DNA from: Myxococcales bacterium
GTDB taxonomy: Bacteria; Myxococcota_A; UBA9160; UBA4427
Assembly: GCA_012959665.1 (NCBI GenBank)
Contig: DUCT01000257.1
Coordinates: forward strand, 1-54,341
DNA length: 54,341 bases
Reading direction: 5' to 3'
The notes under the pieces are model-generated. The model made no database searches, was not told where the DNA came from, and was given only the letters and a program-made list of their open reading frames with translations. Positions 1 through 54,341 of the stretch are shown here, one piece after another. Positions within the stretch are counted from its first letter, which is position 1; the number at the start of each line of letters is the position of its first letter. The translations under genes and the position numbers were made by a program.

Positions 1-20
1 CATTTGCTCTTTCGCTGGCC

Positions 21-677
21 ATGTCTGGGGTACTCGGAGCCTTTTTGGCGAGCGATGCCTTGGCCAAGGCGCCGAAGACCGACGACGACAAGACCCTTTA
101 CTTCATCGGAATGGTGATCAGCGGTCAGCCCCCCTTCTCGGCCCTGCGGCCCGAAGAGGTCGACATGGTCGCCCAGGGCTTGAAGGATTCCCTGGCGGAT
201 AAAACCGTCGAAATCAACCCCGAGGAATACGGCAGCAAGGTCCAGGCATTCGTCCAGGGCCGCATGGATGAACAGGTCCAGAAGCAGAAGGCCGCCGGTG
301 AGGCCTACCTCGCCGAGAAAGCCGCCAGCGACGGCGCGAAGAAAACCGAATCTGGCCTAATCATTATCGAGAGCGAGCCGGGCGACGGCGATTCTCCCAA
401 GGCCACGGATACCGTGCGAGTCCACTACCACGGCATGCTCGCCGATGGCACGGTCTTCGACAGTTCGGTGGACCGGGGCGAGCCCGTGGAGTTTCCGTTG
501 AACCGTGTGATTCCCTGTTGGACCGAAGGCGTCACCATGATGAAGCCGGGCGGCAAAGCCCAGCTGATCTGCCCCGCGGAAATCGCCTATGGGGATCAGG
601 GCGCGCCGCCCACCATTCCGGGTGGAGCCACGCTGACCTTTGATGTTGAACTCATCGAGATTGTGCCGGCCCTCTAA
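21..677 (+). CDS. FKBP-type peptidyl-prolyl cis-trans isomerase (FkpA/FklB-like). The frame is open to the left window edge, so the true start may lie upstream.
   Basis: C-terminal FKBP domain: VRVHYHGMLADGTVFDSSVDRGEPVEF...GGATLTFDVELIEI. In-frame codons 3-20 read FALSLA and extend a signal-peptide-like stretch ending ASDALA/KAP. Confidence 0.85.
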   Translation: MSGVLGAFLASDALAKAPKTDDDKTLYFIGMVISGQPPFSALRPEEVDMVAQGLKDSLADKTVEINPEEYGSKVQAFVQGRMDEQVQKQKAAGEAYLAEKAASDGAKKTESGLIIIESEPGDGDSPKATDTVRVHYHGMLADGTVFDSSVDRGEPVEFPLNRVIPCWTEGVTMMKPGGKAQLICPAEIAYGDQGAPPTIPGGATLTFDVELIEIVPAL

Positions 678-737
678 GGGCTAAGGGCATAGTCACTGGT
701 CCGCGGGCCGCCTCGTCTTCCAGGGGTGGCCCGTCTT

Positions 738-760
738 CTAGGCCCAGAACACGGGCCTAG
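738..760. terminator. Hairpin between the convergent FKBP and mazG genes (possible bidirectional terminator)
   Basis: CTAGGCCC (738-745) pairs perfectly with GGGCCTAG (753-760) around a 7-nt loop. There is no flanking T-tract on either strand. Confidence 0.35.
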
Positions 761-772
761 CCGCCCGGGCAT

Positions 773-1495
773 CTAAGCGCCCTCTTCCTCGTCTTGCCCC
801 TCGTGCTTGTCTGCGCGAAAGCGCCCCTCGAAGCGGGCGTTGGCGTCGCGCAGGGCGCGCTCGGGATCCACGCCCAGAGCCCGGGCCAGTGCGACGGCGG
901 TAAACAGCACGTCCCCCAATTCTTCCCCCGCGGCCTCGGGCTCGGCGGAAAGATCCAGGAACCGCTGGGCCAGTTCGGCCTTGAGGGCCTCGGCGGAAGG
1001 GGGCTCCAAGTCCGCCTTGGCGCGCCCCTGAAGCTTGGCCGCGCGCATCAATGCGGGCAGCGCCTCGGCCACCCCGCCCAATGGGTCGCTGGTCGCGTCG
1101 CGGCGTGCGGCGCGGTCCCGGCGCTCCTCCGCCTTGGTGGCTTCCCAACTTCGGTGCACTTCCTCCAGAGAGCGCGTACCCGGCGCCTCGAAGACGTGGG
1201 GATGCCGGCGCACCAACTTTTCCGCGATGCCCTCAGCCACACGATTGAAATCAAAATGGCCCGCTTCATGGGCGAGTTGGGCGTGGTAGACCACTTGGAG
1301 GAGCAGGTCGCCGAGTTCCCCCAGCAGATCCTCCATATCGCCTCGACGGATGGCGTCGTCGACCTCGTAGGCCTCTTCGATGGTGTACGGCGCGATGCTT
1401 GCAAAATCCTGTTCGCGATCCCAGGGACAACCGTCCTCGGGGTCGCGCAAGCGCACCATGATCTCGAGCAAACGCTCCATCGCCTTCATGGGCAC
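773..1495 (-). CDS. mazG: Nucleoside triphosphate pyrophosphohydrolase MazG
   Basis: N-terminus MERLLEIMVRLRDPEDGCPWDREQDFASIAPYTIEEAYEVDDAI and a second EELGDVLF repeat are typical of tandem MazG domains. Confidence 0.9.
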   Translation of the reverse strand: MPMKAMERLLEIMVRLRDPEDGCPWDREQDFASIAPYTIEEAYEVDDAIRRGDMEDLLGELGDLLLQVVYHAQLAHEAGHFDFNRVAEGIAEKLVRRHPHVFEAPGTRSLEEVHRSWEATKAEERRDRAARRDATSDPLGGVAEALPALMRAAKLQGRAKADLEPPSAEALKAELAQRFLDLSAEPEAAGEELGDVLFTAVALARALGVDPERALRDANARFEGRFRADKHEGQDEEEGA

Positions 1496-1595
1496 CTTTC
1501 CGCTTTAACTCACCCACGATCTCGCCCGGGCACCCGGAGCCTGGGCCTTCCCGCCTCGGCCGCCGCCCCCCCCCCTCGAATGGGGGCGCGCTGGG

Positions 1596-2666
1596 TCAAC
1601 CATCCGCATCGCCCATCAGTCCCTCGAAGCGGGGCTTGTCCGTTGCTTTCATATAGGCATCGCGCCCGGTGATTTTTCCGTCTTTGGCCAACTGGAAGAG
1701 CACGTCATCCATCGCCTGCATACCGTCTGCCTTACCCGACTGTATCACCGACGCGAGCATCGGCGTATTGCCTTCCCGAATGATATTCGGAAGACCGGGC
1801 GTGCGCAGCAGGATCTCGTTGACCGCCACCCTCCCCTTTCCGTCGGCGGTGGGAAGCAGCAACTGGGACACAATCCCCGCCAGGGATTCGGACAGACTCA
1901 ATCGAACCATGTTCTGCTCATCCGCTGGAAAGGCGTCGATGATCCGGTCGATGGTCTTGGCCGCATTGTTGGTATGCAGGGTCCCGAAGACCAGCATGCC
2001 CATTTCCGCCGCCGTCATGGCCAGGGAAATCGTTTCCCGTTCGCGCATTTCGCCCACCAGAATCACGTCCGCATCCTGGCGGATTGCCGAGCGCAGCGCC
2101 GGGCCGAAGCCCAGGGTATGCAGCCCAACCTCTCGGTGGGAGAACGTCGATTTTTGATTCTGGTGCACAAATTCCACGGGGTCCTCGATGGTGACCACGT
2201 GCCTTGCGTAGGTTCGGTTCAGCTTGTCCACGATTGCGGCCAGGGTGGTGGATTTACCCGATCCCGTAGGCCCGGTCACTAGGACCAAGCCCTGATTCAA
2301 ATCCGCGAGGCCCGCAATCGCCTCGGAAAGGCCCAACTTTTCGACGGAAATAATTTCTTCGGGGATGATCCGAAAGACCGCTGCGGCACCCTGGTTCTGC
2401 ACAAAGTAATTGGCGCGAAAGCGCGCCATTCCCTCGATCCCATAGGCGAAGTCGAGATCTCGGGTCGCCTCGAATTCTTGCCAGGCCCGGGGCGAGGCAA
2501 TCTCTCTCAACATTCCGCGCAGGGCCTCGTCCCCCAGGACGGGCTCACCCTCAATCAATCGGATTTTGCCCTTTTCCCGAATGCGTGGCTGCAACCCCGC
2601 CGAGAGGTGAAGATCCGATCCGTCGTTTTCCTTCAAGTATTGAAGCAAGCGATCCAGTTCCGACAC
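1596..2666 (-). CDS. pilT: Type IV pilus twitching-motility (retraction) ATPase PilT
   Basis: Walker A GPTGSGKSTT, VILVGEMRE, LVFGTLHTN and PilT signature-like PNIIREGNT. I prefer the GTG start at 2666 because AAGGAG lies 7 nt upstream. The track ORF starts at TTG 2702. Confidence 0.85.
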   Translation of the reverse strand: MSELDRLLQYLKENDGSDLHLSAGLQPRIREKGKIRLIEGEPVLGDEALRGMLREIASPRAWQEFEATRDLDFAYGIEGMARFRANYFVQNQGAAAVFRIIPEEIISVEKLGLSEAIAGLADLNQGLVLVTGPTGSGKSTTLAAIVDKLNRTYARHVVTIEDPVEFVHQNQKSTFSHREVGLHTLGFGPALRSAIRQDADVILVGEMRERETISLAMTAAEMGMLVFGTLHTNNAAKTIDRIIDAFPADEQNMVRLSLSESLAGIVSQLLLPTADGKGRVAVNEILLRTPGLPNIIREGNTPMLASVIQSGKADGMQAMDDVLFQLAKDGKITGRDAYMKATDKPRFEGLMGDADG

Positions 2667-2698
2667 GCGGCTTTCTCCTTCGAACCTCACACCCGGTT

Positions 2699-4126
2699 TC
2701 AAACACCGGCCGTGATGAGTTTCTTTTCTTCTGCGATTCCAAGTGCGGTCTCGCGACTGATTTTCCCGGAAGCCACCAACTCGTTGAGCGACTGCTCGAG
2801 GAGAAACATCCCGTGCGCCTTTCCCGTTTGGATGGACGACCGAATTTGAACGGTCTTCTCCTCGCGAATCAAGTTCCCGATGGCCTTGTTGATGACCAGC
2901 ACTTCCAGGGCCGGGATCCTGCCCTCAACGTCGATCCGAGGCACCAGGCGCTGGGAAATCACGGCCCTCAACGACTCCGAGAGCATGGTCCGAACCTGGC
3001 CCTGCTCGTTGGAGGGGAAGGCTCCGATCATTCGGTTGATTGTTCGTACCGCGTTGTTGGTATGCAGCGACGCCAACACGAAATGTCCCGTTTCGGCAGC
3101 GGTCATGGCCAGGGAGATGGTTTCCAGATCGCGCAATTCGCCGATCACGATGACATCGGGATCCTCCCGCAATGCGCCGCGAAGTGCCCGAGCAAAGCTC
3201 TGGGTATGCCGCCCAGCGTGGCGTTGATTGACGATGCAGCGCTGGGAGGGATGAATCACCTCGATGGGATCCTCGATGGTCAGGATGTGTTCTTCGCGCT
3301 CTTGGTTGATCAGGTTCACCATTGCAGCCAGGGTGGTGGACTTTCCGCAGCCCGCGGGCCCGGTCACCAGAACCATGCCTTGGTGAAAATTTGTAAAGCG
3401 CGCGAGATCGCTGGGCAGCCCGAGTTCATCCAGGGTCGGGGGCTCGGCTGAAATCGACCGGAACACCGCATCGAAGCCGCGCTGCTGGCGGTAGGCGTTG
3501 GCGCGAAAGCGGCCCACTCCTTCGAGATCGAAGCAGAAGTCGATTTCCCCCTCCCGACGCAGTTCTTCCTTTTGGACCCGTGTCAGAGCCGAGGCCACGA
3601 GACGTTCCACCTCATCGGCGGAGAAGCCATGGGTTTCAGCTTCCGAAAGCACACCGTGGGTTCGAAGCCTGAGCCCGCCCCCGGCGTGCAGATGAATATC
3701 ACTGGCCCCGCGGTCCCGGGCCGAGCTGAGAAGTCGACTCAGGGATTCGGAGTCGCCTTCAACCGGGGATGCCAGGGTCAACCCCAGGGAGTCCTGTTCG
3801 ACCGCGCCGGCCCCACTCGCCGAATCCGCCTTTTGTCCCGGTGCCGAGGTTTTGGGGCCCGGTGCATCCGGCGGGCCCGCGCCCCGGGTTTCCGCTTTCA
3901 GCTCGGCGTCCTTACGCGCCTGATGTTTCGCGATCAGGTCCTTCTGGACCGCAGCCAACTTTTCGAGATCCTTGGCGGTGACGAATCCCTGTTCCACCAG
4001 GATCTGGCCGAGACGCTTTTCGGGAGAGAGCCCCTGCTCCCGGGTCGCCTGATTGAGTTGATCCATATCGATCATCTTGAGCTGAATCGCGATGCGACCG
4101 AGCAGGGGAAGTTTTTTTTCCGCCAT
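2699..4126 (-). CDS. PilT/PilU-family ATPase with an N-terminal MshEN/T2SSE_N-like extension and a low-complexity linker
   Basis: The C-terminal two thirds are PilT-like: GPAGCGKSTT, VIVIGELRD, ASLHTN, AIGNLIREEKTVQI. The N-terminal 60 aa carry two tandem 24-aa RLGxxLVxxGxV....L...L..Q-like motifs. ATG at 4126 (MAEKKLPLLGR). Confidence 0.85.
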   Translation of the reverse strand: MAEKKLPLLGRIAIQLKMIDMDQLNQATREQGLSPEKRLGQILVEQGFVTAKDLEKLAAVQKDLIAKHQARKDAELKAETRGAGPPDAPGPKTSAPGQKADSASGAGAVEQDSLGLTLASPVEGDSESLSRLLSSARDRGASDIHLHAGGGLRLRTHGVLSEAETHGFSADEVERLVASALTRVQKEELRREGEIDFCFDLEGVGRFRANAYRQQRGFDAVFRSISAEPPTLDELGLPSDLARFTNFHQGMVLVTGPAGCGKSTTLAAMVNLINQEREEHILTIEDPIEVIHPSQRCIVNQRHAGRHTQSFARALRGALREDPDVIVIGELRDLETISLAMTAAETGHFVLASLHTNNAVRTINRMIGAFPSNEQGQVRTMLSESLRAVISQRLVPRIDVEGRIPALEVLVINKAIGNLIREEKTVQIRSSIQTGKAHGMFLLEQSLNELVASGKISRETALGIAEEKKLITAGV

Positions 4127-4366
4127 GGGATGGCCCTGTCTTTGTTTTCTGCCGGCGGAGCCGACTTCGGGGAATGCCAACTGGATCGGGACGATGGAAG
4201 CGGTGGGCTTGGAGCCCGAAGGCGGGTAGCCTCTGCGACCCTTAGACCTTATCGCCTAATCGCTTAATCCCTTAATCCCTTCGGACACTCGCCCCACAAA
4301 GCTGAGCCCAAGTTGCCGCCTGCCTGCCCGTCGGCTCCATAATTCCCTCGGAAGGAAACTCGCCCC
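4127..4366. promoter_or_regulatory. Divergent intergenic region between the pilT-like operon (-) and yhbY (+); contains degenerate 8-bp tandem units
   Basis: Divergent gene starts flank the region. CGCCTAAT CGCTTAAT CCCTTAAT CCCTTCGG lies at 4253-4284. No promoter consensus identified. Confidence 0.4.
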
Positions 4367-4714
4367 ATGGCCGAAACTGAAGCGTCTCCCGCCCCCACCG
4401 TGCTGACCGGGCGCCAGCGCAGACACCTGCGCGGGCTCGCCAATCCGCGCAAGCCCCTGGTTCACGTGGGCGAAGCGGGAGTTTCCGAGGCCGTGGTCCG
4501 CGCTCTGGACAGCGCCCTGGAAGGCCATGAACTGGTCAAAGTCAAACTCCAACAGCCCGCCGACAAGAAAGCCGAGGCGCAGCTGCTCGCCGAGAAAACC
4601 GGCGCCGCCCTCTGCGGCCTGGTGGGCCACACCGTCATCCTCTACCGCCCCAGGCAGGAAAACCCCGAGATCGAGCTCCCGACCCAGGGCGAGTCATTCC
4701 CTCGGTCCCGGTAG
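4367..4714 (+). CDS. yhbY: YhbY-like CRM-domain RNA-binding protein
   Basis: LTGRQRRHLRGLANPRKPLVHVGEAGVSEAVVRALDSALEGHELVKVKL matches the YhbY/CRS1 fold signature. Size (115 aa) is typical. Confidence 0.85.
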   Translation: MAETEASPAPTVLTGRQRRHLRGLANPRKPLVHVGEAGVSEAVVRALDSALEGHELVKVKLQQPADKKAEAQLLAEKTGAALCGLVGHTVILYRPRQENPEIELPTQGESFPRSR

Positions 4715-4795
4715 AAGCGCTTGTTTAGAAGCGCTTGTTTAGAAGCGCTTGTTTAGAAGCGCTTGTTTAGAAGCGCTTGTTTAGAAGCGCTTGTG
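4712..4795. repeat. Perfect tandem array, 14 bp x 6 (TAGAAGCGCTTGTT; last unit ends GTG), with the palindromic core AAGCGCTT
   Basis: Read directly. Units lie at 4712, 4726, 4740, 4754, 4768 and 4782. The first unit begins on the yhbY TAG stop. The array fills the convergent gap up to the stop of the next gene (4804). Confidence 0.98.
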
Positions 4796-4803
4796 TCCCC
4801 GCC

Positions 4804-5790
4804 CTACCAGCCGCGCAGATCCACCGGCCAGGTGTCGATCACTTGGTCGCCGGCCACAAGATGGAAGCTCTCGTGGTAGGCGACCGTGGGATCGACATGG
4901 GCCGGCAGGACCCGAATGTGGTCCCCGATAGCCACGGGTTTTTCCGGGGCGAAGGTGATGTGCTCATCGGAGCAGAACCAGATCCGCGCGCCCTCGATGG
5001 TCGGGTTGCCGTGGTCCATGCCCAAGGCCTTGAGGCCGCAGTCGGCCACCGCAAAGCCGTCGCCCAGGGAGATCACCGTGGCCAGAACCCAAAAGGCCTG
5101 GGCAAAGGGCAACGCCAGGGCCGCATAGGCGGTATCCATCAAAACGTAGGACCCCGCTTGGATTTCACTCGCCCAGGTGTTGCAGTCGTAGGTGCCCGTG
5201 CCCCCGGCCGAAATCAACTCGCCGCCCACCTCGGCGTGGGCCTTCATCAGAAGCGCCATGCTCTCGCTGCAGGCCTGCTCGCGTTCGGCCCGAGCCGCGA
5301 CGCCCACAGCATGCCCCTCATACCCCATGACCCCGCGAACCCCCAGACCCTTGCGACGGGCGGCGTCGGCCAGGGCGCCCGCGCGAGCGGGCGGACAACC
5401 GCACCGGGGCAGCCCCACATTCACGTCGATCAGAACCTCTCCGACTCCGCCCCGAACAGCCGCATTGATGGTCTCCTCCGAATCCACCGCCACCGTCACC
5501 CGGGCATCCAGAGCACCGAGGCGGCTCGCATCGAGCACCTCGTTGGCCAGGAGCAGATCCTCGCCGAGGCCCGCCGCCGCCATGCCCTCCATCTCGCGAA
5601 TCGTGGCGCAGCAGAAGCGCGAGTGCCCCGCGGCGCGCTGGCGAGCCGCAATGGCGGTGCACTTGTGCGCTTTCACATGGGGGCGCAGACGCTCCCCCGG
5701 CAGGGCGAGCGCCATCGCGGCAATATTCGCATCCAGGGCTTGGGGATCGAGGAGCAGCGCGGGGGTCTGAAGATCGTGGATCGTGGCCAT
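4804..5790 (-). CDS. PLP-dependent D-serine dehydratase-like / D-threonine aldolase-like enzyme (alanine racemase N-terminal fold)
   Basis: PALLLD...RLRPHVKAHKC (PLP-Lys context) and a C-terminal HICP-type tail (DEHITF...VLPAHVDPTV). ATG at 5790 (MATIHDL) avoids overlap with the amidase stop. Confidence 0.7.
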   Translation of the reverse strand: MATIHDLQTPALLLDPQALDANIAAMALALPGERLRPHVKAHKCTAIAARQRAAGHSRFCCATIREMEGMAAAGLGEDLLLANEVLDASRLGALDARVTVAVDSEETINAAVRGGVGEVLIDVNVGLPRCGCPPARAGALADAARRKGLGVRGVMGYEGHAVGVAARAEREQACSESMALLMKAHAEVGGELISAGGTGTYDCNTWASEIQAGSYVLMDTAYAALALPFAQAFWVLATVISLGDGFAVADCGLKALGMDHGNPTIEGARIWFCSDEHITFAPEKPVAIGDHIRVLPAHVDPTVAYHESFHLVAGDQVIDTWPVDLRGW

Positions 5791-5795
5791 TGAGA

Positions 5796-7202
5796 TCAGA
5801 CCGTCGGCCAGGTGTCGAAACATTGGGTGTGGCGCTCGAAGGCCCGGGCCACTTGCAGGACCAAGTCATCGCGATGACGCGGGCCGACGATCTGCAGGCC
5901 AACGGGAAGCCCCGCGCTGGACAGACCCGCGCGCACAGTCGCCGCCGGATGCCAGGAGAGATTGAAGGGCATGGTGAACGAACCGAAATTGGCCGCCGGC
6001 TGGGGGCGGCCGTCCAGTTCGGCCAGGAAGGGCCCCCGGGCGGGGGGCGCGTCATAGGGAACCGTCGGTGACAGCAACACGTCGTAGCGCTCGAAAATAT
6101 CAGCCAGGGTGGCGTTGATCTCCGAGCGGAGGCGGCGCATTTCCCCCCAGCGCTTGGGGTTCATTTTCGACCCCGCCTTGACGCCCCCGATGAAGGAACG
6201 CCCGAAGTCTTCCTCCTGCCCGGGCAACAGGGCATGCAACCGGGCCAGCAGTTCCCAGGAACCGCTGAAGCCCCAGGCCCCGCCAGGCTCGGGCAAGCCC
6301 ACCTCCAGGGCATCCAGGGAAATTCCGATTTCGGGCAGCACCCCCGCCGCCTCTTCGGCGATTCGGGCGACATCGGACTGGACCACCGCGTAGCCGAGGT
6401 CCGGCGAATAGGCGGCCCGCAGGCCGCTGGGCAGGTCGTCGAGGATGGCGCGATAGGAAAAACCCACCGAGGGCAGGGAATTCGGGTCCAGGGGGTGCGG
6501 CCCAGCCACCAGATCCAGGTGGAGCGCGGCATCGGCCACGGTCCGGGTGAGCGGGCCGTGCACCGAGGTGTCATCCATCACCCAGAGATCGTGGGGGCCG
6601 GTCGGGATCCGCCCGTAGCTTCCCTTCAGGCCGAAACAGCCGGTCACCGAGGCGGGAATCCGCACCGAACCGCCCCCATCGCTGGCCGTGGCCAGGGCGA
6701 TCACGCCCCCGGCAATGCCCGCCGCCGACCCGCCGCTGGAACCCCCGGGCGTCCGGTCCAGGTTCCAGGGATTGTGCGAAGCCCCGAAGAGCAGGTTCTT
6801 TGAAATCGCCGTATAACCGAACTCGGGGGTATTCGTCTTGCCCACCACCAGGGCACCCGCGGCGCGAAGCCGCTCGGTTTGCAGGGAATCCCGAGTCGCC
6901 CGGTTGTCCTTGAAGGGCACCGATCCGTAACTCGTCACCATGCCTTCGACGTCTTCGAGATCCTTTACGCCGAGTGGGATCCCCTCGAGTTCCCGGCCCT
7001 CCCCGGCGGCGATGCGCGAATCCGCCCGGCGAGCCTGGTCAAGCAGCAACTCCTCATCGGCCACACTTGTGAAGCAGTTGAGAGTCGACTGGGTTTCATC
7101 GATGCGATGGAGCGTCGCCCGCATCAGTTCCTCGGCGGAAATTTCTCGAGCCGCCAGGCCGGCAATCATTTCGGTCAGCGGTCGCTTCAGCCATTCCTTC
7201 AT
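5796..7202 (-). CDS. Amidase-signature family amidase
   Basis: The GGSSGGSAAGIAGG amidase signature and a KDL..V.G motif (GVKDLEDVEG) are present. Confidence 0.85.
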   Translation of the reverse strand: MKEWLKRPLTEMIAGLAAREISAEELMRATLHRIDETQSTLNCFTSVADEELLLDQARRADSRIAAGEGRELEGIPLGVKDLEDVEGMVTSYGSVPFKDNRATRDSLQTERLRAAGALVVGKTNTPEFGYTAISKNLLFGASHNPWNLDRTPGGSSGGSAAGIAGGVIALATASDGGGSVRIPASVTGCFGLKGSYGRIPTGPHDLWVMDDTSVHGPLTRTVADAALHLDLVAGPHPLDPNSLPSVGFSYRAILDDLPSGLRAAYSPDLGYAVVQSDVARIAEEAAGVLPEIGISLDALEVGLPEPGGAWGFSGSWELLARLHALLPGQEEDFGRSFIGGVKAGSKMNPKRWGEMRRLRSEINATLADIFERYDVLLSPTVPYDAPPARGPFLAELDGRPQPAANFGSFTMPFNLSWHPAATVRAGLSSAGLPVGLQIVGPRHRDDLVLQVARAFERHTQCFDTWPTV

Positions 7203-7320
7203 ATGAGCCTCTCCATGAAATTCTCTCCTTGGGAGTCAACCGGTGACTTCGAGCTCGGGTTCTTGTCACGGATCAGGTGCGGAGCAGGCACGTCGCCCGA
7301 AAGAGCCACTGCGCCGAAAA

Positions 7321-7953
7321 TCAAAAATGGCACATCGCGCCCAGCCGAATCATTCCAATCCCCGCAATCGTATTGCTGTTACTCGCATAGTAGTTGGCAT
7401 CCATGAATGTTCCCCAATGCTTGCTGATCATGACTTCCATGCCCGCCCCAAAGCGAAAGAGAAAAACAGTTTCGCTCAGCGAACTGCCGAACTCGGAAGA
7501 ACTGCGCGAGGTCTGTTCCGAAATTCCGCTTCCGACGCCAAAGGCGATGTAGGGTTGCACCCAACCCGGCACATAACGCGAAGTCAGTACAAAGGGATAG
7601 AACTTGACCGCAGCACCCACCGAGAGCAGGGAAGCATCCGCGTTCACCGCCCCATTCAGCACCACATCCCCCGCCCCCAACCACAGGACTTCGACATCCG
7701 CGCCCACCCAGCCGTTGAAGCGATAGCCGCCGGTGAACGAGAAGCCGATCATCGTTCCGTCCGTTGTGCCTAACCCGCTGGTTCCGTCCATGTTGTCCCA
7801 ACCAATGGGGACGGCGAATTGTCCGTAGAAACCCTGGGCATCCCGGTAGGTCTGCGCCTGAGCAACGGTCGAAAAAGCGATCAGAAAGAACAAAGATGCA
7901 AAGAGACGACTGGAATTCTTCAAGGAATTAAAGCCTTTCCGGTGTTTTCTCAA
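7321..7953 (-). CDS. Small outer-membrane beta-barrel protein (OmpA-like/OmpW-like barrel family)
   Basis: Signal peptide LFASLFFLIAFSTVAQA/QT, alternating hydrophobic beta-strand pattern and a C-terminal aromatic residue (...GAMCHF). Confidence 0.7.
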   Translation of the reverse strand: MRKHRKGFNSLKNSSRLFASLFFLIAFSTVAQAQTYRDAQGFYGQFAVPIGWDNMDGTSGLGTTDGTMIGFSFTGGYRFNGWVGADVEVLWLGAGDVVLNGAVNADASLLSVGAAVKFYPFVLTSRYVPGWVQPYIAFGVGSGISEQTSRSSSEFGSSLSETVFLFRFGAGMEVMISKHWGTFMDANYYASNSNTIAGIGMIRLGAMCHF

Positions 7954-8116
7954 TGGGTTTTCCAGGTTTCATCCCGGTGCCGGACGCCCGGGAAGCCGGG
8001 GGGTTCGTCCTCCCAGGCGGGCGCCCCAATTCAAGGGGAGGTTCCCCAACCGAACGGGGAGTAAAATCAATCTGCGGAGAAATCCGTATCAACCAAGACC
8101 CACGCGAGTCCTGCGG

Positions 8117-9058
8117 TCAGAGATAGCTGAGCCAATCGGCGTAGCGATCATCCCGGCCCTCAACAATGTCGAAGTAGGCGGTTTGCAATTTTTCCGTGAC
8201 GGGCCCTCGCTTGCCCGATCCGATCGAGCGGTGATCGATCTCGCGAATCGGAGTGACTTCGGCGGCGGTTCCTGTCAGAAAAATTTCGTCGGCGATGTAG
8301 AGATCATCCCGGGTGACCGCCGTCTCCTCGATCTCCATCTCCATGTCTTTGGCCACTTGGATCACAGTGGCCCGAGTAATTCCATCGAGAATCGTGCCCA
8401 GGGCCGGGGTTCGTATTTTCCCGTCACGAACAACGAAAATATTCTCGCCCGAACATTCCGAAACGAATCCCTGAGTATCCAGCATCACCGCCTCGTCGTA
8501 GCCATCGAGCAGCGCCTCTCGCTTCGCGAGAATGGAGTTCACGTAGTCCCCACACGTCTTGCCGTTGGTCATCTTGGCGTTCACGTGATGACGCGCGAAG
8601 GTGGAGACCTTGGCGCGGATGCCCCGAGCCATGCCCTCTTCACCCAGATATTTACCCCACTGCCAAGCGATTACGGCAACACGAATCGCGTTGTCGCCCG
8701 GGTTCAGCCCCATGGCGCCGTCGCCGATGAAGACCAGCGGGCGGACATAGCCCTCGACCAGATTGTTCCGTCGCAGGCAATCGAGAATCACTTCGTTAAT
8801 CGTCTCGGCCTTGTACGGCACATCGAGCAAATTGATATGCGCAGAATCGTAGAGCCGGCGAACATGCTCGGGCAAACGGAACACCGCGGAACGGTCGTCC
8901 GCCATTCGATAGCAACGAATACCTTCGAATACGCCCAGGCCATAGTGAAGGCTATGGGTCAGCACATGAACCCGCGCCTCATCCCATGCGACGAATTCAC
9001 CGTCGAGCCAGATCGTCTCGCCCGTTACACCCTGGGCGGCGTCCTCACCCATACCCAT
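8117..9058 (-). CDS. ilvE: Branched-chain amino acid aminotransferase (fold-type IV PLP)
   Basis: HSLHYGLGVFEGIRCY, GENIFVVRDGKI, LDGITR and EIFLTGTAAEVTPI are present. Confidence 0.9.
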   Translation of the reverse strand: MGMGEDAAQGVTGETIWLDGEFVAWDEARVHVLTHSLHYGLGVFEGIRCYRMADDRSAVFRLPEHVRRLYDSAHINLLDVPYKAETINEVILDCLRRNNLVEGYVRPLVFIGDGAMGLNPGDNAIRVAVIAWQWGKYLGEEGMARGIRAKVSTFARHHVNAKMTNGKTCGDYVNSILAKREALLDGYDEAVMLDTQGFVSECSGENIFVVRDGKIRTPALGTILDGITRATVIQVAKDMEMEIEETAVTRDDLYIADEIFLTGTAAEVTPIREIDHRSIGSGKRGPVTEKLQTAYFDIVEGRDDRYADWLSYL

Positions 9059-9160
9059 CTCCTCTTTGATACGTTTGCGCCCGTCCCTGCACCGAGAGCA
9101 GAAGATCGGGCCGCCCCAGTTTGACCGCCCGCGGCCGCCCTTGCAACGGCAGACCCGCCG

Positions 9161-10246
9161 TCACGATTCGGGCTGAAACAGAGCCGCGATAGCCTCCGGG
9201 CAGGGGGGCTTGACCAGGCCCTTTTCCGTCACGATGGCCGTCACCAGGGACGCGGGAGTCACGTCAAAGGCCGGCTGACGCACCCCGACCGTGTCGGGCA
9301 GGAGGGTCCGCCCGCCCACTCGGGCCACCTCATCTCGCCCTCGGATCTCGATGGGAATCCCGGCCCCATCGGCGATCTGCAGGTCGATGGTGGAGAGGGG
9401 CGCCGCGACATAGAAGGGGATCGAGTGGGCGTGGGCGAGCACCGCCAAGGCATATGTCCCGATCTTGTTGGCCACATCGCCGTTGGCCGCGATCCGGTCG
9501 GCGCCCACCACCACAAGGTCCACCTCGCCCTGCTGCATCAGGTATCCCGCCATATTATCCGTACAGACCTCCACGGGAATTGAGTCCCGGGAGAGTTCCC
9601 AGGCGGTCAGCCGGGCACCCTGAAAAAGCGGACGGGTTTCATCCGCCAGAACCCGAACATCCCGCCCGGACTCCACCGCGGCGCGCACGACGCCCAGCGC
9701 CGTTCCATAGCCCCCGGTGGCCAGGGCACCGGCATTGCAGTGGGTCAGGACCCGGGAGCCGTCGGGTACGAGATCGAGTCCGGCCTGACCGATTTCTCGG
9801 CAAATCGCTTTGTCGTCCTCGAGGATCGTCTCCGCCTCGGCCAGCAGGCCCTCTCGAAGCGAGTCCGCGGAAGCCCCCGGAGCACCCGCCAGGCGTGTCA
9901 TGGTCTCGCGCATACGGTCCAGCGCCCAGAAGAGATTCACCGCCGTGGGACGCGTCCGCCGAAGCCTCGGAATCACCTGACTTTCAATTTCCCCCACCAG
10001 GGCCGCAACTTCCCGGGCATCGCTTCGCCAAGCACCCAGGGCAACCCCCATGGCGGCTGCACACCCAATGGCCGGAGCGCCTCGAATGGCGAGTTCTTCG
10101 ATGGCCACGGCCACTTCGTCGACTTCGGTCAACGAGAGATAACGCTCTTCATTGGGGAGTTCGCGCTGGTCGAGCATCTCCACCCGGCCCGAGACCCAAC
10201 GAATCGTGAACCACTCTTCCACCCCGTTTCCCTTAGGCGCTGTCAC
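9161..10246 (-). CDS. mtnA: S-methyl-5-thioribose-1-phosphate isomerase
   Basis: eIF-2B-like motifs [27 protein letters not shown] and [19 protein letters not shown]. The start overlaps the gatB stop. Confidence 0.88.
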
Positions 10247-11741
10247 GAATCATCTCCACCAGTCGCGTGCGGACTTCACCCGGATTGGCCTTGCCTCCGG
10301 CGGCCTTCATGACCTTGCCCATGAGGAAATTGAGCGGCTTATCGTCGCCGGCGCGAACGCTTTCCACCGCCCCGGCGTTGGCCTGGATGACCTGCATCAC
10401 CCATTCGTCGATCACTCCGGCATCGGAAACCGCTTCGAGACCCCGCTCCTCCATGAGCGAAACCGGATCCCCGCCCTGGGCCACAAGTTCAGGAAGCAAA
10501 TCTCGAGCATTTTTCGCCGTGAGCCGGCCCTCCTCCACCAGACCAATGAGCACTGCGAGGGTCTCGGCATCCAGAGCCGAATTCTCGATCCCACGGCCTC
10601 CATCGCTCAGCGCCTGACGCAGATCCCGGCCGATCCAATTGGCCGCGGCCTTGACCGAAGTGCAGGCCGCCGCGCAGCGCTCGAAATAATCGGCCAAGGG
10701 ACGACTGGCCACAAGAATCCGAATCGTTTCAGCCGGAAGATCGTATTGATCACGAAACCGCACGAGCTTCTGCTCGGGCAATTCGGGCAGGTCCGCGCGA
10801 ACCGCTTCGATCAATTCCTCATCGATCAGCAGCGGAATCAAGTCGGGGTCGTCAAAGTATCGGTAGTCGTCGGCGTTCTCCTTCAGGCGGAGGACCCGGG
10901 TCCGCCGGCGGTCGACATCGTACGCCATGGTCGCCTGCTGGATCTCTCCTCCATCGTCGAGAATTTCAGCCTGACGAATAATCTCAGCCCCGATGGCGCC
11001 CTCGACGTTGCTGAACGAATTGAGATTCTTGATCTCCGTCCGTGTCCCGAATTCCTCACTCCCCCAAAGGCGCAGCGAAACATTCGCGTCACAACGAAAT
11101 TGTCCCTTCTCCATGTCCGCATCCGAAACCTCGAGGTAGCGAAGAATGGAGCGTAGGGTTCGGAGATAGGCGCCGGCTTCGACGGCCGAGCGCAGATCGG
11201 GTTCCGACACGATCTCGAGCAGGGGCACACCGGCCCGGTTCAAATCAATATGTGTTCCGTCGGCGCCGGCGACCGCCACATCGTGAATCGACTTACCGGC
11301 GTCCTCTTCCAAGTGCGCTCGGGTCACGCCGATCCGCTTGATCGTCGTCCCCCCGGTCTTTTTTCCATTGCCCCCTCCCCCTTCGGAGACAGCAGGCACT
11401 TCGATTTCCAGCCATCCATCGCTGACCACGGGTTCCTCGTATTGAGAAATTTGATAGCCCTTGGGAAGATCTGGATAGAAATAATTCTTTCGGGAAAAAA
11501 CCGAACGCGTATTGACCCGGCTATGGGTTGCCAAACCCAAGCGAATCGCCAGGCCGATCACCTTTTCGTTGAGCACCGGCAGAACACCCGGCATGCCGAG
11601 ATCGATGGGATGAACGTCGTGATTCGGCGCGTCGCCATAACGCACAGGCGCCGGGCTGAAGAGCTTTGAATTCGTCTTCAGATGGGTGTGCACTTCGAGG
11701 CCGATCACGACCTCGTATCGATCCAGGGGGTTGTCACTCAT
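10233..11741 (-). CDS. gatB: Asp/Glu-tRNA amidotransferase subunit B
   Basis: [32 protein letters not shown] and a C-terminal GatB/YqeY domain ([15 protein letters not shown]). Confidence 0.95.
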
Positions 11742-11762
11742 GCGTTCCTCTCCGCATTCGCC

Positions 11763-13217
11763 CTATCGTGCACGCGGCGGACTCTGTTCGTGGTGATCGG
11801 TTCGCCTCTGGAAGGCGTCGGCCACACGCAACAGCGTGGCCTCGTCGAGGGACCGCCCAAGCAACTGCATCCCCACCGGCAAACCCTGGAGTTGGCCGCA
11901 GGGAAGAGAGATCCCCGGCAGGCCCGCAAGGTTTGCGGAGACCGTGTAGATATCCCCGAGATAGAGACTGACCGGATCGTCCAGTCGAGCACCGAGGGAA
12001 AACGCCACCTCGGGGTAAGTCGGCCCTGCAATCACATCGCAGGCCTCAAAGGCCCGCTCGAAATCGCTCCGCACCAGGGTACGCACCTGCTGGGCCTTGC
12101 GGTAATAGGCGTCGAAATACCCCGCCGAGAGCACGTATGTGCCCAGCAAAATGCGCCGCTTGACCTCGTCCCCAAAACCCTCGGAGCGCGAGCGTCGGTA
12201 CATGGAGTCAAGATCACCGACACCCTCGGCTCGGCGCCCAAAGCGGGCGCCGTCGTACCGGGCCAGATTGCTCGAAGCCTCGGCGGTCGCCACCAGGTAG
12301 TAGGTCGAAACCACGTAGGGGGTGTGGGGCAACGAGACCTCCACCACCTTCGCCCCGGCACTCTCGAGTTCGGCCACACCTTGGCGAACCGCTTCCACCA
12401 CCCCCGAGTCGGCGCCGTCGTCGACAAAGTATTCCTTGGGCAGGCCGATCCTGAGCCCGGAGACATCCCCGGTCAGAGCAGACACAAGGTCCGGAGACTT
12501 CTCGGGCAGCGAAGTCGAATCCCGTGGATCGTGACCAGAAATCGCCTCCAACACCCAGGCCGCCTCGCGCGCCGTGTGCGTGAAGGGGCCGATCTGGTCA
12601 AGAGAGGACGCAAAGGCCACCAAACCCCAACGCGAGACCCGGCCATAGCTGGGCTTCATCCCGACCACGCCGCAAAAAGACGCCGGTTGACGAATCGACC
12701 CGCCGGTATCGCTGCCCAGGGCAAAACCGGTGACACCCGCCGCCACCGCTGCCGCCGACCCCCCGGAAGAGCCGCCGCAGGTACGCTCGGGGTCCCAGGG
12801 GTTGCGGGCGGGGCCAAAAATCGAGTTCTCCGTCGTGGCCCCCATGGCGAACTCGTCCATATTGGCCCGGCCCAGGATAATCGCGCCCGCCGCTTGGAGG
12901 CGCTCGGCGGCGGCCCCGTCATAGGGCGAAACGAAGGGCTCCAGGATCCTCGAGGCACAGGTGGTGGGCTCGCCCTGCATCACCATGTTGTCCTTGAGCA
13001 GAACCGGGGTGCCATCCAGGGGGGAACGAATTTCGCCCGCCCGGCGCCGGGCATCGGATTCCGCCGCCTCGGCCAGGGCGGCTTCGGCCCTGAGGCCCAC
13101 CACGGCGCCGAGGCTGCGGCCTTCGGCTTCGGCCCGGGCCAGGGCTGCGCTCACCAACTCCAGCGACGAGAGCTCCGAGGCCTCCAAGGCGGCCCGCTGC
13201 GCCTCCAGATTCTCCAC
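11763..13217 (-). CDS. gatA: Asp/Glu-tRNA amidotransferase subunit A
   Basis: Amidase signature GGSSGGSAAAVAAG and KDNM. GTG at 13217 lies 2 nt after the gatC stop and gives about 484 aa. The 588-aa track ORF extends upstream through gatC in another frame. Confidence 0.92.
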   Translation of the reverse strand: MENLEAQRAALEASELSSLELVSAALARAEAEGRSLGAVVGLRAEAALAEAAESDARRRAGEIRSPLDGTPVLLKDNMVMQGEPTTCASRILEPFVSPYDGAAAERLQAAGAIILGRANMDEFAMGATTENSIFGPARNPWDPERTCGGSSGGSAAAVAAGVTGFALGSDTGGSIRQPASFCGVVGMKPSYGRVSRWGLVAFASSLDQIGPFTHTAREAAWVLEAISGHDPRDSTSLPEKSPDLVSALTGDVSGLRIGLPKEYFVDDGADSGVVEAVRQGVAELESAGAKVVEVSLPHTPYVVSTYYLVATAEASSNLARYDGARFGRRAEGVGDLDSMYRRSRSEGFGDEVKRRILLGTYVLSAGYFDAYYRKAQQVRTLVRSDFERAFEACDVIAGPTYPEVAFSLGARLDDPVSLYLGDIYTVSANLAGLPGISLPCGQLQGLPVGMQLLGRSLDEATLLRVADAFQRRTDHHEQSPPRAR

Positions 13218-13219
13218 CT

Positions 13220-13522
13220 TCAGCTGTCCTCGCCCTCGATGACTTTCGGAACCACAAAGGCATAGCCCTCCTGCAAGGGTGCATTGGAGAGGGCCAGATC
13301 GGCCGCGATTCCCGGGCTGGCCTCGTCGGCGCGCAGGGGAGTCGCCAGGGGGATGGCATGGGCGGTGGGCTCGATCCCCTCGGTATCCAGGGCCTGGAGC
13401 TGGTCCACGTGGTCGAGAATACGCCCCAGATCGTGGGTCATGGCCTCGATCTCGTCGTCGGACAGCGAGAGCCGAGCCAATTCGGCGGTGCGCTCGACAT
13501 CTTTCCGGGTAATTCTCGACAT
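13220..13522 (-). CDS. gatC: Asp/Glu-tRNA amidotransferase subunit C
   Basis: MSRITRKDVERTAELARLSLSDDEIEAM...LDHVDQL is typical of GatC. It lies directly upstream of gatA. Confidence 0.9.
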   Translation of the reverse strand: MSRITRKDVERTAELARLSLSDDEIEAMTHDLGRILDHVDQLQALDTEGIEPTAHAIPLATPLRADEASPGIAADLALSNAPLQEGYAFVVPKVIEGEDS

Positions 13523-13644
13523 GGCGCACAAAGCTAGCACGGCGGCCCGTGTCCCCGACCCGTTCTAAGGGGGGAAAACGAAATCGCCACTCGGCGGGCG
13601 CTCATTGCCAAGCCCCCACCCGGGGCCTAGGCTACCGCCCCTAT

Positions 13645-15177
13645 ATGACTGAACTTTCTGAACTTTCTGAACTTTTCTCCGAAGTCGCCGAAGACATCCA
13701 GACCTCCATCCGTGAACTCGGCTGGCATACGCCCACCGCGGTCCAAGCCAAAGCGATTCCGCTCATGCGCGGTGGCGGAGACCTCATCGTCCAGGCCCAG
13801 ACGGGCAGCGGGAAAACCGGTGCTTTCGGAATTCCCCTCGTCGAGGGGATCGACACTTCCATGGCTCGGATCCAGGCCCTGGTGATGCTGCCTACCCGGG
13901 AGCTGGCCAACCAAGTCGCCGTGGAGTTGACCACCCTGGGCCGGCATCGTGGCGTCCTCGTCCTTCCCGTTTATGGGGGCACGGGCTACGCGGAACAAGT
14001 CGATGCCCTGGAATCCGGGGTTCACATCATCGTCGGCACTCCAGGCCGCATCCTCGACCACCTGGGGAACGGACGCATGGACCTCCGGGACGTCGGCTCC
14101 TTGGTGCTGGACGAAGCCGATGAAATGCTTTCCCTCGGATTCTGGCCCGATATGCGCGAAATCGGATCCTACCTTCCGGAAAAACGTCAATCGCATCTCT
14201 TTTCCGCCACGATCCCCGAAAAGGTCCGATCGCTTTCGCGCTTCTTCCTCACCGATGCTGAATTCGTGGCGGTGGACGACGGCCTCAGCGCACCGCAACA
14301 GATCGAGCACTACTACTACGTTTGCAGCGCGAACGAAAAAGAGGCCCTGCTCGCCCGAATCCTCGAGTTCGAAGATCCCGAGAGCGCGATCATTTTCTGC
14401 AACACCAAAGCCGACGTACGCTTCATTACCGGCTACCTGAGCAAGCGAGGCTTCAATGCCGATCAGATTTCAGGCGATCTCGCCCAAGCTGCCCGGGAGC
14501 GAGCACTCAAGCGAATCAAATCCGGAGAGCTGAAGTTCCTGGTCGCCACCGACGTCGCGGCTCGGGGCATCGATATCAGCGATCTGTCCCACGTCATCAG
14601 CTACGCGACCGCCGATGCACCCGAAATTTATGTCCACCGGACTGGGCGGACCGGACGCGCGGGCAAGGCGGGGATCGCCATCTCCCTGGTCTCGGGCCTG
14701 GATATCGGCAATTTCAAGCACATGCAAAATGTCAACAACATCGAGGTCACCGAACGCACTGCGCCCACCGAGAAGGACATGCTCAATCGTATTCGGGAGC
14801 GGATCCAAGTCAAAGTGGAACATGAAATGCGTGGCCTGACCCCTGCCCAGACCGATCTCGAGGTCAATCGTCTGATTCCCGTCGTGGAAGAAATGGCGAC
14901 GACCTTTGAGGGCCGCAAAGATTTGGCCGGAATTTGCGCCGCATATCTAGCCGAGCATCGCCCCGAGACCACCATCCCGGAAGACTCCAGCTCCGAGGCC
15001 CCGGCCTCGGAGGAACGGCGTAGCCCGGGTGGAGGACGAAGGGGGGGGCGCAGCGGAGGACGAAGCGGCGGCGGACGAGGCGGAAATCGTGGTGGCGGCG
15101 GTAGTGGTGGCGGCGGTGGTGGCGGCGGTGGTGGCGGTGGCCGACGCGGCGGCGGCGGCGGCCGGGGGCGCCGATAG
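13645..15177 (+). CDS. DEAD-box ATP-dependent RNA helicase with a Gly/Arg-rich (RGG) C-terminal tail
   Basis: Q-motif region, AQTGSGKT, VLDEADEML, SAT and HRTGRTGRAG. ATG at 13645 (MTELSELSELF). The tail from about 15010 is GGRRGGRSGGRSGGGRGGNRGGGG... Confidence 0.92.
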   Translation: MTELSELSELFSEVAEDIQTSIRELGWHTPTAVQAKAIPLMRGGGDLIVQAQTGSGKTGAFGIPLVEGIDTSMARIQALVMLPTRELANQVAVELTTLGRHRGVLVLPVYGGTGYAEQVDALESGVHIIVGTPGRILDHLGNGRMDLRDVGSLVLDEADEMLSLGFWPDMREIGSYLPEKRQSHLFSATIPEKVRSLSRFFLTDAEFVAVDDGLSAPQQIEHYYYVCSANEKEALLARILEFEDPESAIIFCNTKADVRFITGYLSKRGFNADQISGDLAQAARERALKRIKSGELKFLVATDVAARGIDISDLSHVISYATADAPEIYVHRTGRTGRAGKAGIAISLVSGLDIGNFKHMQNVNNIEVTERTAPTEKDMLNRIRERIQVKVEHEMRGLTPAQTDLEVNRLIPVVEEMATTFEGRKDLAGICAAYLAEHRPETTIPEDSSSEAPASEERRSPGGGRRGGRSGGRSGGGRGGNRGGGGSGGGGGGGGGGGGRRGGGGGRGRR

Positions 15178-15331
15178 CGATCGCCCCTGAATCGTTTCAG
15201 CTTACCCCCCGCAATGACCCAGACCCGGTAGGGGGTGCCCGATCGGCCAGAAGCCCGTAACCCTCGCGTCCCAGTTCCCCTCGCTGAGCGGCCGCTTCCG
15301 GTTTTTTCGCAAGCCCGGCGCTTGGCTCTAT

Positions 15332-16561
15332 GTGGCCGTGGCGGTGGGAGCCGGGATGCGATTTTTCCTGGCCTTCGCGAGCGAAGGCACCCTGGACGTC
15401 GCGATCTGGAAAGCCCACGCCCAAACCCTCGCCCAGGGCAACCTGATCGACTACTACCTCGGCGGCCGTTTTACGTTCAACCACCCGCCTCCCATGGGTC
15501 TGGCAGCCGGGGGGCTCTACCATCTCTCCCTCGCGAGCGGGCTCAGCTTTGCCTTTCTGTTTCGCCTGCCCTTCGCAGTACTCGACGGCTTAACGGCCCT
15601 TTTGCTTTTCAGTGCCCTGTCCCAGGCCAAGAGTTCCGGGCTGCGCAATGCGCGCTACGCCCTGGCGAGCCTTTACTGGGTCTCTCCCGTAGCCGCTATT
15701 TTTTCGGCCTACCACGGCAACACCGACTCCTCGGTCGCCTTCTTCCTACTCGCCGCCACGCTCTGCCTGGCCCGGGGCAATCCGGGATGGGCCGGCGCCG
15801 CACTCGGGCTTTCTCTCTGGATCAAGATCCCGGGAATCCTCGCTCTACCGGTTCTGCTCCTGGCCGTACCCGGTTGGCGTGCACGCGGACGCTTTTGCGC
15901 CGCTGCGGCGGCCACGGCCCTGGGCGGCTACTTGCCGTGGCTGATGCAGGACCCCATGGCGGTCATCCGCGCCGTCTTTCTCTACCGGGGGCTCATGATT
16001 CAAACCGCCGTAGGCGTGCCCATCTGGGGTCTTCAGGTTTTCTACCCCGACCCCGCAGACCTTTCCCCGACGGCCTTCGAAGTGTTCCGCCGCTTCCGGG
16101 GCGGCTACTACCAGTGGAACACCGTCATCGCCCTGGGGCCGATGATCCTCTACGCCCTGCTCCGGGACCGTCCCCGCAACGTTGAAACAATCCTGGCGGG
16201 AATTGCCGGGAGCTATTTCATCTTTTACGGGCTGACAAATTTCTGGGCCTTTCAATATCTCGCCTGGTCGCTCCCCCTATGGGCGTTCCTGGGCTTCCGA
16301 AGCGCCGGCATCGCTCGGACCTTGGCCTTCCTCTACATCTATGGCTTGTATGCCTGGCTCTGCGGAAGTCCTCTCCTATTGGGGACATGGGATTTCATCG
16401 GCAAAGGCGATTGGCCCCTCGCTCTTCGTTTGATCCGTGATGCCTGTGTGCTCTTCTTTTTCGGCGCGGCTGTTGTTCTTCTGGTGGGGGCGGCACGCGA
16501 GGCCGATGCGCGCTGGCGCGGCAGAACCCGTCGGTTAAGCTCGCCCCGACGAGGCCGCTGA
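15332..16561 (+). CDS. Polytopic GT-C fold membrane glycosyltransferase, GT87/DUF2029-like
   Basis: At least 9 hydrophobic segments. The N-terminal loop D..IW.....L..G.....Y......FNHPP resembles the GT87 mannosyltransferase family. GTG start; an upstream CTG at 15284 is possible. Confidence 0.6.
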   Translation: MAVAVGAGMRFFLAFASEGTLDVAIWKAHAQTLAQGNLIDYYLGGRFTFNHPPPMGLAAGGLYHLSLASGLSFAFLFRLPFAVLDGLTALLLFSALSQAKSSGLRNARYALASLYWVSPVAAIFSAYHGNTDSSVAFFLLAATLCLARGNPGWAGAALGLSLWIKIPGILALPVLLLAVPGWRARGRFCAAAAATALGGYLPWLMQDPMAVIRAVFLYRGLMIQTAVGVPIWGLQVFYPDPADLSPTAFEVFRRFRGGYYQWNTVIALGPMILYALLRDRPRNVETILAGIAGSYFIFYGLTNFWAFQYLAWSLPLWAFLGFRSAGIARTLAFLYIYGLYAWLCGSPLLLGTWDFIGKGDWPLALRLIRDACVLFFFGAAVVLLVGAAREADARWRGRTRRLSSPRRGR

Positions 16562-16593
16562 GCTCTCCAACGGGGGATGATTCTTCAAGCGTC

Positions 16594-18024
16594 ATGCTTT
16601 TCAGCTCGACTTTCTTCCTCTTCGTATTCCTGCCCATATTCCTGGGGCTCTACTTCGCCCTGCCGAATATTCGCCTCCGCAACGCGCTGCTCCTGGCGGG
16701 GAGTCTCTTCTTCTATGCCTGGGGAGAGACCGTCTACGTCCTGCTGCTGATTTTTTCCATCGGCTTCAACTACTTGCTTGGCCTCTGGATCGAACGCAGA
16801 CGCGAGCCGCCCACCGGGCGCCGGGTCCTTGCCCTCGCCGTTGGCCTGAATCTCGGACTACTGGCGGTCTTCAAGTACGCCAATTTCCTGACCGACAACC
16901 TTGATGTCGTGCTCGAGTTCCTCGGGCTGTCCCCGATAATTTTGGCGCCGATCCACCTTCCCCTCGGCATCTCCTTCTTCTCCTTTCAGGCCATCACCTA
17001 CGCGGTGGATATCCACCGAGGGGAAGCTTTGGCCCAGAAAAACCCACTTCGGGTCGCGCTCTACATCGCGCTTTTTCCCCAACTCATCGCGGGCCCCATC
17101 GTTCGTTACAAGCAGATTGTCGCTCAACTCGAGAACCGGGCCATTCGCCTGGAGGACATTGCCCAGGGTGTCCGGCGCTTCGTCGTCGGCCTGGCCAAGA
17201 AAGTGCTCATCGCCAACTCCCTGGCCGTCCCCGCCGACCGTATCTTCGCAATCCCCGGCGCGGAACTCGAACCGGCAGTGGCCTGGCTGGGCATCGTCTG
17301 CTTCAGCTTCCAGATCTACTTCGACTTCGCGGGCTATTCCGACATGGCCATCGGGCTCGGCCGCTGCTTCGGATTTCGCTTCCCAGAGAACTTCGACTGG
17401 CCGCTGCTCTCGCGCTCCATGCGGGAATTCTGGAGGCGTTGGCACATGACGCTCTCGGGTTTCTTTCGCGACTACCTCTATATCCCTCTGGGCGGCAATC
17501 GGCTCGGCCCGATGCGGACGGGCTTCAATCTCGTCACGGTCTTTTTCCTGTGCGGACTGTGGCACGGCGCCAGCTGGAACTTCGTCCTTTGGGGATTGGT
17601 TCACGGCGCCTTTCTGGTCGCCGAACGTCTCCCCCTGATCGCGCGTATCCAGACGGCCCCGCGCGCACTCCAAAGCCTCTACACCCTCGGAGTCATGAGC
17701 TTGGCGTGGGTTTTCTTTCGAACCGAAGATCTCGATCATGCGATCGCATTCTTTGCGGCTCTCCGAGGCGCATCGGAAGTATCGAGCAATGCCTACCCCC
17801 TGGCGCTCTACCTAAACAGCCAGGTCCTCTTCGTGCTGGGCCTGGCGAGTCTTTCCGCGGTTCCGCACTTTCAACGGGCCTGGGAATCCTTCGCCCACCC
17901 GAACGCGCACCTGGGCCTGACCTTTGAAGCTCTCCGCTTTGTTGGACTCTTTGCCACCCTGGGACTCTGCGCCATGTCCCTCGCCATGGGCACACACAAC
18001 CCTTTCATCTATTTCCGGTTCTGA
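16594..18024 (+). CDS. MBOAT-family membrane O-acyltransferase (AlgI/DltB-like)
   Basis: FWRRWHMTLSGFFRDYLYIPLGGNR and CGLWHGASWNFVLWG (catalytic His context) are present, with multiple TM segments. Confidence 0.9.
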   Translation: MLFSSTFFLFVFLPIFLGLYFALPNIRLRNALLLAGSLFFYAWGETVYVLLLIFSIGFNYLLGLWIERRREPPTGRRVLALAVGLNLGLLAVFKYANFLTDNLDVVLEFLGLSPIILAPIHLPLGISFFSFQAITYAVDIHRGEALAQKNPLRVALYIALFPQLIAGPIVRYKQIVAQLENRAIRLEDIAQGVRRFVVGLAKKVLIANSLAVPADRIFAIPGAELEPAVAWLGIVCFSFQIYFDFAGYSDMAIGLGRCFGFRFPENFDWPLLSRSMREFWRRWHMTLSGFFRDYLYIPLGGNRLGPMRTGFNLVTVFFLCGLWHGASWNFVLWGLVHGAFLVAERLPLIARIQTAPRALQSLYTLGVMSLAWVFFRTEDLDHAIAFFAALRGASEVSSNAYPLALYLNSQVLFVLGLASLSAVPHFQRAWESFAHPNAHLGLTFEALRFVGLFATLGLCAMSLAMGTHNPFIYFRF

Positions 18025-18091
18025 GGACAAAACGTTGCCTACGGATTCCCAGAAGGCTTCGGCCACCGCGCCGAACCAAAGGCGAAGGGTT

Positions 18092-19222
18092 ATGGATTTC
18101 GTCACCGTGGCCACCTTCTTGGGCCTGCTGGGATTACCCTTGGTGGCCCTGTGGCTCGGCAATGGAGCGGAAATCTCGGGATCCGAGAAGCGACTGCTGG
18201 CCAGGCCGCCCCAGCTCGAAGCGCAGTGGGCGAGTTGGGCGAGCTTTCCCCGGCGCAGCGAGGCCTATTTTGGCGATCACCTGGGCTTCCGGGAGACGAT
18301 GATTCGAAACTTCGCACGCATCCACATCGCAATTTTTGGACTCTCACCCAGCGACAAACTGATCGTGGGGCGGGAGGGGTGGTTCTTCTACGGCGATCCC
18401 GACGCCGTTGCGAACTATCGCGGAACCGACCCACTGGGACCGGGCGAATTGGCCCGCTGGCAACGCACCCTCGAAGAGCGGCGAGATTGGCTGGCCGACC
18501 AGGGCATCGCCTACCTGGTAATCCTGGTGCCCGACAAACACGAAGTCTATGGGGAATACATGCCCCCCAGCCTGCCACGGGCCACGGAGTTAAATCCCCT
18601 GGATCAACTCGCAGACTACCTCGGCAAAAAATCGAGGGTCGAAGTTCTGAATCTGCGCCTGCCCCTCCAGGCCGCAAAGGCCGAGCGGCGCATCTACCAC
18701 CGAACCGATACCCACTGGAACGAAGCCGGCGCCCACGCGGCCTATCGTGCGATTCTCCAGCGCCTGGGAGCCCTGCTTCCCACCAAGCTGAACCCAAAAC
18801 CCGCCCCGGTCGAACGCGGCCGCCACGAAAGCCCGGGACTTGGACTGGCCGGCCTCGTGGGGCTGGAAAACGTTCTGGGTGAAGAAATTCTTTCGGCTCG
18901 GCTCAGCCGGCCCCGGGCGCGTATCGCCCGGGAGCACCGGGCGCGATACGACCAGCGGACTCGAGACCTCGAACCCGTCGCTCACGGCATTCCCGACCCG
19001 CAGTTGCCCCGGGCCGTGATCTTCCGCGACTCGTTCGGAAATGCCCTGATCCCCTTTTTGTCCGAGCACTTCCAGCGGGTTCTCTATGTGTGGGATCGCG
19101 ACGTCGACCCCCAGGTGGTGAAGACCGAGAAACCCGACATCGTCATTCAGCAGATTGTCGGGCGATTTCTCCGAAGGCGTCCACGGGGCATCGCGGAACT
19201 GGAAGCTGCCGAACAGAACTAG
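18092..19222 (+). CDS. AlgX/AlgJ-like (SGNH-like) periplasmic O-acetyltransferase partner of the MBOAT
   Basis: N-terminal TM anchor (MDFVTVATFLGLLGLPLVALWLG), VPDKHEVY and YHRTDTHWNEAGA motifs. ATG at 18092 follows the MBOAT stop. Confidence 0.75.
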   Translation: MDFVTVATFLGLLGLPLVALWLGNGAEISGSEKRLLARPPQLEAQWASWASFPRRSEAYFGDHLGFRETMIRNFARIHIAIFGLSPSDKLIVGREGWFFYGDPDAVANYRGTDPLGPGELARWQRTLEERRDWLADQGIAYLVILVPDKHEVYGEYMPPSLPRATELNPLDQLADYLGKKSRVEVLNLRLPLQAAKAERRIYHRTDTHWNEAGAHAAYRAILQRLGALLPTKLNPKPAPVERGRHESPGLGLAGLVGLENVLGEEILSARLSRPRARIAREHRARYDQRTRDLEPVAHGIPDPQLPRAVIFRDSFGNALIPFLSEHFQRVLYVWDRDVDPQVVKTEKPDIVIQQIVGRFLRRRPRGIAELEAAEQN

Positions 19223-19243
19223 TCCAAAGCACTAGTCCAAGGC
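19218..19243. repeat. 13-bp tandem duplication (ACTAGTCCAAAGC / ACTAGTCCAAGGC) that includes the stop codon of the preceding gene
   Basis: Read directly. The TAG stop at 19220-19222 lies inside unit 1. Confidence 0.9.
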
Positions 19244-19319
19244 GAGACCCGCGAACAACGGGCCAAAGATCCGATTTCCAGCGGCTGAGCCCAAGAGGGC
19301 CTGTGCCCTGGCGCGGGAG

Positions 19320-20264
19320 CTAGTCGGCCCTCAAAGACAGCATCGGGCCCTGTCCTTCGCCTTCCACGACTTCGAATTTTCTCTCGGCGCAAACCAGCCG
19401 GACCCCCGTCGAACCCACCTGCCCTCCCAGGACGCGGCCCAGGGGTTCGCGATTGGAACCCGGTTCGGAAAGTGACCAGGCCCTTAGGCTTTCCCGGGCC
19501 GATTCCGACCCTCCGGCCAGCAACGGGCCCTCCTGGGCTCGCTCCCCATGGCAGGCCTCCCGGCTGAAGTGGACCGCCCCCCGCTGGCCCGCGCGATCGG
19601 CCAACAAAATCGTTCCCTCCCCCGACACCGGACGGTCCAGGCACCAGCCCATGCCGGCTTCGACATCTTCAAAGCGTTGCAGGCATTCCTGGACCAGCAA
19701 ACCAACCGACGCACAGCCTGCACTGGGCGAATCCGGCTCGACCACAGGAGGGGATGAATCGGCTCGGCCCGGGACAATGCAGGCTGCCAACCCGGTCTCG
19801 TTGATGCCCGCCAGAGCGGAGACGCTCCAGGGTTGGGTCACCTCGAGGGATGAGAAGCCGACCTCTGGCCGACTTCTTCGCACCAACCCGGGAGAGCCCG
19901 CGAGAGCCCACACAAGGCTGGCACCCGGCGCACCCTCCAGTTCCATGGCGCATAGCCCCAGAGCATCCCCTTTTTCGTTCCCTGGGTTCTCCTGGAGCCG
20001 TAGAAGAGAATCAACGGGAATCCCCGCGCCACGCGCTAGGCCGTCGGCGCGCTCGGATAGATGCGTAAAGTGACGAATCATTTCCCGGGGACGCCCGGAC
20101 CCGCGGACGCTTCCACTTGCAAACGCCGAAAGGCTGGGCCATCGACTGCGCCGCGCCGACAGCCCGGCCTGATCGGCCTGCTGACGAATCACGCTGCGCA
20201 GGGCGAGACCCTGCTCAAAGCCCAGGTCCCGGGGGTGCCCCTTGCACTCGATCAGATTCCACAT
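19320..20264 (-). CDS. Hypothetical protein, possibly a peptidase C45 / acyl-CoA:6-APA acyltransferase-like Ntn hydrolase
   Basis: Weak motif resemblance only: KGHPRDLGFEQGLALRSVI at the N-terminus, LAGINETGLAACIV and LLVQECLQRFEDVEAGMGW. Confidence 0.4.
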   Translation of the reverse strand: MWNLIECKGHPRDLGFEQGLALRSVIRQQADQAGLSARRSRWPSLSAFASGSVRGSGRPREMIRHFTHLSERADGLARGAGIPVDSLLRLQENPGNEKGDALGLCAMELEGAPGASLVWALAGSPGLVRRSRPEVGFSSLEVTQPWSVSALAGINETGLAACIVPGRADSSPPVVEPDSPSAGCASVGLLVQECLQRFEDVEAGMGWCLDRPVSGEGTILLADRAGQRGAVHFSREACHGERAQEGPLLAGGSESARESLRAWSLSEPGSNREPLGRVLGGQVGSTGVRLVCAERKFEVVEGEGQGPMLSLRAD

Positions 20265-20326
20265 GGCAGGCCTCGATGCGGTTCACTCACCAAAGAGGGC
20301 GGGGCAAGAGCAGGCGTTCCCGGCAT

Positions 20327-21334
20327 CTATTTGGCCGAGGGAAGGACTGGCAAGCCAAAATCGACCCGCACTTGACTGCCGGGCCCGGTGTTACTGAGTG
20401 CTTCATTGCTGAGCGCTTCATGACTGAGCGCTTCATGACTGAGCGCTTCATTGCTAAGCGCTTCATTGCTAAGCGCTTCATTGAGAGAGCCCATGCGGTA
20501 GCCCTCAAGGTCAAGACAGACCCACTTGAAACCCAGGGGCTTGATGACCTTTGCGATGTTCCGCATCAACTCTGGGGAAATGCCCCCTTGGCACTCGGCG
20601 GGGTCGATTTCGATGCGAGCAATCTCACCATGATGACGCAACCGGACTTGGCGCAGCCCCAAGTCTCGCAGCAAACCCTCTCCGCGGTCCACCTGGCTCA
20701 GCCTTTCGGCCGTCACTTCGGTTCCATAGGGAAGGCGCGACGCCAAGCAGGCCGAGGCGGGAAGATTCCAGCAAGGCAAACCCGCCCGCTGGGAAAGCGT
20801 CCGAATCTCCTGCTTGGAAAGGCCCGCCGCCAACAGCGGCGAGAGAACTTGGTGTTCTTCGGCGGCCCGGTGCCCAGGACGAAAATCCCCCCGGTCGTCG
20901 GTGTTGATCCCATAGGCGAGGGCATCGAATCCGAGCTCACCGAGCAGATCATCCATCCGTGAGAAGAGTTCGCTTTTGCAGTGGTAGCAACGGTCGGGCG
21001 CATTGCGTCGATACTCAACGCTCTCCATTTCATGGGTTGAGACGAAGCGATGAGGAATATCGAAATCGCGAACGATGTCCTCGGCCATGGCCCGATGGCT
21101 CGCGGGGTAGGACGGCGAAACCGCCGTCACGGCGAGGCAGTCATCTCCCAAAGCACGACGAGCCGCCCACGCGAGATAGCTGGAATCCACGCCTCCGGAG
21201 AAAGCGACCAGCAGGCGGCCCCGGCCGCGCAAATCGTCAAGAAGCGTGCGCTCTTTGTTCTGGAGCTCTGGGCTCAGGGAATGCATCGGGTCAGGGTAAA
21301 AGCCCTCCGAGATGAGGTCAAGCGGGTGCCTCAC
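20327..21334 (-). CDS. larE: LarE-type PP-loop ATP-dependent sulfur transferase with a roughly 50-aa C-terminal extension made of (NEALS)n repeats
   Basis: PP-loop VAFSGGVDSSYL, CYHCK and ACLASRLPYG. The body ends near GYRMGSLNEAL and is followed by SNEALSNEALSHEALSHEALSNEALSN. Confidence 0.8.
   Translation of the reverse strand: MRHPLDLISEGFYPDPMHSLSPELQNKERTLLDDLRGRGRLLVAFSGGVDSSYLAWAARRALGDDCLAVTAVSPSYPASHRAMAEDIVRDFDIPHRFVSTHEMESVEYRRNAPDRCYHCKSELFSRMDDLLGELGFDALAYGINTDDRGDFRPGHRAAEEHQVLSPLLAAGLSKQEIRTLSQRAGLPCWNLPASACLASRLPYGTEVTAERLSQVDRGEGLLRDLGLRQVRLRHHGEIARIEIDPAECQGGISPELMRNIAKVIKPLGFKWVCLDLEGYRMGSLNEALSNEALSNEALSHEALSHEALSNEALSNTGPGSQVRVDFGLPVLPSAK
20394..20483. repeat. In-frame 15-bp x 6 tandem array (CTRAGYGCTTCATKR) inside the 3' end of larE
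   Basis: Units lie at 20394, 20409, 20424, 20439, 20454 and 20469. On the coding (minus) strand the unit reads AAT GAA GCG CTT AGC = NEALS. Confidence 0.97.
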
Positions 21335-21410
21335 AAGGGTAGGATCAGGGTCCCGGGCTCTCTTCCCCCCGCCGGGAGTCAGCTATGCTGATCCCGATGG
21401 GGAATGGAGC

Positions 21411-22559
21411 ATGAAGCTACGCGTCGGGTTGGTCTTCGGCGGCCGCTCAGTGGAGCACGAGGTTTCGGTTTCTTCGGCCCGCTCTATTCACAGGGCCCTG
21501 GATCGAGAGCGCTACGACGTTTCCCTCGTCGAGGTCGACCGCTCGGGTCACTGGCACCTCCGGGACCCCGACCACTTCGAGACCGATCAATCGGGCAAGG
21601 GGCAGGAAGTCACTCTCGCCCCTGTGCCCGGCGCGGCCACCCTCTTCCCCCTTTCGGCGGCGGCCGTTCCGGGCTCCTCGGACCCCGCCATCGCACTCGA
21701 CGTGATCTTTCCGATTATCCATGGCCGCGGTGGAGAGGACGGAGCACTCCAGGGACTGCTCGAGCTGAAGGAAATCGCCTACGTGGGATCCGGGGTCCTG
21801 GGCTCGGCGGTCCAGATGGACAAGGACATCGCCAAAAAATTGCTCGCCCATGCAGGCATCCCCGTCTTGCCGTGGCTGAGCTTTCGGCGACACGAACTCG
21901 AAGGCCAAGGCATGCAGCGCGCGGTGGAGGCCGTCGCCGAGTCTCTCGCCTATCCGGTTTTCGTCAAGCCGGCCAACTCCGGATCGTCTGTCGGCATCAA
22001 CAAAGCGCGAAATGCCGATGAACTTATCTCGGGGATTCGCGAGGCCATGGCCCACGACGACAAGTTGATCGTGGAGCGCGGAATCGACGCTCGCGAAATC
22101 GAAGTCGCAGTGCTGGGCGACACTTCCCCAGAGGCTTCGGTACCCGGAGAAATCCTTCCGAACCATGAGTTTTACGACTACGCCGCCAAATACCTGGACG
22201 ATGCGACGGAACTTCTGATTCCCGCGCCCCTGTCCGAGGAAGAGAGTCGCTCTCTCCGCCAGGTCGCCCTTGAGGCCTTCCGCACAGTCGAGGCCGCAGG
22301 CCTGGCGCGAGTCGACTTTCTCATGGACCGTGCGACAGGGAAGGCCTACGTGAATGAGTTGAACAGCCTGCCCGGGTTCACCGACGGTTCCATGTATTCA
22401 CGGCTCTGGGAAGCCACCGGCGTCCCCTACCCGAAACTGCTGGACCGCATGATCGACCTGTCTCTCGAGAGACATCAAAGCCAGAGCCGGTTGCAACGCA
22501 GTTCTCGGCTGGATACCCCGGACTCTACTGGCCGGCACTCGCCTCGTAGAAATTCCTAG
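21411..22559 (+). CDS. ddl: D-alanine--D-alanine ligase
   Basis: MKLRVGLVFGGRSVEHEVSVSSA, IHGRGGEDGALQGLLE, VFVKPANSGSSVG and NELNSLPGFT. ATG at 21411. Confidence 0.92.
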   Translation: MKLRVGLVFGGRSVEHEVSVSSARSIHRALDRERYDVSLVEVDRSGHWHLRDPDHFETDQSGKGQEVTLAPVPGAATLFPLSAAAVPGSSDPAIALDVIFPIIHGRGGEDGALQGLLELKEIAYVGSGVLGSAVQMDKDIAKKLLAHAGIPVLPWLSFRRHELEGQGMQRAVEAVAESLAYPVFVKPANSGSSVGINKARNADELISGIREAMAHDDKLIVERGIDAREIEVAVLGDTSPEASVPGEILPNHEFYDYAAKYLDDATELLIPAPLSEEESRSLRQVALEAFRTVEAAGLARVDFLMDRATGKAYVNELNSLPGFTDGSMYSRLWEATGVPYPKLLDRMIDLSLERHQSQSRLQRSSRLDTPDSTGRHSPRRNS

Positions 22560-22613
22560 GGCTGGAATTCCCAGGGCTGAAACTCCTGGGGTTGAAAGTC
22601 GCAGGGCTGGAAA
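22554..22613. repeat. Degenerate 15-bp x 4 tandem array (TCCYRGGGYTGRAAN) starting on the ddl stop codon
   Basis: Units are TCCTAGGGCTGGAAT, TCCCAGGGCTGAAAC, TCCTGGGGTTGAAAG and TCGCAGGGCTGGAAA. The ddl TAG stop is at 22557-22559. Confidence 0.85.
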
Positions 22614-22636
22614 TCCTCGTCGCGCCCGCCTCGGGG

Positions 22637-24208
22637 CTATTCCTGCCACTGGCCTCCACTCTTGGCCCGCTCAGCCTCGGCTTTTTTACGAGCGGCCTCG
22701 TTTCCCTCCACGGGGGTCCTCATGTAGCCCAGGGCACGCAATTGGGCGCGCATCATCTCATCCAGTTCAACCTCGGGAACTTCCCAGCCCTGCTTCGGGC
22801 GGGCCAGGAACTCTTCGACCTCGCGACTGAACTCAGCCACTCTCTCCGGATTGTTCTGTCCGATATTTTCCTGCTCGCCGGGATCGGCGCTGTGATCGAA
22901 AAGTTCAACCGCTTCGGGCTCCTGGGTGGAATAGAGGAACCTGTAGGGCTCGCGACGGAGGGAAATGATTTCGTCCAAGCCATCTCCCCTCCCGCCCCAG
23001 TGTCGATCGAGTTGGGCGAAAAGCGTCCTGCCTTCCAATTCCGTCGGCTTGGTGCCGGCCCCCGCGGCTGCCAGGACCAGGGGGAGCAGCGATTTTCCTT
23101 CGGCATGGGAAAGTGCAGGCAGGCCCAGCAGGTCGAGGACGGTCGGCCAGATATCCAAGTTCGCAACCGGCTCCTCGACAACCACTCCTCCCTCAATGGC
23201 AAAGGGGGGCACGACGATCAGGGGAACGCTCTGCACTTCCCAGTATAGATTGCGGGCGTGTCCCTCACCGCCATGTTCGAAGAATGCCTCGCCATGGTCC
23301 GATGCGATCACAATCACCGTCTTGTCAAGAACCCCGTCGGCCCGAAGGCTGTCCACAAGCACGCCGACATTCTGATCCACCCAGTGCAGCGCACTGTCGT
23401 AGATGTCCGAGAAAGAGCTGCCGTATTCGGGCGCCGCCTCGTTGTAGAGGTACTGGTGAACATCCATGTAATGCAAATAGAGAAAGAACCTCTGATCGCG
23501 ATTGCCAGTCAGGAACTCCACCCCGGCCTGGGTCGCATCAAAGTCCGTGCCTACAAGCCGATGGCTCGATGGACTGTGACTGCGAGCCCCATTGGTGGGC
23601 CGGTTGGGCGTGGGCCGATAGTAGAGATCAAAACCTCGATCAAAACCGAAATTGTTGGCCACCCAGCCGTTACGCCAAATTCCGGCCGTTCGAAATCCGT
23701 TTTCTTGAAGGATCTCTGCGGGCAAGCTGACTTCATCGGGCAGGGCATGGGAAAACCGCGACACCCCCGTCTGCTCCGGCGAGATCCCAGTCCAAAGAGA
23801 AGCCATCGAAGCCTTGGTCCAACTCGACTGGGCTTCCACATTCTCGAATCGGATTCCCCGGGCCGCCAGCGCATCAATATTCGGCGTCGTCTGCCGCTGA
23901 TATCCGTAGGCGCTCAATCGGTCTGCCCGAAGCGTGTCGATCACTATAAAGAGAACATTCAGGTCCTCGCGGTCGCCCAAGGACGCAAGATCTTCTGCCC
24001 TACCCTTGGGTACCTCGCCGCCAACTCGCTCGAACTGGGACAAAACGGCCACGAGGAGTAGGACGCCCGCCAGGGCGAAGTAAAGCCAGGGTGAATCGCG
24101 CCACTTGCGGAGAAACACGCTTTCGAACCTCCATCGCCTCTGGGGCCCCCCGGACAAAGTTTGGGGCTTTCGAGTCAGTCGATTAACAAAAGCCACAGCC
24201 CAGAGCAA
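22637..24208 (-). CDS. Membrane-anchored sulfatase-fold (alkaline phosphatase superfamily) protein lacking the Cys/Ser-x-Pro-x-Arg motif
   Basis: One N-terminal TM, metal-site LFIVIDTLRADRLSAYGY and IASDHGE. The nucleophile region reads SSWTKASMASLWTG. The C-terminal region carries LRALGY. Confidence 0.8.
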   Translation of the reverse strand: MLWAVAFVNRLTRKPQTLSGGPQRRWRFESVFLRKWRDSPWLYFALAGVLLLVAVLSQFERVGGEVPKGRAEDLASLGDREDLNVLFIVIDTLRADRLSAYGYQRQTTPNIDALAARGIRFENVEAQSSWTKASMASLWTGISPEQTGVSRFSHALPDEVSLPAEILQENGFRTAGIWRNGWVANNFGFDRGFDLYYRPTPNRPTNGARSHSPSSHRLVGTDFDATQAGVEFLTGNRDQRFFLYLHYMDVHQYLYNEAAPEYGSSFSDIYDSALHWVDQNVGVLVDSLRADGVLDKTVIVIASDHGEAFFEHGGEGHARNLYWEVQSVPLIVVPPFAIEGGVVVEEPVANLDIWPTVLDLLGLPALSHAEGKSLLPLVLAAAGAGTKPTELEGRTLFAQLDRHWGGRGDGLDEIISLRREPYRFLYSTQEPEAVELFDHSADPGEQENIGQNNPERVAEFSREVEEFLARPKQGWEVPEVELDEMMRAQLRALGYMRTPVEGNEAARKKAEAERAKSGGQWQE

Positions 24209-24335
24209 CGGTTCGGAGCGAAGGGGTCAAATGAGGGAGAACGCCCCCCCACTCAGGGAAACGACCGCCGCGAAGCCTGCGAATCCCTCGGCCCCTCTGG
24301 GAGCAAGCCTCTTCGGCGAACCCAGCCGCCCCAAA

Positions 24336-24370
24336 GAAAAAGCGGCCACCCACTTGAGTGGGTGGCCGCT
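24336..24370 (-). terminator. Rho-independent terminator downstream of the PEP-CTERM gene
   Basis: 13-bp perfect stem AGCGGCCACCCAC / GTGGGTGGCCGCT with a 4-nt loop. On the minus strand it is followed by TTTTT (plus-strand AAAAA at 24336-24340). It lies 32 nt after the stop at 24402. Confidence 0.85.
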
Positions 24371-24401
24371 TGATTCTACGCCGGAGCGTCTGACCCTAAG
24401 A

Positions 24402-25430
24402 TCAGTTCTTCATGCGCTTGCGGCCAAGAGCCACCAGGCCCGCTGCACCCGAAACCAGCAGCAAAACCGTGCCGGGCTCAGGAACGAACTTGAAGGTCTG
24501 GGTGAAAACGCCCGGGATAACGCCACTACCGAGCGGCCCAGTGTCGATCCGCGTGGGCGAGATCATCGTCACGGTACCGCCTACGGCGCTGGAGGCGAGA
24601 TTGTTGGTTCCGCTGAGGTTCGCGGTCTTCCGGGTCAAAACTGCTCCGCCTCCCGTACTAAAGAAACCGCCCAGGGTCGAGAGAGCCATGGCGCTAGCTC
24701 CTTCAATCTCCGTCAGTTTCAATTCAATTCCAATACCCGTTGCACCCCCGAGAGGACCGGGGCCTCCCGGTCGTGCGGGAACGGAGAGCACATTGGTCGT
24801 AAGGCCAGTAAGCTGAACCTTGCCGGTGACCCAGGGACCGCCCGTCGCGACGATCACATTCGCAGGGCCGCCGATTGTTACGCTGTCCTGCCCACCCAGG
24901 CCAATCGCACCCATGGGGAAAGGAATGGATCCGACAATGCTATTCAGGATAATGGCGCCACTGAAGGTGCCCGAGGTCGCCGCCCCACCCGCTCCCAGGC
25001 AGCCCGTTGCGCAGAGCGTATCCGAGCCGGCCGAGAAATTGGGGTTGAGAGCGGTCAAACCGCCGCCCCAGGGATTATTTGAAGCCACACCGCTCGCAAA
25101 GTTGCCCGTGTAAGTCGCTGCGTTGTTGGTCGCGGTCAGGGTCATGTTCACCAAGAGGGCAACGCCGGTCAGCAACGATGTCCCCGCCGTGATTCCAGAT
25201 CCCTGGAAAAGGCCAGCACTCGTCGTAATATCGTGGCCAACGATGCCATTGGTCAGTGTCGCCCCAGCACCCCCTGCGTAAGTCCCGGTAATCGTGATCG
25301 TCGGGAGAGCCGCAAGATTCACTTTGAAGGAACTGCCACCCGGAATCAAGACCGACGCAGTACTCGTCCCGGCGAGCAGTCCGCAGATTACCGTCACCGT
25401 GATGAAACTAGCTAATTTCTTTAACATCAT
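24402..25430 (-). CDS. Secreted Gly/Thr/Ser-rich protein with a C-terminal PEP-CTERM sorting domain (exosortase substrate type)
   Basis: N-terminal signal peptide (MMLKKLASFITVTVICGLLAGTSTA). The C-terminus is FVPEPGTVLLLVSGAAGLVALGRKRMKN, that is PEP motif, TM helix and basic tail. SD AAGGGG lies upstream. Confidence 0.9.
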   Translation of the reverse strand: MMLKKLASFITVTVICGLLAGTSTASVLIPGGSSFKVNLAALPTITITGTYAGGAGATLTNGIVGHDITTSAGLFQGSGITAGTSLLTGVALLVNMTLTATNNAATYTGNFASGVASNNPWGGGLTALNPNFSAGSDTLCATGCLGAGGAATSGTFSGAIILNSIVGSIPFPMGAIGLGGQDSVTIGGPANVIVATGGPWVTGKVQLTGLTTNVLSVPARPGGPGPLGGATGIGIELKLTEIEGASAMALSTLGGFFSTGGGAVLTRKTANLSGTNNLASSAVGGTVTMISPTRIDTGPLGSGVIPGVFTQTFKFVPEPGTVLLLVSGAAGLVALGRKRMKN

Positions 25431-26390
25431 CGTTGTCCCCTTGTCGCTGTCTCTGAGTCCCTAAGCGGAGCCTCATGAGAAATTAAATAGTTGTCTGTTG
25501 ATGTTGGTTGATGTCGATGCGGTTCTATTGATTCGATCTGGTTCGATCTGATTCGGTCCTAATGCGATAGATATTGATGCTGTCAGTTCACTCGGTCAAT
25601 TTAAACTTTCGAATTTTCTACAGATCTCTCAGGCGGAAGCCCTCTCCACACTAAGTCTCCTAAGGATTATGGTCAGGAACGGTCCCGGTTGTCCAGCCAT
25701 TTTGATGCTCCCAGCACAATTTTTATCATTTAGTACGGGCGTTTATTCGCGCTCTCGCTGAACAAATGAGCGCTCAATTGCAGCTCCGATCTCTCGGGGA
25801 AGGTCAGCTCGGAACCGGGACTATCTCGTGAAAACGAACTGTACCCGTCCTGCAGTGCGACCCTCTGGGGAGTTCCGTCGGTATTTTAATATTTACGACC
25901 CTCTTGCCACCGCCTAAGCCCGCTCTTGCCGCCCTCCTCCCGGCCGATTGCACTCGTTTTCCGGAGCCCCCACCCTAATTGATACGGAATACACGGCCCG
26001 CGGTGCCCCGCCCCCAAGGATCGGATTTTTCAACTCTCTCGCTTGAGAGTGCTCTCTACGGAGCCGAAGAGGCAGGGAAAAGGCAGCCGGAAGGCCCCCC
26101 CCTCGATCGATCGAAGAGATCTGGGATCGGGCACTCACTAATCGGGCTCGGGTAAGGAGGACCATTTTGCGGAACGCACCCGCGCGCTTCACGGCATCAA
26201 GACATCCTCGGCCGGGGTTCTGCCGCTATCCATCCATCGGGTATCCATCGGGTATCCATCGGGACCACTTGGAAGGAAACGGTTCGCACCCTAAGCTGCG
26301 AGGTCCCCGCGAGGGAGCGACTACACTTGGCGGGACTTGGCGGGCAATGACCTGAATAGGGTCAACCCATTTGGAGGCCCTTGAGCGCCC
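25431..26390. promoter_or_regulatory. 960-bp divergent intergenic region between the PEP-CTERM gene and the first TPR lipoprotein gene
   Basis: The section 25441-25760 is markedly AT-richer than its surroundings. Short tandem repeats lie at 25531-25556 (10 bp), 26232-26264 (11 bp x3) and 26325-26344 (10 bp x2). A 12-bp palindrome TCGATCGATCGA lies at 26103-26114. No promoter consensus recognised. Confidence 0.5.
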
Positions 26391-28826
26391 ATGTTTGAAA
26401 TTTTCTTTTCCTCGGGGTCACCCAGCCCTCGTACTTCTCGCCCGGTCCGCCGGGGACGGCGAACGTGCTTGCTCCTCCTGCTTCTCGGTGCATGGGCCGC
26501 ACTGGGCTGCGGACCCAACACCCAGAACCAGCTGGCCGAAATCCGTGCTCTCCAGGAAGCCGGACAATTCGACGCCTCGATCTCGCCGCTTCGGAGGCTC
26601 CTCTCAAGGGAGTCGCAAAGCCCCGAAGCCAACTTCAGGCTCGGGTTGGCTTTGCAGCAGTCGGGCAGGCCCAGCCTCGCGGTCTTCCCCCTGCAAAAAG
26701 CGGCGGCCAGCGATGCATACTCCGTCCAGGCCGGCCTGCTCCTGGCCTCCACCCTGGCATCGAGTCAGTCGTACCAGGAATCGATTCGGGCCTACGACCG
26801 GGTCCTCGAGAGCGAGCCCGAAAATATCGCAGCACTCTTTGGCCGCGGCCGCTCCCAGCTCGCGATTGGCAGGCCCGCGGAGGCCCTCGAGAGTTCCCAG
26901 CAGTTGTTGATTCTCCGGCCGGACGACCAGTTGGCAATCGTGCTCCAGGGCAGCGCCCTATTGGATCTGGATCGGCCCGAAGAGGCGGAGGCCGCCCTCG
27001 TCGGGGTTTTCGAGCGTGCCGCGGCGGCGAATGACCCCAACGACGCCGCCCGAAAGTGCGGAGCCCTCGGGCTCTTCTACCGGAGCCAGGACAACCACAA
27101 AGGGGCGGGAGAGACCTTTTCACGGTGTATCGCCGAATACCCGCTCAATGCACAACTCAGACAACACGCTTCGGATTTTTTCCTCGCCCGGGCCAACAAC
27201 GAACGCGCCATCGGTGTCTGGCGAACCGCCGTGGCGGCCAAACCCGAGGACCTGGCGCTACGCGCCAAGCTCGCCGAGATTCTCGCGAGCGTAGGAAGCC
27301 GCGCAAAAGCCCTCGAGGTGCTTGAGGAGAGTGTCGAACTCTTTGACTCCCCCCAGGCCTGGCGGATGCTCGCTGGCTACCAGCGCAGCCAGGGAAACCT
27401 CGTCGCAGCGCGGGAAGCCCTCGAAGCCTCCCTGGAACGCAGCCGGACCATTGCCCCCTCGCTGCAGTTCACCCTGGCCGACTTGCTCATCGAGGAGGGC
27501 AACTACGCCCGAGCAGCAGAAATCGCCGACGGATTGGAGGAACTCAGTTACCGCGCGATGATTCGAGGGGCGATCCTGTTGCGTCAGAACAAACCCGCCG
27601 AGGCCCTTGAAATGCTCGACACCGGACTCAAGCTCTATCCCAACAATGCCGGGGCGCGCTACTTGGCAGGCCAGGCGGCCCTCGGTGCAGGAGACAAGGA
27701 GAGGGCCCTCGCCGAATTCCGCGAGGCCATCCGGGTCTCGGAAACCGAAACCGACGCGGCGCTCAGACTCGCTGAACTCCACTTCCAGAAGGGCGAATAT
27801 CTCAACGCCCGGCAGTTTGCCAATCGTCACATCGCCAAGCGAATTTACAGCGAACCCGATGCGCACGTGGTGTCCGCCCGCAGTTCGATCATTCTGGGAG
27901 ACTACGAAGCCGCAGAAAGCACCCTAAACGCCCTCCGACAGAATTCCCCGACCCAGCCCACGGCCTACCTCGAGTTCGCCGAACTCGAGCGCCGGAAGTC
28001 GGGTCCGGAGGCCGCTCTGGCAGTCCTCCGGGAAGGCGGCTTTGATCTCGCCCAACTGGAGAACGAAGCCGTACTCCGCGCAGTGGCCCAGGACATGCTT
28101 TCCCTGGACCAAGGCGCCGCCGCCCTTGAACTCGTGACGAAGGCGGCGAATGCGAATCCCGAACTCCCCACTTATCACGATCTGCGTGGGCGACTCCTGC
28201 TCGAAGCCGGACAGACCGGCGAAGCCGAACGCGAGTTCTCCCTGGCACTCGATCGCGACTCCGAATTCGCCCCCAGCCTAGAAGCCCGGGGAACCCTGGC
28301 GCTTCGGGCCGGCGACTTCGCCCAAGCCCGGGCTCAATACGATCTCGCCGCACAGGCCGACCCGGACAACGCCCAGTATGTCTACCTCAAGGCCCAGACC
28401 GAATATCTCCAATCGAATTTGCAGAGCGCTGCTGAACTCTTCGGCCAGGCCCTCGAATTGGATTCCGCCCACGTCGGAGCCCACAACGATCTGGCCTGGC
28501 TGATGGCCAGCGCGGGTCGGGACCTTGAATCGGCCTTGAATCACGCTGCCCAGGCTGCTCGCCTGGACCCGAACGCGGACACCCTGGATACCCTCGGCTT
28601 TGTTTACCTCCAACTGGGCGATTTCAAGGAGGCCGTGGGCGTATTCAGCAAGGCCCTCGAGATCAGGCCAAACTCGCCGTCCATCGAGTTTCGGCTCGGC
28701 AGGGCGCTCTCCGAGAGCGGCGATCAGGAAGCCGCACGCGAGATGCTGAACAAAGCCCTGGAAACGCCGAACTTTCCCGAATCCGAGGATGCCCGCGCCG
28801 AGCTCGCCAAGCTCCAGCGGTCCTAA
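26391..28826 (+). CDS. Large TPR-repeat lipoprotein, PrsT-like (PEP-CTERM system TPR lipoprotein family), copy 1
   Basis: Lipobox LLLGAWAALGC/G is followed by about 780 aa of TPR-type A/L/Y-rich 34-mers. It is adjacent to the PEP-CTERM gene. Confidence 0.7.
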   Translation: MFEIFFSSGSPSPRTSRPVRRGRRTCLLLLLLGAWAALGCGPNTQNQLAEIRALQEAGQFDASISPLRRLLSRESQSPEANFRLGLALQQSGRPSLAVFPLQKAAASDAYSVQAGLLLASTLASSQSYQESIRAYDRVLESEPENIAALFGRGRSQLAIGRPAEALESSQQLLILRPDDQLAIVLQGSALLDLDRPEEAEAALVGVFERAAAANDPNDAARKCGALGLFYRSQDNHKGAGETFSRCIAEYPLNAQLRQHASDFFLARANNERAIGVWRTAVAAKPEDLALRAKLAEILASVGSRAKALEVLEESVELFDSPQAWRMLAGYQRSQGNLVAAREALEASLERSRTIAPSLQFTLADLLIEEGNYARAAEIADGLEELSYRAMIRGAILLRQNKPAEALEMLDTGLKLYPNNAGARYLAGQAALGAGDKERALAEFREAIRVSETETDAALRLAELHFQKGEYLNARQFANRHIAKRIYSEPDAHVVSARSSIILGDYEAAESTLNALRQNSPTQPTAYLEFAELERRKSGPEAALAVLREGGFDLAQLENEAVLRAVAQDMLSLDQGAAALELVTKAANANPELPTYHDLRGRLLLEAGQTGEAEREFSLALDRDSEFAPSLEARGTLALRAGDFAQARAQYDLAAQADPDNAQYVYLKAQTEYLQSNLQSAAELFGQALELDSAHVGAHNDLAWLMASAGRDLESALNHAAQAARLDPNADTLDTLGFVYLQLGDFKEAVGVFSKALEIRPNSPSIEFRLGRALSESGDQEAAREMLNKALETPNFPESEDARAELAKLQRS

Positions 28827-28874
28827 AAGCCTGTGGGGGAGGCCCCGGTCTTGAGAACAGAACGTCCCGGCCGA

Positions 28875-31358
28875 ATGCAAACGTTCCGGAGGGCCGGCCC
28901 GGTCAGCGGCCTCGTCATCGGCCTGGCTCTGGCCTGTGGTTCCGACGCCAACCGGGCCCAGTACCACCTGGGCCAAGCCGACAGCTTTCTCGCCGAGGGG
29001 CGTGGCCGAGAGGCGCTGATCGAACTCCACAGTGCCGCCCGCCTGGAACCGGGCAACGTGGATCTCAGCCTGCGCGTCGCGGAGACATCCCTACGGTACG
29101 GTTTTTTCGGCGACGCGGTGGACTTCTACCGGGACGCGCTCTCCTTTCGTCCGGAAGACTCCGAAGCTCAGCTGAATCTCGCGCAACTGCTGCTGGAGCT
29201 TGATCCCTCAGCGTCGAAGGCGCGGGTCAACGAAGTCCTCGCACGCGACCCCGACAACGCGAAGGCGTGGCTGATCCGGGCCCGTGCATCCCTGATCGCG
29301 GGAGACGTCGAATCCGCCATGTCACACATTGCTCAGGCGCGGAGAATCGACCTCTCGGAACCGGAGATTGATCGGGTCATGGCCCTCGCCTACGAAACCC
29401 GGGGCCGCGCGGCTCGGGCCCGAAATCCCATGGCCGTTCCGGCACCCCGGGTCACTCAATCGATTCTCCGGGCCTACGAGCGTTACCTTGCCAAGGGCGG
29501 TGAGTATCCCCTCATGGGCTACCTGGGACGGGCACGCACCCTGGCTCAACTTCCGGGACATTCGGCAGAGGCCCTGGAGGCCTTCGCCCAGGCGCTGGAC
29601 CAATGCCGGGAAATAGGCAGCCCCTATGAACACGTTCAGGTCGCCCGGGAGGCCGCCCGGGTCGCCCAGGTACTCGGTGATCCTGCACTCGCGAAGCGGG
29701 CCGCTCAATTTTGGATTGACACGACCCCCCGAGATATGGATGCCTGGAGGTCCTTCGCCGAACTCTCGGTGGAAGATCCCGAAACCCACCAACGCAGGGT
29801 CTACGAGGATCTCGTCCGCTCCCTTCCCGATCTTCCCGAAGCCCATGTCCTTTACGCCCACCACCTACTCCACCGCCAGGGGTACTCACGTGCAGTGGAC
29901 TACCTGAACGAGAGGCTTGGCCGGGGCGAGGGCGACGCCCTCCTCCTGATCGGCATCAGCGATCTCCAGAACCGCAGCCAGCGCTTTGCCGACGCTGCCA
30001 AGACCCTTGAGAAACTCCAGGCACAATTTCCGGACCTCCCGGCCGCCGCCCTGGCGCTTGGCGAGCATCAAGTGCTGAACGAGCAGTTCGAAGCCGGCGC
30101 CGCGACCCTGCAAGCCGGACTCCGAGAACAACCCACTTCCCACGGCTACCGATTACTGGCGCGCGCCGAACAGCGACAAAGCAACCTCCCCCAGGCCCTT
30201 GCCGCGATCAACAAGGCCATCGCCCTTGCCCATCGGGCGGACCCCAACAATCTCCGGCTGAAAGCACAAATCCACAGCGAGATGGGACAACACGCCAAGG
30301 CGGGAAACAGCCTGCTCCGCCTGGAACGCAAGGCCGGACTCCGCCCCCAGGAGAGGCTCTCCCTCGCCCTGAGTTACTACCTCCGGGGTACTCCGGGGGT
30401 CGGTCGCAAATTTCTCATCCAGTTGCTCGAAGCAGAAGACGCCGGACCTCGCGCGGCGTTGGAGTTCTCCCGCTGGGATGGGCAAAATCCCCGATACCGC
30501 CCGGCCGTTCGCCATCATCTAGCGAGCCGCTTCAAGGCGTTTCCCAACGACACCGCGCTTCTCACAGCGCTCACGGAAATGGACTGGGCCGACGGGCGTG
30601 TGGAGGAAGCGCGGGGGCGCCTGAACGCCGCCATCGATCTCCAGAGTTGGGTGGGCAAACCCTATCTGATTCGAGGAAATTTCTTGCTTGGCCTGGGAGA
30701 ACTCGTCGCGGCACGCGACGACGCGGAACGCGCGCTCAGGCTCGACCCCTCCACATCCAACGAGGCCTACAACATCATGACCGCGGCCTACATGAACAGC
30801 GGAAACCTGCCGAACCTGGTCGCCGCCATGGAAGCCCAAGCCGCCAAACGTGGGCTCTCCGCCGATCGTCTGGGCCTGCTGGCCCGGCTCAACCTAGGGA
30901 TCGGAAAAACCGTCCGTGCCCTCGAACTCTACGAGCAAGCCCTCGACGGGGGGAGCGATCTTCTCTTTGTGAAAAATGACCTCGCTTACCTTTTGGCAAG
31001 TTTGGGAGGCGACCTCGACCGGGCTCTCGCCCTGGCCCGAATGGCGACCGAAGCTCCGGGAGAGAATGTCTCCGCCGTCGATACCCTGGGCTACGTCTAC
31101 CTCAAGCTGGGCCAACCCGACGCCGCGGTCTGGCAGTTCCGACAGGCCGTTTCCGAAGCGGCGCCTCCGGTCCCCGACTACTACTTCCATCTGGGCCTTG
31201 CCTTGGTGAAGTTGGGCAAGGCCGAGCAGGCCCGAGCGGCTTTCCAAGAAGCGTTAGCCCTCAACCCGGAATTCAGTGATGCAGAGCAGGTTCGGCAATT
31301 GCTCAAAAAAAATTCGGGGGAGGGGGCGGAGGGCGCGACGGACGGACCCGCCTCCTAA
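28875..31358 (+). CDS. Large TPR-repeat lipoprotein, PrsT-like, copy 2
   Basis: Lipobox GLVIGLALAC/GS (ATG at 28875, MQTFRRAG) with TPR repeats throughout. It starts 49 nt after copy 1. Confidence 0.7.
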   Translation: MQTFRRAGPVSGLVIGLALACGSDANRAQYHLGQADSFLAEGRGREALIELHSAARLEPGNVDLSLRVAETSLRYGFFGDAVDFYRDALSFRPEDSEAQLNLAQLLLELDPSASKARVNEVLARDPDNAKAWLIRARASLIAGDVESAMSHIAQARRIDLSEPEIDRVMALAYETRGRAARARNPMAVPAPRVTQSILRAYERYLAKGGEYPLMGYLGRARTLAQLPGHSAEALEAFAQALDQCREIGSPYEHVQVAREAARVAQVLGDPALAKRAAQFWIDTTPRDMDAWRSFAELSVEDPETHQRRVYEDLVRSLPDLPEAHVLYAHHLLHRQGYSRAVDYLNERLGRGEGDALLLIGISDLQNRSQRFADAAKTLEKLQAQFPDLPAAALALGEHQVLNEQFEAGAATLQAGLREQPTSHGYRLLARAEQRQSNLPQALAAINKAIALAHRADPNNLRLKAQIHSEMGQHAKAGNSLLRLERKAGLRPQERLSLALSYYLRGTPGVGRKFLIQLLEAEDAGPRAALEFSRWDGQNPRYRPAVRHHLASRFKAFPNDTALLTALTEMDWADGRVEEARGRLNAAIDLQSWVGKPYLIRGNFLLGLGELVAARDDAERALRLDPSTSNEAYNIMTAAYMNSGNLPNLVAAMEAQAAKRGLSADRLGLLARLNLGIGKTVRALELYEQALDGGSDLLFVKNDLAYLLASLGGDLDRALALARMATEAPGENVSAVDTLGYVYLKLGQPDAAVWQFRQAVSEAAPPVPDYYFHLGLALVKLGKAEQARAAFQEALALNPEFSDAEQVRQLLKKNSGEGAEGATDGPAS

Positions 31359-31367
31359 GGAACGGGT

Positions 31368-33254
31368 CTATTCCCCGGATCGCTCAGCCTCGGCTCTTTT
31401 GGCCTGAAGGCGAAGCCGGAAGCCCAGTTCCTTGTGCAGCATTTCGGCGTCGTCGTACAGAGCCTCCCCGATGGGCCCGGGCCGGCCGGCCGCCCTCTCA
31501 AGCACCCGCGCCGCCGCTTCGAGATCATCGACGGCCACGTAGGCCTGGGCCAGCGCCCTGGCCTTGTAGTGGCTCGGGTCGGGCAGATGTCCCAGTCGAG
31601 AAATCCAATCCCGGGCCATCGCGCGCTTGATGGACACAAACTCGGGATCGTCCTGCATGGATGCGTAGGCGGAATCCTGAAGCAGATGATCCACCCGGTT
31701 GTAGCCCCGGGCATGAGCGGCGCGCAGGTGGTCCAGGGCCGCCTCTGAATCGCCGCGTCGGGCCGCCCGACTGGCCTTGCGCGTATTGGCGGCCGCCCCG
31801 TTGGGATAATTCAGTTCGGCATCGGCCATCAAGCTCTCCGCCGAATAGAAGACACTGGCTCGCTGGTAGCTGATGAATCCAAGAACGCACAGAAGAGCAA
31901 TCGCGCCGCCGAAGAGGCCCGCGCGCAAAGAGGCGACCCGCCGCCCACCGCCCAAGCGAGTTTCGAGGCTGGGCCATGCCGACTGGCCCGCCAGCAGGGC
32001 CCCGCCAATCAGACCGGGCAGGATGAAGTAGAGGTAGCGGTCGGCCATGGGATAGGGGAGCGCCACGATGCCCGAAAGCGGGGCGAAACCAACCGCTGCC
32101 CAGATCCAGTAGGCGGCTTCCTGCCTTCGGGCCCGAAGACAGAACACGACCCTCCAGCCGAGGAGGCCGATGAGCAACACCCCGCCCAGAAACCAGGGAT
32201 CCGCCAGGGAGGCCACCGGGGGCGGTTCGTGAAAGATCGAAAGACCCGTACCGCTCACGGCCATGAGGCCGTACCGCAGCGCCACGGAAAAGATCATGCC
32301 TCCGCGAACCAGGGGATCGGAGTACAGGGGAGGCGCCAGCCCCGCCGACAGGGAGAAGGCCAGGGCTTCGGCGACCCCGAAGCCGATGACCACGGCGACC
32401 GCCGCCAAGCCCCAGCCCGCCCGGGCCCGAATGTCCTGACCGCCACCCTCCGCCGACTCTCGGCCAAGCCAGTCGAAGAGGACCACCACGAAGAGCGCCG
32501 AGGCCGCAAAGGGCTTGGCGAGCAGGGCCAGGGCGAAGAGAAGCAGGGCTATCGCCGGGCGCCGGCGGTACAGGAGAATCGTACCCAGGGAGAGCACCAG
32601 CGCCGACGAACTCTTGAGTTGGGAGATCCAGGCAACGGACTCGACGTTCGCGGGATGCAGCAGGAAAAAGGCCGCCCCCAAGGCCGCCGGCCAGGGCCGA
32701 ACCCCACTGCGCCGGAACAAGAGCCCCAGCAAGGTCGCCGCCCAGGCGTGGAGCAGGACATTCACCCAGTGGTAACCCCGGACGTCGGGACCGAAAAATT
32801 GCCACTCCACGGCGTGCAGGGTGAGATGAACCGGCGCGTAGTTCTCCACCAACTCGGCCACTTCGCTGGTGGGATTCCAGATCGCCCATGCGTTCGCGAG
32901 GCTCGGCGTGTGGATGTACTCGTTGTGCGCCACATAGTGGAGATCGTCGGAGATGAACTCCCCCTCGAGGCTCGGGGCATAGACGAGTAGGGCGAGCAGA
33001 GCGAACGCCAGGCCGAGCCCAATAGAACTTCGCGGACCGCCGGAACCGGCCGGCGAGGAGTTCCCCCCTGCCCTCTTGGGCCCCGCTTGATTCCCCCGGG
33101 ATCTGGCCAGGAGTTGCTCCTCCGTCGGTGTCCGACCCGACGCGATCCCCGAAAGGAGCGCCGTCTCTAGCGGGAATAACCCCTTGGGTGGGCTTGATGA
33201 AATCGCCAGGCATCCGCCAGGATATCCTTGAGTTCCGAGTGCCTGGGCTGCCAA
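31368..33254 (-). CDS. GT-C fold membrane protein with a C-terminal TPR domain (TMTC/DUF1736-like O-mannosyltransferase architecture); start uncertain
   Basis: LEGEFISDDLHYVAHNEYI loop motif, about 10 TM segments and a C-terminal soluble TPR-like region. The TTG at 33254 overlaps the galE 3' end by 88 nt, so the real start is probably further in. Confidence 0.6.
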   Translation of the reverse strand: MAAQALGTQGYPGGCLAISSSPPKGLFPLETALLSGIASGRTPTEEQLLARSRGNQAGPKRAGGNSSPAGSGGPRSSIGLGLAFALLALLVYAPSLEGEFISDDLHYVAHNEYIHTPSLANAWAIWNPTSEVAELVENYAPVHLTLHAVEWQFFGPDVRGYHWVNVLLHAWAATLLGLLFRRSGVRPWPAALGAAFFLLHPANVESVAWISQLKSSSALVLSLGTILLYRRRPAIALLLFALALLAKPFAASALFVVVLFDWLGRESAEGGGQDIRARAGWGLAAVAVVIGFGVAEALAFSLSAGLAPPLYSDPLVRGGMIFSVALRYGLMAVSGTGLSIFHEPPPVASLADPWFLGGVLLIGLLGWRVVFCLRARRQEAAYWIWAAVGFAPLSGIVALPYPMADRYLYFILPGLIGGALLAGQSAWPSLETRLGGGRRVASLRAGLFGGAIALLCVLGFISYQRASVFYSAESLMADAELNYPNGAAANTRKASRAARRGDSEAALDHLRAAHARGYNRVDHLLQDSAYASMQDDPEFVSIKRAMARDWISRLGHLPDPSHYKARALAQAYVAVDDLEAAARVLERAAGRPGPIGEALYDDAEMLHKELGFRLRLQAKRAEAERSGE

Positions 33255-34198
33255 CCCAGAACCTCGAATGCGCGTGTGCCCCCACTCACCAACTCGGGCG
33301 GATCACCCGGGCGGCGAGGCGCGATGCGCTCGGGAATGGGGTGGCCGGTGATTCGGCGCGCGGTCTCGATGATTTCGCGGACCGAGTAGCCTTGACCGGT
33401 ACCCAGGTTGCAGGCCAGCGCCGGCCGACCGGCCTGGAGCCGGGCTAGGGCCCGCAGGTGGGCATCCGCCAGGTCGACGATGTGGATGTAGTCCCGGACA
33501 CAGGTGCCATCGGGGGTCGGATAGTCGTTGCCGAAAATGTCGATGGCCGGGCGATGTCCCAGGGCCACGCCGAGCACCAGGGGAATCAGGTGCGTCTCGG
33601 GGGTGTGGTCTTCGCCCAGATCTCCCTCGGGCGCAGCCCCCGCAGCATTGAAATAGCGCAGAGCCGCATACCGCAAGCCATAGGCGTTGGAGTAGTCCTC
33701 CATCATGTGCTCCATGTGAAGTTTGGTCCGTCCATAGGGATTGATGGGGACCTGGGGGTTGTCCTCGGTCAGGGGCAGGGCCACCGGGATTCCGTAGGTG
33801 GCGCAGGACGACGAAAAAACCAGTTCCTGGCAGCCGGCATCCCGCATCGCCTCAAGCAGGTTCCAAGCGTTGATCACGTTCTCCCGATAGTACGTCGAGG
33901 GATCCGTCACCGACTCGCCCACATAGCACCGCGCGGCAAAGTGCATGACCGCACGCGGAGCCCAACGGGCAAAGGCCTCCTTCAGGGCTTCCCGATCCCC
34001 CAGAGTCGCCCGAACCAGTGGCGCCTTGACGACCTCGGGATGCCCGGTGGAGAAATCGTCGAAAACCACGACCGGCACGCCCCGAGCCTCAAGTGCGCGC
34101 ACCGTATGACTGCCGATATAGCCGGCTCCACCGACGACAAGCACGGGCCCCTCGAGCGTGGCGAAGTCGGCATCGGGCCCAGGGGAATCAGTGGTCAT
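33167..34198 (-). CDS. galE: UDP-glucose 4-epimerase
   Basis: VLVVGGAGYIGSH, the YGRTK catalytic context and DGTCVRDYIHVxDLA-type motifs. ATG at 34198; 34210 is the alternative. Confidence 0.9.
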   Translation of the reverse strand: MTTDSPGPDADFATLEGPVLVVGGAGYIGSHTVRALEARGVPVVVFDDFSTGHPEVVKAPLVRATLGDREALKEAFARWAPRAVMHFAARCYVGESVTDPSTYYRENVINAWNLLEAMRDAGCQELVFSSSCATYGIPVALPLTEDNPQVPINPYGRTKLHMEHMMEDYSNAYGLRYAALRYFNAAGAAPEGDLGEDHTPETHLIPLVLGVALGHRPAIDIFGNDYPTPDGTCVRDYIHIVDLADAHLRALARLQAGRPALACNLGTGQGYSVREIIETARRITGHPIPERIAPRRPGDPPELVSGGTRAFEVLGWQPRHSELKDILADAWRFHQAHPRGYSR

Positions 34199-34239
34199 GG
34201 CTCGGCGCATAATACACAAAGAGACACGGGAGCCGACAG

Positions 34240-35463
34240 ATGCTTGTGCCCAGCAAACCCCTGCCGCGTAGGGTACGATCGCCCAGAGTGGAGAAGCACG
34301 ACAGCCCCGCAGTCGAACTCAGTGTGGTCATGCCCTGCCTCAACGAGGCGGACACCCTGACCACCTGTATCAGCAAGGCGCAAGCCGCCTTCACCCAATG
34401 CGGCTGCGTGGGCGAAATCATCGTTGCCGACAACGGGAGCGTCGATGGCTGCCCGGAGATTGCCGAAGCCCACGGCGCCCGAGTCGTTCACGTGGCCGAG
34501 CGAGGTTATGGGAGCGCGCTGATGGCGGGCATCGCCGCAGCCCGGGGCCGATTCATCATCATGGGCGATGCCGACGACAGCTACGACTTCCTAGCCATCC
34601 CGAAATTCCTGAGCGAACTAAGGGCGGGCCACGATCTGGTCCAGGGCTGCCGACTGCCCGCCGGCGGGGGGTCGATCCTTCCCGGCGCCATGCCTCCACT
34701 CCATCGCTGGCTGGGCAATCCCCTGCTGTCAGCCCTCGCGCGCACCATGTTCAAACTCCCCATCAGCGACATTTACTGCGGAATGCGCGGTTTTACCCGA
34801 GCGCTCTACGACAGTCTTGAACAACGCTGCACCGGAATGGAATTTGCCACCGAGATGATCATCCGGTCGAGTCTGGGGGGCGCGCGCATCAGCCAAGTCC
34901 CCATCACGCTCCATCCCGACGGGCGCCAGAGCCACGGGCCTCACCTGCGAACCTTCCGCGACGGCTGGCGAACCCTGCGCTTTTTCCTGCTCTACAGCCC
35001 GCGCTGGCTCTTCCTGCTCCCCGGCCTTGGGCTGCTTGCCCTGGGCGCGATCGGCTACGCCCTCGCCCTACCCGGCGTGCACTTTCTCGGTGCGGAACTC
35101 GGTGCCCACACCCTGCTGGTCGCGAGCCTCGCCCTGCTGATGGGTTTTCAGTTCCTGCTCTTTGCCGTGGTGAGCAAGAGCGTCGCCGAAGGCATCGGAC
35201 TGCTCCCGGAGGATCCGCGCATGAAGCGGTTTTTTAGGGTGGCCACCCTCGAGCGCGGCATCCTGCTCGGGGGAGCAGCGCTGGTCACCGGGTTGGCATT
35301 GATTGGCGGCGCTGCCGCCGAATGGCAGCGCCTGGACTTCGGGCATCTCGACTACCCATCGACCCTGCGTCAAGTCGTGCCCGGCGTCACCCTGGCCGCC
35401 CTGGGAATTCAGACGATTCTTTCGAGTTTCTTCGTCAGCATGCTGGGAATGGGCCGGCGGTGA
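34240..35463 (+). CDS. GT2 glycosyltransferase with a C-terminal multi-TM region (polyprenyl-phosphate hexose synthase-like, DPM1/GtrB/ArnC type)
   Basis: LSVVMPCLNEADTL, VADNGSVDG and IMGDADDSYD, followed by about 4 TM helices. Confidence 0.8.
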   Translation: MLVPSKPLPRRVRSPRVEKHDSPAVELSVVMPCLNEADTLTTCISKAQAAFTQCGCVGEIIVADNGSVDGCPEIAEAHGARVVHVAERGYGSALMAGIAAARGRFIIMGDADDSYDFLAIPKFLSELRAGHDLVQGCRLPAGGGSILPGAMPPLHRWLGNPLLSALARTMFKLPISDIYCGMRGFTRALYDSLEQRCTGMEFATEMIIRSSLGGARISQVPITLHPDGRQSHGPHLRTFRDGWRTLRFFLLYSPRWLFLLPGLGLLALGAIGYALALPGVHFLGAELGAHTLLVASLALLMGFQFLLFAVVSKSVAEGIGLLPEDPRMKRFFRVATLERGILLGGAALVTGLALIGGAAAEWQRLDFGHLDYPSTLRQVVPGVTLAALGIQTILSSFFVSMLGMGRR

Positions 35464-36062
35464 ACATCGCAGAAAGAATTCACGCCGCGTATGGGACCAT
35501 GCACCGAATCCAGGTGCTTCGTCGGCATCTCGAACCCCTGCTTCCCGAGCGGGGTTCGGTCCTCGACGTGGGCTGCGGAGACGGGGCGCTGAGCCAGGAA
35601 CTCGGAGCCCAAAGACCCGGCCTCGAAATCCGTGGCATCGACGTGCGGGCCCGGCCGGACGCGCATATTCCTGTCACGCTCTTCGATGGAAAGCGCATCC
35701 CCCATGCCGACGACGCCTTCGACTGCGTCCTGCTGATCGACGTCCTTCACCACTGCGACCCCCCCGAGCCCCTGCTCGCGGAAGCCGTTCGCGTGGCCCG
35801 CCGACAAATTCTAATCAAGGATCACCTGCTCGAGGGTTTCCTCGCTGGGCCCACCCTTCGCTGGATGGATCGGGTGGGCAATGCACGGCACGGGGTGCCC
35901 CTTCCCTTTGTCTACTGGCGCGAGGCGCGCTGGCGACGGGCATGGGGGGAACTCGGTCTGGAACTCGATAGCTTTCAGGTGGAGTTGGGCCTCTACCCGC
36001 CCCCGTTGGGGATCGTCTTCAACCGGGGACTTCATTTCCTCGCCAATTTGCGACCGGGTTGA
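35460..36062 (+). CDS. Class I SAM-dependent methyltransferase
   Basis: Motif I VLDVGCGDGALS. The GTG start at 35460 overlaps the preceding TGA (GTGA), implying translational coupling. The upstream part of the track ORF overlaps the GT2 gene. Confidence 0.75.
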   Translation: MNIAERIHAAYGTMHRIQVLRRHLEPLLPERGSVLDVGCGDGALSQELGAQRPGLEIRGIDVRARPDAHIPVTLFDGKRIPHADDAFDCVLLIDVLHHCDPPEPLLAEAVRVARRQILIKDHLLEGFLAGPTLRWMDRVGNARHGVPLPFVYWREARWRRAWGELGLELDSFQVELGLYPPPLGIVFNRGLHFLANLRPG

Positions 36063-36114
36063 ACCCTTAATCCGCGAGACCGCAAAACCCCAACCCGCTG
36101 GCAGGCAAGCACAC

Positions 36115-37818
36115 ATGGACCCACCCGATCAAAGTCCCACGCGAACCCGGCGGCGCATCTTTCTCGGCTGGTTGTTTCTCGGCTGGTTGTTTCTCGCCGG
36201 GATCGCCGGGTACGCCGCCCTACCCCAGATCGACGCGCTTGGGCTCTACTACGATGAGGCCTTCCTGGCCCAACAGGCCCGGGATTTCGTAGAACCCGGA
36301 CAAGCGGGGCAACACCCAGCCAGCGTGCGCAGCGTCCAACTCATGGGTCGCCCTTTTCCCGTGCGCAATGCGGTCTACCTGGGCTCACTCAAGAGCCAGT
36401 TGCTGATCCCCGCGCTGGCTTTGTCCGGCTCCAGCCCGCGAACGGTTCGCCTCGCGACCTTCGCCACCGCGTGGCTCGCCCTCGGACTCGCGATGCTCTG
36501 GGTCGCTCGCGTCTTTGGGGAAGGCGCCGCCGGACTCATGGGCTTGCTGGTGGCCAGCGATCCGACCTTCTTCTTTCTCTCTCAATTTGAATGGGGTCCC
36601 TTTACGACCAATTTCCTGTGCCGAGCGGGGGCGGCGCTGTGCATCGTCCTGGCCTGGCGAAGCGAGTCGGTTCCCCGGGCCAGCGCCTGGGCCCTGGGCG
36701 GCGGCGCTCTGCTGGGCTTGGGCGTCTTCAGCCGAGCCGATTTCATTCTGATTCCCGGGGCGGCGGGCATCGCCCTGGCCATCCTTCGACCCGATCTGAT
36801 TCGCTCGGCATTTCGCTTTCGCCGTGGCCCCCTGATCGCGGGCACCGCGGCCTTTCTCATAACGGCGCTGCCCATGATTGGTTCGGCGTTCGCACTTCTC
36901 GACAGCGCCGGCGCCACCGCTGATCGGGGAAGTTGGCTCTTCAGGGCCCAGGTTCTCTGGCAGAGCCTCGACGGCTCCCAGTTCCTGCGTCTGATGCAAA
37001 CGGGAGGGCTCTTCAACCGGACTCCCGATGTCCTTGCCCCGGGCGGGTGGCTGGGCTGGATGGTCCTGCCCTCCGCGGGAATTCTGCTCGTCGACTTAAT
37101 CCGCCGGCAGCGCCGAGGCTCACCCGCCCGCCTCGACCCGCGCTCTTTTCTGCTCGGCTTCGCACTCCTGTTGACCTTGGTCATGCTCGCCCTCCCGGGC
37201 GCTGTACGCGCGCATCATCAACTCAACACCCTGCCCCTGCTGCACCTGATCATCGCCTGTGCGGCCCTCACCCTCTGGCGCAGTGGTGGCTCGAGGCTGA
37301 ACCGGCTCGCCCGGGGCGTGGCGTGCGCCGGAATCGCCGGGATCGTGGTGAGCAACCTTGTTCTGATCCGGCACACGGCGCAATTCATCGAGACCACGGG
37401 CGGACGCGGACGCTGGAGCCATGCCCTCGACGAGTTTGCCGGGGAAATTGATCGGGAACCCGCGAATACAGTGGTCAGCCTGGACTGGGGCTTCCACGAA
37501 CCCCTGCTCTTTCTCACCCGCCAAACCCGGCTGGTCGAGAGCATCTGGTCCCTGCCCCAAACTCTGGCCCAGGGAAACCCATGGGTTTTCGATGCCGACG
37601 CTCAGACCGTCTACCTAGTGCACGACATCCCCTACGACCTCTTCGGCTTGGGCCCGAAACTGCTGCTGGCCGCCCGCCTGGCCCAAACCCCCTCCGCCCG
37701 GATCACGCCGCACCGAGACCGAACCGGCGACCCCGCGTTCTACAGCGTGCGCTTCGCCGGCCCCCACCGACTCAGCTACGACGGCCAATTCCGGGTTCGC
37801 CCCAGGTCGGCCCAGTAA
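36115..37818 (+). CDS. GT-C fold polytopic membrane glycosyltransferase (ArnT/PMT_2, GT39/83-like)
   Basis: First-loop LGLYYDEAFLAQQARDF (the acidic DE motif typical of GT-C) and at least 11 TM segments. ATG at 36115. A 15-bp duplication at 36161-36190 encodes FLGWLFLGWL. Confidence 0.65.
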   Translation: MDPPDQSPTRTRRRIFLGWLFLGWLFLAGIAGYAALPQIDALGLYYDEAFLAQQARDFVEPGQAGQHPASVRSVQLMGRPFPVRNAVYLGSLKSQLLIPALALSGSSPRTVRLATFATAWLALGLAMLWVARVFGEGAAGLMGLLVASDPTFFFLSQFEWGPFTTNFLCRAGAALCIVLAWRSESVPRASAWALGGGALLGLGVFSRADFILIPGAAGIALAILRPDLIRSAFRFRRGPLIAGTAAFLITALPMIGSAFALLDSAGATADRGSWLFRAQVLWQSLDGSQFLRLMQTGGLFNRTPDVLAPGGWLGWMVLPSAGILLVDLIRRQRRGSPARLDPRSFLLGFALLLTLVMLALPGAVRAHHQLNTLPLLHLIIACAALTLWRSGGSRLNRLARGVACAGIAGIVVSNLVLIRHTAQFIETTGGRGRWSHALDEFAGEIDREPANTVVSLDWGFHEPLLFLTRQTRLVESIWSLPQTLAQGNPWVFDADAQTVYLVHDIPYDLFGLGPKLLLAARLAQTPSARITPHRDRTGDPAFYSVRFAGPHRLSYDGQFRVRPRSAQ

Positions 37819-37838
37819 GCCAGTCCCCGGCGGCGCGC

Positions 37839-40148
37839 TCAGCGTCCGGGCACCCGCACCTCAGCCCCCGCAAGGACCGCCGACTCGGGAACCCACAAAC
37901 GCTCAATCCCATCGTTCCGCTTGACCCGATAAGGTCCCGCCGCCTGGGTCCGTCGAGGGGTCTCGGAAAAAGCCGCCCGGTCGGTTGAGTACGGAAGACG
38001 CAGCACGGCTTCGCCGCTTTCATCCGCCACCGCGCGGGCCGCGTAGCCGAAGACCCGTCCCCGGTTCGAGCGCAGATCCAACGAGACCTCCACGGTCTCG
38101 CCCGGGAGCGCCTCGATCACCGCGCGCGCGCCGGGAACAATTTGAAAGAGCTTGTAGGCAACCCCGGCTGCCGACTGGGGACGAAAAATTTCGCTCACCC
38201 CCGCGCCGCCGGGAAGCGACTCACCCAAGAGCCGAAAGCGTGTCAACCCGGGCCGGCTGCCCGTGGCCCGCCCATCGTGGGCATGCAGTTGTCCGGCCAC
38301 CGACCAGGGCGCCTCCTGGGAGGTCGTGATCAGATACCGGCCCGCCAACACGTCCGCCCAGCCAAGCGCCCGGGCCTCTGTGCGAGCCTCGAGGAAAGCA
38401 AGCGAGGCGTCCCAATTTTTCCGGCCGATGTACCACCAAAAAGGATCCGTCGCGGTAGCCCTTCGGGCGCCGTACTGGATCGCGTGGCCAAGATTCGCGT
38501 GGGCGATCACCCCGTAAGCAGGCGGCGGCCCCGGCGACAGGTAAGCTCCGGTCTCCGGCGTCAGCGCACGGACATCGGCCATGAAGCCGGACAATGTCGC
38601 GGCGACGCTGCGGGTCGCTGCCCATGAGGGCGCCCGGTCGGCTTCGAGTGCGGCCAGGGAACTGCGCGCGCGCGGGCCGTAGACCGCGATCAGAACGGGC
38701 CACAGCAAAACGACAAGGAGCACCACCACCCCCGCTGCCCGAGCCGCGGCCCGAAGAAAGGGGCCGCGAATCCGACCGCTGAGCACGCGAACGACGCCGA
38801 TGGCCGCTACCCCGAAGAACAACGCGAAAGCCGGCGCAAAGTCATTGCCGTAGCGCCTCTGGCCCAGGGTCAGCAAGGCGAAGAAAAGCCCCCAGCTCCC
38901 GAGCAGAATGGCGCTCGCGCCGGTCGGTCGCCCGCCGCCGCGAGAACCCGCCAGACCGAAGACTGCCGCCGGGGCAAAGGGAATCGTGTACACGAGCCAG
39001 CCCCAGGAGCGCACCGGGTTGGCCCCGGCCACGCCCGCAGCCGGGGCAAAGAGCGGCCTCTGCTCGCCGGTCACCGCCCCCACACCGTCGGTCTGGAAAA
39101 GAAACTGGAAGGCCGGCTCGAGCCCATCGCGGACCTCGGGCACGAGCATCGCCCCGCACACCCCCACGGCCCCAGTTCCCGCGGCCACGAGTCCCCGGCG
39201 AAGAATTCCGCCCTCGGGCAGCCTCCACTCGCTGAGCCAAAGCGCCGTCGCCACAACCGCCACGGCCCCGGTGGCCAACACATGAAGCCAAGAAAGAGCG
39301 ATGGACGAAAACCAGCCGCCCAGGGGCTCGGGCGAGAAAAGCACCCCGGGCACCAGCAAAAGGCTGCAGGCCCCAGCCGCCGCTGCCTGGGCGACTAGAA
39401 CGCGCTGGCCGCCCCGAATAATTCCGACAGCGATCAGCAGGAAGTTCGCCAGGCCCAGATACAAGAGGCTGCCGTGCCAAGTCAGCAGCAGGAGAAGCTG
39501 CGCGGCCCCGAGCAATCCCCCCCAGCCCCTCACCCGGCGCTGCCCGGCGTCGGCCTCGAGAAGCCCCAGGCACGCCAGCAACAGCCAAGCACCCAGCATC
39601 GCCACCGCCGAGTGGTGATCGGGATTGCCAACCCGGGAATAGGCAACGCCGATGGGCAGGCACGCATAACACAGGGCCGCGGCGAAACCGACGCTCCGGG
39701 AACCCAGTAGGCTGCCCGCCCAATACACGGGGATCAGGGTAAGCGCGCCGCAGGCGGGTCCCGCCCAGGCGGCAACCTGTTCAAAGCCCCGGGGTGTGTC
39801 CGCCAAAAGGCGGGCGACGCTTCCCAGCACAAAATCGAAGAGGGGCGCCCAGGGGACAGACGCTCCGCCGGGATAATTGATGTAGGGATCAAAGAGCAGA
39901 ACCGCGGGAAAGTTGGCGAAAGTGTAGAACGCCCGGCGCAGATGGTATTGCGCGTCGGCGGGCGGGAAGACCACTTCGTCCCCCACGAAAACGAATTCAA
40001 AACCCAGGGAACGAATCCCCAGGGCGAGGGCCATCAAGCACGCGAGACCCAGACCGACCCCGGCCCACCCAAAGGCCGCGGACCCCGGGGACTCCAATGG
40101 CTTGCTCATTGTGGCCTGCTCATTGTCATCCGGCCCTCGTGCAAACAA
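37839..40148 (-). CDS. STT3/AglB-like oligosaccharyltransferase homologue with a non-canonical WWDYG position
   Basis: About 13 TM segments plus a roughly 280-aa C-terminal soluble domain. Motifs are PPADAQYHLRR and LFDPYINYPGG (EL1), SRVGNPDHH, and TGEQRP (compare SVAEHQP/TIxE). Where VxSWWDYGH is expected, the sequence reads VIAHANLGHAIQYGARR (38484-38507). Confidence 0.6.
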   Translation of the reverse strand: MFARGPDDNEQATMSKPLESPGSAAFGWAGVGLGLACLMALALGIRSLGFEFVFVGDEVVFPPADAQYHLRRAFYTFANFPAVLLFDPYINYPGGASVPWAPLFDFVLGSVARLLADTPRGFEQVAAWAGPACGALTLIPVYWAGSLLGSRSVGFAAALCYACLPIGVAYSRVGNPDHHSAVAMLGAWLLLACLGLLEADAGQRRVRGWGGLLGAAQLLLLLTWHGSLLYLGLANFLLIAVGIIRGGQRVLVAQAAAAGACSLLLVPGVLFSPEPLGGWFSSIALSWLHVLATGAVAVVATALWLSEWRLPEGGILRRGLVAAGTGAVGVCGAMLVPEVRDGLEPAFQFLFQTDGVGAVTGEQRPLFAPAAGVAGANPVRSWGWLVYTIPFAPAAVFGLAGSRGGGRPTGASAILLGSWGLFFALLTLGQRRYGNDFAPAFALFFGVAAIGVVRVLSGRIRGPFLRAAARAAGVVVLLVVLLWPVLIAVYGPRARSSLAALEADRAPSWAATRSVAATLSGFMADVRALTPETGAYLSPGPPPAYGVIAHANLGHAIQYGARRATATDPFWWYIGRKNWDASLAFLEARTEARALGWADVLAGRYLITTSQEAPWSVAGQLHAHDGRATGSRPGLTRFRLLGESLPGGAGVSEIFRPQSAAGVAYKLFQIVPGARAVIEALPGETVEVSLDLRSNRGRVFGYAARAVADESGEAVLRLPYSTDRAAFSETPRRTQAAGPYRVKRNDGIERLWVPESAVLAGAEVRVPGR

Positions 40149-40175
40149 GCCACCGGCCCGGTACCCGGGCGCGCA

Positions 40176-40775
40176 TCACGCCGCGGGAACGAGCCCGGTG
40201 GGCTCGTCGACCAGACGGTAACGGCGACCGCAGCGGCAGGCGAGGTCGGCCCCCAGAGAGGCGGCGCACTCGCACACCCAGGCGATCCGCCGGGCGGGAT
40301 TCCCCGCCACCAGAGCGTGGGCCGGCACGTCCCGGGTCACTACGGCACCCGCCGCCACGAAGGCATGCTCGCCGACTGTGTGGCCGCAAACCACGGTGAC
40401 ATTCGCGCCCAGGGACGCCCCGCGACAAATCCGGGTGGGAACGAATTCCGCCGGCGGCAGGGCCCGAACCGCCCGGGGGCGTAGGTCATTGGTGAAGGTG
40501 GCGTTGGGGCCGACGAAAACGTCGTTCTCGAGTTCGACCCCATCCCACACCTGGACGCCGTTCTTGACCACCACCCCATCGCCAACCACCGCGCCGTCCT
40601 CGATGAAGGTTTGGCCACAAAGGTTGCAGTTGCGCCCGACGACGGCTCCAGCCATCACGTGGGACAGAGCCCAGACCCGGGTTCCGGCGCCCACCGTTTC
40701 GCTCTCGCACAGGGCATGGGGATGGACGAAAACTCCGTCCGGTCTCTCTGTCAGGCTCAATTCATGCTCTCCCAT
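40176..40775 (-). CDS. Left-handed beta-helix N-acetyltransferase, WbpD/WlbB-like
   Basis: Hexapeptide repeats: VGAGTRVWALSHVMAGAVVGRNCNLCGQTFIEDGAVVGDGVVVKNGVQVWDGVELENDVFVGPNATFTND. Confidence 0.75.
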   Translation of the reverse strand: MGEHELSLTERPDGVFVHPHALCESETVGAGTRVWALSHVMAGAVVGRNCNLCGQTFIEDGAVVGDGVVVKNGVQVWDGVELENDVFVGPNATFTNDLRPRAVRALPPAEFVPTRICRGASLGANVTVVCGHTVGEHAFVAAGAVVTRDVPAHALVAGNPARRIAWVCECAASLGADLACRCGRRYRLVDEPTGLVPAA

Positions 40776-41877
40776 TTTTCACGGCAGCGGCTAGAACCGC
40801 CACCACCCTCTCCTGCTGTTCCGGGCGAATGCCCGGGAAGATAGGCAACGAAATCATCTCGTCCGACGCCCTTTCGGCCCGGGGAAAATCGCCGACGCCA
40901 TGGCCCAGAAACTCAAAAGCCCCCAAGCGGTGAATCGGATGTGGGTAGTGGATGCCCGCACCCACTTGCTCGGCGTGAAGAGCCGCCAGAACCCGGTCCC
41001 GCTCGGCCACCCGTATGGCATAGATATGCCAGACATGGCCCTCGTCTCGATTTCCGAAGGGGAGCCCGACACCTTCGAGGGGGGCCAGTAGAGCATCGTA
41101 GAGAACAGCGGCCGCCCGCCGCGCCTGATTCCAGGCGTCCAGACGACGAAGTTTCGCCAAAAGGACCACCGCCTGCAGAGCATCGAGGCGCGAATTGAAT
41201 CCGACCTGGGGGTGCTCGTATTTCACTTCGCTCCCGTAGTTGCGGAGCCGCCGGACGCGGTCCGCGAGTTCGGGGTTCCGCGTGGTCACCGCGCCCGCAT
41301 CCCCATAGGCACCGAGGTTTTTGCCCGGATAAAAACTGGTTCCGGCGAGTTCGCCGAACCCCCCGGCGGCCCGGCCATTCCGACGTGCCCCCTGGGCCTG
41401 GGCGGCGTCCTCGATGAGCGCAATTCCCGCATCCGCGGCCAGCGCCTCAAAATCCTCCTGGGCCGCGAGTTCACCAAAGAGGTCCACGCCCATCAGCGCA
41501 CGGGTCTGAGGGCCAATCCGCTCGGCAACACCTGGGAGGTCCAACCCGGTTCCCGCTTCGGCGCAGTCGACCAAAACCGGGCGCGCGCCCGCGCGCAGAA
41601 CGGCCAGGGCCGAGGCCACGAAGGTATTCGCCGGCAGGATGACCTCGTCGCCGGCGCCGATTTCCAGGGCACGCAGTCCCAATTCCAGGGCATCGGTTCC
41701 ATTGGCGACCCCGATGCAATGCTCGACGCCGCAGAATCCGGCGTATTCGTTTTCGAACTCGGCGACCGTCGGGCCGAGAACGAACTCCCCCGCCTCCATC
41801 AGACGCTCGAAACCTTCGCGAACCTCCACCCGGATTTCCCGGTGCTGGAGCGAAAGATCCACCAGGGGAATCTTCAT
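40762..41877 (-). CDS. DegT/DnrJ/EryC1/StrS-family sugar aminotransferase, WbpE-like
   Basis: MKIPLVDLSLQHREI, GVANGTDALEL and SFYPGKNLGAYGDAG (PLP-Lys). ATG at 41877 overlaps the upstream stop (ATGA). Confidence 0.85.
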   Translation of the reverse strand: MKIPLVDLSLQHREIRVEVREGFERLMEAGEFVLGPTVAEFENEYAGFCGVEHCIGVANGTDALELGLRALEIGAGDEVILPANTFVASALAVLRAGARPVLVDCAEAGTGLDLPGVAERIGPQTRALMGVDLFGELAAQEDFEALAADAGIALIEDAAQAQGARRNGRAAGGFGELAGTSFYPGKNLGAYGDAGAVTTRNPELADRVRRLRNYGSEVKYEHPQVGFNSRLDALQAVVLLAKLRRLDAWNQARRAAAVLYDALLAPLEGVGLPFGNRDEGHVWHIYAIRVAERDRVLAALHAEQVGAGIHYPHPIHRLGAFEFLGHGVGDFPRAERASDEMISLPIFPGIRPEQQERVVAVLAAAVKNGRA

Positions 41878-42917
41878 TCGCTCGGCACCCCCACTTCGCG
41901 TCCGCCCTCGCGCATTGAAAGAGAAAGCGCATCGAGCACCCGTACCACCGCCAAGCCCGCCCGGCCGTCGGAAATCGGTGTTGCCAGCCCCGACACACAG
42001 TCGAGGAAATGCTCGCATTCGTTGCGCAGGGGTTCGCTTTTCGCCACGACGGGTTCGGTGACCTCGCCCAGGTGGACACTGGTCCGAAAAGAGGAGAAGG
42101 AATCGATCAGCCCCGGACTGTCGGCTCCCCCCTTCGCGTGAAACTCCGACACCTGCTTATCGTGCAGACGGAGCGGGGTTTCCAGGTCGACATCGTCGAA
42201 GGTCAGCATCTTCTTTTCGCCGACTACGGTGATATCCCTCGACTTGCGCGGATTAAGCCACGAGGCGTGCAGGTTCACCAGGACACCGTTCGGATAGCGA
42301 AGTGTCGCAAAAACCACGTCGGCGATTCCCGGGTTGATAAACTCCCCGCCCATCGCCGAGACCGAGGTGGGCCAGGCATCCAACCAGAAACTCGCCAACG
42401 AAATATCGTGGGCGGCCAGGTCCCAAGCCGCATCGACATCGGTCCGGATGGGTCCCAGATTGGTTCGCACCATGGAGATGTAGTAGATGCGACCGAGTTC
42501 ATCCTCTTCGATGAAATCCCGCACCCTGCGCGAAGCCTCGTTGTAGAGGAAAACGTGGCCGACCATCAAAACCACACCCTTGTTTTCCGCCAGCGCGCAG
42601 AGTTCACGACTGGAGACCACCGAATCGGTCAGGGGCTTCTCGACCAGAACGTGCTTGCCCTGGGCCATGGCCCGACGAGCCAGTTCGAAATGGCTGGAGG
42701 TGGGGGTCGCAATCACCACCCCATCGAGTTCGGCATCCTCCACCACGGACTCGAAGTCCGTCCGAACCTCCACCGAAGGAAAACGGGCCCGGATCGCGGC
42801 GAGCCGATTCTCGTCCCGGTCGACCACGTAACGCACCCGACTGCGGCCGCTCATGGAAAAATTGTTAATGAGATTGGGCCCCCAATGCCCAGCGCCCACC
42901 ACGGCCAATTCGATCAT
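41874..42917 (-). CDS. Gfo/Idh/MocA-family NAD-dependent sugar oxidoreductase, WbpB-like
   Basis: MIELAVVGAGHWGPNLI Rossmann N-terminus and the EKPL motif (VLVEKPLT). It sits directly upstream of the aminotransferase and acetyltransferase. Confidence 0.8.
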   Translation of the reverse strand: MIELAVVGAGHWGPNLINNFSMSGRSRVRYVVDRDENRLAAIRARFPSVEVRTDFESVVEDAELDGVVIATPTSSHFELARRAMAQGKHVLVEKPLTDSVVSSRELCALAENKGVVLMVGHVFLYNEASRRVRDFIEEDELGRIYYISMVRTNLGPIRTDVDAAWDLAAHDISLASFWLDAWPTSVSAMGGEFINPGIADVVFATLRYPNGVLVNLHASWLNPRKSRDITVVGEKKMLTFDDVDLETPLRLHDKQVSEFHAKGGADSPGLIDSFSSFRTSVHLGEVTEPVVAKSEPLRNECEHFLDCVSGLATPISDGRAGLAVVRVLDALSLSMREGGREVGVPSE

Positions 42918-42984
42918 TCCCGGTCTTCTCCCATCTCCCGGCCGACTCTTCCTCCGCCCCGGGTCATCGTTTCCCCAGGGCCGA

Positions 42985-43707
42985 TCATTTCCGAATCCCC
43001 AGGCCGAGATAGACAAGGGGTTTGAGCATGGACCACCAGCCGGTGACCGGTTTCATCTTCGTCTGGCCCTGAGCCTTAGGGGGATAGATCTTCGTCACCG
43101 CCACTTCCTCGGTGCGATATCCCAGGCGAATCGCCCGAATGTAGAGATAGGGCTCGAGTTCGTACTCGTCCAGCCAGGCTTGGTCCAGAGTGAGCCGCGA
43201 ATCCTCAAGGATGGAGCAACGCAGCGCCCGGAAACCATTGGTCGACTCGCTCACTCGCCGGCCCGCCACTGCGGAAAAGAGCCAGGGATGAACCCGGGTG
43301 GCAATTTTTCGGTAGAAGGGCATGGGGCCAAAGTGCGCGTTGCTCTTCAGGAAGCGGGAGCCCTGAACGAAATCCGCGCGGCCCTGGGCGATGGGATCGA
43401 GCAGCAAAGGAATTTCCTCGGGCGAATCCTTGTTGTTGCCCGCCATGACCACCGCCACATCGAAGCCGCCGGCCAACGCCAACCCGTAACCGGCGCGTAT
43501 GGCCGCCCCCACCCCCGCGATGCGACCCATGGAATGGACCCGGGCCCCCTCCTCCCGCGCCACCGCGGCCGAACGATCCGTCGAGCCATCGTCCACTACA
43601 AGGATTTCATCGACCAGAGGGCGCGGCGTGCGCCGCACGACCTCGCGAATCTTCTGCTCTTCATCGAGAACCGGCGCAATCGCCATCACGGAAAGGCCTT
43701 TGTACAC
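42985..43707 (-). CDS. Small soluble GT2 glycosyltransferase (DPM1-like polyprenyl-phosphate sugar synthase type)
   Basis: IAPVLDEEQKI and ILVVDDGSTDRS; about 235 aa. An alternative ATG lies at 43686. Confidence 0.75.
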   Translation of the reverse strand: MYKGLSVMAIAPVLDEEQKIREVVRRTPRPLVDEILVVDDGSTDRSAAVAREEGARVHSMGRIAGVGAAIRAGYGLALAGGFDVAVVMAGNNKDSPEEIPLLLDPIAQGRADFVQGSRFLKSNAHFGPMPFYRKIATRVHPWLFSAVAGRRVSESTNGFRALRCSILEDSRLTLDQAWLDEYELEPYLYIRAIRLGYRTEEVAVTKIYPPKAQGQTKMKPVTGWWSMLKPLVYLGLGIRK

Positions 43708-43741
43708 GTGCGCAGTGTATCACCCAAGCCCGGAACCGGAA

Positions 43742-45160
43742 TCAGGAACCCGGATCGGTGCTGGGCTCCCGCCCTTCGATGTCACTTTCCAGCGGCGCCT
43801 CGTAACCCAGGGCCCGCAATTCCTCGATGTGCTCCGGGGCCATGGGGCCGGCCAACACCCGGGGAACGCGACGCTCGAGATAGTCGACCAGACCCCGGAA
43901 AGCCCGGGAATCCAGCTCCGCCGGACGCCACTCCCCCCCGGCTCCAAGCCGGGCGGTCTCGGATTGGGTGGGCCTTCCCGGCCCATCGGCCCGATCCGAG
44001 AGATCGGAGCCCGCGATCCGGGTCCAGGCACCCGATCCGTAGGCGGCGCTCTCGCCGTCGGTGTCGCAGAAGATCAGCCGATCCTCGGGAACCTCTTCAC
44101 CCCGCAACTGCGCGCGAAGGGGTCGGCCACTCGCCCCGGGCAAACCCGGCAGCCCCGCCAGGGCGAGCAAGGTCGGCGCGATGTCCACATGGCTCACCGG
44201 CCCGGCGATCCGCCCGGGCACCAGGCCCGGTGCCGCGACGATGAAGGGCACCCGGGCCAGTTCCGGGGACGTGGACTGGCCGTGCTGAAAGAACCATCCA
44301 TTTTCGCCCAGGCTTTCCCCATGGTCCGCCGTGAGCAGGATGACGCTGCCCCGCTCACCGCTGCGCTTCTCGACGGCGGAGATCACCTGGCCCGCCCAGT
44401 GATCCGCGTATTGAATCTCTTCGGCGTAACGGGCCGCATAGAGCGCGGGATCGCGCATTTCACCCAGGGCCTGGTAAAAGGGAATGCCCGCCCGACCAAA
44501 ATTTTCCGAGAGCACCACGAGGTCGCTCTGCAGTTTCAGGGGCACCCGGTCGACCTTGCCCGACCACCCGGGCGGGGGCGTGTAGGGACCGTGGGGATCC
44601 TGGAGGTGAAGCCAGAGAAAGATCGGCTTGCCCGGCGAACGCCCCCCCAACCAGGCCAGGGCCCGGCGGGCGGTGGCTTCGGCAAAGCGTTCGAAGTAGC
44701 GATCGCGATTCTGCTCCTGGGCGGGCAGCTCGTCGTCGTAGGTCTCAAAGCCGCGATCCAGGCCCATCCTTCGGCGCAGGACAACATTGCTGATGAAAGC
44801 CGCGGTTTCGTAGCCCGCCTCGGCGAAATGCTCGGCCAGGGTGGGAAGCCCTTCGAGTCGCGTGTCCCCGTTGCGCGACCCCACCGAATGTTCGCGTACG
44901 TACCGCGAAGTCATGATGGACGCGTGGGCCGGAGCGGTCAGGGTCGCCGCCGCAATCGCGTTCTCAAAAAGAACGCCCCGGGCCGCCAACGCGTCCATGG
45001 ACGGTGTGATCTCCAGGGGAAATCCGTAGGCGTGAATGTAATCCGGCCGGAGCGTATCCACGGTGATCAGCAGTACATCGGCGCCCGGCGCCTGAACCTG
45101 CGCTCGGCAAGCGAACTGCAGCACCAGGAGCCCAAGCAGAGCGGGAAGTCCCCTTCTCAT
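43742..45160 (-). CDS. Secreted sulfatase-fold (alkaline phosphatase superfamily) protein with Thr-x-Pro-x-His in place of Cys-x-Pro-x-Arg
   Basis: Signal peptide, LLITVDTLRPDYIHAYGF and TADHGE. The nucleophile region reads ATLTAPAHASIMTS. The C-terminal region carries LRALGY. Confidence 0.8.
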   Translation of the reverse strand: MRRGLPALLGLLVLQFACRAQVQAPGADVLLITVDTLRPDYIHAYGFPLEITPSMDALAARGVLFENAIAAATLTAPAHASIMTSRYVREHSVGSRNGDTRLEGLPTLAEHFAEAGYETAAFISNVVLRRRMGLDRGFETYDDELPAQEQNRDRYFERFAEATARRALAWLGGRSPGKPIFLWLHLQDPHGPYTPPPGWSGKVDRVPLKLQSDLVVLSENFGRAGIPFYQALGEMRDPALYAARYAEEIQYADHWAGQVISAVEKRSGERGSVILLTADHGESLGENGWFFQHGQSTSPELARVPFIVAAPGLVPGRIAGPVSHVDIAPTLLALAGLPGLPGASGRPLRAQLRGEEVPEDRLIFCDTDGESAAYGSGAWTRIAGSDLSDRADGPGRPTQSETARLGAGGEWRPAELDSRAFRGLVDYLERRVPRVLAGPMAPEHIEELRALGYEAPLESDIEGREPSTDPGS

Positions 45161-46680
45161 TCGGCGTACCCCAGGGCTTCGAGGCGCGCGCGATCTTCCT
45201 CGCTGAGAAGTACATCCGCCCCGTCCGTCCGGGTATGGCGGCCGCGCCAGGCCTCGATCTCCCCTCGCATCCGGGCCGTCCGCTCGGGTTCCTGCTCGGC
45301 CAAGTTGGTGCGTTCTTCGGGGTCGCTCTCGAGATCGAACAATTCGAGCGTGCCCTCCTCGGGCCCCTCGATCAACTTCCAGCGGCCCCGGCGCAGACCG
45401 AACTTTTCGCCCTCGGCGTAGACCCCCTCCACCCCATCGTCGCCACTGTAGTGCCGTCTATAGAGATGGACGGGACGCTCGGCATCGAGCACGCCCGACC
45501 CGGTCAGAACCTGGGCCATGCTCCCACGGTAAATCGGTCCATCCCCCACGGACCCAGCGAGTTCGAGAACGCTGGGCGCAATATCCGCCAAGCGAGCGGG
45601 CTCGGAAACCACCCCACCTGGGGCTATGTGCCCGGGCCAGCGAGCGATCAGCGGCACCCGCACCCCCTCTTCATAAATATGAACCCCGTGGAACATATGA
45701 CCGTGGGCCATCAGTCCTTCGCCGTGATCCCCGGTCACCATCACCAGGGTATCCGGGTCCAGCCCCCGGCGATCGAAGCCCTTCAACAGATGACCGATCT
45801 CGCGATCCGTGAAGGCGAGCAACATGTCGTAGAAGAAAATTGTTCGATTGAGCTTCAAGGCTTCCCGGGGACCCGGCGTGAAGGGCGGCGCATAGTCGGA
45901 CGGCGGGAGATAGGGGTTATGGGGGTCGAAGTAGTGCACAAAGAGAAAGAAGGGGCGCTCGGGATTTTCGCGTTCATCGAGCCATGCCAGCGCCCGTCGT
46001 GTCGTGTCGTCGGCACGACCGTAAAACTTCCCCCCGACGACCTCGCCTTCCCACAGCCGGTCGCCTGCCAGAACATCGGCCCGAGAAAAATCCGCGTCAA
46101 AATGCGCGAAGCCCTGGCCGAAACCAAAACGCTCCGAAAGCACATAGGAACTCACCACCGCCGCTGTCTCATAGCCCTCGGCCCCGAGGACTTCGGCCAG
46201 GGTTTCGAATTCGGCGTCCAGGGGCCTGCCATTCTTGACCACGCCATGGGCAATCGGAGCGAGGGAGGTAAACAGGCTCGCGTGGCTGGGACCCGTGGTG
46301 GCCGAAGGCGAATAGGCGACCTCGAAGCGCATGCCCTGCTCGGCCAAAGCGGTCAGGGAAGGCGACGTATCGCGCCCGTAGCCGTAGGCCGAGAGATGGT
46401 CCGCCCGGGTGGTGTCCATGGAGATCAGGAGCACGTTGGGACGGGGATCCCGGCCCCGGAGTTCGTCCGTGCTTGGGCCGCAGGCCAGGAGGCCGGCCAG
46501 CACCCAAAGCCCGGGCCACGCCCGACCCCGAGGCGCCGGGTGGCGCTTCGCTTGTTTACGATTCACTTGTTGACACCGCGCTTGGCCAGGCCCGCTCTGC
46601 CCCCGGTCGATCTCGCCACCCCGCATGGGCGCAACATACCGCTGGCGGGCCAGGGCAGCCATTGCAGGATCGGGCTTCAC
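45157..46680 (-). CDS. Lipoprotein-type sulfatase-fold protein with Thr-x-Pro-x-His in place of Cys-x-Pro-x-Arg
   Basis: Lipobox VLAGLLAC/G, LLISMDTTRADHLSAYGY and TGDHGE. The nucleophile region reads SATTGPSHASLFTS. It ends in LEALGYAE. The GTG at 46680 overlaps the upstream TGA (GTGA). Confidence 0.8.
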   Translation of the reverse strand: MKPDPAMAALARQRYVAPMRGGEIDRGQSGPGQARCQQVNRKQAKRHPAPRGRAWPGLWVLAGLLACGPSTDELRGRDPRPNVLLISMDTTRADHLSAYGYGRDTSPSLTALAEQGMRFEVAYSPSATTGPSHASLFTSLAPIAHGVVKNGRPLDAEFETLAEVLGAEGYETAAVVSSYVLSERFGFGQGFAHFDADFSRADVLAGDRLWEGEVVGGKFYGRADDTTRRALAWLDERENPERPFFLFVHYFDPHNPYLPPSDYAPPFTPGPREALKLNRTIFFYDMLLAFTDREIGHLLKGFDRRGLDPDTLVMVTGDHGEGLMAHGHMFHGVHIYEEGVRVPLIARWPGHIAPGGVVSEPARLADIAPSVLELAGSVGDGPIYRGSMAQVLTGSGVLDAERPVHLYRRHYSGDDGVEGVYAEGEKFGLRRGRWKLIEGPEEGTLELFDLESDPEERTNLAEQEPERTARMRGEIEAWRGRHTRTDGADVLLSEEDRARLEALGYAE

Positions 46681-48329
46681 CGCTCCCTACGGCGTTCGTA
46701 GATCGCCAGGGGAGGCCCGTCTTCGCCGGGCCGAGGCGTCGCGAAGCGGTGGGTCGTCGAGAGCAGCCGGCCCGGGGCCAGTTCGGGAATATTGTTGTAG
46801 GCGACATCGGCCACCGGGAGTTCATGGCGCTCAAAGGGATGGACCATCAAGTAACGCCGCACCGCCTGAAGGCTCCGGGGCTGGGCACTTCGCGGAATCA
46901 CGAGGTCGGGCTCCAGAGCCGCTTCCGCCGCATCCGCTTCGGCGGTTCCGGCATGGAAGCGCCCCACCACCCGGCTCCCCAAGTAGTACATGTAGGGCTC
47001 CGCCTCGTAATTCGTGGCAATCGTCAAGGCGGCGGGATCGGAATAGCGGGCCTGGATGAATTCGATCGCGGCGTCCACAGGCCCCACCACCGGCCGGCGG
47101 ATCTCCTGGATGTGGCCCACGAGTTCATCGGCACGAATCCATAGAATGCTCGCCAGGATGACCGCGCTCAATGCAATCCCGAACCTCCTCGGCCCCCGCG
47201 CTTTACGGGTCTCGTGGTCGAGGCCTCGCCAGAGAATTTCCAGATCCAGCAGCAAAACCAGAATGAGCAGCGGGCCGACCGGAACGAAATAGCGCTCGAA
47301 GAAAATCGGGTTGCCGGCCCCCACCAGGGCGTAGAGAACAACCAAGCGGAGCAAGGATCCACGAGCACATAGCAGTCCCGCCGCCGATCCACGCCCCTGG
47401 CGACGGCCAACGAGAAGAACTGCCTCGGCCAGCAAAACCGGACCGAGCAACTCGTAGCGCAGCAGATACTGGGCGAGCAGAACCAAGTTCGCGCCGTAGA
47501 GTTCGGGGCCAAAGCCCCAGCGTTCGGCAAAGATCCGGGAAAGCGTGGGAATCCCGAAAGCCCAGGCGGTGCCCAGAGCCAGGATGCCGAAAGCCGCCAG
47601 AGAAAGCCAAAGCGAACCGGCCCGGCCAACACGGGTGAGCAGCGGGCCCGGCGCCCGGCGGGCCCAGACAAACCACTCGATGCAAACCCAGAGTCCGGCG
47701 GCCAGGGCGGCCGGATGAAAAAAGTTGAACAGAGCCAGCAAGGCTCCCCCCATCCCCCACGCCCGTCCGGCGCCCCCCTCCCCACGCCCGGGCGGACGAC
47801 GCATTTGGAGCCAAACCACGCCGGCCAGACAGGCGAGAGCGGGCGCGTAGTAGCGAACCTCCCGCAGGTGAAGAATCAGCGAGGTCGAGAGACAGAGAAG
47901 CAGGCCATAGCCGGCGAACCCCGCGGCCCGGCCGCGAGTTCGCTCGGAAAAGAGCGGCGACACCGACAGAAACAAAAGCCCAAGCCCGGCCATGCCCAAC
48001 AGGACAAAGGGCAGTCGCACCCGCGCGGTGTGGGCGTGGAGTTCCTCGACGCCCTTGGCGAACTGGACGCCCAGGGCGGCCAGGTAGTACTGGCCCCATA
48101 GGCTTCCCGTGTAGGCGTCGCTTCGGCCCTCCACTGCGTACTCCAGGGGGACCCCCATGCCGAAGACGACGTTCCCCCCGTCGTGGACCTTGGGATAGCC
48201 GTAGTCGAGGATGCGCTGACCGAACATGGCGGTCTCGCCCTCGTCCTGCCAAAAGAGAGGGTGCCCGAGCGCGCCCAACTGCAGCACCGCATAGAGGCAA
48301 CAGGGCAGGACCGCGAGGATCCAGAGCAT
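46677..48329 (-). CDS. GT-C fold polytopic membrane glycosyltransferase (ArnT/PMT_2-like), first gene of the minus-strand operon
   Basis: ATG at 48329 (MLWILAVLPCC). First loop HPLFWQDEGETAMFGQRILDYGYP and at least 11 TM segments. The 250 codons upstream in the 800-aa track ORF are antisense to the GT2 gene at 48477-49247. Confidence 0.65.
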   Translation of the reverse strand: MLWILAVLPCCLYAVLQLGALGHPLFWQDEGETAMFGQRILDYGYPKVHDGGNVVFGMGVPLEYAVEGRSDAYTGSLWGQYYLAALGVQFAKGVEELHAHTARVRLPFVLLGMAGLGLLFLSVSPLFSERTRGRAAGFAGYGLLLCLSTSLILHLREVRYYAPALACLAGVVWLQMRRPPGRGEGGAGRAWGMGGALLALFNFFHPAALAAGLWVCIEWFVWARRAPGPLLTRVGRAGSLWLSLAAFGILALGTAWAFGIPTLSRIFAERWGFGPELYGANLVLLAQYLLRYELLGPVLLAEAVLLVGRRQGRGSAAGLLCARGSLLRLVVLYALVGAGNPIFFERYFVPVGPLLILVLLLDLEILWRGLDHETRKARGPRRFGIALSAVILASILWIRADELVGHIQEIRRPVVGPVDAAIEFIQARYSDPAALTIATNYEAEPYMYYLGSRVVGRFHAGTAEADAAEAALEPDLVIPRSAQPRSLQAVRRYLMVHPFERHELPVADVAYNNIPELAPGRLLSTTHRFATPRPGEDGPPLAIYERRRER

Positions 48330-48476
48330 CTGCCGGAAGGGCTTCGCCCCTCGCTGCCCTCCATCGGCTCGGTCCACCCAGAACTCCCCGCACCCGGTCC
48401 TGACGCCCCCGGGTTCTCGCCAAAGAGTACGGTTCGACAGGCAGATCTCCAGACCCGGGGTAGAATCGCCCAAGCC
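48330..48476. promoter_or_regulatory. 147-bp divergent promoter region between the eight-gene minus-strand operon and the GT2/GT-C plus-strand pair
   Basis: Inferred from the divergent gene starts at 48329 (-) and 48477 (+). No consensus elements identified. Confidence 0.45.
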
Positions 48477-49247
48477 ATGACGGAAACCATTCTTGTCGTC
48501 CCGTGCTTCGATGAAGCCCCTCGGCTGCGGGTCGACCGCTTCTCGGAATACCTGCAACAAGACCCCGATACCGACTTTCTCTTCGTGGACGATGGCAGCC
48601 AAGACGAGACGCCGCGGATATTGGCGGCCCTGGCCGAGGGTTCGGCGGGCCGGGTCGCGGTCCTCACCCAGCCGACCAATCGCGGCAAGGCCGAAGCGGT
48701 TCGCCTGGGGATGAAGCACGCCTTCGAGCGCGGGGTCCGCTACGCGGGGTATTTTGACGCGGATCTCGCCACTCCCCTGGGCGAATTGAGCCGGCTCCGT
48801 GCGGTGCTCGACGAGCACCCGAACATCGAAATGGCCTTCGGCTCGCGCGTGCAACTGCTCGGCCGAAACATTCAGCGCCGGCCCCTGCGCCACTATCTGG
48901 GTCGGGTCTTCGCCACCGTGGCCTCGGAGGTGCTTGGGTTGGCGGTATACGACACCCAGTGCGGGGCCAAACTCTTTCGCACCGGGCCCGAGGTCCGCGA
49001 ACTCTTTGACGAGCCCTTCCTGTCCAGTTGGGTTTTCGATGTTGAACTGATCGCGCGGTGGCGGGCCGCAGAGCAACAACCGGGCCGGCGACCCGCCGGC
49101 GAGGTCATCTACGAGTTGCCCATCAACGAATGGGTGGACGTGACCGGATCGAAAGTACGCCCCAGTGATTTCGTTCGTGCGCTGGTGGAAATCGGGCGTA
49201 TCCGGCGCCGCTATTTCCGGGATTTCGGCCGGGCGGGGCGTGAATGA
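48477..49247 (+). CDS. GT2 glycosyltransferase, ALG5-like (polyprenyl-phosphate beta-glucosyltransferase type)
   Basis: ILVVPCFDEAPRL, LFVDDGSQDET, YFDADLATP and YDTQCGAKLFR. ATG at 48477. Confidence 0.8.
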   Translation: MTETILVVPCFDEAPRLRVDRFSEYLQQDPDTDFLFVDDGSQDETPRILAALAEGSAGRVAVLTQPTNRGKAEAVRLGMKHAFERGVRYAGYFDADLATPLGELSRLRAVLDEHPNIEMAFGSRVQLLGRNIQRRPLRHYLGRVFATVASEVLGLAVYDTQCGAKLFRTGPEVRELFDEPFLSSWVFDVELIARWRAAEQQPGRRPAGEVIYELPINEWVDVTGSKVRPSDFVRALVEIGRIRRRYFRDFGRAGRE

Positions 49248-51247
49248 ACCCCGCCCCCAGCGGCCTTTTTCGCCTTCAAGCCGGAGCCTGGGGGGCGTTG
49301 GGGATTCTGTGCGCGGGCCTGCTTGGCCACGCGATCCTGTTCGACGAAGAGGTGCCTTTCGTGCGAGCCGCGGGCGGGCCCGCCTGGATCATGGCCGCCC
49401 TGCCCCAAACCGCCGACCTGATTGCCGTAGACCCCGCCGCGCCCCCGGCCTACGTCTTTCGCAAGCAGTTTCAAGCCGGGGCCAAAGGGGGTGAGGCTCA
49501 CCTTAGGGGCCGCGCGCTCCGCCACGCTCTCGTACACCTGAACGGTGAGTCCGTTCCCCTGGTGGCCCGGGGAAACGGCTGGAAGCAGGGCTTCGAAGCC
49601 GATCTGCGGGGACGCCTGCGCGAGGGCACGAACAACCTGCGCGTCTCGGTCAGTAACCCCGCCGGGCCAGCCCTGGTGCAACTCGAAGTCGACACCCCCG
49701 GCGGACGCGTGGTCACCGATTCCAGCTGGCAGGTCGTCGCGGGCCCGGGCGCCCCGGGCTACGCCGAAGTCGCCACGGACGTCGCCCTCCACCCCGAGTC
49801 CAGGCAACTGCCCACCCCCCTGGAAGGCGCACCACGCCAAGCCGCCCTTCTCTTCCTGATCTTTGCCGGGACCGCCGGCCTTGCCTGGCGAAGGCCCGGC
49901 TGGACCCGGCGGATCCGCGATGCCCATTGGCCGGTTTTGACCCTGGCCGCAATTACGCTCTTCTGGCTGGCGCTCTTCGGTCTCAAGTTCTGGCGCATTC
50001 CGCTCGGGATCGGCTTCGACGCCCCGGGCCACCTGGCCTACATCGACTTCCTGCTCGAATTCCGCGCCCTGCCCACCGCCGCGTACGGGTTCTCCACCTA
50101 TCACCCCCCGCTCTTCTATGCGATGACCGCCGCCCTGGTCGAGTTCTTCGGAGTCACCGCCGACACCGTGGCCGGGCGAATCGTCTACCACGCAATTCCC
50201 TTCGCCTCGGGGTTGGCCAACGTCTGGCTCACCGCATGGGTGGCCCGGCAGCTCTGGCCCCAGGAGGGTCTGCGGCCCAGCCTCGCCATCGCCACAGCCG
50301 GGCTCCTCCCCATGAACCTCTACATGTCCGCCTACGTCTCCAACGAGCCTTTGCTCGCCGCCTGGGTCAGCGCCGCGCTGGCCTTGGGCACGAGCGTCCT
50401 CCTGGCCCAGCGGGTTCGCCTTCGGGTCCTGGCGTCCCTGGCCGGAGTCCTGGGAGCGGCCCTGCTGACCAAGTTCACCGCTCTGGCCGTGGCACCGGGG
50501 ATCGCGTTCTTCGTCGCGTTGCGAGACGGGTGGGGGGAGGGGAGGGGCGGTCCCGGGCGCGCCCTGGCACGCTTCGGCGGTCTGATGCTCGGCGCCGGCG
50601 CCATCGCGGCCTGGTTCTACTGGCGCAATTGGACACTCTTCGGCGACCCCCTGGTTTGGAATCTCGACGTACCCGGTGCCGCCACCTGGTGGATGCGGCC
50701 CGGCTTCCATACCTCGGCCTGGTATCTGGACTTCGGCGAGTCACTCTCCCATCCCCTCTTCGCGGGCTACGCCTCGTTCTGGGATGGGGTCTATTCGACA
50801 CTCTGGGGCGACGGGCTGGTGGCCGGCATGGCCCGAGCCAGCACTCGGCACGAGTTCTGGAATCACCCCTTCCAGGGACTCACCTACCTTCTTGCGCTAC
50901 CGGTCACCGGGGTCATGGCCGCCGGGGCGATCCGCCTCTGGCAACGCTCCCTGGTGGATCCGTCCCTCGGCCGACGGCTCGTTTTGAGCATGCACACCGC
51001 AGTGCTCTTCGGTCTGGCCTTCTCTCTGCTCTTGATCAGCCTACGCCTACCCTTCTACGCCCAGGCCAAGGCCTTTTACCTTCTTTGCGGAGTCCTTCCC
51101 CTCGCCCTGGCCAGCGCCGAGGGGCTCGGCGGAGCGGCGAGATGGCTCGGACGATCCCCCGGCCCGTGGTCCCGAGCCCTGGGCTGCGCGGGGCTCGGAT
51201 GGCTGACAAGCCTGGCGGCATGCATCGTGCTGGCCCACTTGGGCTAA
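49244..51247 (+). CDS. GT-C fold (PMT_2-like) membrane glycosyltransferase with an N-terminal periplasmic beta-sandwich-like domain
   Basis: The ATG overlaps the preceding stop (ATGA). One TM is followed by about 170 aa containing VHLNGESV...GFEADLRGRLREGTNNLRVSVSN (a galactose-binding-domain-like pattern). Next come the GIGFDAPGHLAYIDF loop and at least 11 TM segments. Confidence 0.6.
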   Translation: MNPAPSGLFRLQAGAWGALGILCAGLLGHAILFDEEVPFVRAAGGPAWIMAALPQTADLIAVDPAAPPAYVFRKQFQAGAKGGEAHLRGRALRHALVHLNGESVPLVARGNGWKQGFEADLRGRLREGTNNLRVSVSNPAGPALVQLEVDTPGGRVVTDSSWQVVAGPGAPGYAEVATDVALHPESRQLPTPLEGAPRQAALLFLIFAGTAGLAWRRPGWTRRIRDAHWPVLTLAAITLFWLALFGLKFWRIPLGIGFDAPGHLAYIDFLLEFRALPTAAYGFSTYHPPLFYAMTAALVEFFGVTADTVAGRIVYHAIPFASGLANVWLTAWVARQLWPQEGLRPSLAIATAGLLPMNLYMSAYVSNEPLLAAWVSAALALGTSVLLAQRVRLRVLASLAGVLGAALLTKFTALAVAPGIAFFVALRDGWGEGRGGPGRALARFGGLMLGAGAIAAWFYWRNWTLFGDPLVWNLDVPGAATWWMRPGFHTSAWYLDFGESLSHPLFAGYASFWDGVYSTLWGDGLVAGMARASTRHEFWNHPFQGLTYLLALPVTGVMAAGAIRLWQRSLVDPSLGRRLVLSMHTAVLFGLAFSLLLISLRLPFYAQAKAFYLLCGVLPLALASAEGLGGAARWLGRSPGPWSRALGCAGLGWLTSLAACIVLAHLG

Positions 51248-51257
51248 GCCGTTCCAG

Positions 51258-51288
51258 CCCTGGGCCGTCCTACCCCTGGGCCGTCCTA
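51258..51288. repeat. 15/16-bp tandem duplication (CCCTGGGCCGTCCTA x2) just after a stop codon, followed by TAG ATC TAG ACC TAG
   Basis: Read directly. The TAA stop of the preceding gene is at 51245-51247. Confidence 0.9.
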
Positions 51289-51383
51289 GATCTAGACCTA
51301 GAAGGGCCCGGCCGAGACCGCGCGGGCGGAGACCCGAGGCGGAGGCCGCCCTGGCGCCGCCGGGGGAGTGAGGCGGGACGATC

Positions 51384-51413
51384 GCGAGAGGGGGGCGACA
51401 CCCCCCCCCTCGC
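51384..51413. terminator. GC-rich hairpin in the convergent intergenic region (possible terminator, no U-tract)
   Basis: GCGAGAGGGGGG (51384-51395) pairs with CCCCCCCCCTCGC (51401-51413) around the loop CGACA. Confidence 0.3.
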
Positions 51414-51759
51414 TGATCTCTACCAGGCCTGATGCTCCTCGCGGTGTCGAATGGGCCCCACCGAACCAGGAAAACGCTGGATGCAAGCGATGGCCCCGCC
51501 TTGGCTCACCTAAAATGACGGTGGCAGCCTCGGCAAAGGGCCGATTCGGCGTAAGGGATCAACCCATCTTTACCGTAAATTGTTCGACTGGCAATGATCC
51601 GAGGGACCCCCAAGCCGAGGCTCCAAATCGCAAGAGGATTAGAATCCCATTCAAATTCAAATAGTTACGGATTTTTCGAGTTGACGAAAGCAGCCAGGAA
51701 AAACAATTCTAGGGGAATTTTCTGATGTCGTTCGAAAAAGATCTGACGGGTCTGGCGTA

Positions 51760-53958
51760 TTACGCCAACTCCAAGTTCGCAAAGCGGAGCATCACCGTTT
51801 TGACCCCCACCCGGGCGAAGCGAATCTTGAGTTTCTGGTTGATCCCTCCACCGATCACTTCGAGGATCACGCCGTCCCCAAAAACCGGGTGGCGGACGCG
51901 CATGCCCGGCTGAACCTCGCCATCGACATCGGCGCTTTCCTGAGAATACGAGTAATCGAAGGATGCCTCGGACCCCTCCGCCGACCGCCCCCGGCGGCGA
52001 CTCGCGGTTCCCCGGCCCAGAACCTCGACCAGATTGCCTGGGATTTCATCGAGGAAACGGCTCGGCGACTGCAGACTCCGCTCACCGAAACGCCGGCGCT
52101 CGGCGGCGTGGGTGATATTCAACTGCTCCATGGCCCGGGTCATGGCGACATAACACAGGCGCCGCTCCTCCTCGATTCCCTCTCCATCCCCGGCCGAACT
52201 CGCATGGGGAAAAATCCGCTCCTCCATGCCCACGAGGAACACGACGGGGAATTCGAGCCCCTTCGAGGAGTGGACCGTCATCAACGAAACCCGTTCACTG
52301 CGATCCTCCCAGCTGTCGAGATCCGAAATCAACGCGACCTGATCGAGGAAAAGTTCGAGTTCGCTGCGGTCGTCGTCGAGAGCACCCTCGTTGGCCACGT
52401 GAAAATCCCGGGCACTGGTCATCAACTCGAGCAGGTTGTCCCGCCGGGCTTCAGCCTCGGGGGTCCCCTCCTTGGCCAGTCCATCCATGTAGCCCGTTCG
52501 CTCAAGGGTTCGACCGAGCAACTGATCGAGGGGGCGTGTGGCAGCCTCGCTCCGAAGCTCGTCCAGCAGGGCCAGGAAACCCTGGATCTTTCCGGAAATG
52601 CGTGCCGCCGCGCCCCGACTGAAATCGGCCAAGCCCTGGCTAAGCGAGGTCTGCTGGGTCGCCGCCAGGGCGCTCACGCGATCCATCGTCGTCTTGCCAA
52701 TTCCCCGGGCGGGCTTGTTCACAATGCGCAGCAGGGCCTGATCGTCGAGGGGATTGATGAGCAGGCGCAGGTACGCCATCGCATCCTTGACCTCTGCGCG
52801 GTCGTAGAAACGAACGCCCCCCACCACGGCATACGGAATATTGTACTTGAGAAGCTCCTCCTCAAAGACGCGAGACTGGGCGTTGGTGCGGTAAAGGATC
52901 GCGAAATTGCTGTAGGCCCGAGCGTCCGTCGAACTGGCCGTGGCGATTCGCCGAATCACATACGCCGCTTCTTCGCGGTCGTCGTCGGCTTCGAAGAACT
53001 GGATCAGGTCACCGCCTTCGCGCTCGGTGAAAAGTTTCTTGTCCTTTCGCTCGATGTTGTTGGCCACCACCGCCGACGCCCCGGACAAAATCGGTTGGGT
53101 CGAACGGTAGTTTCGTTCGAGCTTGATTACCGTGGCTTCGGTGTAGTCCTCCTCGAAATCGAGAATGTTCCGGACATTCGCTCCTCGCCAGGCATAGATC
53201 GATTGGTCGGGGTCGCCCACCACACACAGGTTTCGATGATTCCCGGCCAACAGATTCACCAACTGAAATTGAATGCCATTGGTGTCTTGGAACTCGTCGA
53301 CCAGAACGTATTGCCAGCGTCGTTGGTAGTACTCGAGAACTCGCGGAAATTGCTTGAACAGTTCAACGGTCTGCAGCAGCAGATCGCCAAAATCCAGGGC
53401 ATTGGCATCGAGCAGCATCCGCTGATAAATGCCGTAGAAACGAGCCGAAAGTTCATCGTCGATGTCGTAGGCCGAAGAGGCGGCCTCGGCGGGGAGAATA
53501 CCCGCGTTCTTCCACTGGTCGATGCGCCAACGAATCCGCTTGGGGTCGTTGACCTTGGGGTCCATTCCCTCCCTCTTCAACGCCTGCTTGATCACCCCAA
53601 TGCTGTCGGCATCGTCGTAGATGACAAAGCCCCGACTGCGGCCCATATGACCAATCTCCCGGCGAAGGATTCGCACACAGATCGAGTGAAACGTGCCGAT
53701 GGCGAGATCGCTGGCTTCTGGGCCGAGCAACTTTTCAACTCGCTCCTTCATTTCGCCGGCGGCCTTATTGGTGAAAGTAACCGCCAGCAAACCCGTACCC
53801 GGGATCCCGCAAACGCCGATCAAGTAGGCGATTCGGCTAGTGAGCACCCGGGTCTTGCCACTCCCGGCGCCCGCGAGCACCAGAAGCGGACCCTCCGTGG
53901 TCTCCACGGCACGCAATTGTTCGGGGTTTAGGCCTTGGGTAATCGATTCGGCGAGCAC
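51760..53958 (-). CDS. uvrD: UvrD/PcrA/Rep-family ATP-dependent DNA helicase (superfamily 1A)
   Basis: LNPEQLRAVE, AGAGSGKTRVLT, VDEFQDTN, VGDPDQSIYAWRGA, YRS, TVHSSKGLEFPVVF and a C-terminal VRHPVFGDGVILEV domain. Confidence 0.92.
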   Translation of the reverse strand: MLAESITQGLNPEQLRAVETTEGPLLVLAGAGSGKTRVLTSRIAYLIGVCGIPGTGLLAVTFTNKAAGEMKERVEKLLGPEASDLAIGTFHSICVRILRREIGHMGRSRGFVIYDDADSIGVIKQALKREGMDPKVNDPKRIRWRIDQWKNAGILPAEAASSAYDIDDELSARFYGIYQRMLLDANALDFGDLLLQTVELFKQFPRVLEYYQRRWQYVLVDEFQDTNGIQFQLVNLLAGNHRNLCVVGDPDQSIYAWRGANVRNILDFEEDYTEATVIKLERNYRSTQPILSGASAVVANNIERKDKKLFTEREGGDLIQFFEADDDREEAAYVIRRIATASSTDARAYSNFAILYRTNAQSRVFEEELLKYNIPYAVVGGVRFYDRAEVKDAMAYLRLLINPLDDQALLRIVNKPARGIGKTTMDRVSALAATQQTSLSQGLADFSRGAAARISGKIQGFLALLDELRSEAATRPLDQLLGRTLERTGYMDGLAKEGTPEAEARRDNLLELMTSARDFHVANEGALDDDRSELELFLDQVALISDLDSWEDRSERVSLMTVHSSKGLEFPVVFLVGMEERIFPHASSAGDGEGIEEERRLCYVAMTRAMEQLNITHAAERRRFGERSLQSPSRFLDEIPGNLVEVLGRGTASRRRGRSAEGSEASFDYSYSQESADVDGEVQPGMRVRHPVFGDGVILEVIGGGINQKLKIRFARVGVKTVMLRFANLELA

Positions 53959-54121
53959 GTTGTGCCTCTTTCACCACCCTGGGTGGCGGTCTGGGAGAAG
54001 TCATTTCGAGGCCTGGGGGATCGGACCAGACTATCGGACGGCGGCCCAGGACTCAAACACACCGGCGCATTGGTCCCGATGGCGCCGCCGGCGCGTTATC
54101 CTGAGCATCCGACATTCAAGG

Positions 54122-54341
54122 AGAACCTCGCATGGCCCATCCCGAAGCCGAAATCCGTGCCACCCATGACCGCTTCCTGGCGACTCGGGGGGCCATCGAA
54201 GGGCTCGAGCAGCCCTGGGACGCCCTGGCCGAATTCTTTACCGAGGACGCCTGGTATGTCGACCCCGCCTGGGGCCGGGTCGAGGGGCTCGGGGCGATTC
54301 GACGATTCCTTGGCGAGAGCATGCTCGGACTCGAGGACTGG
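54122..54341 (+). CDS. SnoaL/NTF2-like fold protein, 3'-truncated by the window edge
   Basis: AAGGAG lies 7 nt upstream of the ATG. MAHPEAEIRATHDRFLATRGAIEG...FFTEDAWYVDPAWGRVEGLGAIRRFL fits the SnoaL-like pattern. The minus-strand ORF 54116-54322 is taken as its shadow. Confidence 0.55.

Follow-up and report, generated by a model that had tools for sequence, protein, structure and literature searches.

What would a cluster that joins a PEP-CTERM gene to polyprenyl-phosphate sugar synthases and membrane glycosyltransferases make? This question is raised by an uncultured marine myxobacterium, in which a cluster of about 29 kb (22637-51247 of the window, the whole 54,341-nucleotide stretch analysed) is tiled with 20 genes, encoding one PEP-CTERM protein (the cargo), two TPR lipoproteins of about 800 aa, three GT2 enzymes and five polytopic proteins. 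A preliminary description was essentially right in gene content and coordinates, but its inventory was incomplete and left out several conserved members: GalE, an amino-sugar trio resembling WbpB/E/D, a methyltransferase and three alkaline-phosphatase-superfamily (sulfatase-family) proteins. The features are listed below with strand and evidence.

22637..24208, minus: membrane-anchored alkaline-phosphatase-superfamily ('sulfatase' Pfam) protein; PF00884, 162 bits
24402..25430, minus: PEP-CTERM cargo protein, 342 aa, signal peptide; TIGR02595, family alignment, synteny
25431..26390, no strand: divergent intergenic region between cargo and TPR1, 960 bp, short tandem repeats; sequence
26391..28826, plus: TPR lipoprotein 1, 811 aa, ALGC lipobox; TIGR02917, 221 bits, many TPR Pfam families
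28833..31358, plus: TPR lipoprotein 2, ~835-841 aa; TIGR02917, 150 bits, conserved 3' of TPR1
31368..33254, minus: polytopic protein with C-terminal TPR region, probable GT-C; hhalign, D33-D34, 24 loci
33167..34219, minus: UDP-glucose/GlcNAc 4-epimerase GalE; TIGR01179, 412.6 bits (cutoff 262)
34240..35463, plus: GT2 polyprenyl-phosphate glycosyltransferase-like, 4-TM C-terminal domain; PF00535, 85 bits
35460..36062, plus: SAM-dependent methyltransferase, 200 aa, GTG start; Methyltransf_23/11/12/25
36115..37818, plus: GT-C, PMT_2/ArnT-like; PMT_2 in orthologues, YYDEAF motif
37839..40109, minus: AglB-type STT3 homologue, 756 aa; TIGR04154, AglB_L1, family profile
40176..40775, minus: hexapeptide-repeat acyltransferase, WbpD/PglD-like; Hexapep, 62.6 bits; NeuD/PglB/VioB family, 75 bits, sub-threshold
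40762..42018, minus: DegT/WbpE-type sugar aminotransferase; PF01041, 340.6 bits
41874..43016, minus: GFO/IDH/MocA sugar dehydrogenase, WbpB / UDP-GlcNAc 3-dehydrogenase-like, likely start 42917; PF01408, 91 bits; NF040723, 155 bits, sub-threshold
42985..43707, minus: soluble GT2, DPMS/PpgS/AglJ-like; PDB matches DPMS (5MLZ, 7e-11), then ArnC
43742..45160, minus: secreted S1-sulfatase-family protein; PF00884, 157 bits
45157..46680, minus: secreted S1-sulfatase-family protein; PF00884, 174 bits
46677..48329, minus: GT-C fold, family without Pfam model; AF2 model, Foldseek
48477..49247, plus: soluble GT2; PF00535, 61.7 bits, conserved in 13 loci
49244..51247, plus: GT-C, PMT_2/ArnT-like, with lectin/CBM-like beta-sandwich; AF2 model, PMT_2 in homologues
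Outside the cluster, 15332-16561: GT87 protein; 28 bits (cutoff 25)

The cluster retains its PEP-CTERM gene across genomes

The same gene order recurred in about 20 Myxococcota MAGs, with STT3 identity falling to 41%. Among independent loci, order and orientation were kept in some 20 from MAGs and some 10 from metagenomes, at identities as low as about 40%, so that the clustering exceeds chance. In loci retrieved with the cargo as query (homologues of 28-90% identity), the neighbours were always alike, with a divergent TPR1-TPR2-(TPR-bearing GT-C)-GT2 arrangement on one flank and the same sulfatase-family gene and ddl on the opposite flank. Homologues of the 22637 protein (one N-terminal TM segment; 45-98% identity) directly followed the cargo at eight loci among others, and adjacency of TPR lipoprotein 1 to the cargo gene was also conserved. 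Cargo, TPR1/2 and the STT3-like gene stayed grouped in distant paralogous clusters, the minimal versions consisting of these genes and the TPR-bearing GT-C. Co-occurrence of the PEP-CTERM gene with the island, as proposed earlier, was borne out by both sets of loci; the gene is a conserved cluster member and not a chance neighbour. Operon linkage was likewise upheld by stop/start overlaps. MBOAT/AlgX genes were also seen near the cluster.

The cargo scored above the TIGR02595 cutoff (19.2 against 16) and below that of Pfam PF07589 (19 against 20.7). It is rich in Gly (18%) and Thr (13%) and ends in FVPEPGTVLLLVSGAAGLVALGRKRMKN; its family alignment showed common GNF, VPF, GLGG, PWTTG and PTxIST motifs and a near-identical tail. 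Cargo homologues carry 1-5 N-x-S/T sites each, and no N-x-S/T column was conserved in this alignment. The island had been described as bracketed by a PEP-CTERM gene and two PrsT-like lipoproteins. The first assignment stood with TIGR02595, and the second was sub-threshold: PrsT (TIGR02917) was the best match of both TPR lipoproteins at scores below the cutoff of 312, and no PrsK or PrsR was found by profile search of the window genes. In the cargo/TPR1 intergenic region, an Rfam search returned no match and no sigma-54 consensus was found above chance.

Lipid-linked sugar synthases and GT-C proteins

The three GT2 enzymes reported at 34240, 42985 and 48477 were confirmed, with ArnC, DPMS and GtrB as their best solved relatives. 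The 34240 GT2 matched ArnC (2e-10), DPMS (7e-9) and GtrB (1e-6) in the PDB and AglJ and dolichyl-P hexose transferase best among NCBIfam models, and its public gene call lists PF26629 (GT2_TM_C). No other gene of the cluster was as strongly conserved as the 42985 GT2 (72-97% identity, 24 loci). The family profile of the 48477 GT2 matched ArnC (1.6e-8), DPMS and GtrB; public gene calls missed this gene, an antisense ORF of 800 aa being called in its place. Stop/start coupling to the next gene was found as described for 48477 and the 49244 GT-C (ATGA). The stop of the 34240 GT2 also overlaps a start (GTGA), but its partner is the overlooked methyltransferase and not a GT-C; this methyltransferase sits between the GT2 and GT-C genes at 18 loci.

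Four of the five polytopic proteins described as GT-C enzymes could be shown to have this fold: 37839 by AglB/STT3 homology, 46677 and 49244 by structure prediction and 36115 by PMT_2 matches of its orthologues (13 of 16, best 1.6e-10). The 36115 protein itself scored 25.6 bits, slightly below the PMT_2 cutoff of 26.1, and bears a YYDEAF motif in its first loop. The 46677 protein had no match in Pfam or NCBIfam searches; its AF2 model (pLDDT 94.2) matched exclusively GT-C structures (28/28 of the top Foldseek matches), including ALG12, STT3, ArnT, ALG9, AftA, AglB and Pmt4, and its first loop has an invariant WxDE. None of its 111 homologues is annotated. The 49244 model (pLDDT 91.5) matched AglB, ArnT, Pmt4 and ALG3, and many homologues contain PMT_2. 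Its N-terminal lectin/CBM-like beta-sandwich (residues ~40-180) is predicted to be periplasmic; being of a carbohydrate-binding type, this modelled domain suggests that the acceptor is a glycan, in the 49244 step at least. The fifth protein, 31368 (likely true start 32933-33044), had no match in a Pfam GT-C search. D33-D34 in its first loop is invariant, and its family aligned with the confirmed GT-C family of 49244 (hhalign probability 61%, E 8e-5). Since this alignment is the sole support, we regard it as a probable, unproven GT-C. The sixth candidate, at 15332-16561, was confirmed by its GT87 score.

The AglB/STT3 homologue has lost WWDYG

The claim of an STT3-like oligosaccharyltransferase held for homology but not for canonical function. 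The protein, for which a start at 40109 is preferable to 40148, matched TIGR04154 (255 bits, E 1e-75) and AglB_L1 (60.6 bits), and its family profile matched A. fulgidus AglB-L (3WAJ, E 5e-49). All AglB donor and metal residues were kept, with D52, D164-H165-H166, E349 and Q417/R419 invariant in the family. Unlike AglB, however, the homologue carries AHANLGH opposite SWWDYGH; WWDYG was gone in 86/87 relatives, replaced by (A/S)HANLGH-type sequences, and the DK-motif region was unconserved. Judged from these residues, the protein cannot be a canonical N-OST. Its loss of WWDYG with donor and metal residues intact is our main new point and, because the Ser/Thr pocket is missing, acceptor recognition would not proceed via N-x-S/T.

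Export genes and sulfatase-family proteins

Family profiles detected no Wzx, Wzy, Wza, Wzc, ABC exporter or priming transferase (PGT) among the window genes, nor in the 10 kb past either end in near-identical public contigs. The absence noted earlier is true of this interval; a priming transferase and an exporter could be encoded elsewhere in the genome. No flippase gene was identified within the window. Relatives carry an LPG_synthase_TM gene.

At the position of the sulfatase C/S-x-P-x-R motif, the 43742 protein has T-A-P-A-H, conserved in 14 orthologues, and the 45157 protein a conserved T-G-P-S-H, aligned with CSPTR of a solved sulfatase. The active-site motif is absent from two of the three sulfatase-family proteins, the two checked in detail.

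Discussion

Collectively, the data suggest, with slightly less than even confidence, that uncultured marine Myxococcota have a dedicated extracytoplasmic glycosylation system, fed by polyprenyl-phosphate-linked sugars and with a functional link to a single PEP-CTERM surface-protein family. The earlier periplasmic-glycosylation interpretation is supported in part: its GT2/GT-C inventory, operons, missing export set and cargo membership survive, whereas the STT3-like protein departs from a canonical N-OST, the PrsT assignment is sub-threshold and the PEP-CTERM protein is a putative acceptor. By homology, these genes form a full set for a putative polyprenyl-phosphate-sugar route. Cytoplasmic GalE and the WbpB/WbpE/WbpD-like trio would supply UDP-sugars, including a 3-amino or 3-acetamido sugar; the three GT2 enzymes would place single sugars on polyprenyl phosphate, one being modified by the methyltransferase. 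The lipid-linked sugars would reach the periplasmic face. There, the AglB-type STT3 homologue and the TPR-bearing GT-C may begin glycosylation of the acceptor and the remaining GT-Cs add sugars singly, one gripping the growing glycan with its lectin-like domain. The two TPR lipoproteins may serve in substrate presentation, the Thr-type alkaline-phosphatase-superfamily proteins may attach or strip a phospho-substituent, and an exosortase encoded elsewhere would process the PEP-CTERM tail.

TPR-bearing GT-Cs and STT3 enzymes are characteristic of protein glycosylation (TMTC/PMT, OST). By adjacency alone, the PEP-CTERM protein would be the likeliest acceptor. Its few, unconserved N-x-S/T sites count against this role, and a free glycan or glycolipid product would fit the lectin-like domain and the MBOAT/AlgX neighbours equally well.

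The cluster could instead make an amino-sugar glycolipid or surface glycan to which exosortase links the new C-terminus of the cargo, a reading that we find unlikely. The cargo would be attached to the glycan and itself undecorated, and the STT3 homologue would take the completed glycan off its polyprenyl carrier and pass it to an acceptor in the envelope or to a lipid. This likens PEP-CTERM cargo to T9SS cargo, joined to A-LPS by a Wbp/Vim-pathway linking sugar, and agrees with the amino-sugar acceptor proposed for exosortase (PMC7468200). WbpB/WbpE-like genes were kept in the operon and the acetyltransferase was missing at five loci, so a free 3-amino group would remain; the window itself, however, encodes this acetyltransferase, and the minimal paralogous clusters retain cargo, TPR and STT3-like genes without any Wbp-like genes. 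The lost sequon pocket, the lectin-like domain on one GT-C and the cargo without conserved sequons suit an attached glycan, whereas the TPR lipoproteins and TPR-GT-C suggest handling of a protein substrate, and an exosortase gene was found in none of the flanks retrieved.

We consider it improbable that an envelope polymer synthesized elsewhere, such as lipid A/LPS core or O-antigen, receives single sugars from the GT2/GT-C pairs, as it would from ArnC/ArnT, GtrB/GtrC or PpgS/Rv3779, with the PEP-CTERM protein and TPR lipoproteins as co-regulated neighbours and non-substrates. The nearest solved GT2 relatives (ArnC, DPMS, GtrB), the PMT_2/ArnT-like GT-Cs and the PEtN-transferase-like sulfatase-family proteins are consistent with such a role, as is the location among the housekeeping genes ddl, uvrD and glmS/glmU, in conserved synteny. 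Lipid A also uses GnnA/GnnB-like chemistry, which the dehydrogenase and aminotransferase pair resembles. Five polytopic GT-C/STT3 proteins nevertheless far exceed known single-sugar modification systems, the reduced clusters of distant genomes still unite cargo, TPR and STT3-like genes, and the AglB-type enzyme is not known to act in LPS modification. A chance pile-up of glycosyltransferase genes, or weak calls that are ORF artefacts, is highly improbable: the 63% GC window does contain many spurious long ORFs, public gene callers differ at 46677-49247 and several family matches lie under curated cutoffs, but this is contradicted by conservation across about 30 independent loci, by overlapping start/stop codons and by high-confidence structure models.

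Because a PEP-CTERM protein, makers of lipid-linked sugars, membrane glycosyltransferases and an archaeal-type oligosaccharyltransferase without the customary protein-recognition motif are joined in one conserved cluster, the locus looks like an undescribed bacterial route for the sugar-coating of an extracytoplasmic target.

Organisation of the island

The gene map was built from an ORF listing with codon-position GC together with Pfam and NCBIfam scans, and was gap-free. The window (63% GC) is identical or nearly identical to public contigs from uncultured Myxococcota MAGs (GCA_029936055.1 JAPOGI010000236.1 and two sister assemblies) and to JGI 3300001683 GBIDBA_10000141. Positions 1-22559 mainly encode housekeeping functions (FKBP, MazG, two PilB/PilT-type ATPases, GatA/GatB, a DEAD helicase, LarE and Ddl); the two ATPase genes, of the T2SSE family, lie adjacent at the left end (1596-4180) and are unrelated to the island. 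All genes from 22637 to 51247 are plausibly glycan-related, with UvrD next. They are named here by start coordinate:

22637-24208, minus: membrane-anchored alkaline-phosphatase-superfamily protein (AP, PF00884)
24402-25430, minus: PEP-CTERM protein, hereafter the cargo
between the cargo gene and TPR1: divergent intergenic region, 960 bp
26391-31358, plus: two TPR lipoproteins of about 800 aa (TPR1 and TPR2)
31368-33254, minus: polytopic protein with a TPR region (TPR-GT-C)
next after the 31368-33254 protein: GalE (TIGR01179, 412 bits)
34240, 35460 and 36115, plus-strand operon: GT2, methyltransferase (GTGA overlap), PMT_2-type GT-C
48329 to 37839, minus-strand operon of eight genes: GT-C (46677), two secreted PF00884 proteins, GT2 (42985), GFO-type dehydrogenase, DegT aminotransferase, hexapeptide acyltransferase, STT3 homologue
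48477 and 49244, divergent pair: GT2 and GT-C (ATGA overlap)

Several junctions in the eight-gene operon overlap as ATGA or GTGA. The gene coordinates of the preliminary description were right overall, except that 40109 is a better start for the STT3 homologue and that the methyltransferase gene had been missed. Public annotations of the near-identical contigs differ at one point: they carry an 800-aa ORF at 46677-49079 (minus) and omit the GT2 at 48477-49247 (plus), to which the first 250 codons of that ORF are antisense. Since the GT2 has a Pfam match and is kept in 13 loci, we rejected the 800-aa ORF as an antisense over-extension and retained the GT2 call of the preliminary description. 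Rfam and tRNA scans of the window gave no match. Short perfect or near-perfect tandem repeats (units of 10-20 bp, 2-3 copies) occur at 25508-25559, 26232-26263 and 26325-26344 in the relatively AT-rich 960-bp region and are possible regulator-binding sites.

The PEP-CTERM gene is a conserved member of the cluster

A scan of a genome collection seeded with the STT3 alignment returned 69 loci, nearly all from uncultured Myxococcota or 'Deltaproteobacteria' MAGs, some genomes carrying 2-3 paralogues. About 20 of these loci (41-91% STT3 identity) keep the common order GT2_48477 / GT-C_46677 / AP / AP / GT2_42985 / GFO / DegT / (acyltransferase) / STT3, followed by GT-C_36115 / methyltransferase / GT2_34240 / (GalE) / TPR-GT-C / TPR2 / TPR1. 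Distant STT3 paralogues (33-39% identity) sit in reduced clusters consisting of an AP-like gene (minus), a PEP-CTERM gene (minus), TPR1 and TPR2 (plus), the STT3-like gene (plus), an SGNH esterase, the TPR-GT-C (minus) and a methyltransferase. The PEP-CTERM proteins of these reduced clusters are 28-39% identical to the cargo of the window and share its motifs, and their tails are nearly identical to its tail.

Metagenomes were scanned independently, with the cargo alignment as seed. In the loci with enough flanking sequence (L079, L082, L090, L094, L101, L108, L116 and L120), the upstream side of the cargo gene starts with a divergent TPR1, after which come TPR2, TPR-GT-C and GT2_34240, and the downstream side has a 22637-type AP gene and ddl. 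These conserved neighbours indicate that the cluster truly includes both the cargo and 22637 genes. The island had been placed at 24402-51247; the cargo gene therefore belongs to it as proposed, and the left border moves to 22637.

The cargo has a C-terminal PEP motif, a TM helix and a basic tail (VPEPGTVLLLVSGAAGLVALGRKRMKN). The PEP-CTERM call made from the sequence was borne out by TIGR02595 (19.2 bits, cutoff 16), with PF07589 just below its threshold (19 versus 20.7). PrsT (TIGR02917) is the best match of both TPR lipoproteins, as had been suggested; with 221 and 150 bits where the cutoff is 312, their PrsT-like label stands below the threshold of the family. Pfam and NCBIfam scans of the window revealed no kinase or response regulator (PrsK/PrsR). 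We also rejected a sigma-54 promoter for the cargo gene: the consensus matched 8 times in comparison with 7.2 expected by chance, and none of the matches was upstream of that gene.

Several relatives show variations on this arrangement. Two or three STT3 paralogues lacking the WWDYG motif (see below) occur per genome in differing contexts (L006/L029/L057 in MAG OFTM73; L021/L048/L055 in MAG MFD05684), and some such loci have PEP-CTERM genes of their own (three in L029, two in L059). Some relatives encode an additional 8-TM protein that carries TPRs at its C-terminus; its gene separates the cargo gene from the 22637-type gene, and its TM part has no Pfam match (L120:11183-12844, L034:16700-18400, L042:18281-19942, L050:5309-6994). 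Themes of acyl and methyl modification recur in the reduced clusters, where the gene next after the STT3-like one encodes a GDSL/SGNH esterase, and uvrD has a methyltransferase gene beside it (L025:6969-8168, L068:12677-13354).

An AglB-type STT3 homologue without the WWDYG motif

The 37839 protein matched TIGR04154 with an E-value of 1e-75 (255 bits, under the equivalog cutoff of 450) and AglB_L1 (PF18079) above its cutoff (60.6 versus 23.6 bits), whereas PF02516 (STT3) reached just 17 bits (cutoff 24.5). Its family profile aligned with Archaeoglobus fulgidus AglB-L (3WAJ) at 5e-49, covering residues 9-600 and 650-750, and with PglB at about 4e-3. By sequence comparison, the protein is unambiguously homologous to the STT3 transmembrane core and to the AglB periplasmic domains. 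Residues D52, D164-H165-H166, E349 and Q417/R419 are invariant in an alignment of 26 members; D52, D164-H166, E349 and R419 align with D47, D161/H163, E360 and R426 of AglB.

The WWDYG motif is replaced in all 26 aligned members by [AS][HP][AP]N[LF]GH, and in the HMM alignment AHANLGH falls column for column on SWWDYGH of AglB-L. Among 87 STT3 homologues, only the most distant one has WWDYG. The segment aligned with the AglB DK motif has no conserved D..K, in a stretch where the alignment is of low confidence. In canonical enzymes, WWD hydrogen-bonds the +2 Ser/Thr of the sequon. Because this motif is lost while the donor and metal residues are kept, members of the clade are expected to keep binding a metal and a donor linked to lipid phosphate, without recognising N-x-S/T. 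In line with this prediction, cargo proteins contain 1-5 N-x-S/T sites each, none of them in a conserved column of the family alignment. The STT3-like oligosaccharyltransferase (OST) homologue of the preliminary description thus retains its AglB homology and catalytic residues; with WWDYG gone, it is best described, as far as its sequence tells, as a non-canonical OST.

Three GT2 enzymes and a set of GT-C proteins

The closest solved relatives of all three GT2s are the polyprenyl-phosphate glycosyltransferases ArnC, Pyrococcus furiosus DPMS and GtrB. GT2_34240 matched ArnC (2e-10), DPMS (7e-9) and GtrB (1e-6), GT2_42985 matched DPMS (7e-11) and ArnC (2.5e-6), and the GT2_48477 family profile matched ArnC (1.6e-8), DPMS (1e-5) and GtrB (6e-5) in its N-terminal half only. 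The best NCBIfam models were AglJ, a haloarchaeal dolichyl-P hexose transferase, PpgS and ArnC, all under their curated cutoffs. As proposed from the sequence, the three catalytic domains are thus nearest to known lipid-phosphate sugar synthases of the DPM1/ALG5/GtrB kind. GT2_34240 has four C-terminal TM segments and a PF26629 (GT2_TM_C) domain; GT2_42985 and GT2_48477 have no predicted TM segment, which is also the case for some DPM1 and PpgS types. GT2_42985 (72-97% identity) and GT2_34240 (64-86%) are the most conserved genes of the cluster.

The marks of a GT-C protein are a polytopic N-terminal module whose first external loop has an acidic motif, and the GT-C fold in three dimensions. 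Homology or structure prediction places the 37839, 46677, 49244, 36115 and 15332 proteins in this class, so five of the six GT-C candidates put forward earlier hold, and the 31368 protein is a probable one. The 46677 family comprises 111 'hypothetical' homologues, none annotated and none with a Pfam domain. In a Foldseek search of the PDB, the top matches of the 46677 AlphaFold model (pLDDT 94.2) were exclusively GT-C enzymes (ALG12, STT3, ArnT, ALG9, AftA, AglB, Pmt4, PglB and EmbB). The 49244 model (pLDDT 91.5) matched AglB, ArnT, Pmt4, STT3, ALG3 and PimE, and many homologues of this protein have a PMT_2 match; at residues ~40-180 the model predicts a beta-sandwich resembling carbohydrate-binding modules of alpha-L-rhamnosidases and a fungal lectin. 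PMT_2 was also matched by 13 of the 16 orthologues of the 36115 protein.

The 31368 family is very large (229 phmmer representatives below 1e-30) and has an invariant DD in the first loop. Pfam and PDB sequence searches with the 31368 protein gave no GT-C match, and Pfam scans of 19 and then 40 family members returned TPR matches only. An hhalign comparison with a confirmed GT-C family (61% probability, E 8e-5) is the sole link to GT-C, and we consider the protein a probable member of the fold. PDB sequence-profile searches with the four non-STT3 polytopic proteins found no meaningful match. Narrow locus-derived alignments were uninformative in hhalign; a moderate signal came solely from the broader alignments A7 (49244 family) and A9.

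An additional module lies 3.4 kb upstream of the island (15332-19222), where a GT87-type GT-C (28 bits versus a cutoff of 25) precedes an MBOAT protein (AlgI/DltB-like) and an AlgX/DHHW SGNH protein. This trio is an O-acylation module for an extracytoplasmic glycan. As GT87 and AlgX homologues recur beyond ddl in L090, L101 and L110, it may be part of the same system as the island.

Amino-sugar genes and sulfatase-fold proteins

Genes for dehydrogenase, aminotransferase and acetyltransferase classes (WbpB/WbpE/WbpD-like) are adjacent with overlapping codons; all specific NCBIfam scores were below cutoff, WbpA is absent beside the trio, and the acetyltransferase is missing from some orthologous loci.

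The two PF00884 proteins within the operon belong to the sulfatase fold family and lack the C/S-x-P-x-R site of type I (formylglycine) S1 sulfatases. At this position the 43742 protein has TAPAH and the 45157 protein TGPSH, both conserved in 14 orthologues of each, and this T-x-P-x-H aligns with CSPTR of a solved carrageenan sulfatase. As read from this motif, the two proteins cannot form formylglycine, which rules out working sulfatases for these two of the three PF00884 copies. NPP-type phosphodiesterases and PEtN transferases typically use a Thr nucleophile; we therefore infer a role in phospho-transfer or phospho-hydrolysis rather than desulfation. GlmS and GlmU (UDP-GlcNAc supply) and a Sulfotransfer_3 gene are encoded just past UvrD, in the 10 kb beyond the right end of the window (599-9249 of L074-L076), and may have a bearing on which sugars are used and on the sulfatase-fold proteins.

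Export, priming and exosortase genes are absent from the island and its flanks

No gene of the window matched the Pfam or NCBIfam families of Wzx, Wzy, Wzc, Wza, ABC transporters or priming phosphoglycosyltransferases. The preliminary description had proposed a periplasmic glycosylation system partly on the basis of this absence, a reading at odds with an export set and an initiating transferase immediately outside the window. Gene calls of the near-identical contigs showed no export, polymerase or priming gene within 10 kb of either end, so the proposal withstood this local check. The right flank encodes SnoaL, GlmS, GlmU, HflX, FabH, the Sulfotransfer_3 protein and HIT, and the left flank an esterase, UvrA, MscS, SDRs and an amidohydrolase.

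No exosortase (EpsH/Xrt) was found in the window or its 10-kb flanks. Unexplained polytopic ORFs, screened in all collected loci, comprised more GT-Cs, the 8-TM protein with TPRs and LPG_synthase_TM proteins, and no exosortase. The LPG_synthase_TM proteins, which resemble the MprF flippase domain, lie at the cluster edge in two relatives (L014:932-1930, L021:106-1116), both without GT2_48477 and GT-C_46677. Their family hints at candidate flippases of lipid-linked sugars.

Relation to known glycosylation systems

The individual parts of the island are of known kinds: DPM1/ArnC-type GT2s, GT-C enzymes and an STT3/AglB protein. Our literature search found no description of their combination, namely an archaeal-type STT3 without WWDYG, four further GT-Cs (one of an unmodelled family), Thr-type sulfatase-fold proteins, a conserved PEP-CTERM cargo and TPR lipoproteins.

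The STT3 homologue is nearest to archaeal AglB. As in the Haloferax Agl pathway (AglJ/AglD Dol-P-hexose synthases, AglP methyltransferase, AglS GT-C and AglB), two of the GT2s match AglJ or the dolichyl-P hexose transferase best, and a methyltransferase accompanies a GT-C predicted to use a lipid-P-sugar. Unlike Agl, the island is found in a bacterium with an outer membrane, lacks the WWDYG and apparently the DK motif, has four extra GT-Cs instead of cytoplasmic GT-A/GT-B extension enzymes, and is tied to PEP-CTERM rather than to PGF-CTERM/archaeosortase. Lumenal N-glycan assembly in the eukaryotic ER (DPM1/ALG5; ALG3/9/12/6/8/10; STT3) follows the same logic of GT2-made lipid-P-sugars, far-side GT-Cs and STT3, and the 46677 protein finds its best structural matches in ALG12, ALG9 and STT3. 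These matches have TM-scores of just about 0.5, however, with no sequence family membership found; the island also lacks an ALG7/13/14-type cytoplasmic start, and its STT3 acceptor pocket differs.

Among bacterial systems, ArnC/ArnT, GtrB/GtrC(GtrA) and PpgS/Rv3779 likewise combine a GT2 and a GT-C in one operon, and GT-Cs of the island are PMT_2/ArnT-like. Those systems transfer one sugar onto lipid A, O-antigen or arabinogalactan with one GT-C each, whereas three GT2s and five GT-Cs are co-conserved here with a sorted protein, and no GtrA-type flippase is seen. Campylobacter Pgl shares a bacterial STT3-family enzyme clustered with amino-sugar genes (DegT and acetyltransferase); the island, in contrast, has no PglC-type priming enzyme, PglK flippase or cytoplasmic GTs, its enzyme is AglB-type and WWDYG-less, and the cargo shows no sign of D/E-x-N-x-S/T logic. 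Mycobacterial GT-Cs (EmbA-C, AftA-D, PimE) polymerise or branch glycans outside the membrane from decaprenyl-P-sugars, and AftA, EmbB and PimE are among the structural matches of the island GT-Cs, but lineage, sugars and acceptors are unrelated and an STT3-type enzyme or sorted-protein partner is lacking.

PEP-CTERM/exosortase EPS loci (Haft et al. 2006, PMC1569441) share a PEP-CTERM gene with a long upstream intergenic region, adjoining glycosyltransferases and a large PrsT-like TPR lipoprotein. The island and its vicinity differ in lacking an exosortase, PrsK/PrsR, a sigma-54 motif and Wzx/Wzy/Wza-type EPS genes; its TPR proteins are below the PrsT cutoff, and its glycosyltransferases are GT-Cs predicted to be fed by lipid-P-sugars.

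Proposed pathway and significance

The enzyme classes, folds, operon structure and conservation established for the island, together with the altered STT3 pocket, led us to the following model. Cytoplasmic enzymes would produce three lipid-P-sugars, of which one would probably derive from a 3-amino or 3-acetamido sugar and another would carry a methyl group; after flipping, a step for which the LPG_synthase_TM proteins may be candidates, the periplasmic GT-Cs would consume them. Euryarchaeota use a monophosphate-linked carrier that requires no priming phosphoglycosyltransferase; an AglB-type enzyme with a monophosphate-linked donor would likewise make such a transferase unnecessary.

That an STT3 homologue and a TPR-bearing GT-C are both paired with two TPR lipoproteins and one cargo family points to the cargo as the likeliest acceptor, a tentative assignment to which we give a little less than an even chance. 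It is rather unlikely, but conceivable, that the cluster instead produces an anchor glycan to which exosortase joins the cargo. That reading follows the precedent of T9SS cargo attached to A-LPS via a Wbp/Vim linking sugar, and the speculation that exosortase joins its cargo to an amino-sugar compound (PMC7468200). A C-terminally sorted family linked to WbpB/E/D-type genes would be common to both cases; sorting signal and machinery differ and VimA/VimE/WbpA homologues are absent, which makes this an analogy only. A general envelope modification by the locus appears unlikely. The absence of a sequon pocket, the Wbp-like genes for amino sugars and the lectin-like domain are compatible with it, as they are with a glycan joined to the cargo by exosortase.

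Since 2006 it has been a question what becomes of PEP-CTERM proteins once exosortase has cleaved them, and whether, and by what means, they acquire glycans (PMC1569441). The island offers specific candidate enzymes for PEP-CTERM glycosylation, conserved beside one cargo family. The large WWDYG-less STT3/AglB clade with its catalytic residues predicts a new acceptor specificity in a textbook enzyme family, of interest for glycoengineering, and the cluster also holds a GT-C family without a Pfam model or annotated member (46677) and non-formylglycine sulfatase-family proteins. DPM1/ALG5-like synthases, several GT-Cs and an archaeal-type STT3 in a bacterium bear on the evolution of lumenal and periplasmic glycan assembly. 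A bolder and, in our estimate, doubtful proposal is that this clade of Myxococcota possesses a bacterial version of the archaeal and ER-lumenal route, its AglB-type STT3 re-tooled for non-sequon modification of PEP-CTERM proteins or for joining glycan and cargo during exosortase sorting. If true, PEP-CTERM sorting and the attachment of glycans would be connected biochemically by such an enzyme, filling a long-standing gap, and STT3-family enzymes would gain a new class of acceptor.

Follow-up and report, generated by a model that had tools for sequence, protein, structure and literature searches.

What does an oligosaccharyltransferase scaffold do when the residues that read the Asn-x-Ser/Thr sequon are no longer present? 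This question is raised by an ORF at 37839..40148 (minus strand) of a 54,341-nucleotide stretch of DNA, referred to here as the window, from a Myxococcales bacterium (GCA_012959665.1, contig DUCT01000257.1). A preliminary description proposed that this ORF encodes an STT3/AglB-like transferase that retains its metal and acidic sites, but carries HANLG in place of the WWDYG motif, implying a different acceptor rule or a non-protein acceptor, with a possible link to PEP-CTERM loci. The sequence-level parts of this proposal are confirmed and strengthened by the present analysis, whereas the link to PEP-CTERM proteins is only partly supported and the nature of the acceptor remains an inference.

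The ORF encodes 769 amino acids from a TTG start at 40148, but the probable true start is the ATG at 40109 (Met14), yielding a 756-aa protein, as in the NCBI call for the same gene. As GC3-based gene calling did not separate the frames at 64% GC, the precomputed gene calls of the source contig were used instead. An AF2 model (pLDDT 91.7, pTM 0.92) shows the ~13 TM helices and soluble C-terminal domain typical of a GT-C fold. The closest known relative is the long-type euryarchaeal oligosaccharyltransferase AglB-L of Archaeoglobus fulgidus (PDB 3waj/3wak/5gmy/7e9s; TIGR04154 subfamily, GT66). A family profile matches AfAglB-L (3waj) over the full length at E=1.1e-51, and a Foldseek search with the model finds 7e9s as the best match (E=1.6e-28, TMq 0.76), followed by eukaryotic STT3 and PglB. 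The TIGR04154 archaeo_STT3 model is hit at E=1.2e-75, but the score of 255.4 bits falls short of the curated cut-off of 450 bits, indicating a relative, not a member. Of the Pfam models, AglB_L1 (PF18079) exceeds its threshold (60.6 versus 23.6 bits, 1.6e-16), whereas STT3 (PF02516, 17.2 versus 24.5) and AglB_core-like (PF22627, which covers the WWDYG core, 20.8 versus 27) are sub-threshold hits, and the family is thus recognized mainly through AglB-specific models.

The HMM alignment upholds each of the correspondences that had been made by eye. Asp65 (codon 39954..39956, minus strand) aligns with AfAglB Asp47, the first DXD or EL1 catalytic Asp, and LFD87PY aligns with WFD69PF. Asp177-His178-His179 (39612..39620, minus strand) aligns with Asp161-His162-His163, the second DXD that forms the metal site (PMC8342417). 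Glu362 in V-T-G-E-Q-x-P-L-F (39063..39065, minus strand) aligns with Glu360 of the TIXE motif in EL5, and Arg432 (38853..38855, minus strand) aligns with Arg426 of the lipid-phosphate site. In 252 homologues, down to ~30% identity, these residues are 91-100% conserved, with gaps in fragments accounting for the remainder (Glu362 99%, Arg432 100%), which argues for retained catalysis. The EL5 segment T-G-E-Q-x-P-L-F further parallels T-I-A-E-V-Y-P-F-F of AfAglB, the segment that pairs with the backbone of the acceptor peptide (PMC8342417).

In contrast, the Ser/Thr pocket appears to be gone. The sequence IAHANLGH (aa 548-555; 38484..38507, minus strand) places HANLG (550-554) exactly on WWDYG (550-554) of AfAglB. 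A relocated motif was considered and rejected: there is no WWD elsewhere in the protein, and its only WW, in DPFW571W572Y, is not followed by Asp and is not conserved in the family (44% and 14%, respectively). The positions equivalent to WWD are not only substituted but poorly constrained, with position 550 being H in 39% and P in 23%, position 551 P in 53% and A in 39%, and position 552 N in 50% and S in 16% of homologues; only the Gly (99%) and the following His (89%) are retained. The DK/MI motif, the second half of the pocket, is also missing at the sequence level, as no conserved D/K/M/I pattern is found at 608-626 and AfAglB 618-675, about 58 residues beginning with the DK-motif Lys618, is unmatched in the HMM alignment. 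AfAglB His81 is also replaced by Pro.

This is not the oddity of a single gene. Of the 252 aligned homologues, 226 lack the Trp residues, with the consensus [H/P][P/A][N/S][L/I]GH, and these variants form a clade that comes nearly exclusively from uncultured Myxococcota. Several genomes harbor two to three paralogues with different pocket variants, as expected for diversified acceptor or donor specificity. The intact ORF, the clade-wide motif and the conserved catalytic residues are inconsistent with a one-off degenerate pseudogene. No description of a WWD-less oligosaccharyltransferase clade was found in the literature searched, which did not include subscription journals.

The genomic context gives some indication of the donor. 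The gene ends an operon, the genes directly upstream lying on the same strand as overlapping or near-abutting ORFs. Immediately upstream is an LbH N-acetyltransferase of the NeuD/PglB/VioB family (WbpD-like, 40176..40760), preceded by a DegT/DnrJ/EryC1 sugar aminotransferase (WbpE-like, 40762..41877), a Gfo/Idh/MocA oxidoreductase (WbpB-like, 41874..42917) and a soluble GT2 whose best hits are AglJ and dolichyl-phosphate hexose transferase, of the polyprenyl-P sugar synthase type (42985..43686), all on the minus strand. The best NCBIfam hit of the oxidoreductase is archaeal UDP-GlcNAc 3-dehydrogenase (NF040723), although at 155 bits against a cut-off of 450, and DegT and LbH give only generic family hits. 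This synteny is kept in 15-16 of 49 loci at 41-92% identity. Further upstream on the minus strand are two exported sulfatase-family (PF00884) proteins (43742..46680) without an N-terminal C/SxPxR motif, one of which (sulfB) has T-A-P-A-H, with a Thr nucleophile that is phosphodiesterase-like. The first gene of the same-strand run encodes an 800-aa polytopic membrane protein of unknown family (unk800, 46677..49079). A promoter and terminator scan was uninformative, finding 0 promoter-like sites and terminator-like hits that were mostly inside ORFs.

On the other side of the gene, a 567-aa polytopic membrane protein with a weak PMT_2 (GT-C) hit (GTC2, 36115..37818, plus strand) is convergent with the STT3-like gene, the stop codons being 20 nt apart, and is a conserved partner. 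It is preceded by a GT2 with a C-terminal TM domain that is AglJ/Dol-P-hexose transferase-like (34240-35463) and a SAM methyltransferase (35460-36062), which together span 34240..36062 on the plus strand, and by a UDP-glucose 4-epimerase, GalE (33167..34144, minus strand), that scores above the NCBIfam cut-off. A 521-aa membrane protein (Unk521, 31368..32933, minus strand) has a FISDD loop and a C-terminal TPR-like domain, and is a persistent partner of STT3-like paralogues (23 of 49 loci); the best fold hits of its AF2 model are all GT-C enzymes (Pmt4, STT3A, ArnT, DPY19). Profile searches of Unk521 and GTC2 against PDB sequences found nothing meaningful, an hhalign comparison showed no relationship between the two, and a per-member Pfam scan of the Unk521 family gave only weak TPR hits. 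NCBIfam gave no hit for GTC2, Unk521, unk800, the protein labelled unk649, or the PEP-CTERM protein discussed below.

Further along the window are two TPR lipoproteins of ~810-840 aa (26391..31358, plus strand; TPR2 26391-28826, TPR1 28851-31358), followed by a 342-aa secreted Gly/Thr/Ala-rich protein (24402..25430, minus strand) with a PEP-CTERM tail (FVPEPGTVLLLVSGAAGLVALGRKRMKN), a candidate acceptor or partner whose Pfam hit (PF07589) is nevertheless sub-threshold (19.0 versus 20.7 bits). A third, membrane-anchored sulfatase-family protein is encoded at 22637..24208 (minus strand), and copies that are 45-51% identical sit beside modules of PEP-CTERM, TPR and STT3-like paralogue genes. In eight loci, TPR2, TPR1 and the STT3-like paralogue are co-directional and abutting (at 8157/8158 in one of these), with the sulfatase and PEP-CTERM genes divergent. 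Whereas BLAST with the PEP-CTERM protein of the window at >=50% coverage found no homologue in other loci, this was a sensitivity artefact, as the family was recovered through a search for the tail and subsequent alignment. PEP-CTERM tails were found within 10 kb in only 10 of 72 loci, an association for which no genome-wide background rate was at hand, and in one locus a PEP-CTERM gene starts 23 nt after the STT3-like stop. A semi-conserved A-N-[V/L]-x-V-P-F-T segment in these proteins is a possible sequon-free Asn site, but the window protein does not align cleanly there and it carries no weight here. The PEP-CTERM gene of the window is 12.4 kb from the STT3-like gene, and no exosortase was found among the window ORFs scanned.

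Taken together, the gene appears to encode a catalytically competent, metal-dependent GT-C glycosyltransferase of the archaeal AglB-L type that takes a glycan from a polyprenyl-phosphate carrier on the periplasmic face of the inner membrane. The donor most likely starts with, or contains, a 2,3-diacetamido-2,3-dideoxy hexose made by the WbpB/E/D-like genes and loaded on the lipid by the AglJ-like GT2, although no initiating phosphoglycosyltransferase or flippase was identified in the window. Because both halves of the Ser/Thr pocket are gone, the acceptor would not be selected through the +2 Ser/Thr of an N-x-S/T sequon. The most likely acceptors are exported envelope proteins, of which the PEP-CTERM Gly/Thr-rich family is the best candidate, and the co-operonic giant TPR lipoproteins may supply acceptor selection in trans. 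This is the preferred explanation but a tentative one, as activity, donor identity, the protein nature of the acceptor and the roles of the TPR and PEP-CTERM proteins are all inferred, in the absence of biochemical data for any member of a family known only from uncultured MAGs.

Comparison with characterized systems shows both similarities and differences. Like the PglBs of Campylobacter and Desulfovibrio, the protein is a bacterial, single-subunit, periplasm-facing STT3 homologue encoded inside a glycan-biosynthesis cluster with aminotransferase and acetyltransferase genes, here probably for a diacetamido sugar. However, PglB is only a distant match (profile E ~6e-3 by sequence, Foldseek 2e-9), and PglBs keep the WWD(Y/W)G, DGG(K/R) and MI/NL motifs (PMC12229607). 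The PglB sugar is 2,4-diacetamido bacillosamine on a diphosphate carrier initiated by PglC, whereas the genes here resemble the 2,3-diacetamido (Wbp/MMP035x) route and AglJ-type monophosphate loading. The Agl N-glycosylation clusters of Haloferax and Methanococcus (AglJ/AglD Dol-P-hexose synthases, AglS GT-C, AglP methyltransferase, AglB) share the parts list of two AglJ/Dol-P-hexose-transferase-like GT2s, a SAM methyltransferase, additional GT-C enzymes, an archaeal-type UDP-GlcNAc 3-dehydrogenase and an AglB-L-type transferase. All hits are nevertheless far below equivalog cut-offs, the host is a Gram-negative bacterium, the transferase lacks the sequon pocket, and sulfatase-family, TPR-lipoprotein and PEP-CTERM components are present in addition. 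In TMTC/PMT-type GT-C enzymes, acceptor selection by TPR modules is associated with a GT-C catalytic domain, reminiscent of Unk521 and of the TPR lipoproteins, but here the TPR proteins are separate lipoproteins, no interaction has been shown, and the catalytic domain is of the STT3/AglB and not the PMT type.

Loss of the peptide Ser/Thr pocket is equally what would be expected if the acceptor were no longer a peptide. The enzyme might have been recruited, like ArnT or other GT-C enzymes, to transfer its sugar or glycan onto a lipid (lipid A, core or another envelope lipid) or a growing polysaccharide, the pocket having decayed because no peptide is bound. Consistent with this idea, the pocket positions are weakly constrained, and the island holds two or more further GT-C-type proteins and three alkaline-phosphatase-superfamily proteins whose weaker hits include EptA/LtaS/OpgB-type transferases, neighbors that are typical of lipid or polysaccharide modification. 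ArnT and AftA are also among the fold matches, although far weaker than AglB. Nevertheless, the whole AglB-specific C-terminal domain (CC + P1; PF18079) and the TIXE-like peptide-pairing segment of EL5 are retained and conserved, and the co-operonic TPR lipoproteins and recurrent PEP-CTERM proteins point to protein partners. This is the strongest of the alternatives, yet a doubtful one.

A more far-reaching possibility, which is not excluded but is unlikely, is that of a sequon-independent protein glycosylation system, in which a radiation of AglB-derived transferases in Myxococcota has lost intrinsic N-x-S/T reading and the acceptors, PEP-CTERM surface proteins, are presented in trans by dedicated giant TPR lipoproteins, or alternatively in which the glycan they place, built on a Wbp-type diamino sugar, is the long-sought acceptor to which exosortase attaches PEP-CTERM proteins. 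Either version would be a new mode of bacterial protein glycosylation or sorting derived from an archaeal-type N-glycosylation module.

Considered by itself, such an anchor-building role is less likely still. By analogy with the Wbp/Vim linking sugar of T9SS cargo in Porphyromonas gingivalis, the STT3-like enzyme would place or polymerize the 2,3-diamino sugar glycan to which exosortase conjugates the new C-terminus of PEP-CTERM proteins. The WbpB/E/D-like genes lie directly upstream, the LbH acetyltransferase is missing in about half of the Gfo+DegT loci (8 versus 15-16), which would leave a free 3-amino group, and a PEP-CTERM protein family is conserved next to paralogues. C-terminal amide linkage of T9SS cargo to a Wbp/Vim sugar has been shown, and the same was speculated for PEP-CTERM systems (PMC7468200). 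However, no exosortase, VimA/FemAB-like or VimE-like gene was found in the window, T9SS and PorU are likewise absent, and the distant paralogue modules that carry PEP-CTERM genes mostly lack the Wbp-like genes, leaving the idea purely analogical.

It is improbable that the enzyme is still a conventional N-x-S/T oligosaccharyltransferase in which other residues rebuild a hydroxyl-binding pocket. Asn552 or Ser/Thr at that position (about 70% combined) and His550 (39%) could hydrogen-bond, Trp571 aligns with AfAglB Gln571, a peptide-site residue, and sister clades keep the second Trp. Yet positions 550, 552 and 571 are poorly conserved (39%, 50% and 44%) compared with ~100% for the catalytic residues, the DK/MI partner motif is absent, and every one of the ~50 functionally tested bacterial oligosaccharyltransferases keeps WWD (PMC12229607). 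Equally improbable is a dedicated hydrolase that releases free periplasmic oligosaccharides, perhaps then decorated by the phosphotransferase-like "sulfatases", or an inactive scaffold, for although oligosaccharyltransferases including AfAglB hydrolyse the lipid-linked oligosaccharide when no acceptor peptide is bound (PMC8342417), and although the peptide pocket is lost and alkaline-phosphatase-superfamily neighbors occur in 31 of 49 loci, a dedicated hydrolase clade is without precedent, paralogue diversification and the TPR/PEP-CTERM context are left unexplained, and the strict conservation of catalytic residues excludes a pure scaffold.

WWDYG is treated as the universal hallmark of STT3, AglB and PglB. 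A large clade that is under purifying selection, keeps every catalytic and lipid-phosphate residue, and has discarded both halves of the Ser/Thr pocket as judged from sequence, is a natural experiment that asks what this scaffold does when sequon reading is removed. If the acceptor is still protein, these enzymes could provide sequon-free or differently targeted glycosylation tools, where glycoengineering currently screens PglB homologues only for relaxed -2 preference (PMC12229607). If the acceptor is the exosortase target, this would address the open question of what PEP-CTERM proteins are attached to. The locus furthermore documents an archaeal-flavored, Agl-like gene set, consisting of AglB-L, AglJ-like GT2s and an archaeal-type 3-dehydrogenase, that is widespread in uncultured Myxococcota and that bears on the inter-domain transfer of N-glycosylation machinery.

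The ORF at 37839..40148 on the minus strand is present and encodes 769 aa from a TTG start, whereas the public gene call for the same contig (GCA_029936055.1, JAPOGI010000236.1) starts 13 codons later, at the ATG at nt 40109, giving a protein of 756 aa. The IAHANLGH segment corresponds to residues 548-555 (nt 38484-38507), exactly as stated in the preliminary description. Homology to oligosaccharyltransferases is not in doubt. The NCBIfam model TIGR04154 (archaeosortase-A-associated archaeal STT3) matches the protein at E=1.2e-75, although at 255 bits the hit is well under the 450-bit membership cut-off. Pfam identifies the AglB long-type peripheral domain PF18079 (1.6e-16), but the STT3 and AglB-core models give only sub-threshold hits. 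A profile built from 44 family members matches the full-length A. fulgidus AglB-L (3waj/3wak/5gmy/7e9s) at E=1.1e-51, human STT3A at 3.5e-4 and C. lari PglB at 6e-3. Similarly, an AlphaFold2 model built on that alignment is confident (pLDDT 91.7, pTM 0.92), and its best PDB fold match is AfAglB-L (7e9s, E 1.6e-28, TMq 0.76), followed by eukaryotic STT3, DPY19, PglB and ArnT.

The HMM alignment with AfAglB reproduces every motif correspondence that the preliminary description had made by eye. D65 (PPADAQYH) aligns with AfAglB D47, LFD87PY with WFD69PF, D177-H-H179 with D161-H-H163, E362 (V-T-G-E-Q-R-P-L-F) with E360 of T-I-A-E-V-Y-P-F-F, and R432 with R426, while Y-G-V-I-A-H550-A-N-L-G554-H aligns with Y-G-V-I-S-W550-W-D-Y-G554-H. 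In the AfAglB crystal structure, the Asp-His-His motif and Glu360 form the metal and catalytic center, Arg426 and His81 lie at the phosphate site, WWDYG and DK/MI together form the Ser/Thr pocket, and Asp552, Gln571 and Lys618 lie at the peptide site (PMC8342417). The protein contains no WWD. Its only WW (W571-W572, in DPFWWY) aligns with Gln571 and is not conserved in the family (44% and 14%), and there is therefore no genuine WWDxG elsewhere in the protein. At the sequence level, the second half of the pocket is also missing, as the alignment stops at AfAglB G617 and resumes at S676, leaving Lys618 of the DK motif and about 58 residues without counterpart, and family columns 608-626 show no conserved D/K/M/I pattern.

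The loss of these residues is not restricted to a single protein. A word-indexed search found 123 homologous clusters, mostly labelled as Myxococcota MAGs, and an exhaustive profile search found 5,410 proteins at E<=1e-3 and 1,839 at E<=1e-30, of which the best 150 (50%-identity representatives) all score above 450 bits. Of the 252 sequences with the motif region aligned, 226 lack the Trp at position 551. In these, position 550 is H in 39% and P in 23%, position 551 is P in 53% and A in 39%, position 552 is N in 50%, S in 16% and G in 9%, and position 553 is L/I/F, whereas G554 is conserved in 99% and H555 in 89%. In contrast, D65, D87, D177, H178, H179, E362 and R432 are conserved in essentially every sequence that covers them. 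An invariant catalytic core combined with relaxed former pocket positions is what one expects for an active enzyme that no longer uses the pocket.

A rough neighbor-joining tree, together with further homologues, shows a graded series. Archaeal-type relatives have WWDYG in this very column (homologues P0273 and P0276-P0278), a few bacterial outliers have WWDLG or xWDxG (P0247, P0260, and Geobacteraceae, Planctomycetota and gammaproteobacterial MAGs), and a middle tier, also containing Myxococcota, has xW[G/T][D/x]GH. The W-less clade contains the HANLG orthologue group nested inside it. As the tree is distance-based and midpoint-rooted, the direction of change is inferred from the universality of WWD and is not proven. 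A scan of GTDB species representatives returned 69 loci, nearly all from uncultured Myxococcota, although some are labelled Deltaproteobacteria and a few carry implausible "Spirochaetaceae" labels. Interestingly, several genomes carry 2-3 paralogues with different motif variants, such as OFTM73 (HANIGH, NPSQGH and PPHIGH), UWMA-0315 (HANLGH and LPSHGH) and MFD05684.bin.2.192 (HPNLGH and PPTLGF). In two of the related loci, L031 (7585-12223) and L040 (7575-12229), two STT3-like genes are arranged divergently side by side, one from the W-less clade (HPALGH in L040) and one from the middle tier that keeps the second Trp (PWSAGH in L040).

In the window, the gene is the last of a same-strand run with overlapping or nearly abutting ORFs, which consists of an 800-aa polytopic protein (46677-49079, minus strand), two sulfatase-family proteins, a soluble GT2, a Gfo/Idh/MocA oxidoreductase, a DegT aminotransferase, an LbH acetyltransferase and the STT3-like gene. 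The 800-aa protein (~9 TM) is conserved at the head of the STT3-like operon in 10 of 49 loci but, like a 649-aa polytopic protein (~8 TM) at 49298-51247 on the plus strand, it has no family hit in Pfam or NCBIfam. The best NCBIfam hits are archaeal in flavor, as both GT2s hit AglJ and haloarchaeal dolichyl-phosphate hexose transferase and the oxidoreductase hits archaeal UDP-GlcNAc 3-dehydrogenase, although all of these are far below equivalog cut-offs. As with WbpB/E/D in Pseudomonas and MMP0352/0351/0350 in Methanococcus, the dehydrogenase-aminotransferase-acetyltransferase trio likely makes a UDP-2,3-diacetamido-2,3-dideoxy sugar. Euryarchaeal AglBs use monophosphate-type lipid-linked glycans (PMC8342417), which fits AglJ-type loading and the absence of a PglC/WecA-like initiator within the 54-kb window, if not necessarily in the genome. 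A simple terminator scan of 33000-50000 found 28 sites against 14 +/- 3.7 in shuffled sequences, but most lie inside ORFs, and this excess is probably a composition or codon effect that does not reflect real terminators.

Converging on the gene from the other side are a GT2 with a membrane domain, a methyltransferase and a 567-aa polytopic protein with a weak PMT_2 hit (2e-5). Further on lie GalE and a 521-aa membrane protein (Unk521; 31368-32933, minus strand), which has no Pfam or NCBIfam family but belongs to a family of more than 1,000 clusters with an invariant F-x-S-D-D-x-H-Y-V loop after TM1 and a TPR-like C-terminus. The AF2 model of Unk521 (pLDDT 90.4) has only GT-C glycosyltransferases as top fold hits (Pmt4, STT3A, ArnT, DPY19 and AftA), with a Foldseek probability of 1.00 but TM-scores of only 0.34-0.44 and E of about 1e-3; it is likely an undescribed GT-C/TPR glycosyltransferase family. 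Beyond it are two ~810-840-aa TPR lipoproteins, a PEP-CTERM protein (24402-25430) and a third sulfatase-family protein. The three "sulfatase" (PF00884) proteins, at 43742-46680 and 22637-24208, lack the N-terminal C/S-x-P-x-R formylglycine motif, and one of them, sulfB, which reads ...AAATLTAPAHASIMTS, has T-A-P-A-H at the nucleophile position (T-x-P-x-H, with a Thr nucleophile as in nucleotide pyrophosphatase/phosphodiesterases). As they are the most frequent neighbors of STT3-like paralogues, these proteins are probably phosphodiesterase or phosphotransferase partners and not sulfatases. Elsewhere in the window, a DltB-like MBOAT (16594-18024, plus strand; E 7e-46, below cut-off) is flanked by two ORFs without family hits (15332-16561 and 17924-19222) and may represent an O-acyl or D-alanyl transfer module for an envelope polymer, and 1596-4180 on the minus strand holds two tandem PilT/PilU-family type IVa pilus retraction ATPases, the second of which has an N-terminal MshE-like c-di-GMP-binding motif (a sub-threshold hit).

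The conservation of this context was compared across 49 loci of >=15 kb. The orthologue group (>=41% identity) keeps two sulfatase-family genes, GT2, Gfo, DegT and, in about half, LbH on one side, and the 567-aa polytopic protein (GTC2), the methyltransferase, the membrane-domain GT2 (GT2L), Unk521 and the TPR proteins on the other. The LbH acetyltransferase is present in only 8 of the 15-16 loci that keep the Gfo and DegT genes next to the STT3-like gene, and in about half of the genomes the 3-amino group of the sugar may therefore stay free or be modified by an enzyme encoded elsewhere. Distant paralogues (33-40% identity) mostly lose the sugar-synthesis genes but keep sulfatase-family (31/49), Unk521 (23/49) and TPR (18-22/49) neighbors. 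Mapping of the gene order revealed a recurrent module in which the genes for the third sulfatase-family protein (sulfC) and the PEP-CTERM protein lie on the minus strand and are followed by TPR2, TPR1 and the STT3-like gene on the plus strand. The module is complete in loci L039, L041 and L060, partial in L032, L059, L024, L025 and L067, and rearranged in L031; in L041 the TPR1 ORF ends at 8157 and the STT3-like ORF starts at 8158. The window has the same sulfC-PEP-CTERM and TPR2-TPR1 block at 22637-31358, but Unk521 follows it, and the STT3-like gene lies 6.5 kb further on.

A search for the tail signature found 14 PEP-CTERM-like ORFs in 10 of 72 loci. Seven of these, plus the window protein, form one family of 136-342-aa, signal-peptide-bearing, Gly/Thr/Ala/Ser-rich, low-charge proteins (the shortest ORF, in L067, is truncated at its N-terminus) with nearly identical tails, F-[V/I]-P-E-P-G-T-L-L-L-L-x-S-G-V-A-G-L-x-x-x-G-R-K-R-M. 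In L048 a PEP-CTERM ORF begins 23 nt after the STT3-like stop, and in L028 three follow it. In the absence of a genome-wide background rate for PEP-CTERM genes, the association rests on conserved microsynteny across genomes whose proteins are only 35-50% identical, and not on a formal enrichment statistic; furthermore, no exosortase was found among the window ORFs scanned. The family (24402-25430 in the window, and L025, L031, L041, L060 and L067) also shows a semi-conserved A-N-[V/L]-x-V-P-F-T segment whose Asn has V, S, A or T at +2, a speculative sequon-free glycosite to which the window copy does not align cleanly.

The residues of this AglB-L-type GT-C enzyme for metal binding, lipid-phosphate binding and acceptor activation are conserved, both Ser/Thr-pocket motifs are lost, and there is a conserved operon partnership with sugar-nucleotide and polyprenyl-phosphate-sugar enzymes, other GT-C proteins, TPR lipoproteins, phosphodiesterase-like proteins and PEP-CTERM proteins. 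It is inferred that the enzyme is active and transfers a polyprenyl-phosphate-linked glycan carrying a 2,3-diacetamido sugar at the periplasmic face to an acceptor that is not chosen by N-x-S/T. A protein acceptor is tentatively favored, as the AglB-specific C-terminal domain and the EL5 peptide-pairing segment are retained and conserved, the genes most tightly coupled to the paralogues are protein-interaction modules (TPR lipoproteins) and a family of secreted proteins, and the paralogues differ precisely at the former pocket. The main rival to this idea, a lipid or glycan acceptor, is possible but less likely. A more novel and rather doubtful variant borrows from the Wbp/Vim linking sugar of the T9SS, in which the cargo C-terminus is amide-bonded to a Wbp-derived diamino sugar, and the authors of that work speculate that exosortase systems do something similar (PMC7468200); on this reading, the glycan handled here would be the exosortase acceptor. 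Retained canonical specificity through substitute residues, and a dedicated hydrolase or scaffold, are both less likely still.

Public annotation refers to members of this family as "STT3 domain-containing protein", "glycosyltransferase family 39 protein" or "hypothetical", and the literature that was searched, which did not include subscription journals, describes only minor WWD variants (WWDWG) in roughly 50 tested bacterial enzymes (PMC12229607) and yielded no report of a WWD-less clade. The protein descends from AglB-type OSTs and is inferred to work like them, but as it lacks two defining motifs (WWDYG and DK/MI) and falls below the TIGR04154 cut-off, it is not classified here as a bona fide N-oligosaccharyltransferase. 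With an as yet unproven but testable change of acceptor rule, it represents a real, conserved and undescribed departure from the AglB-type enzymes that are already known.
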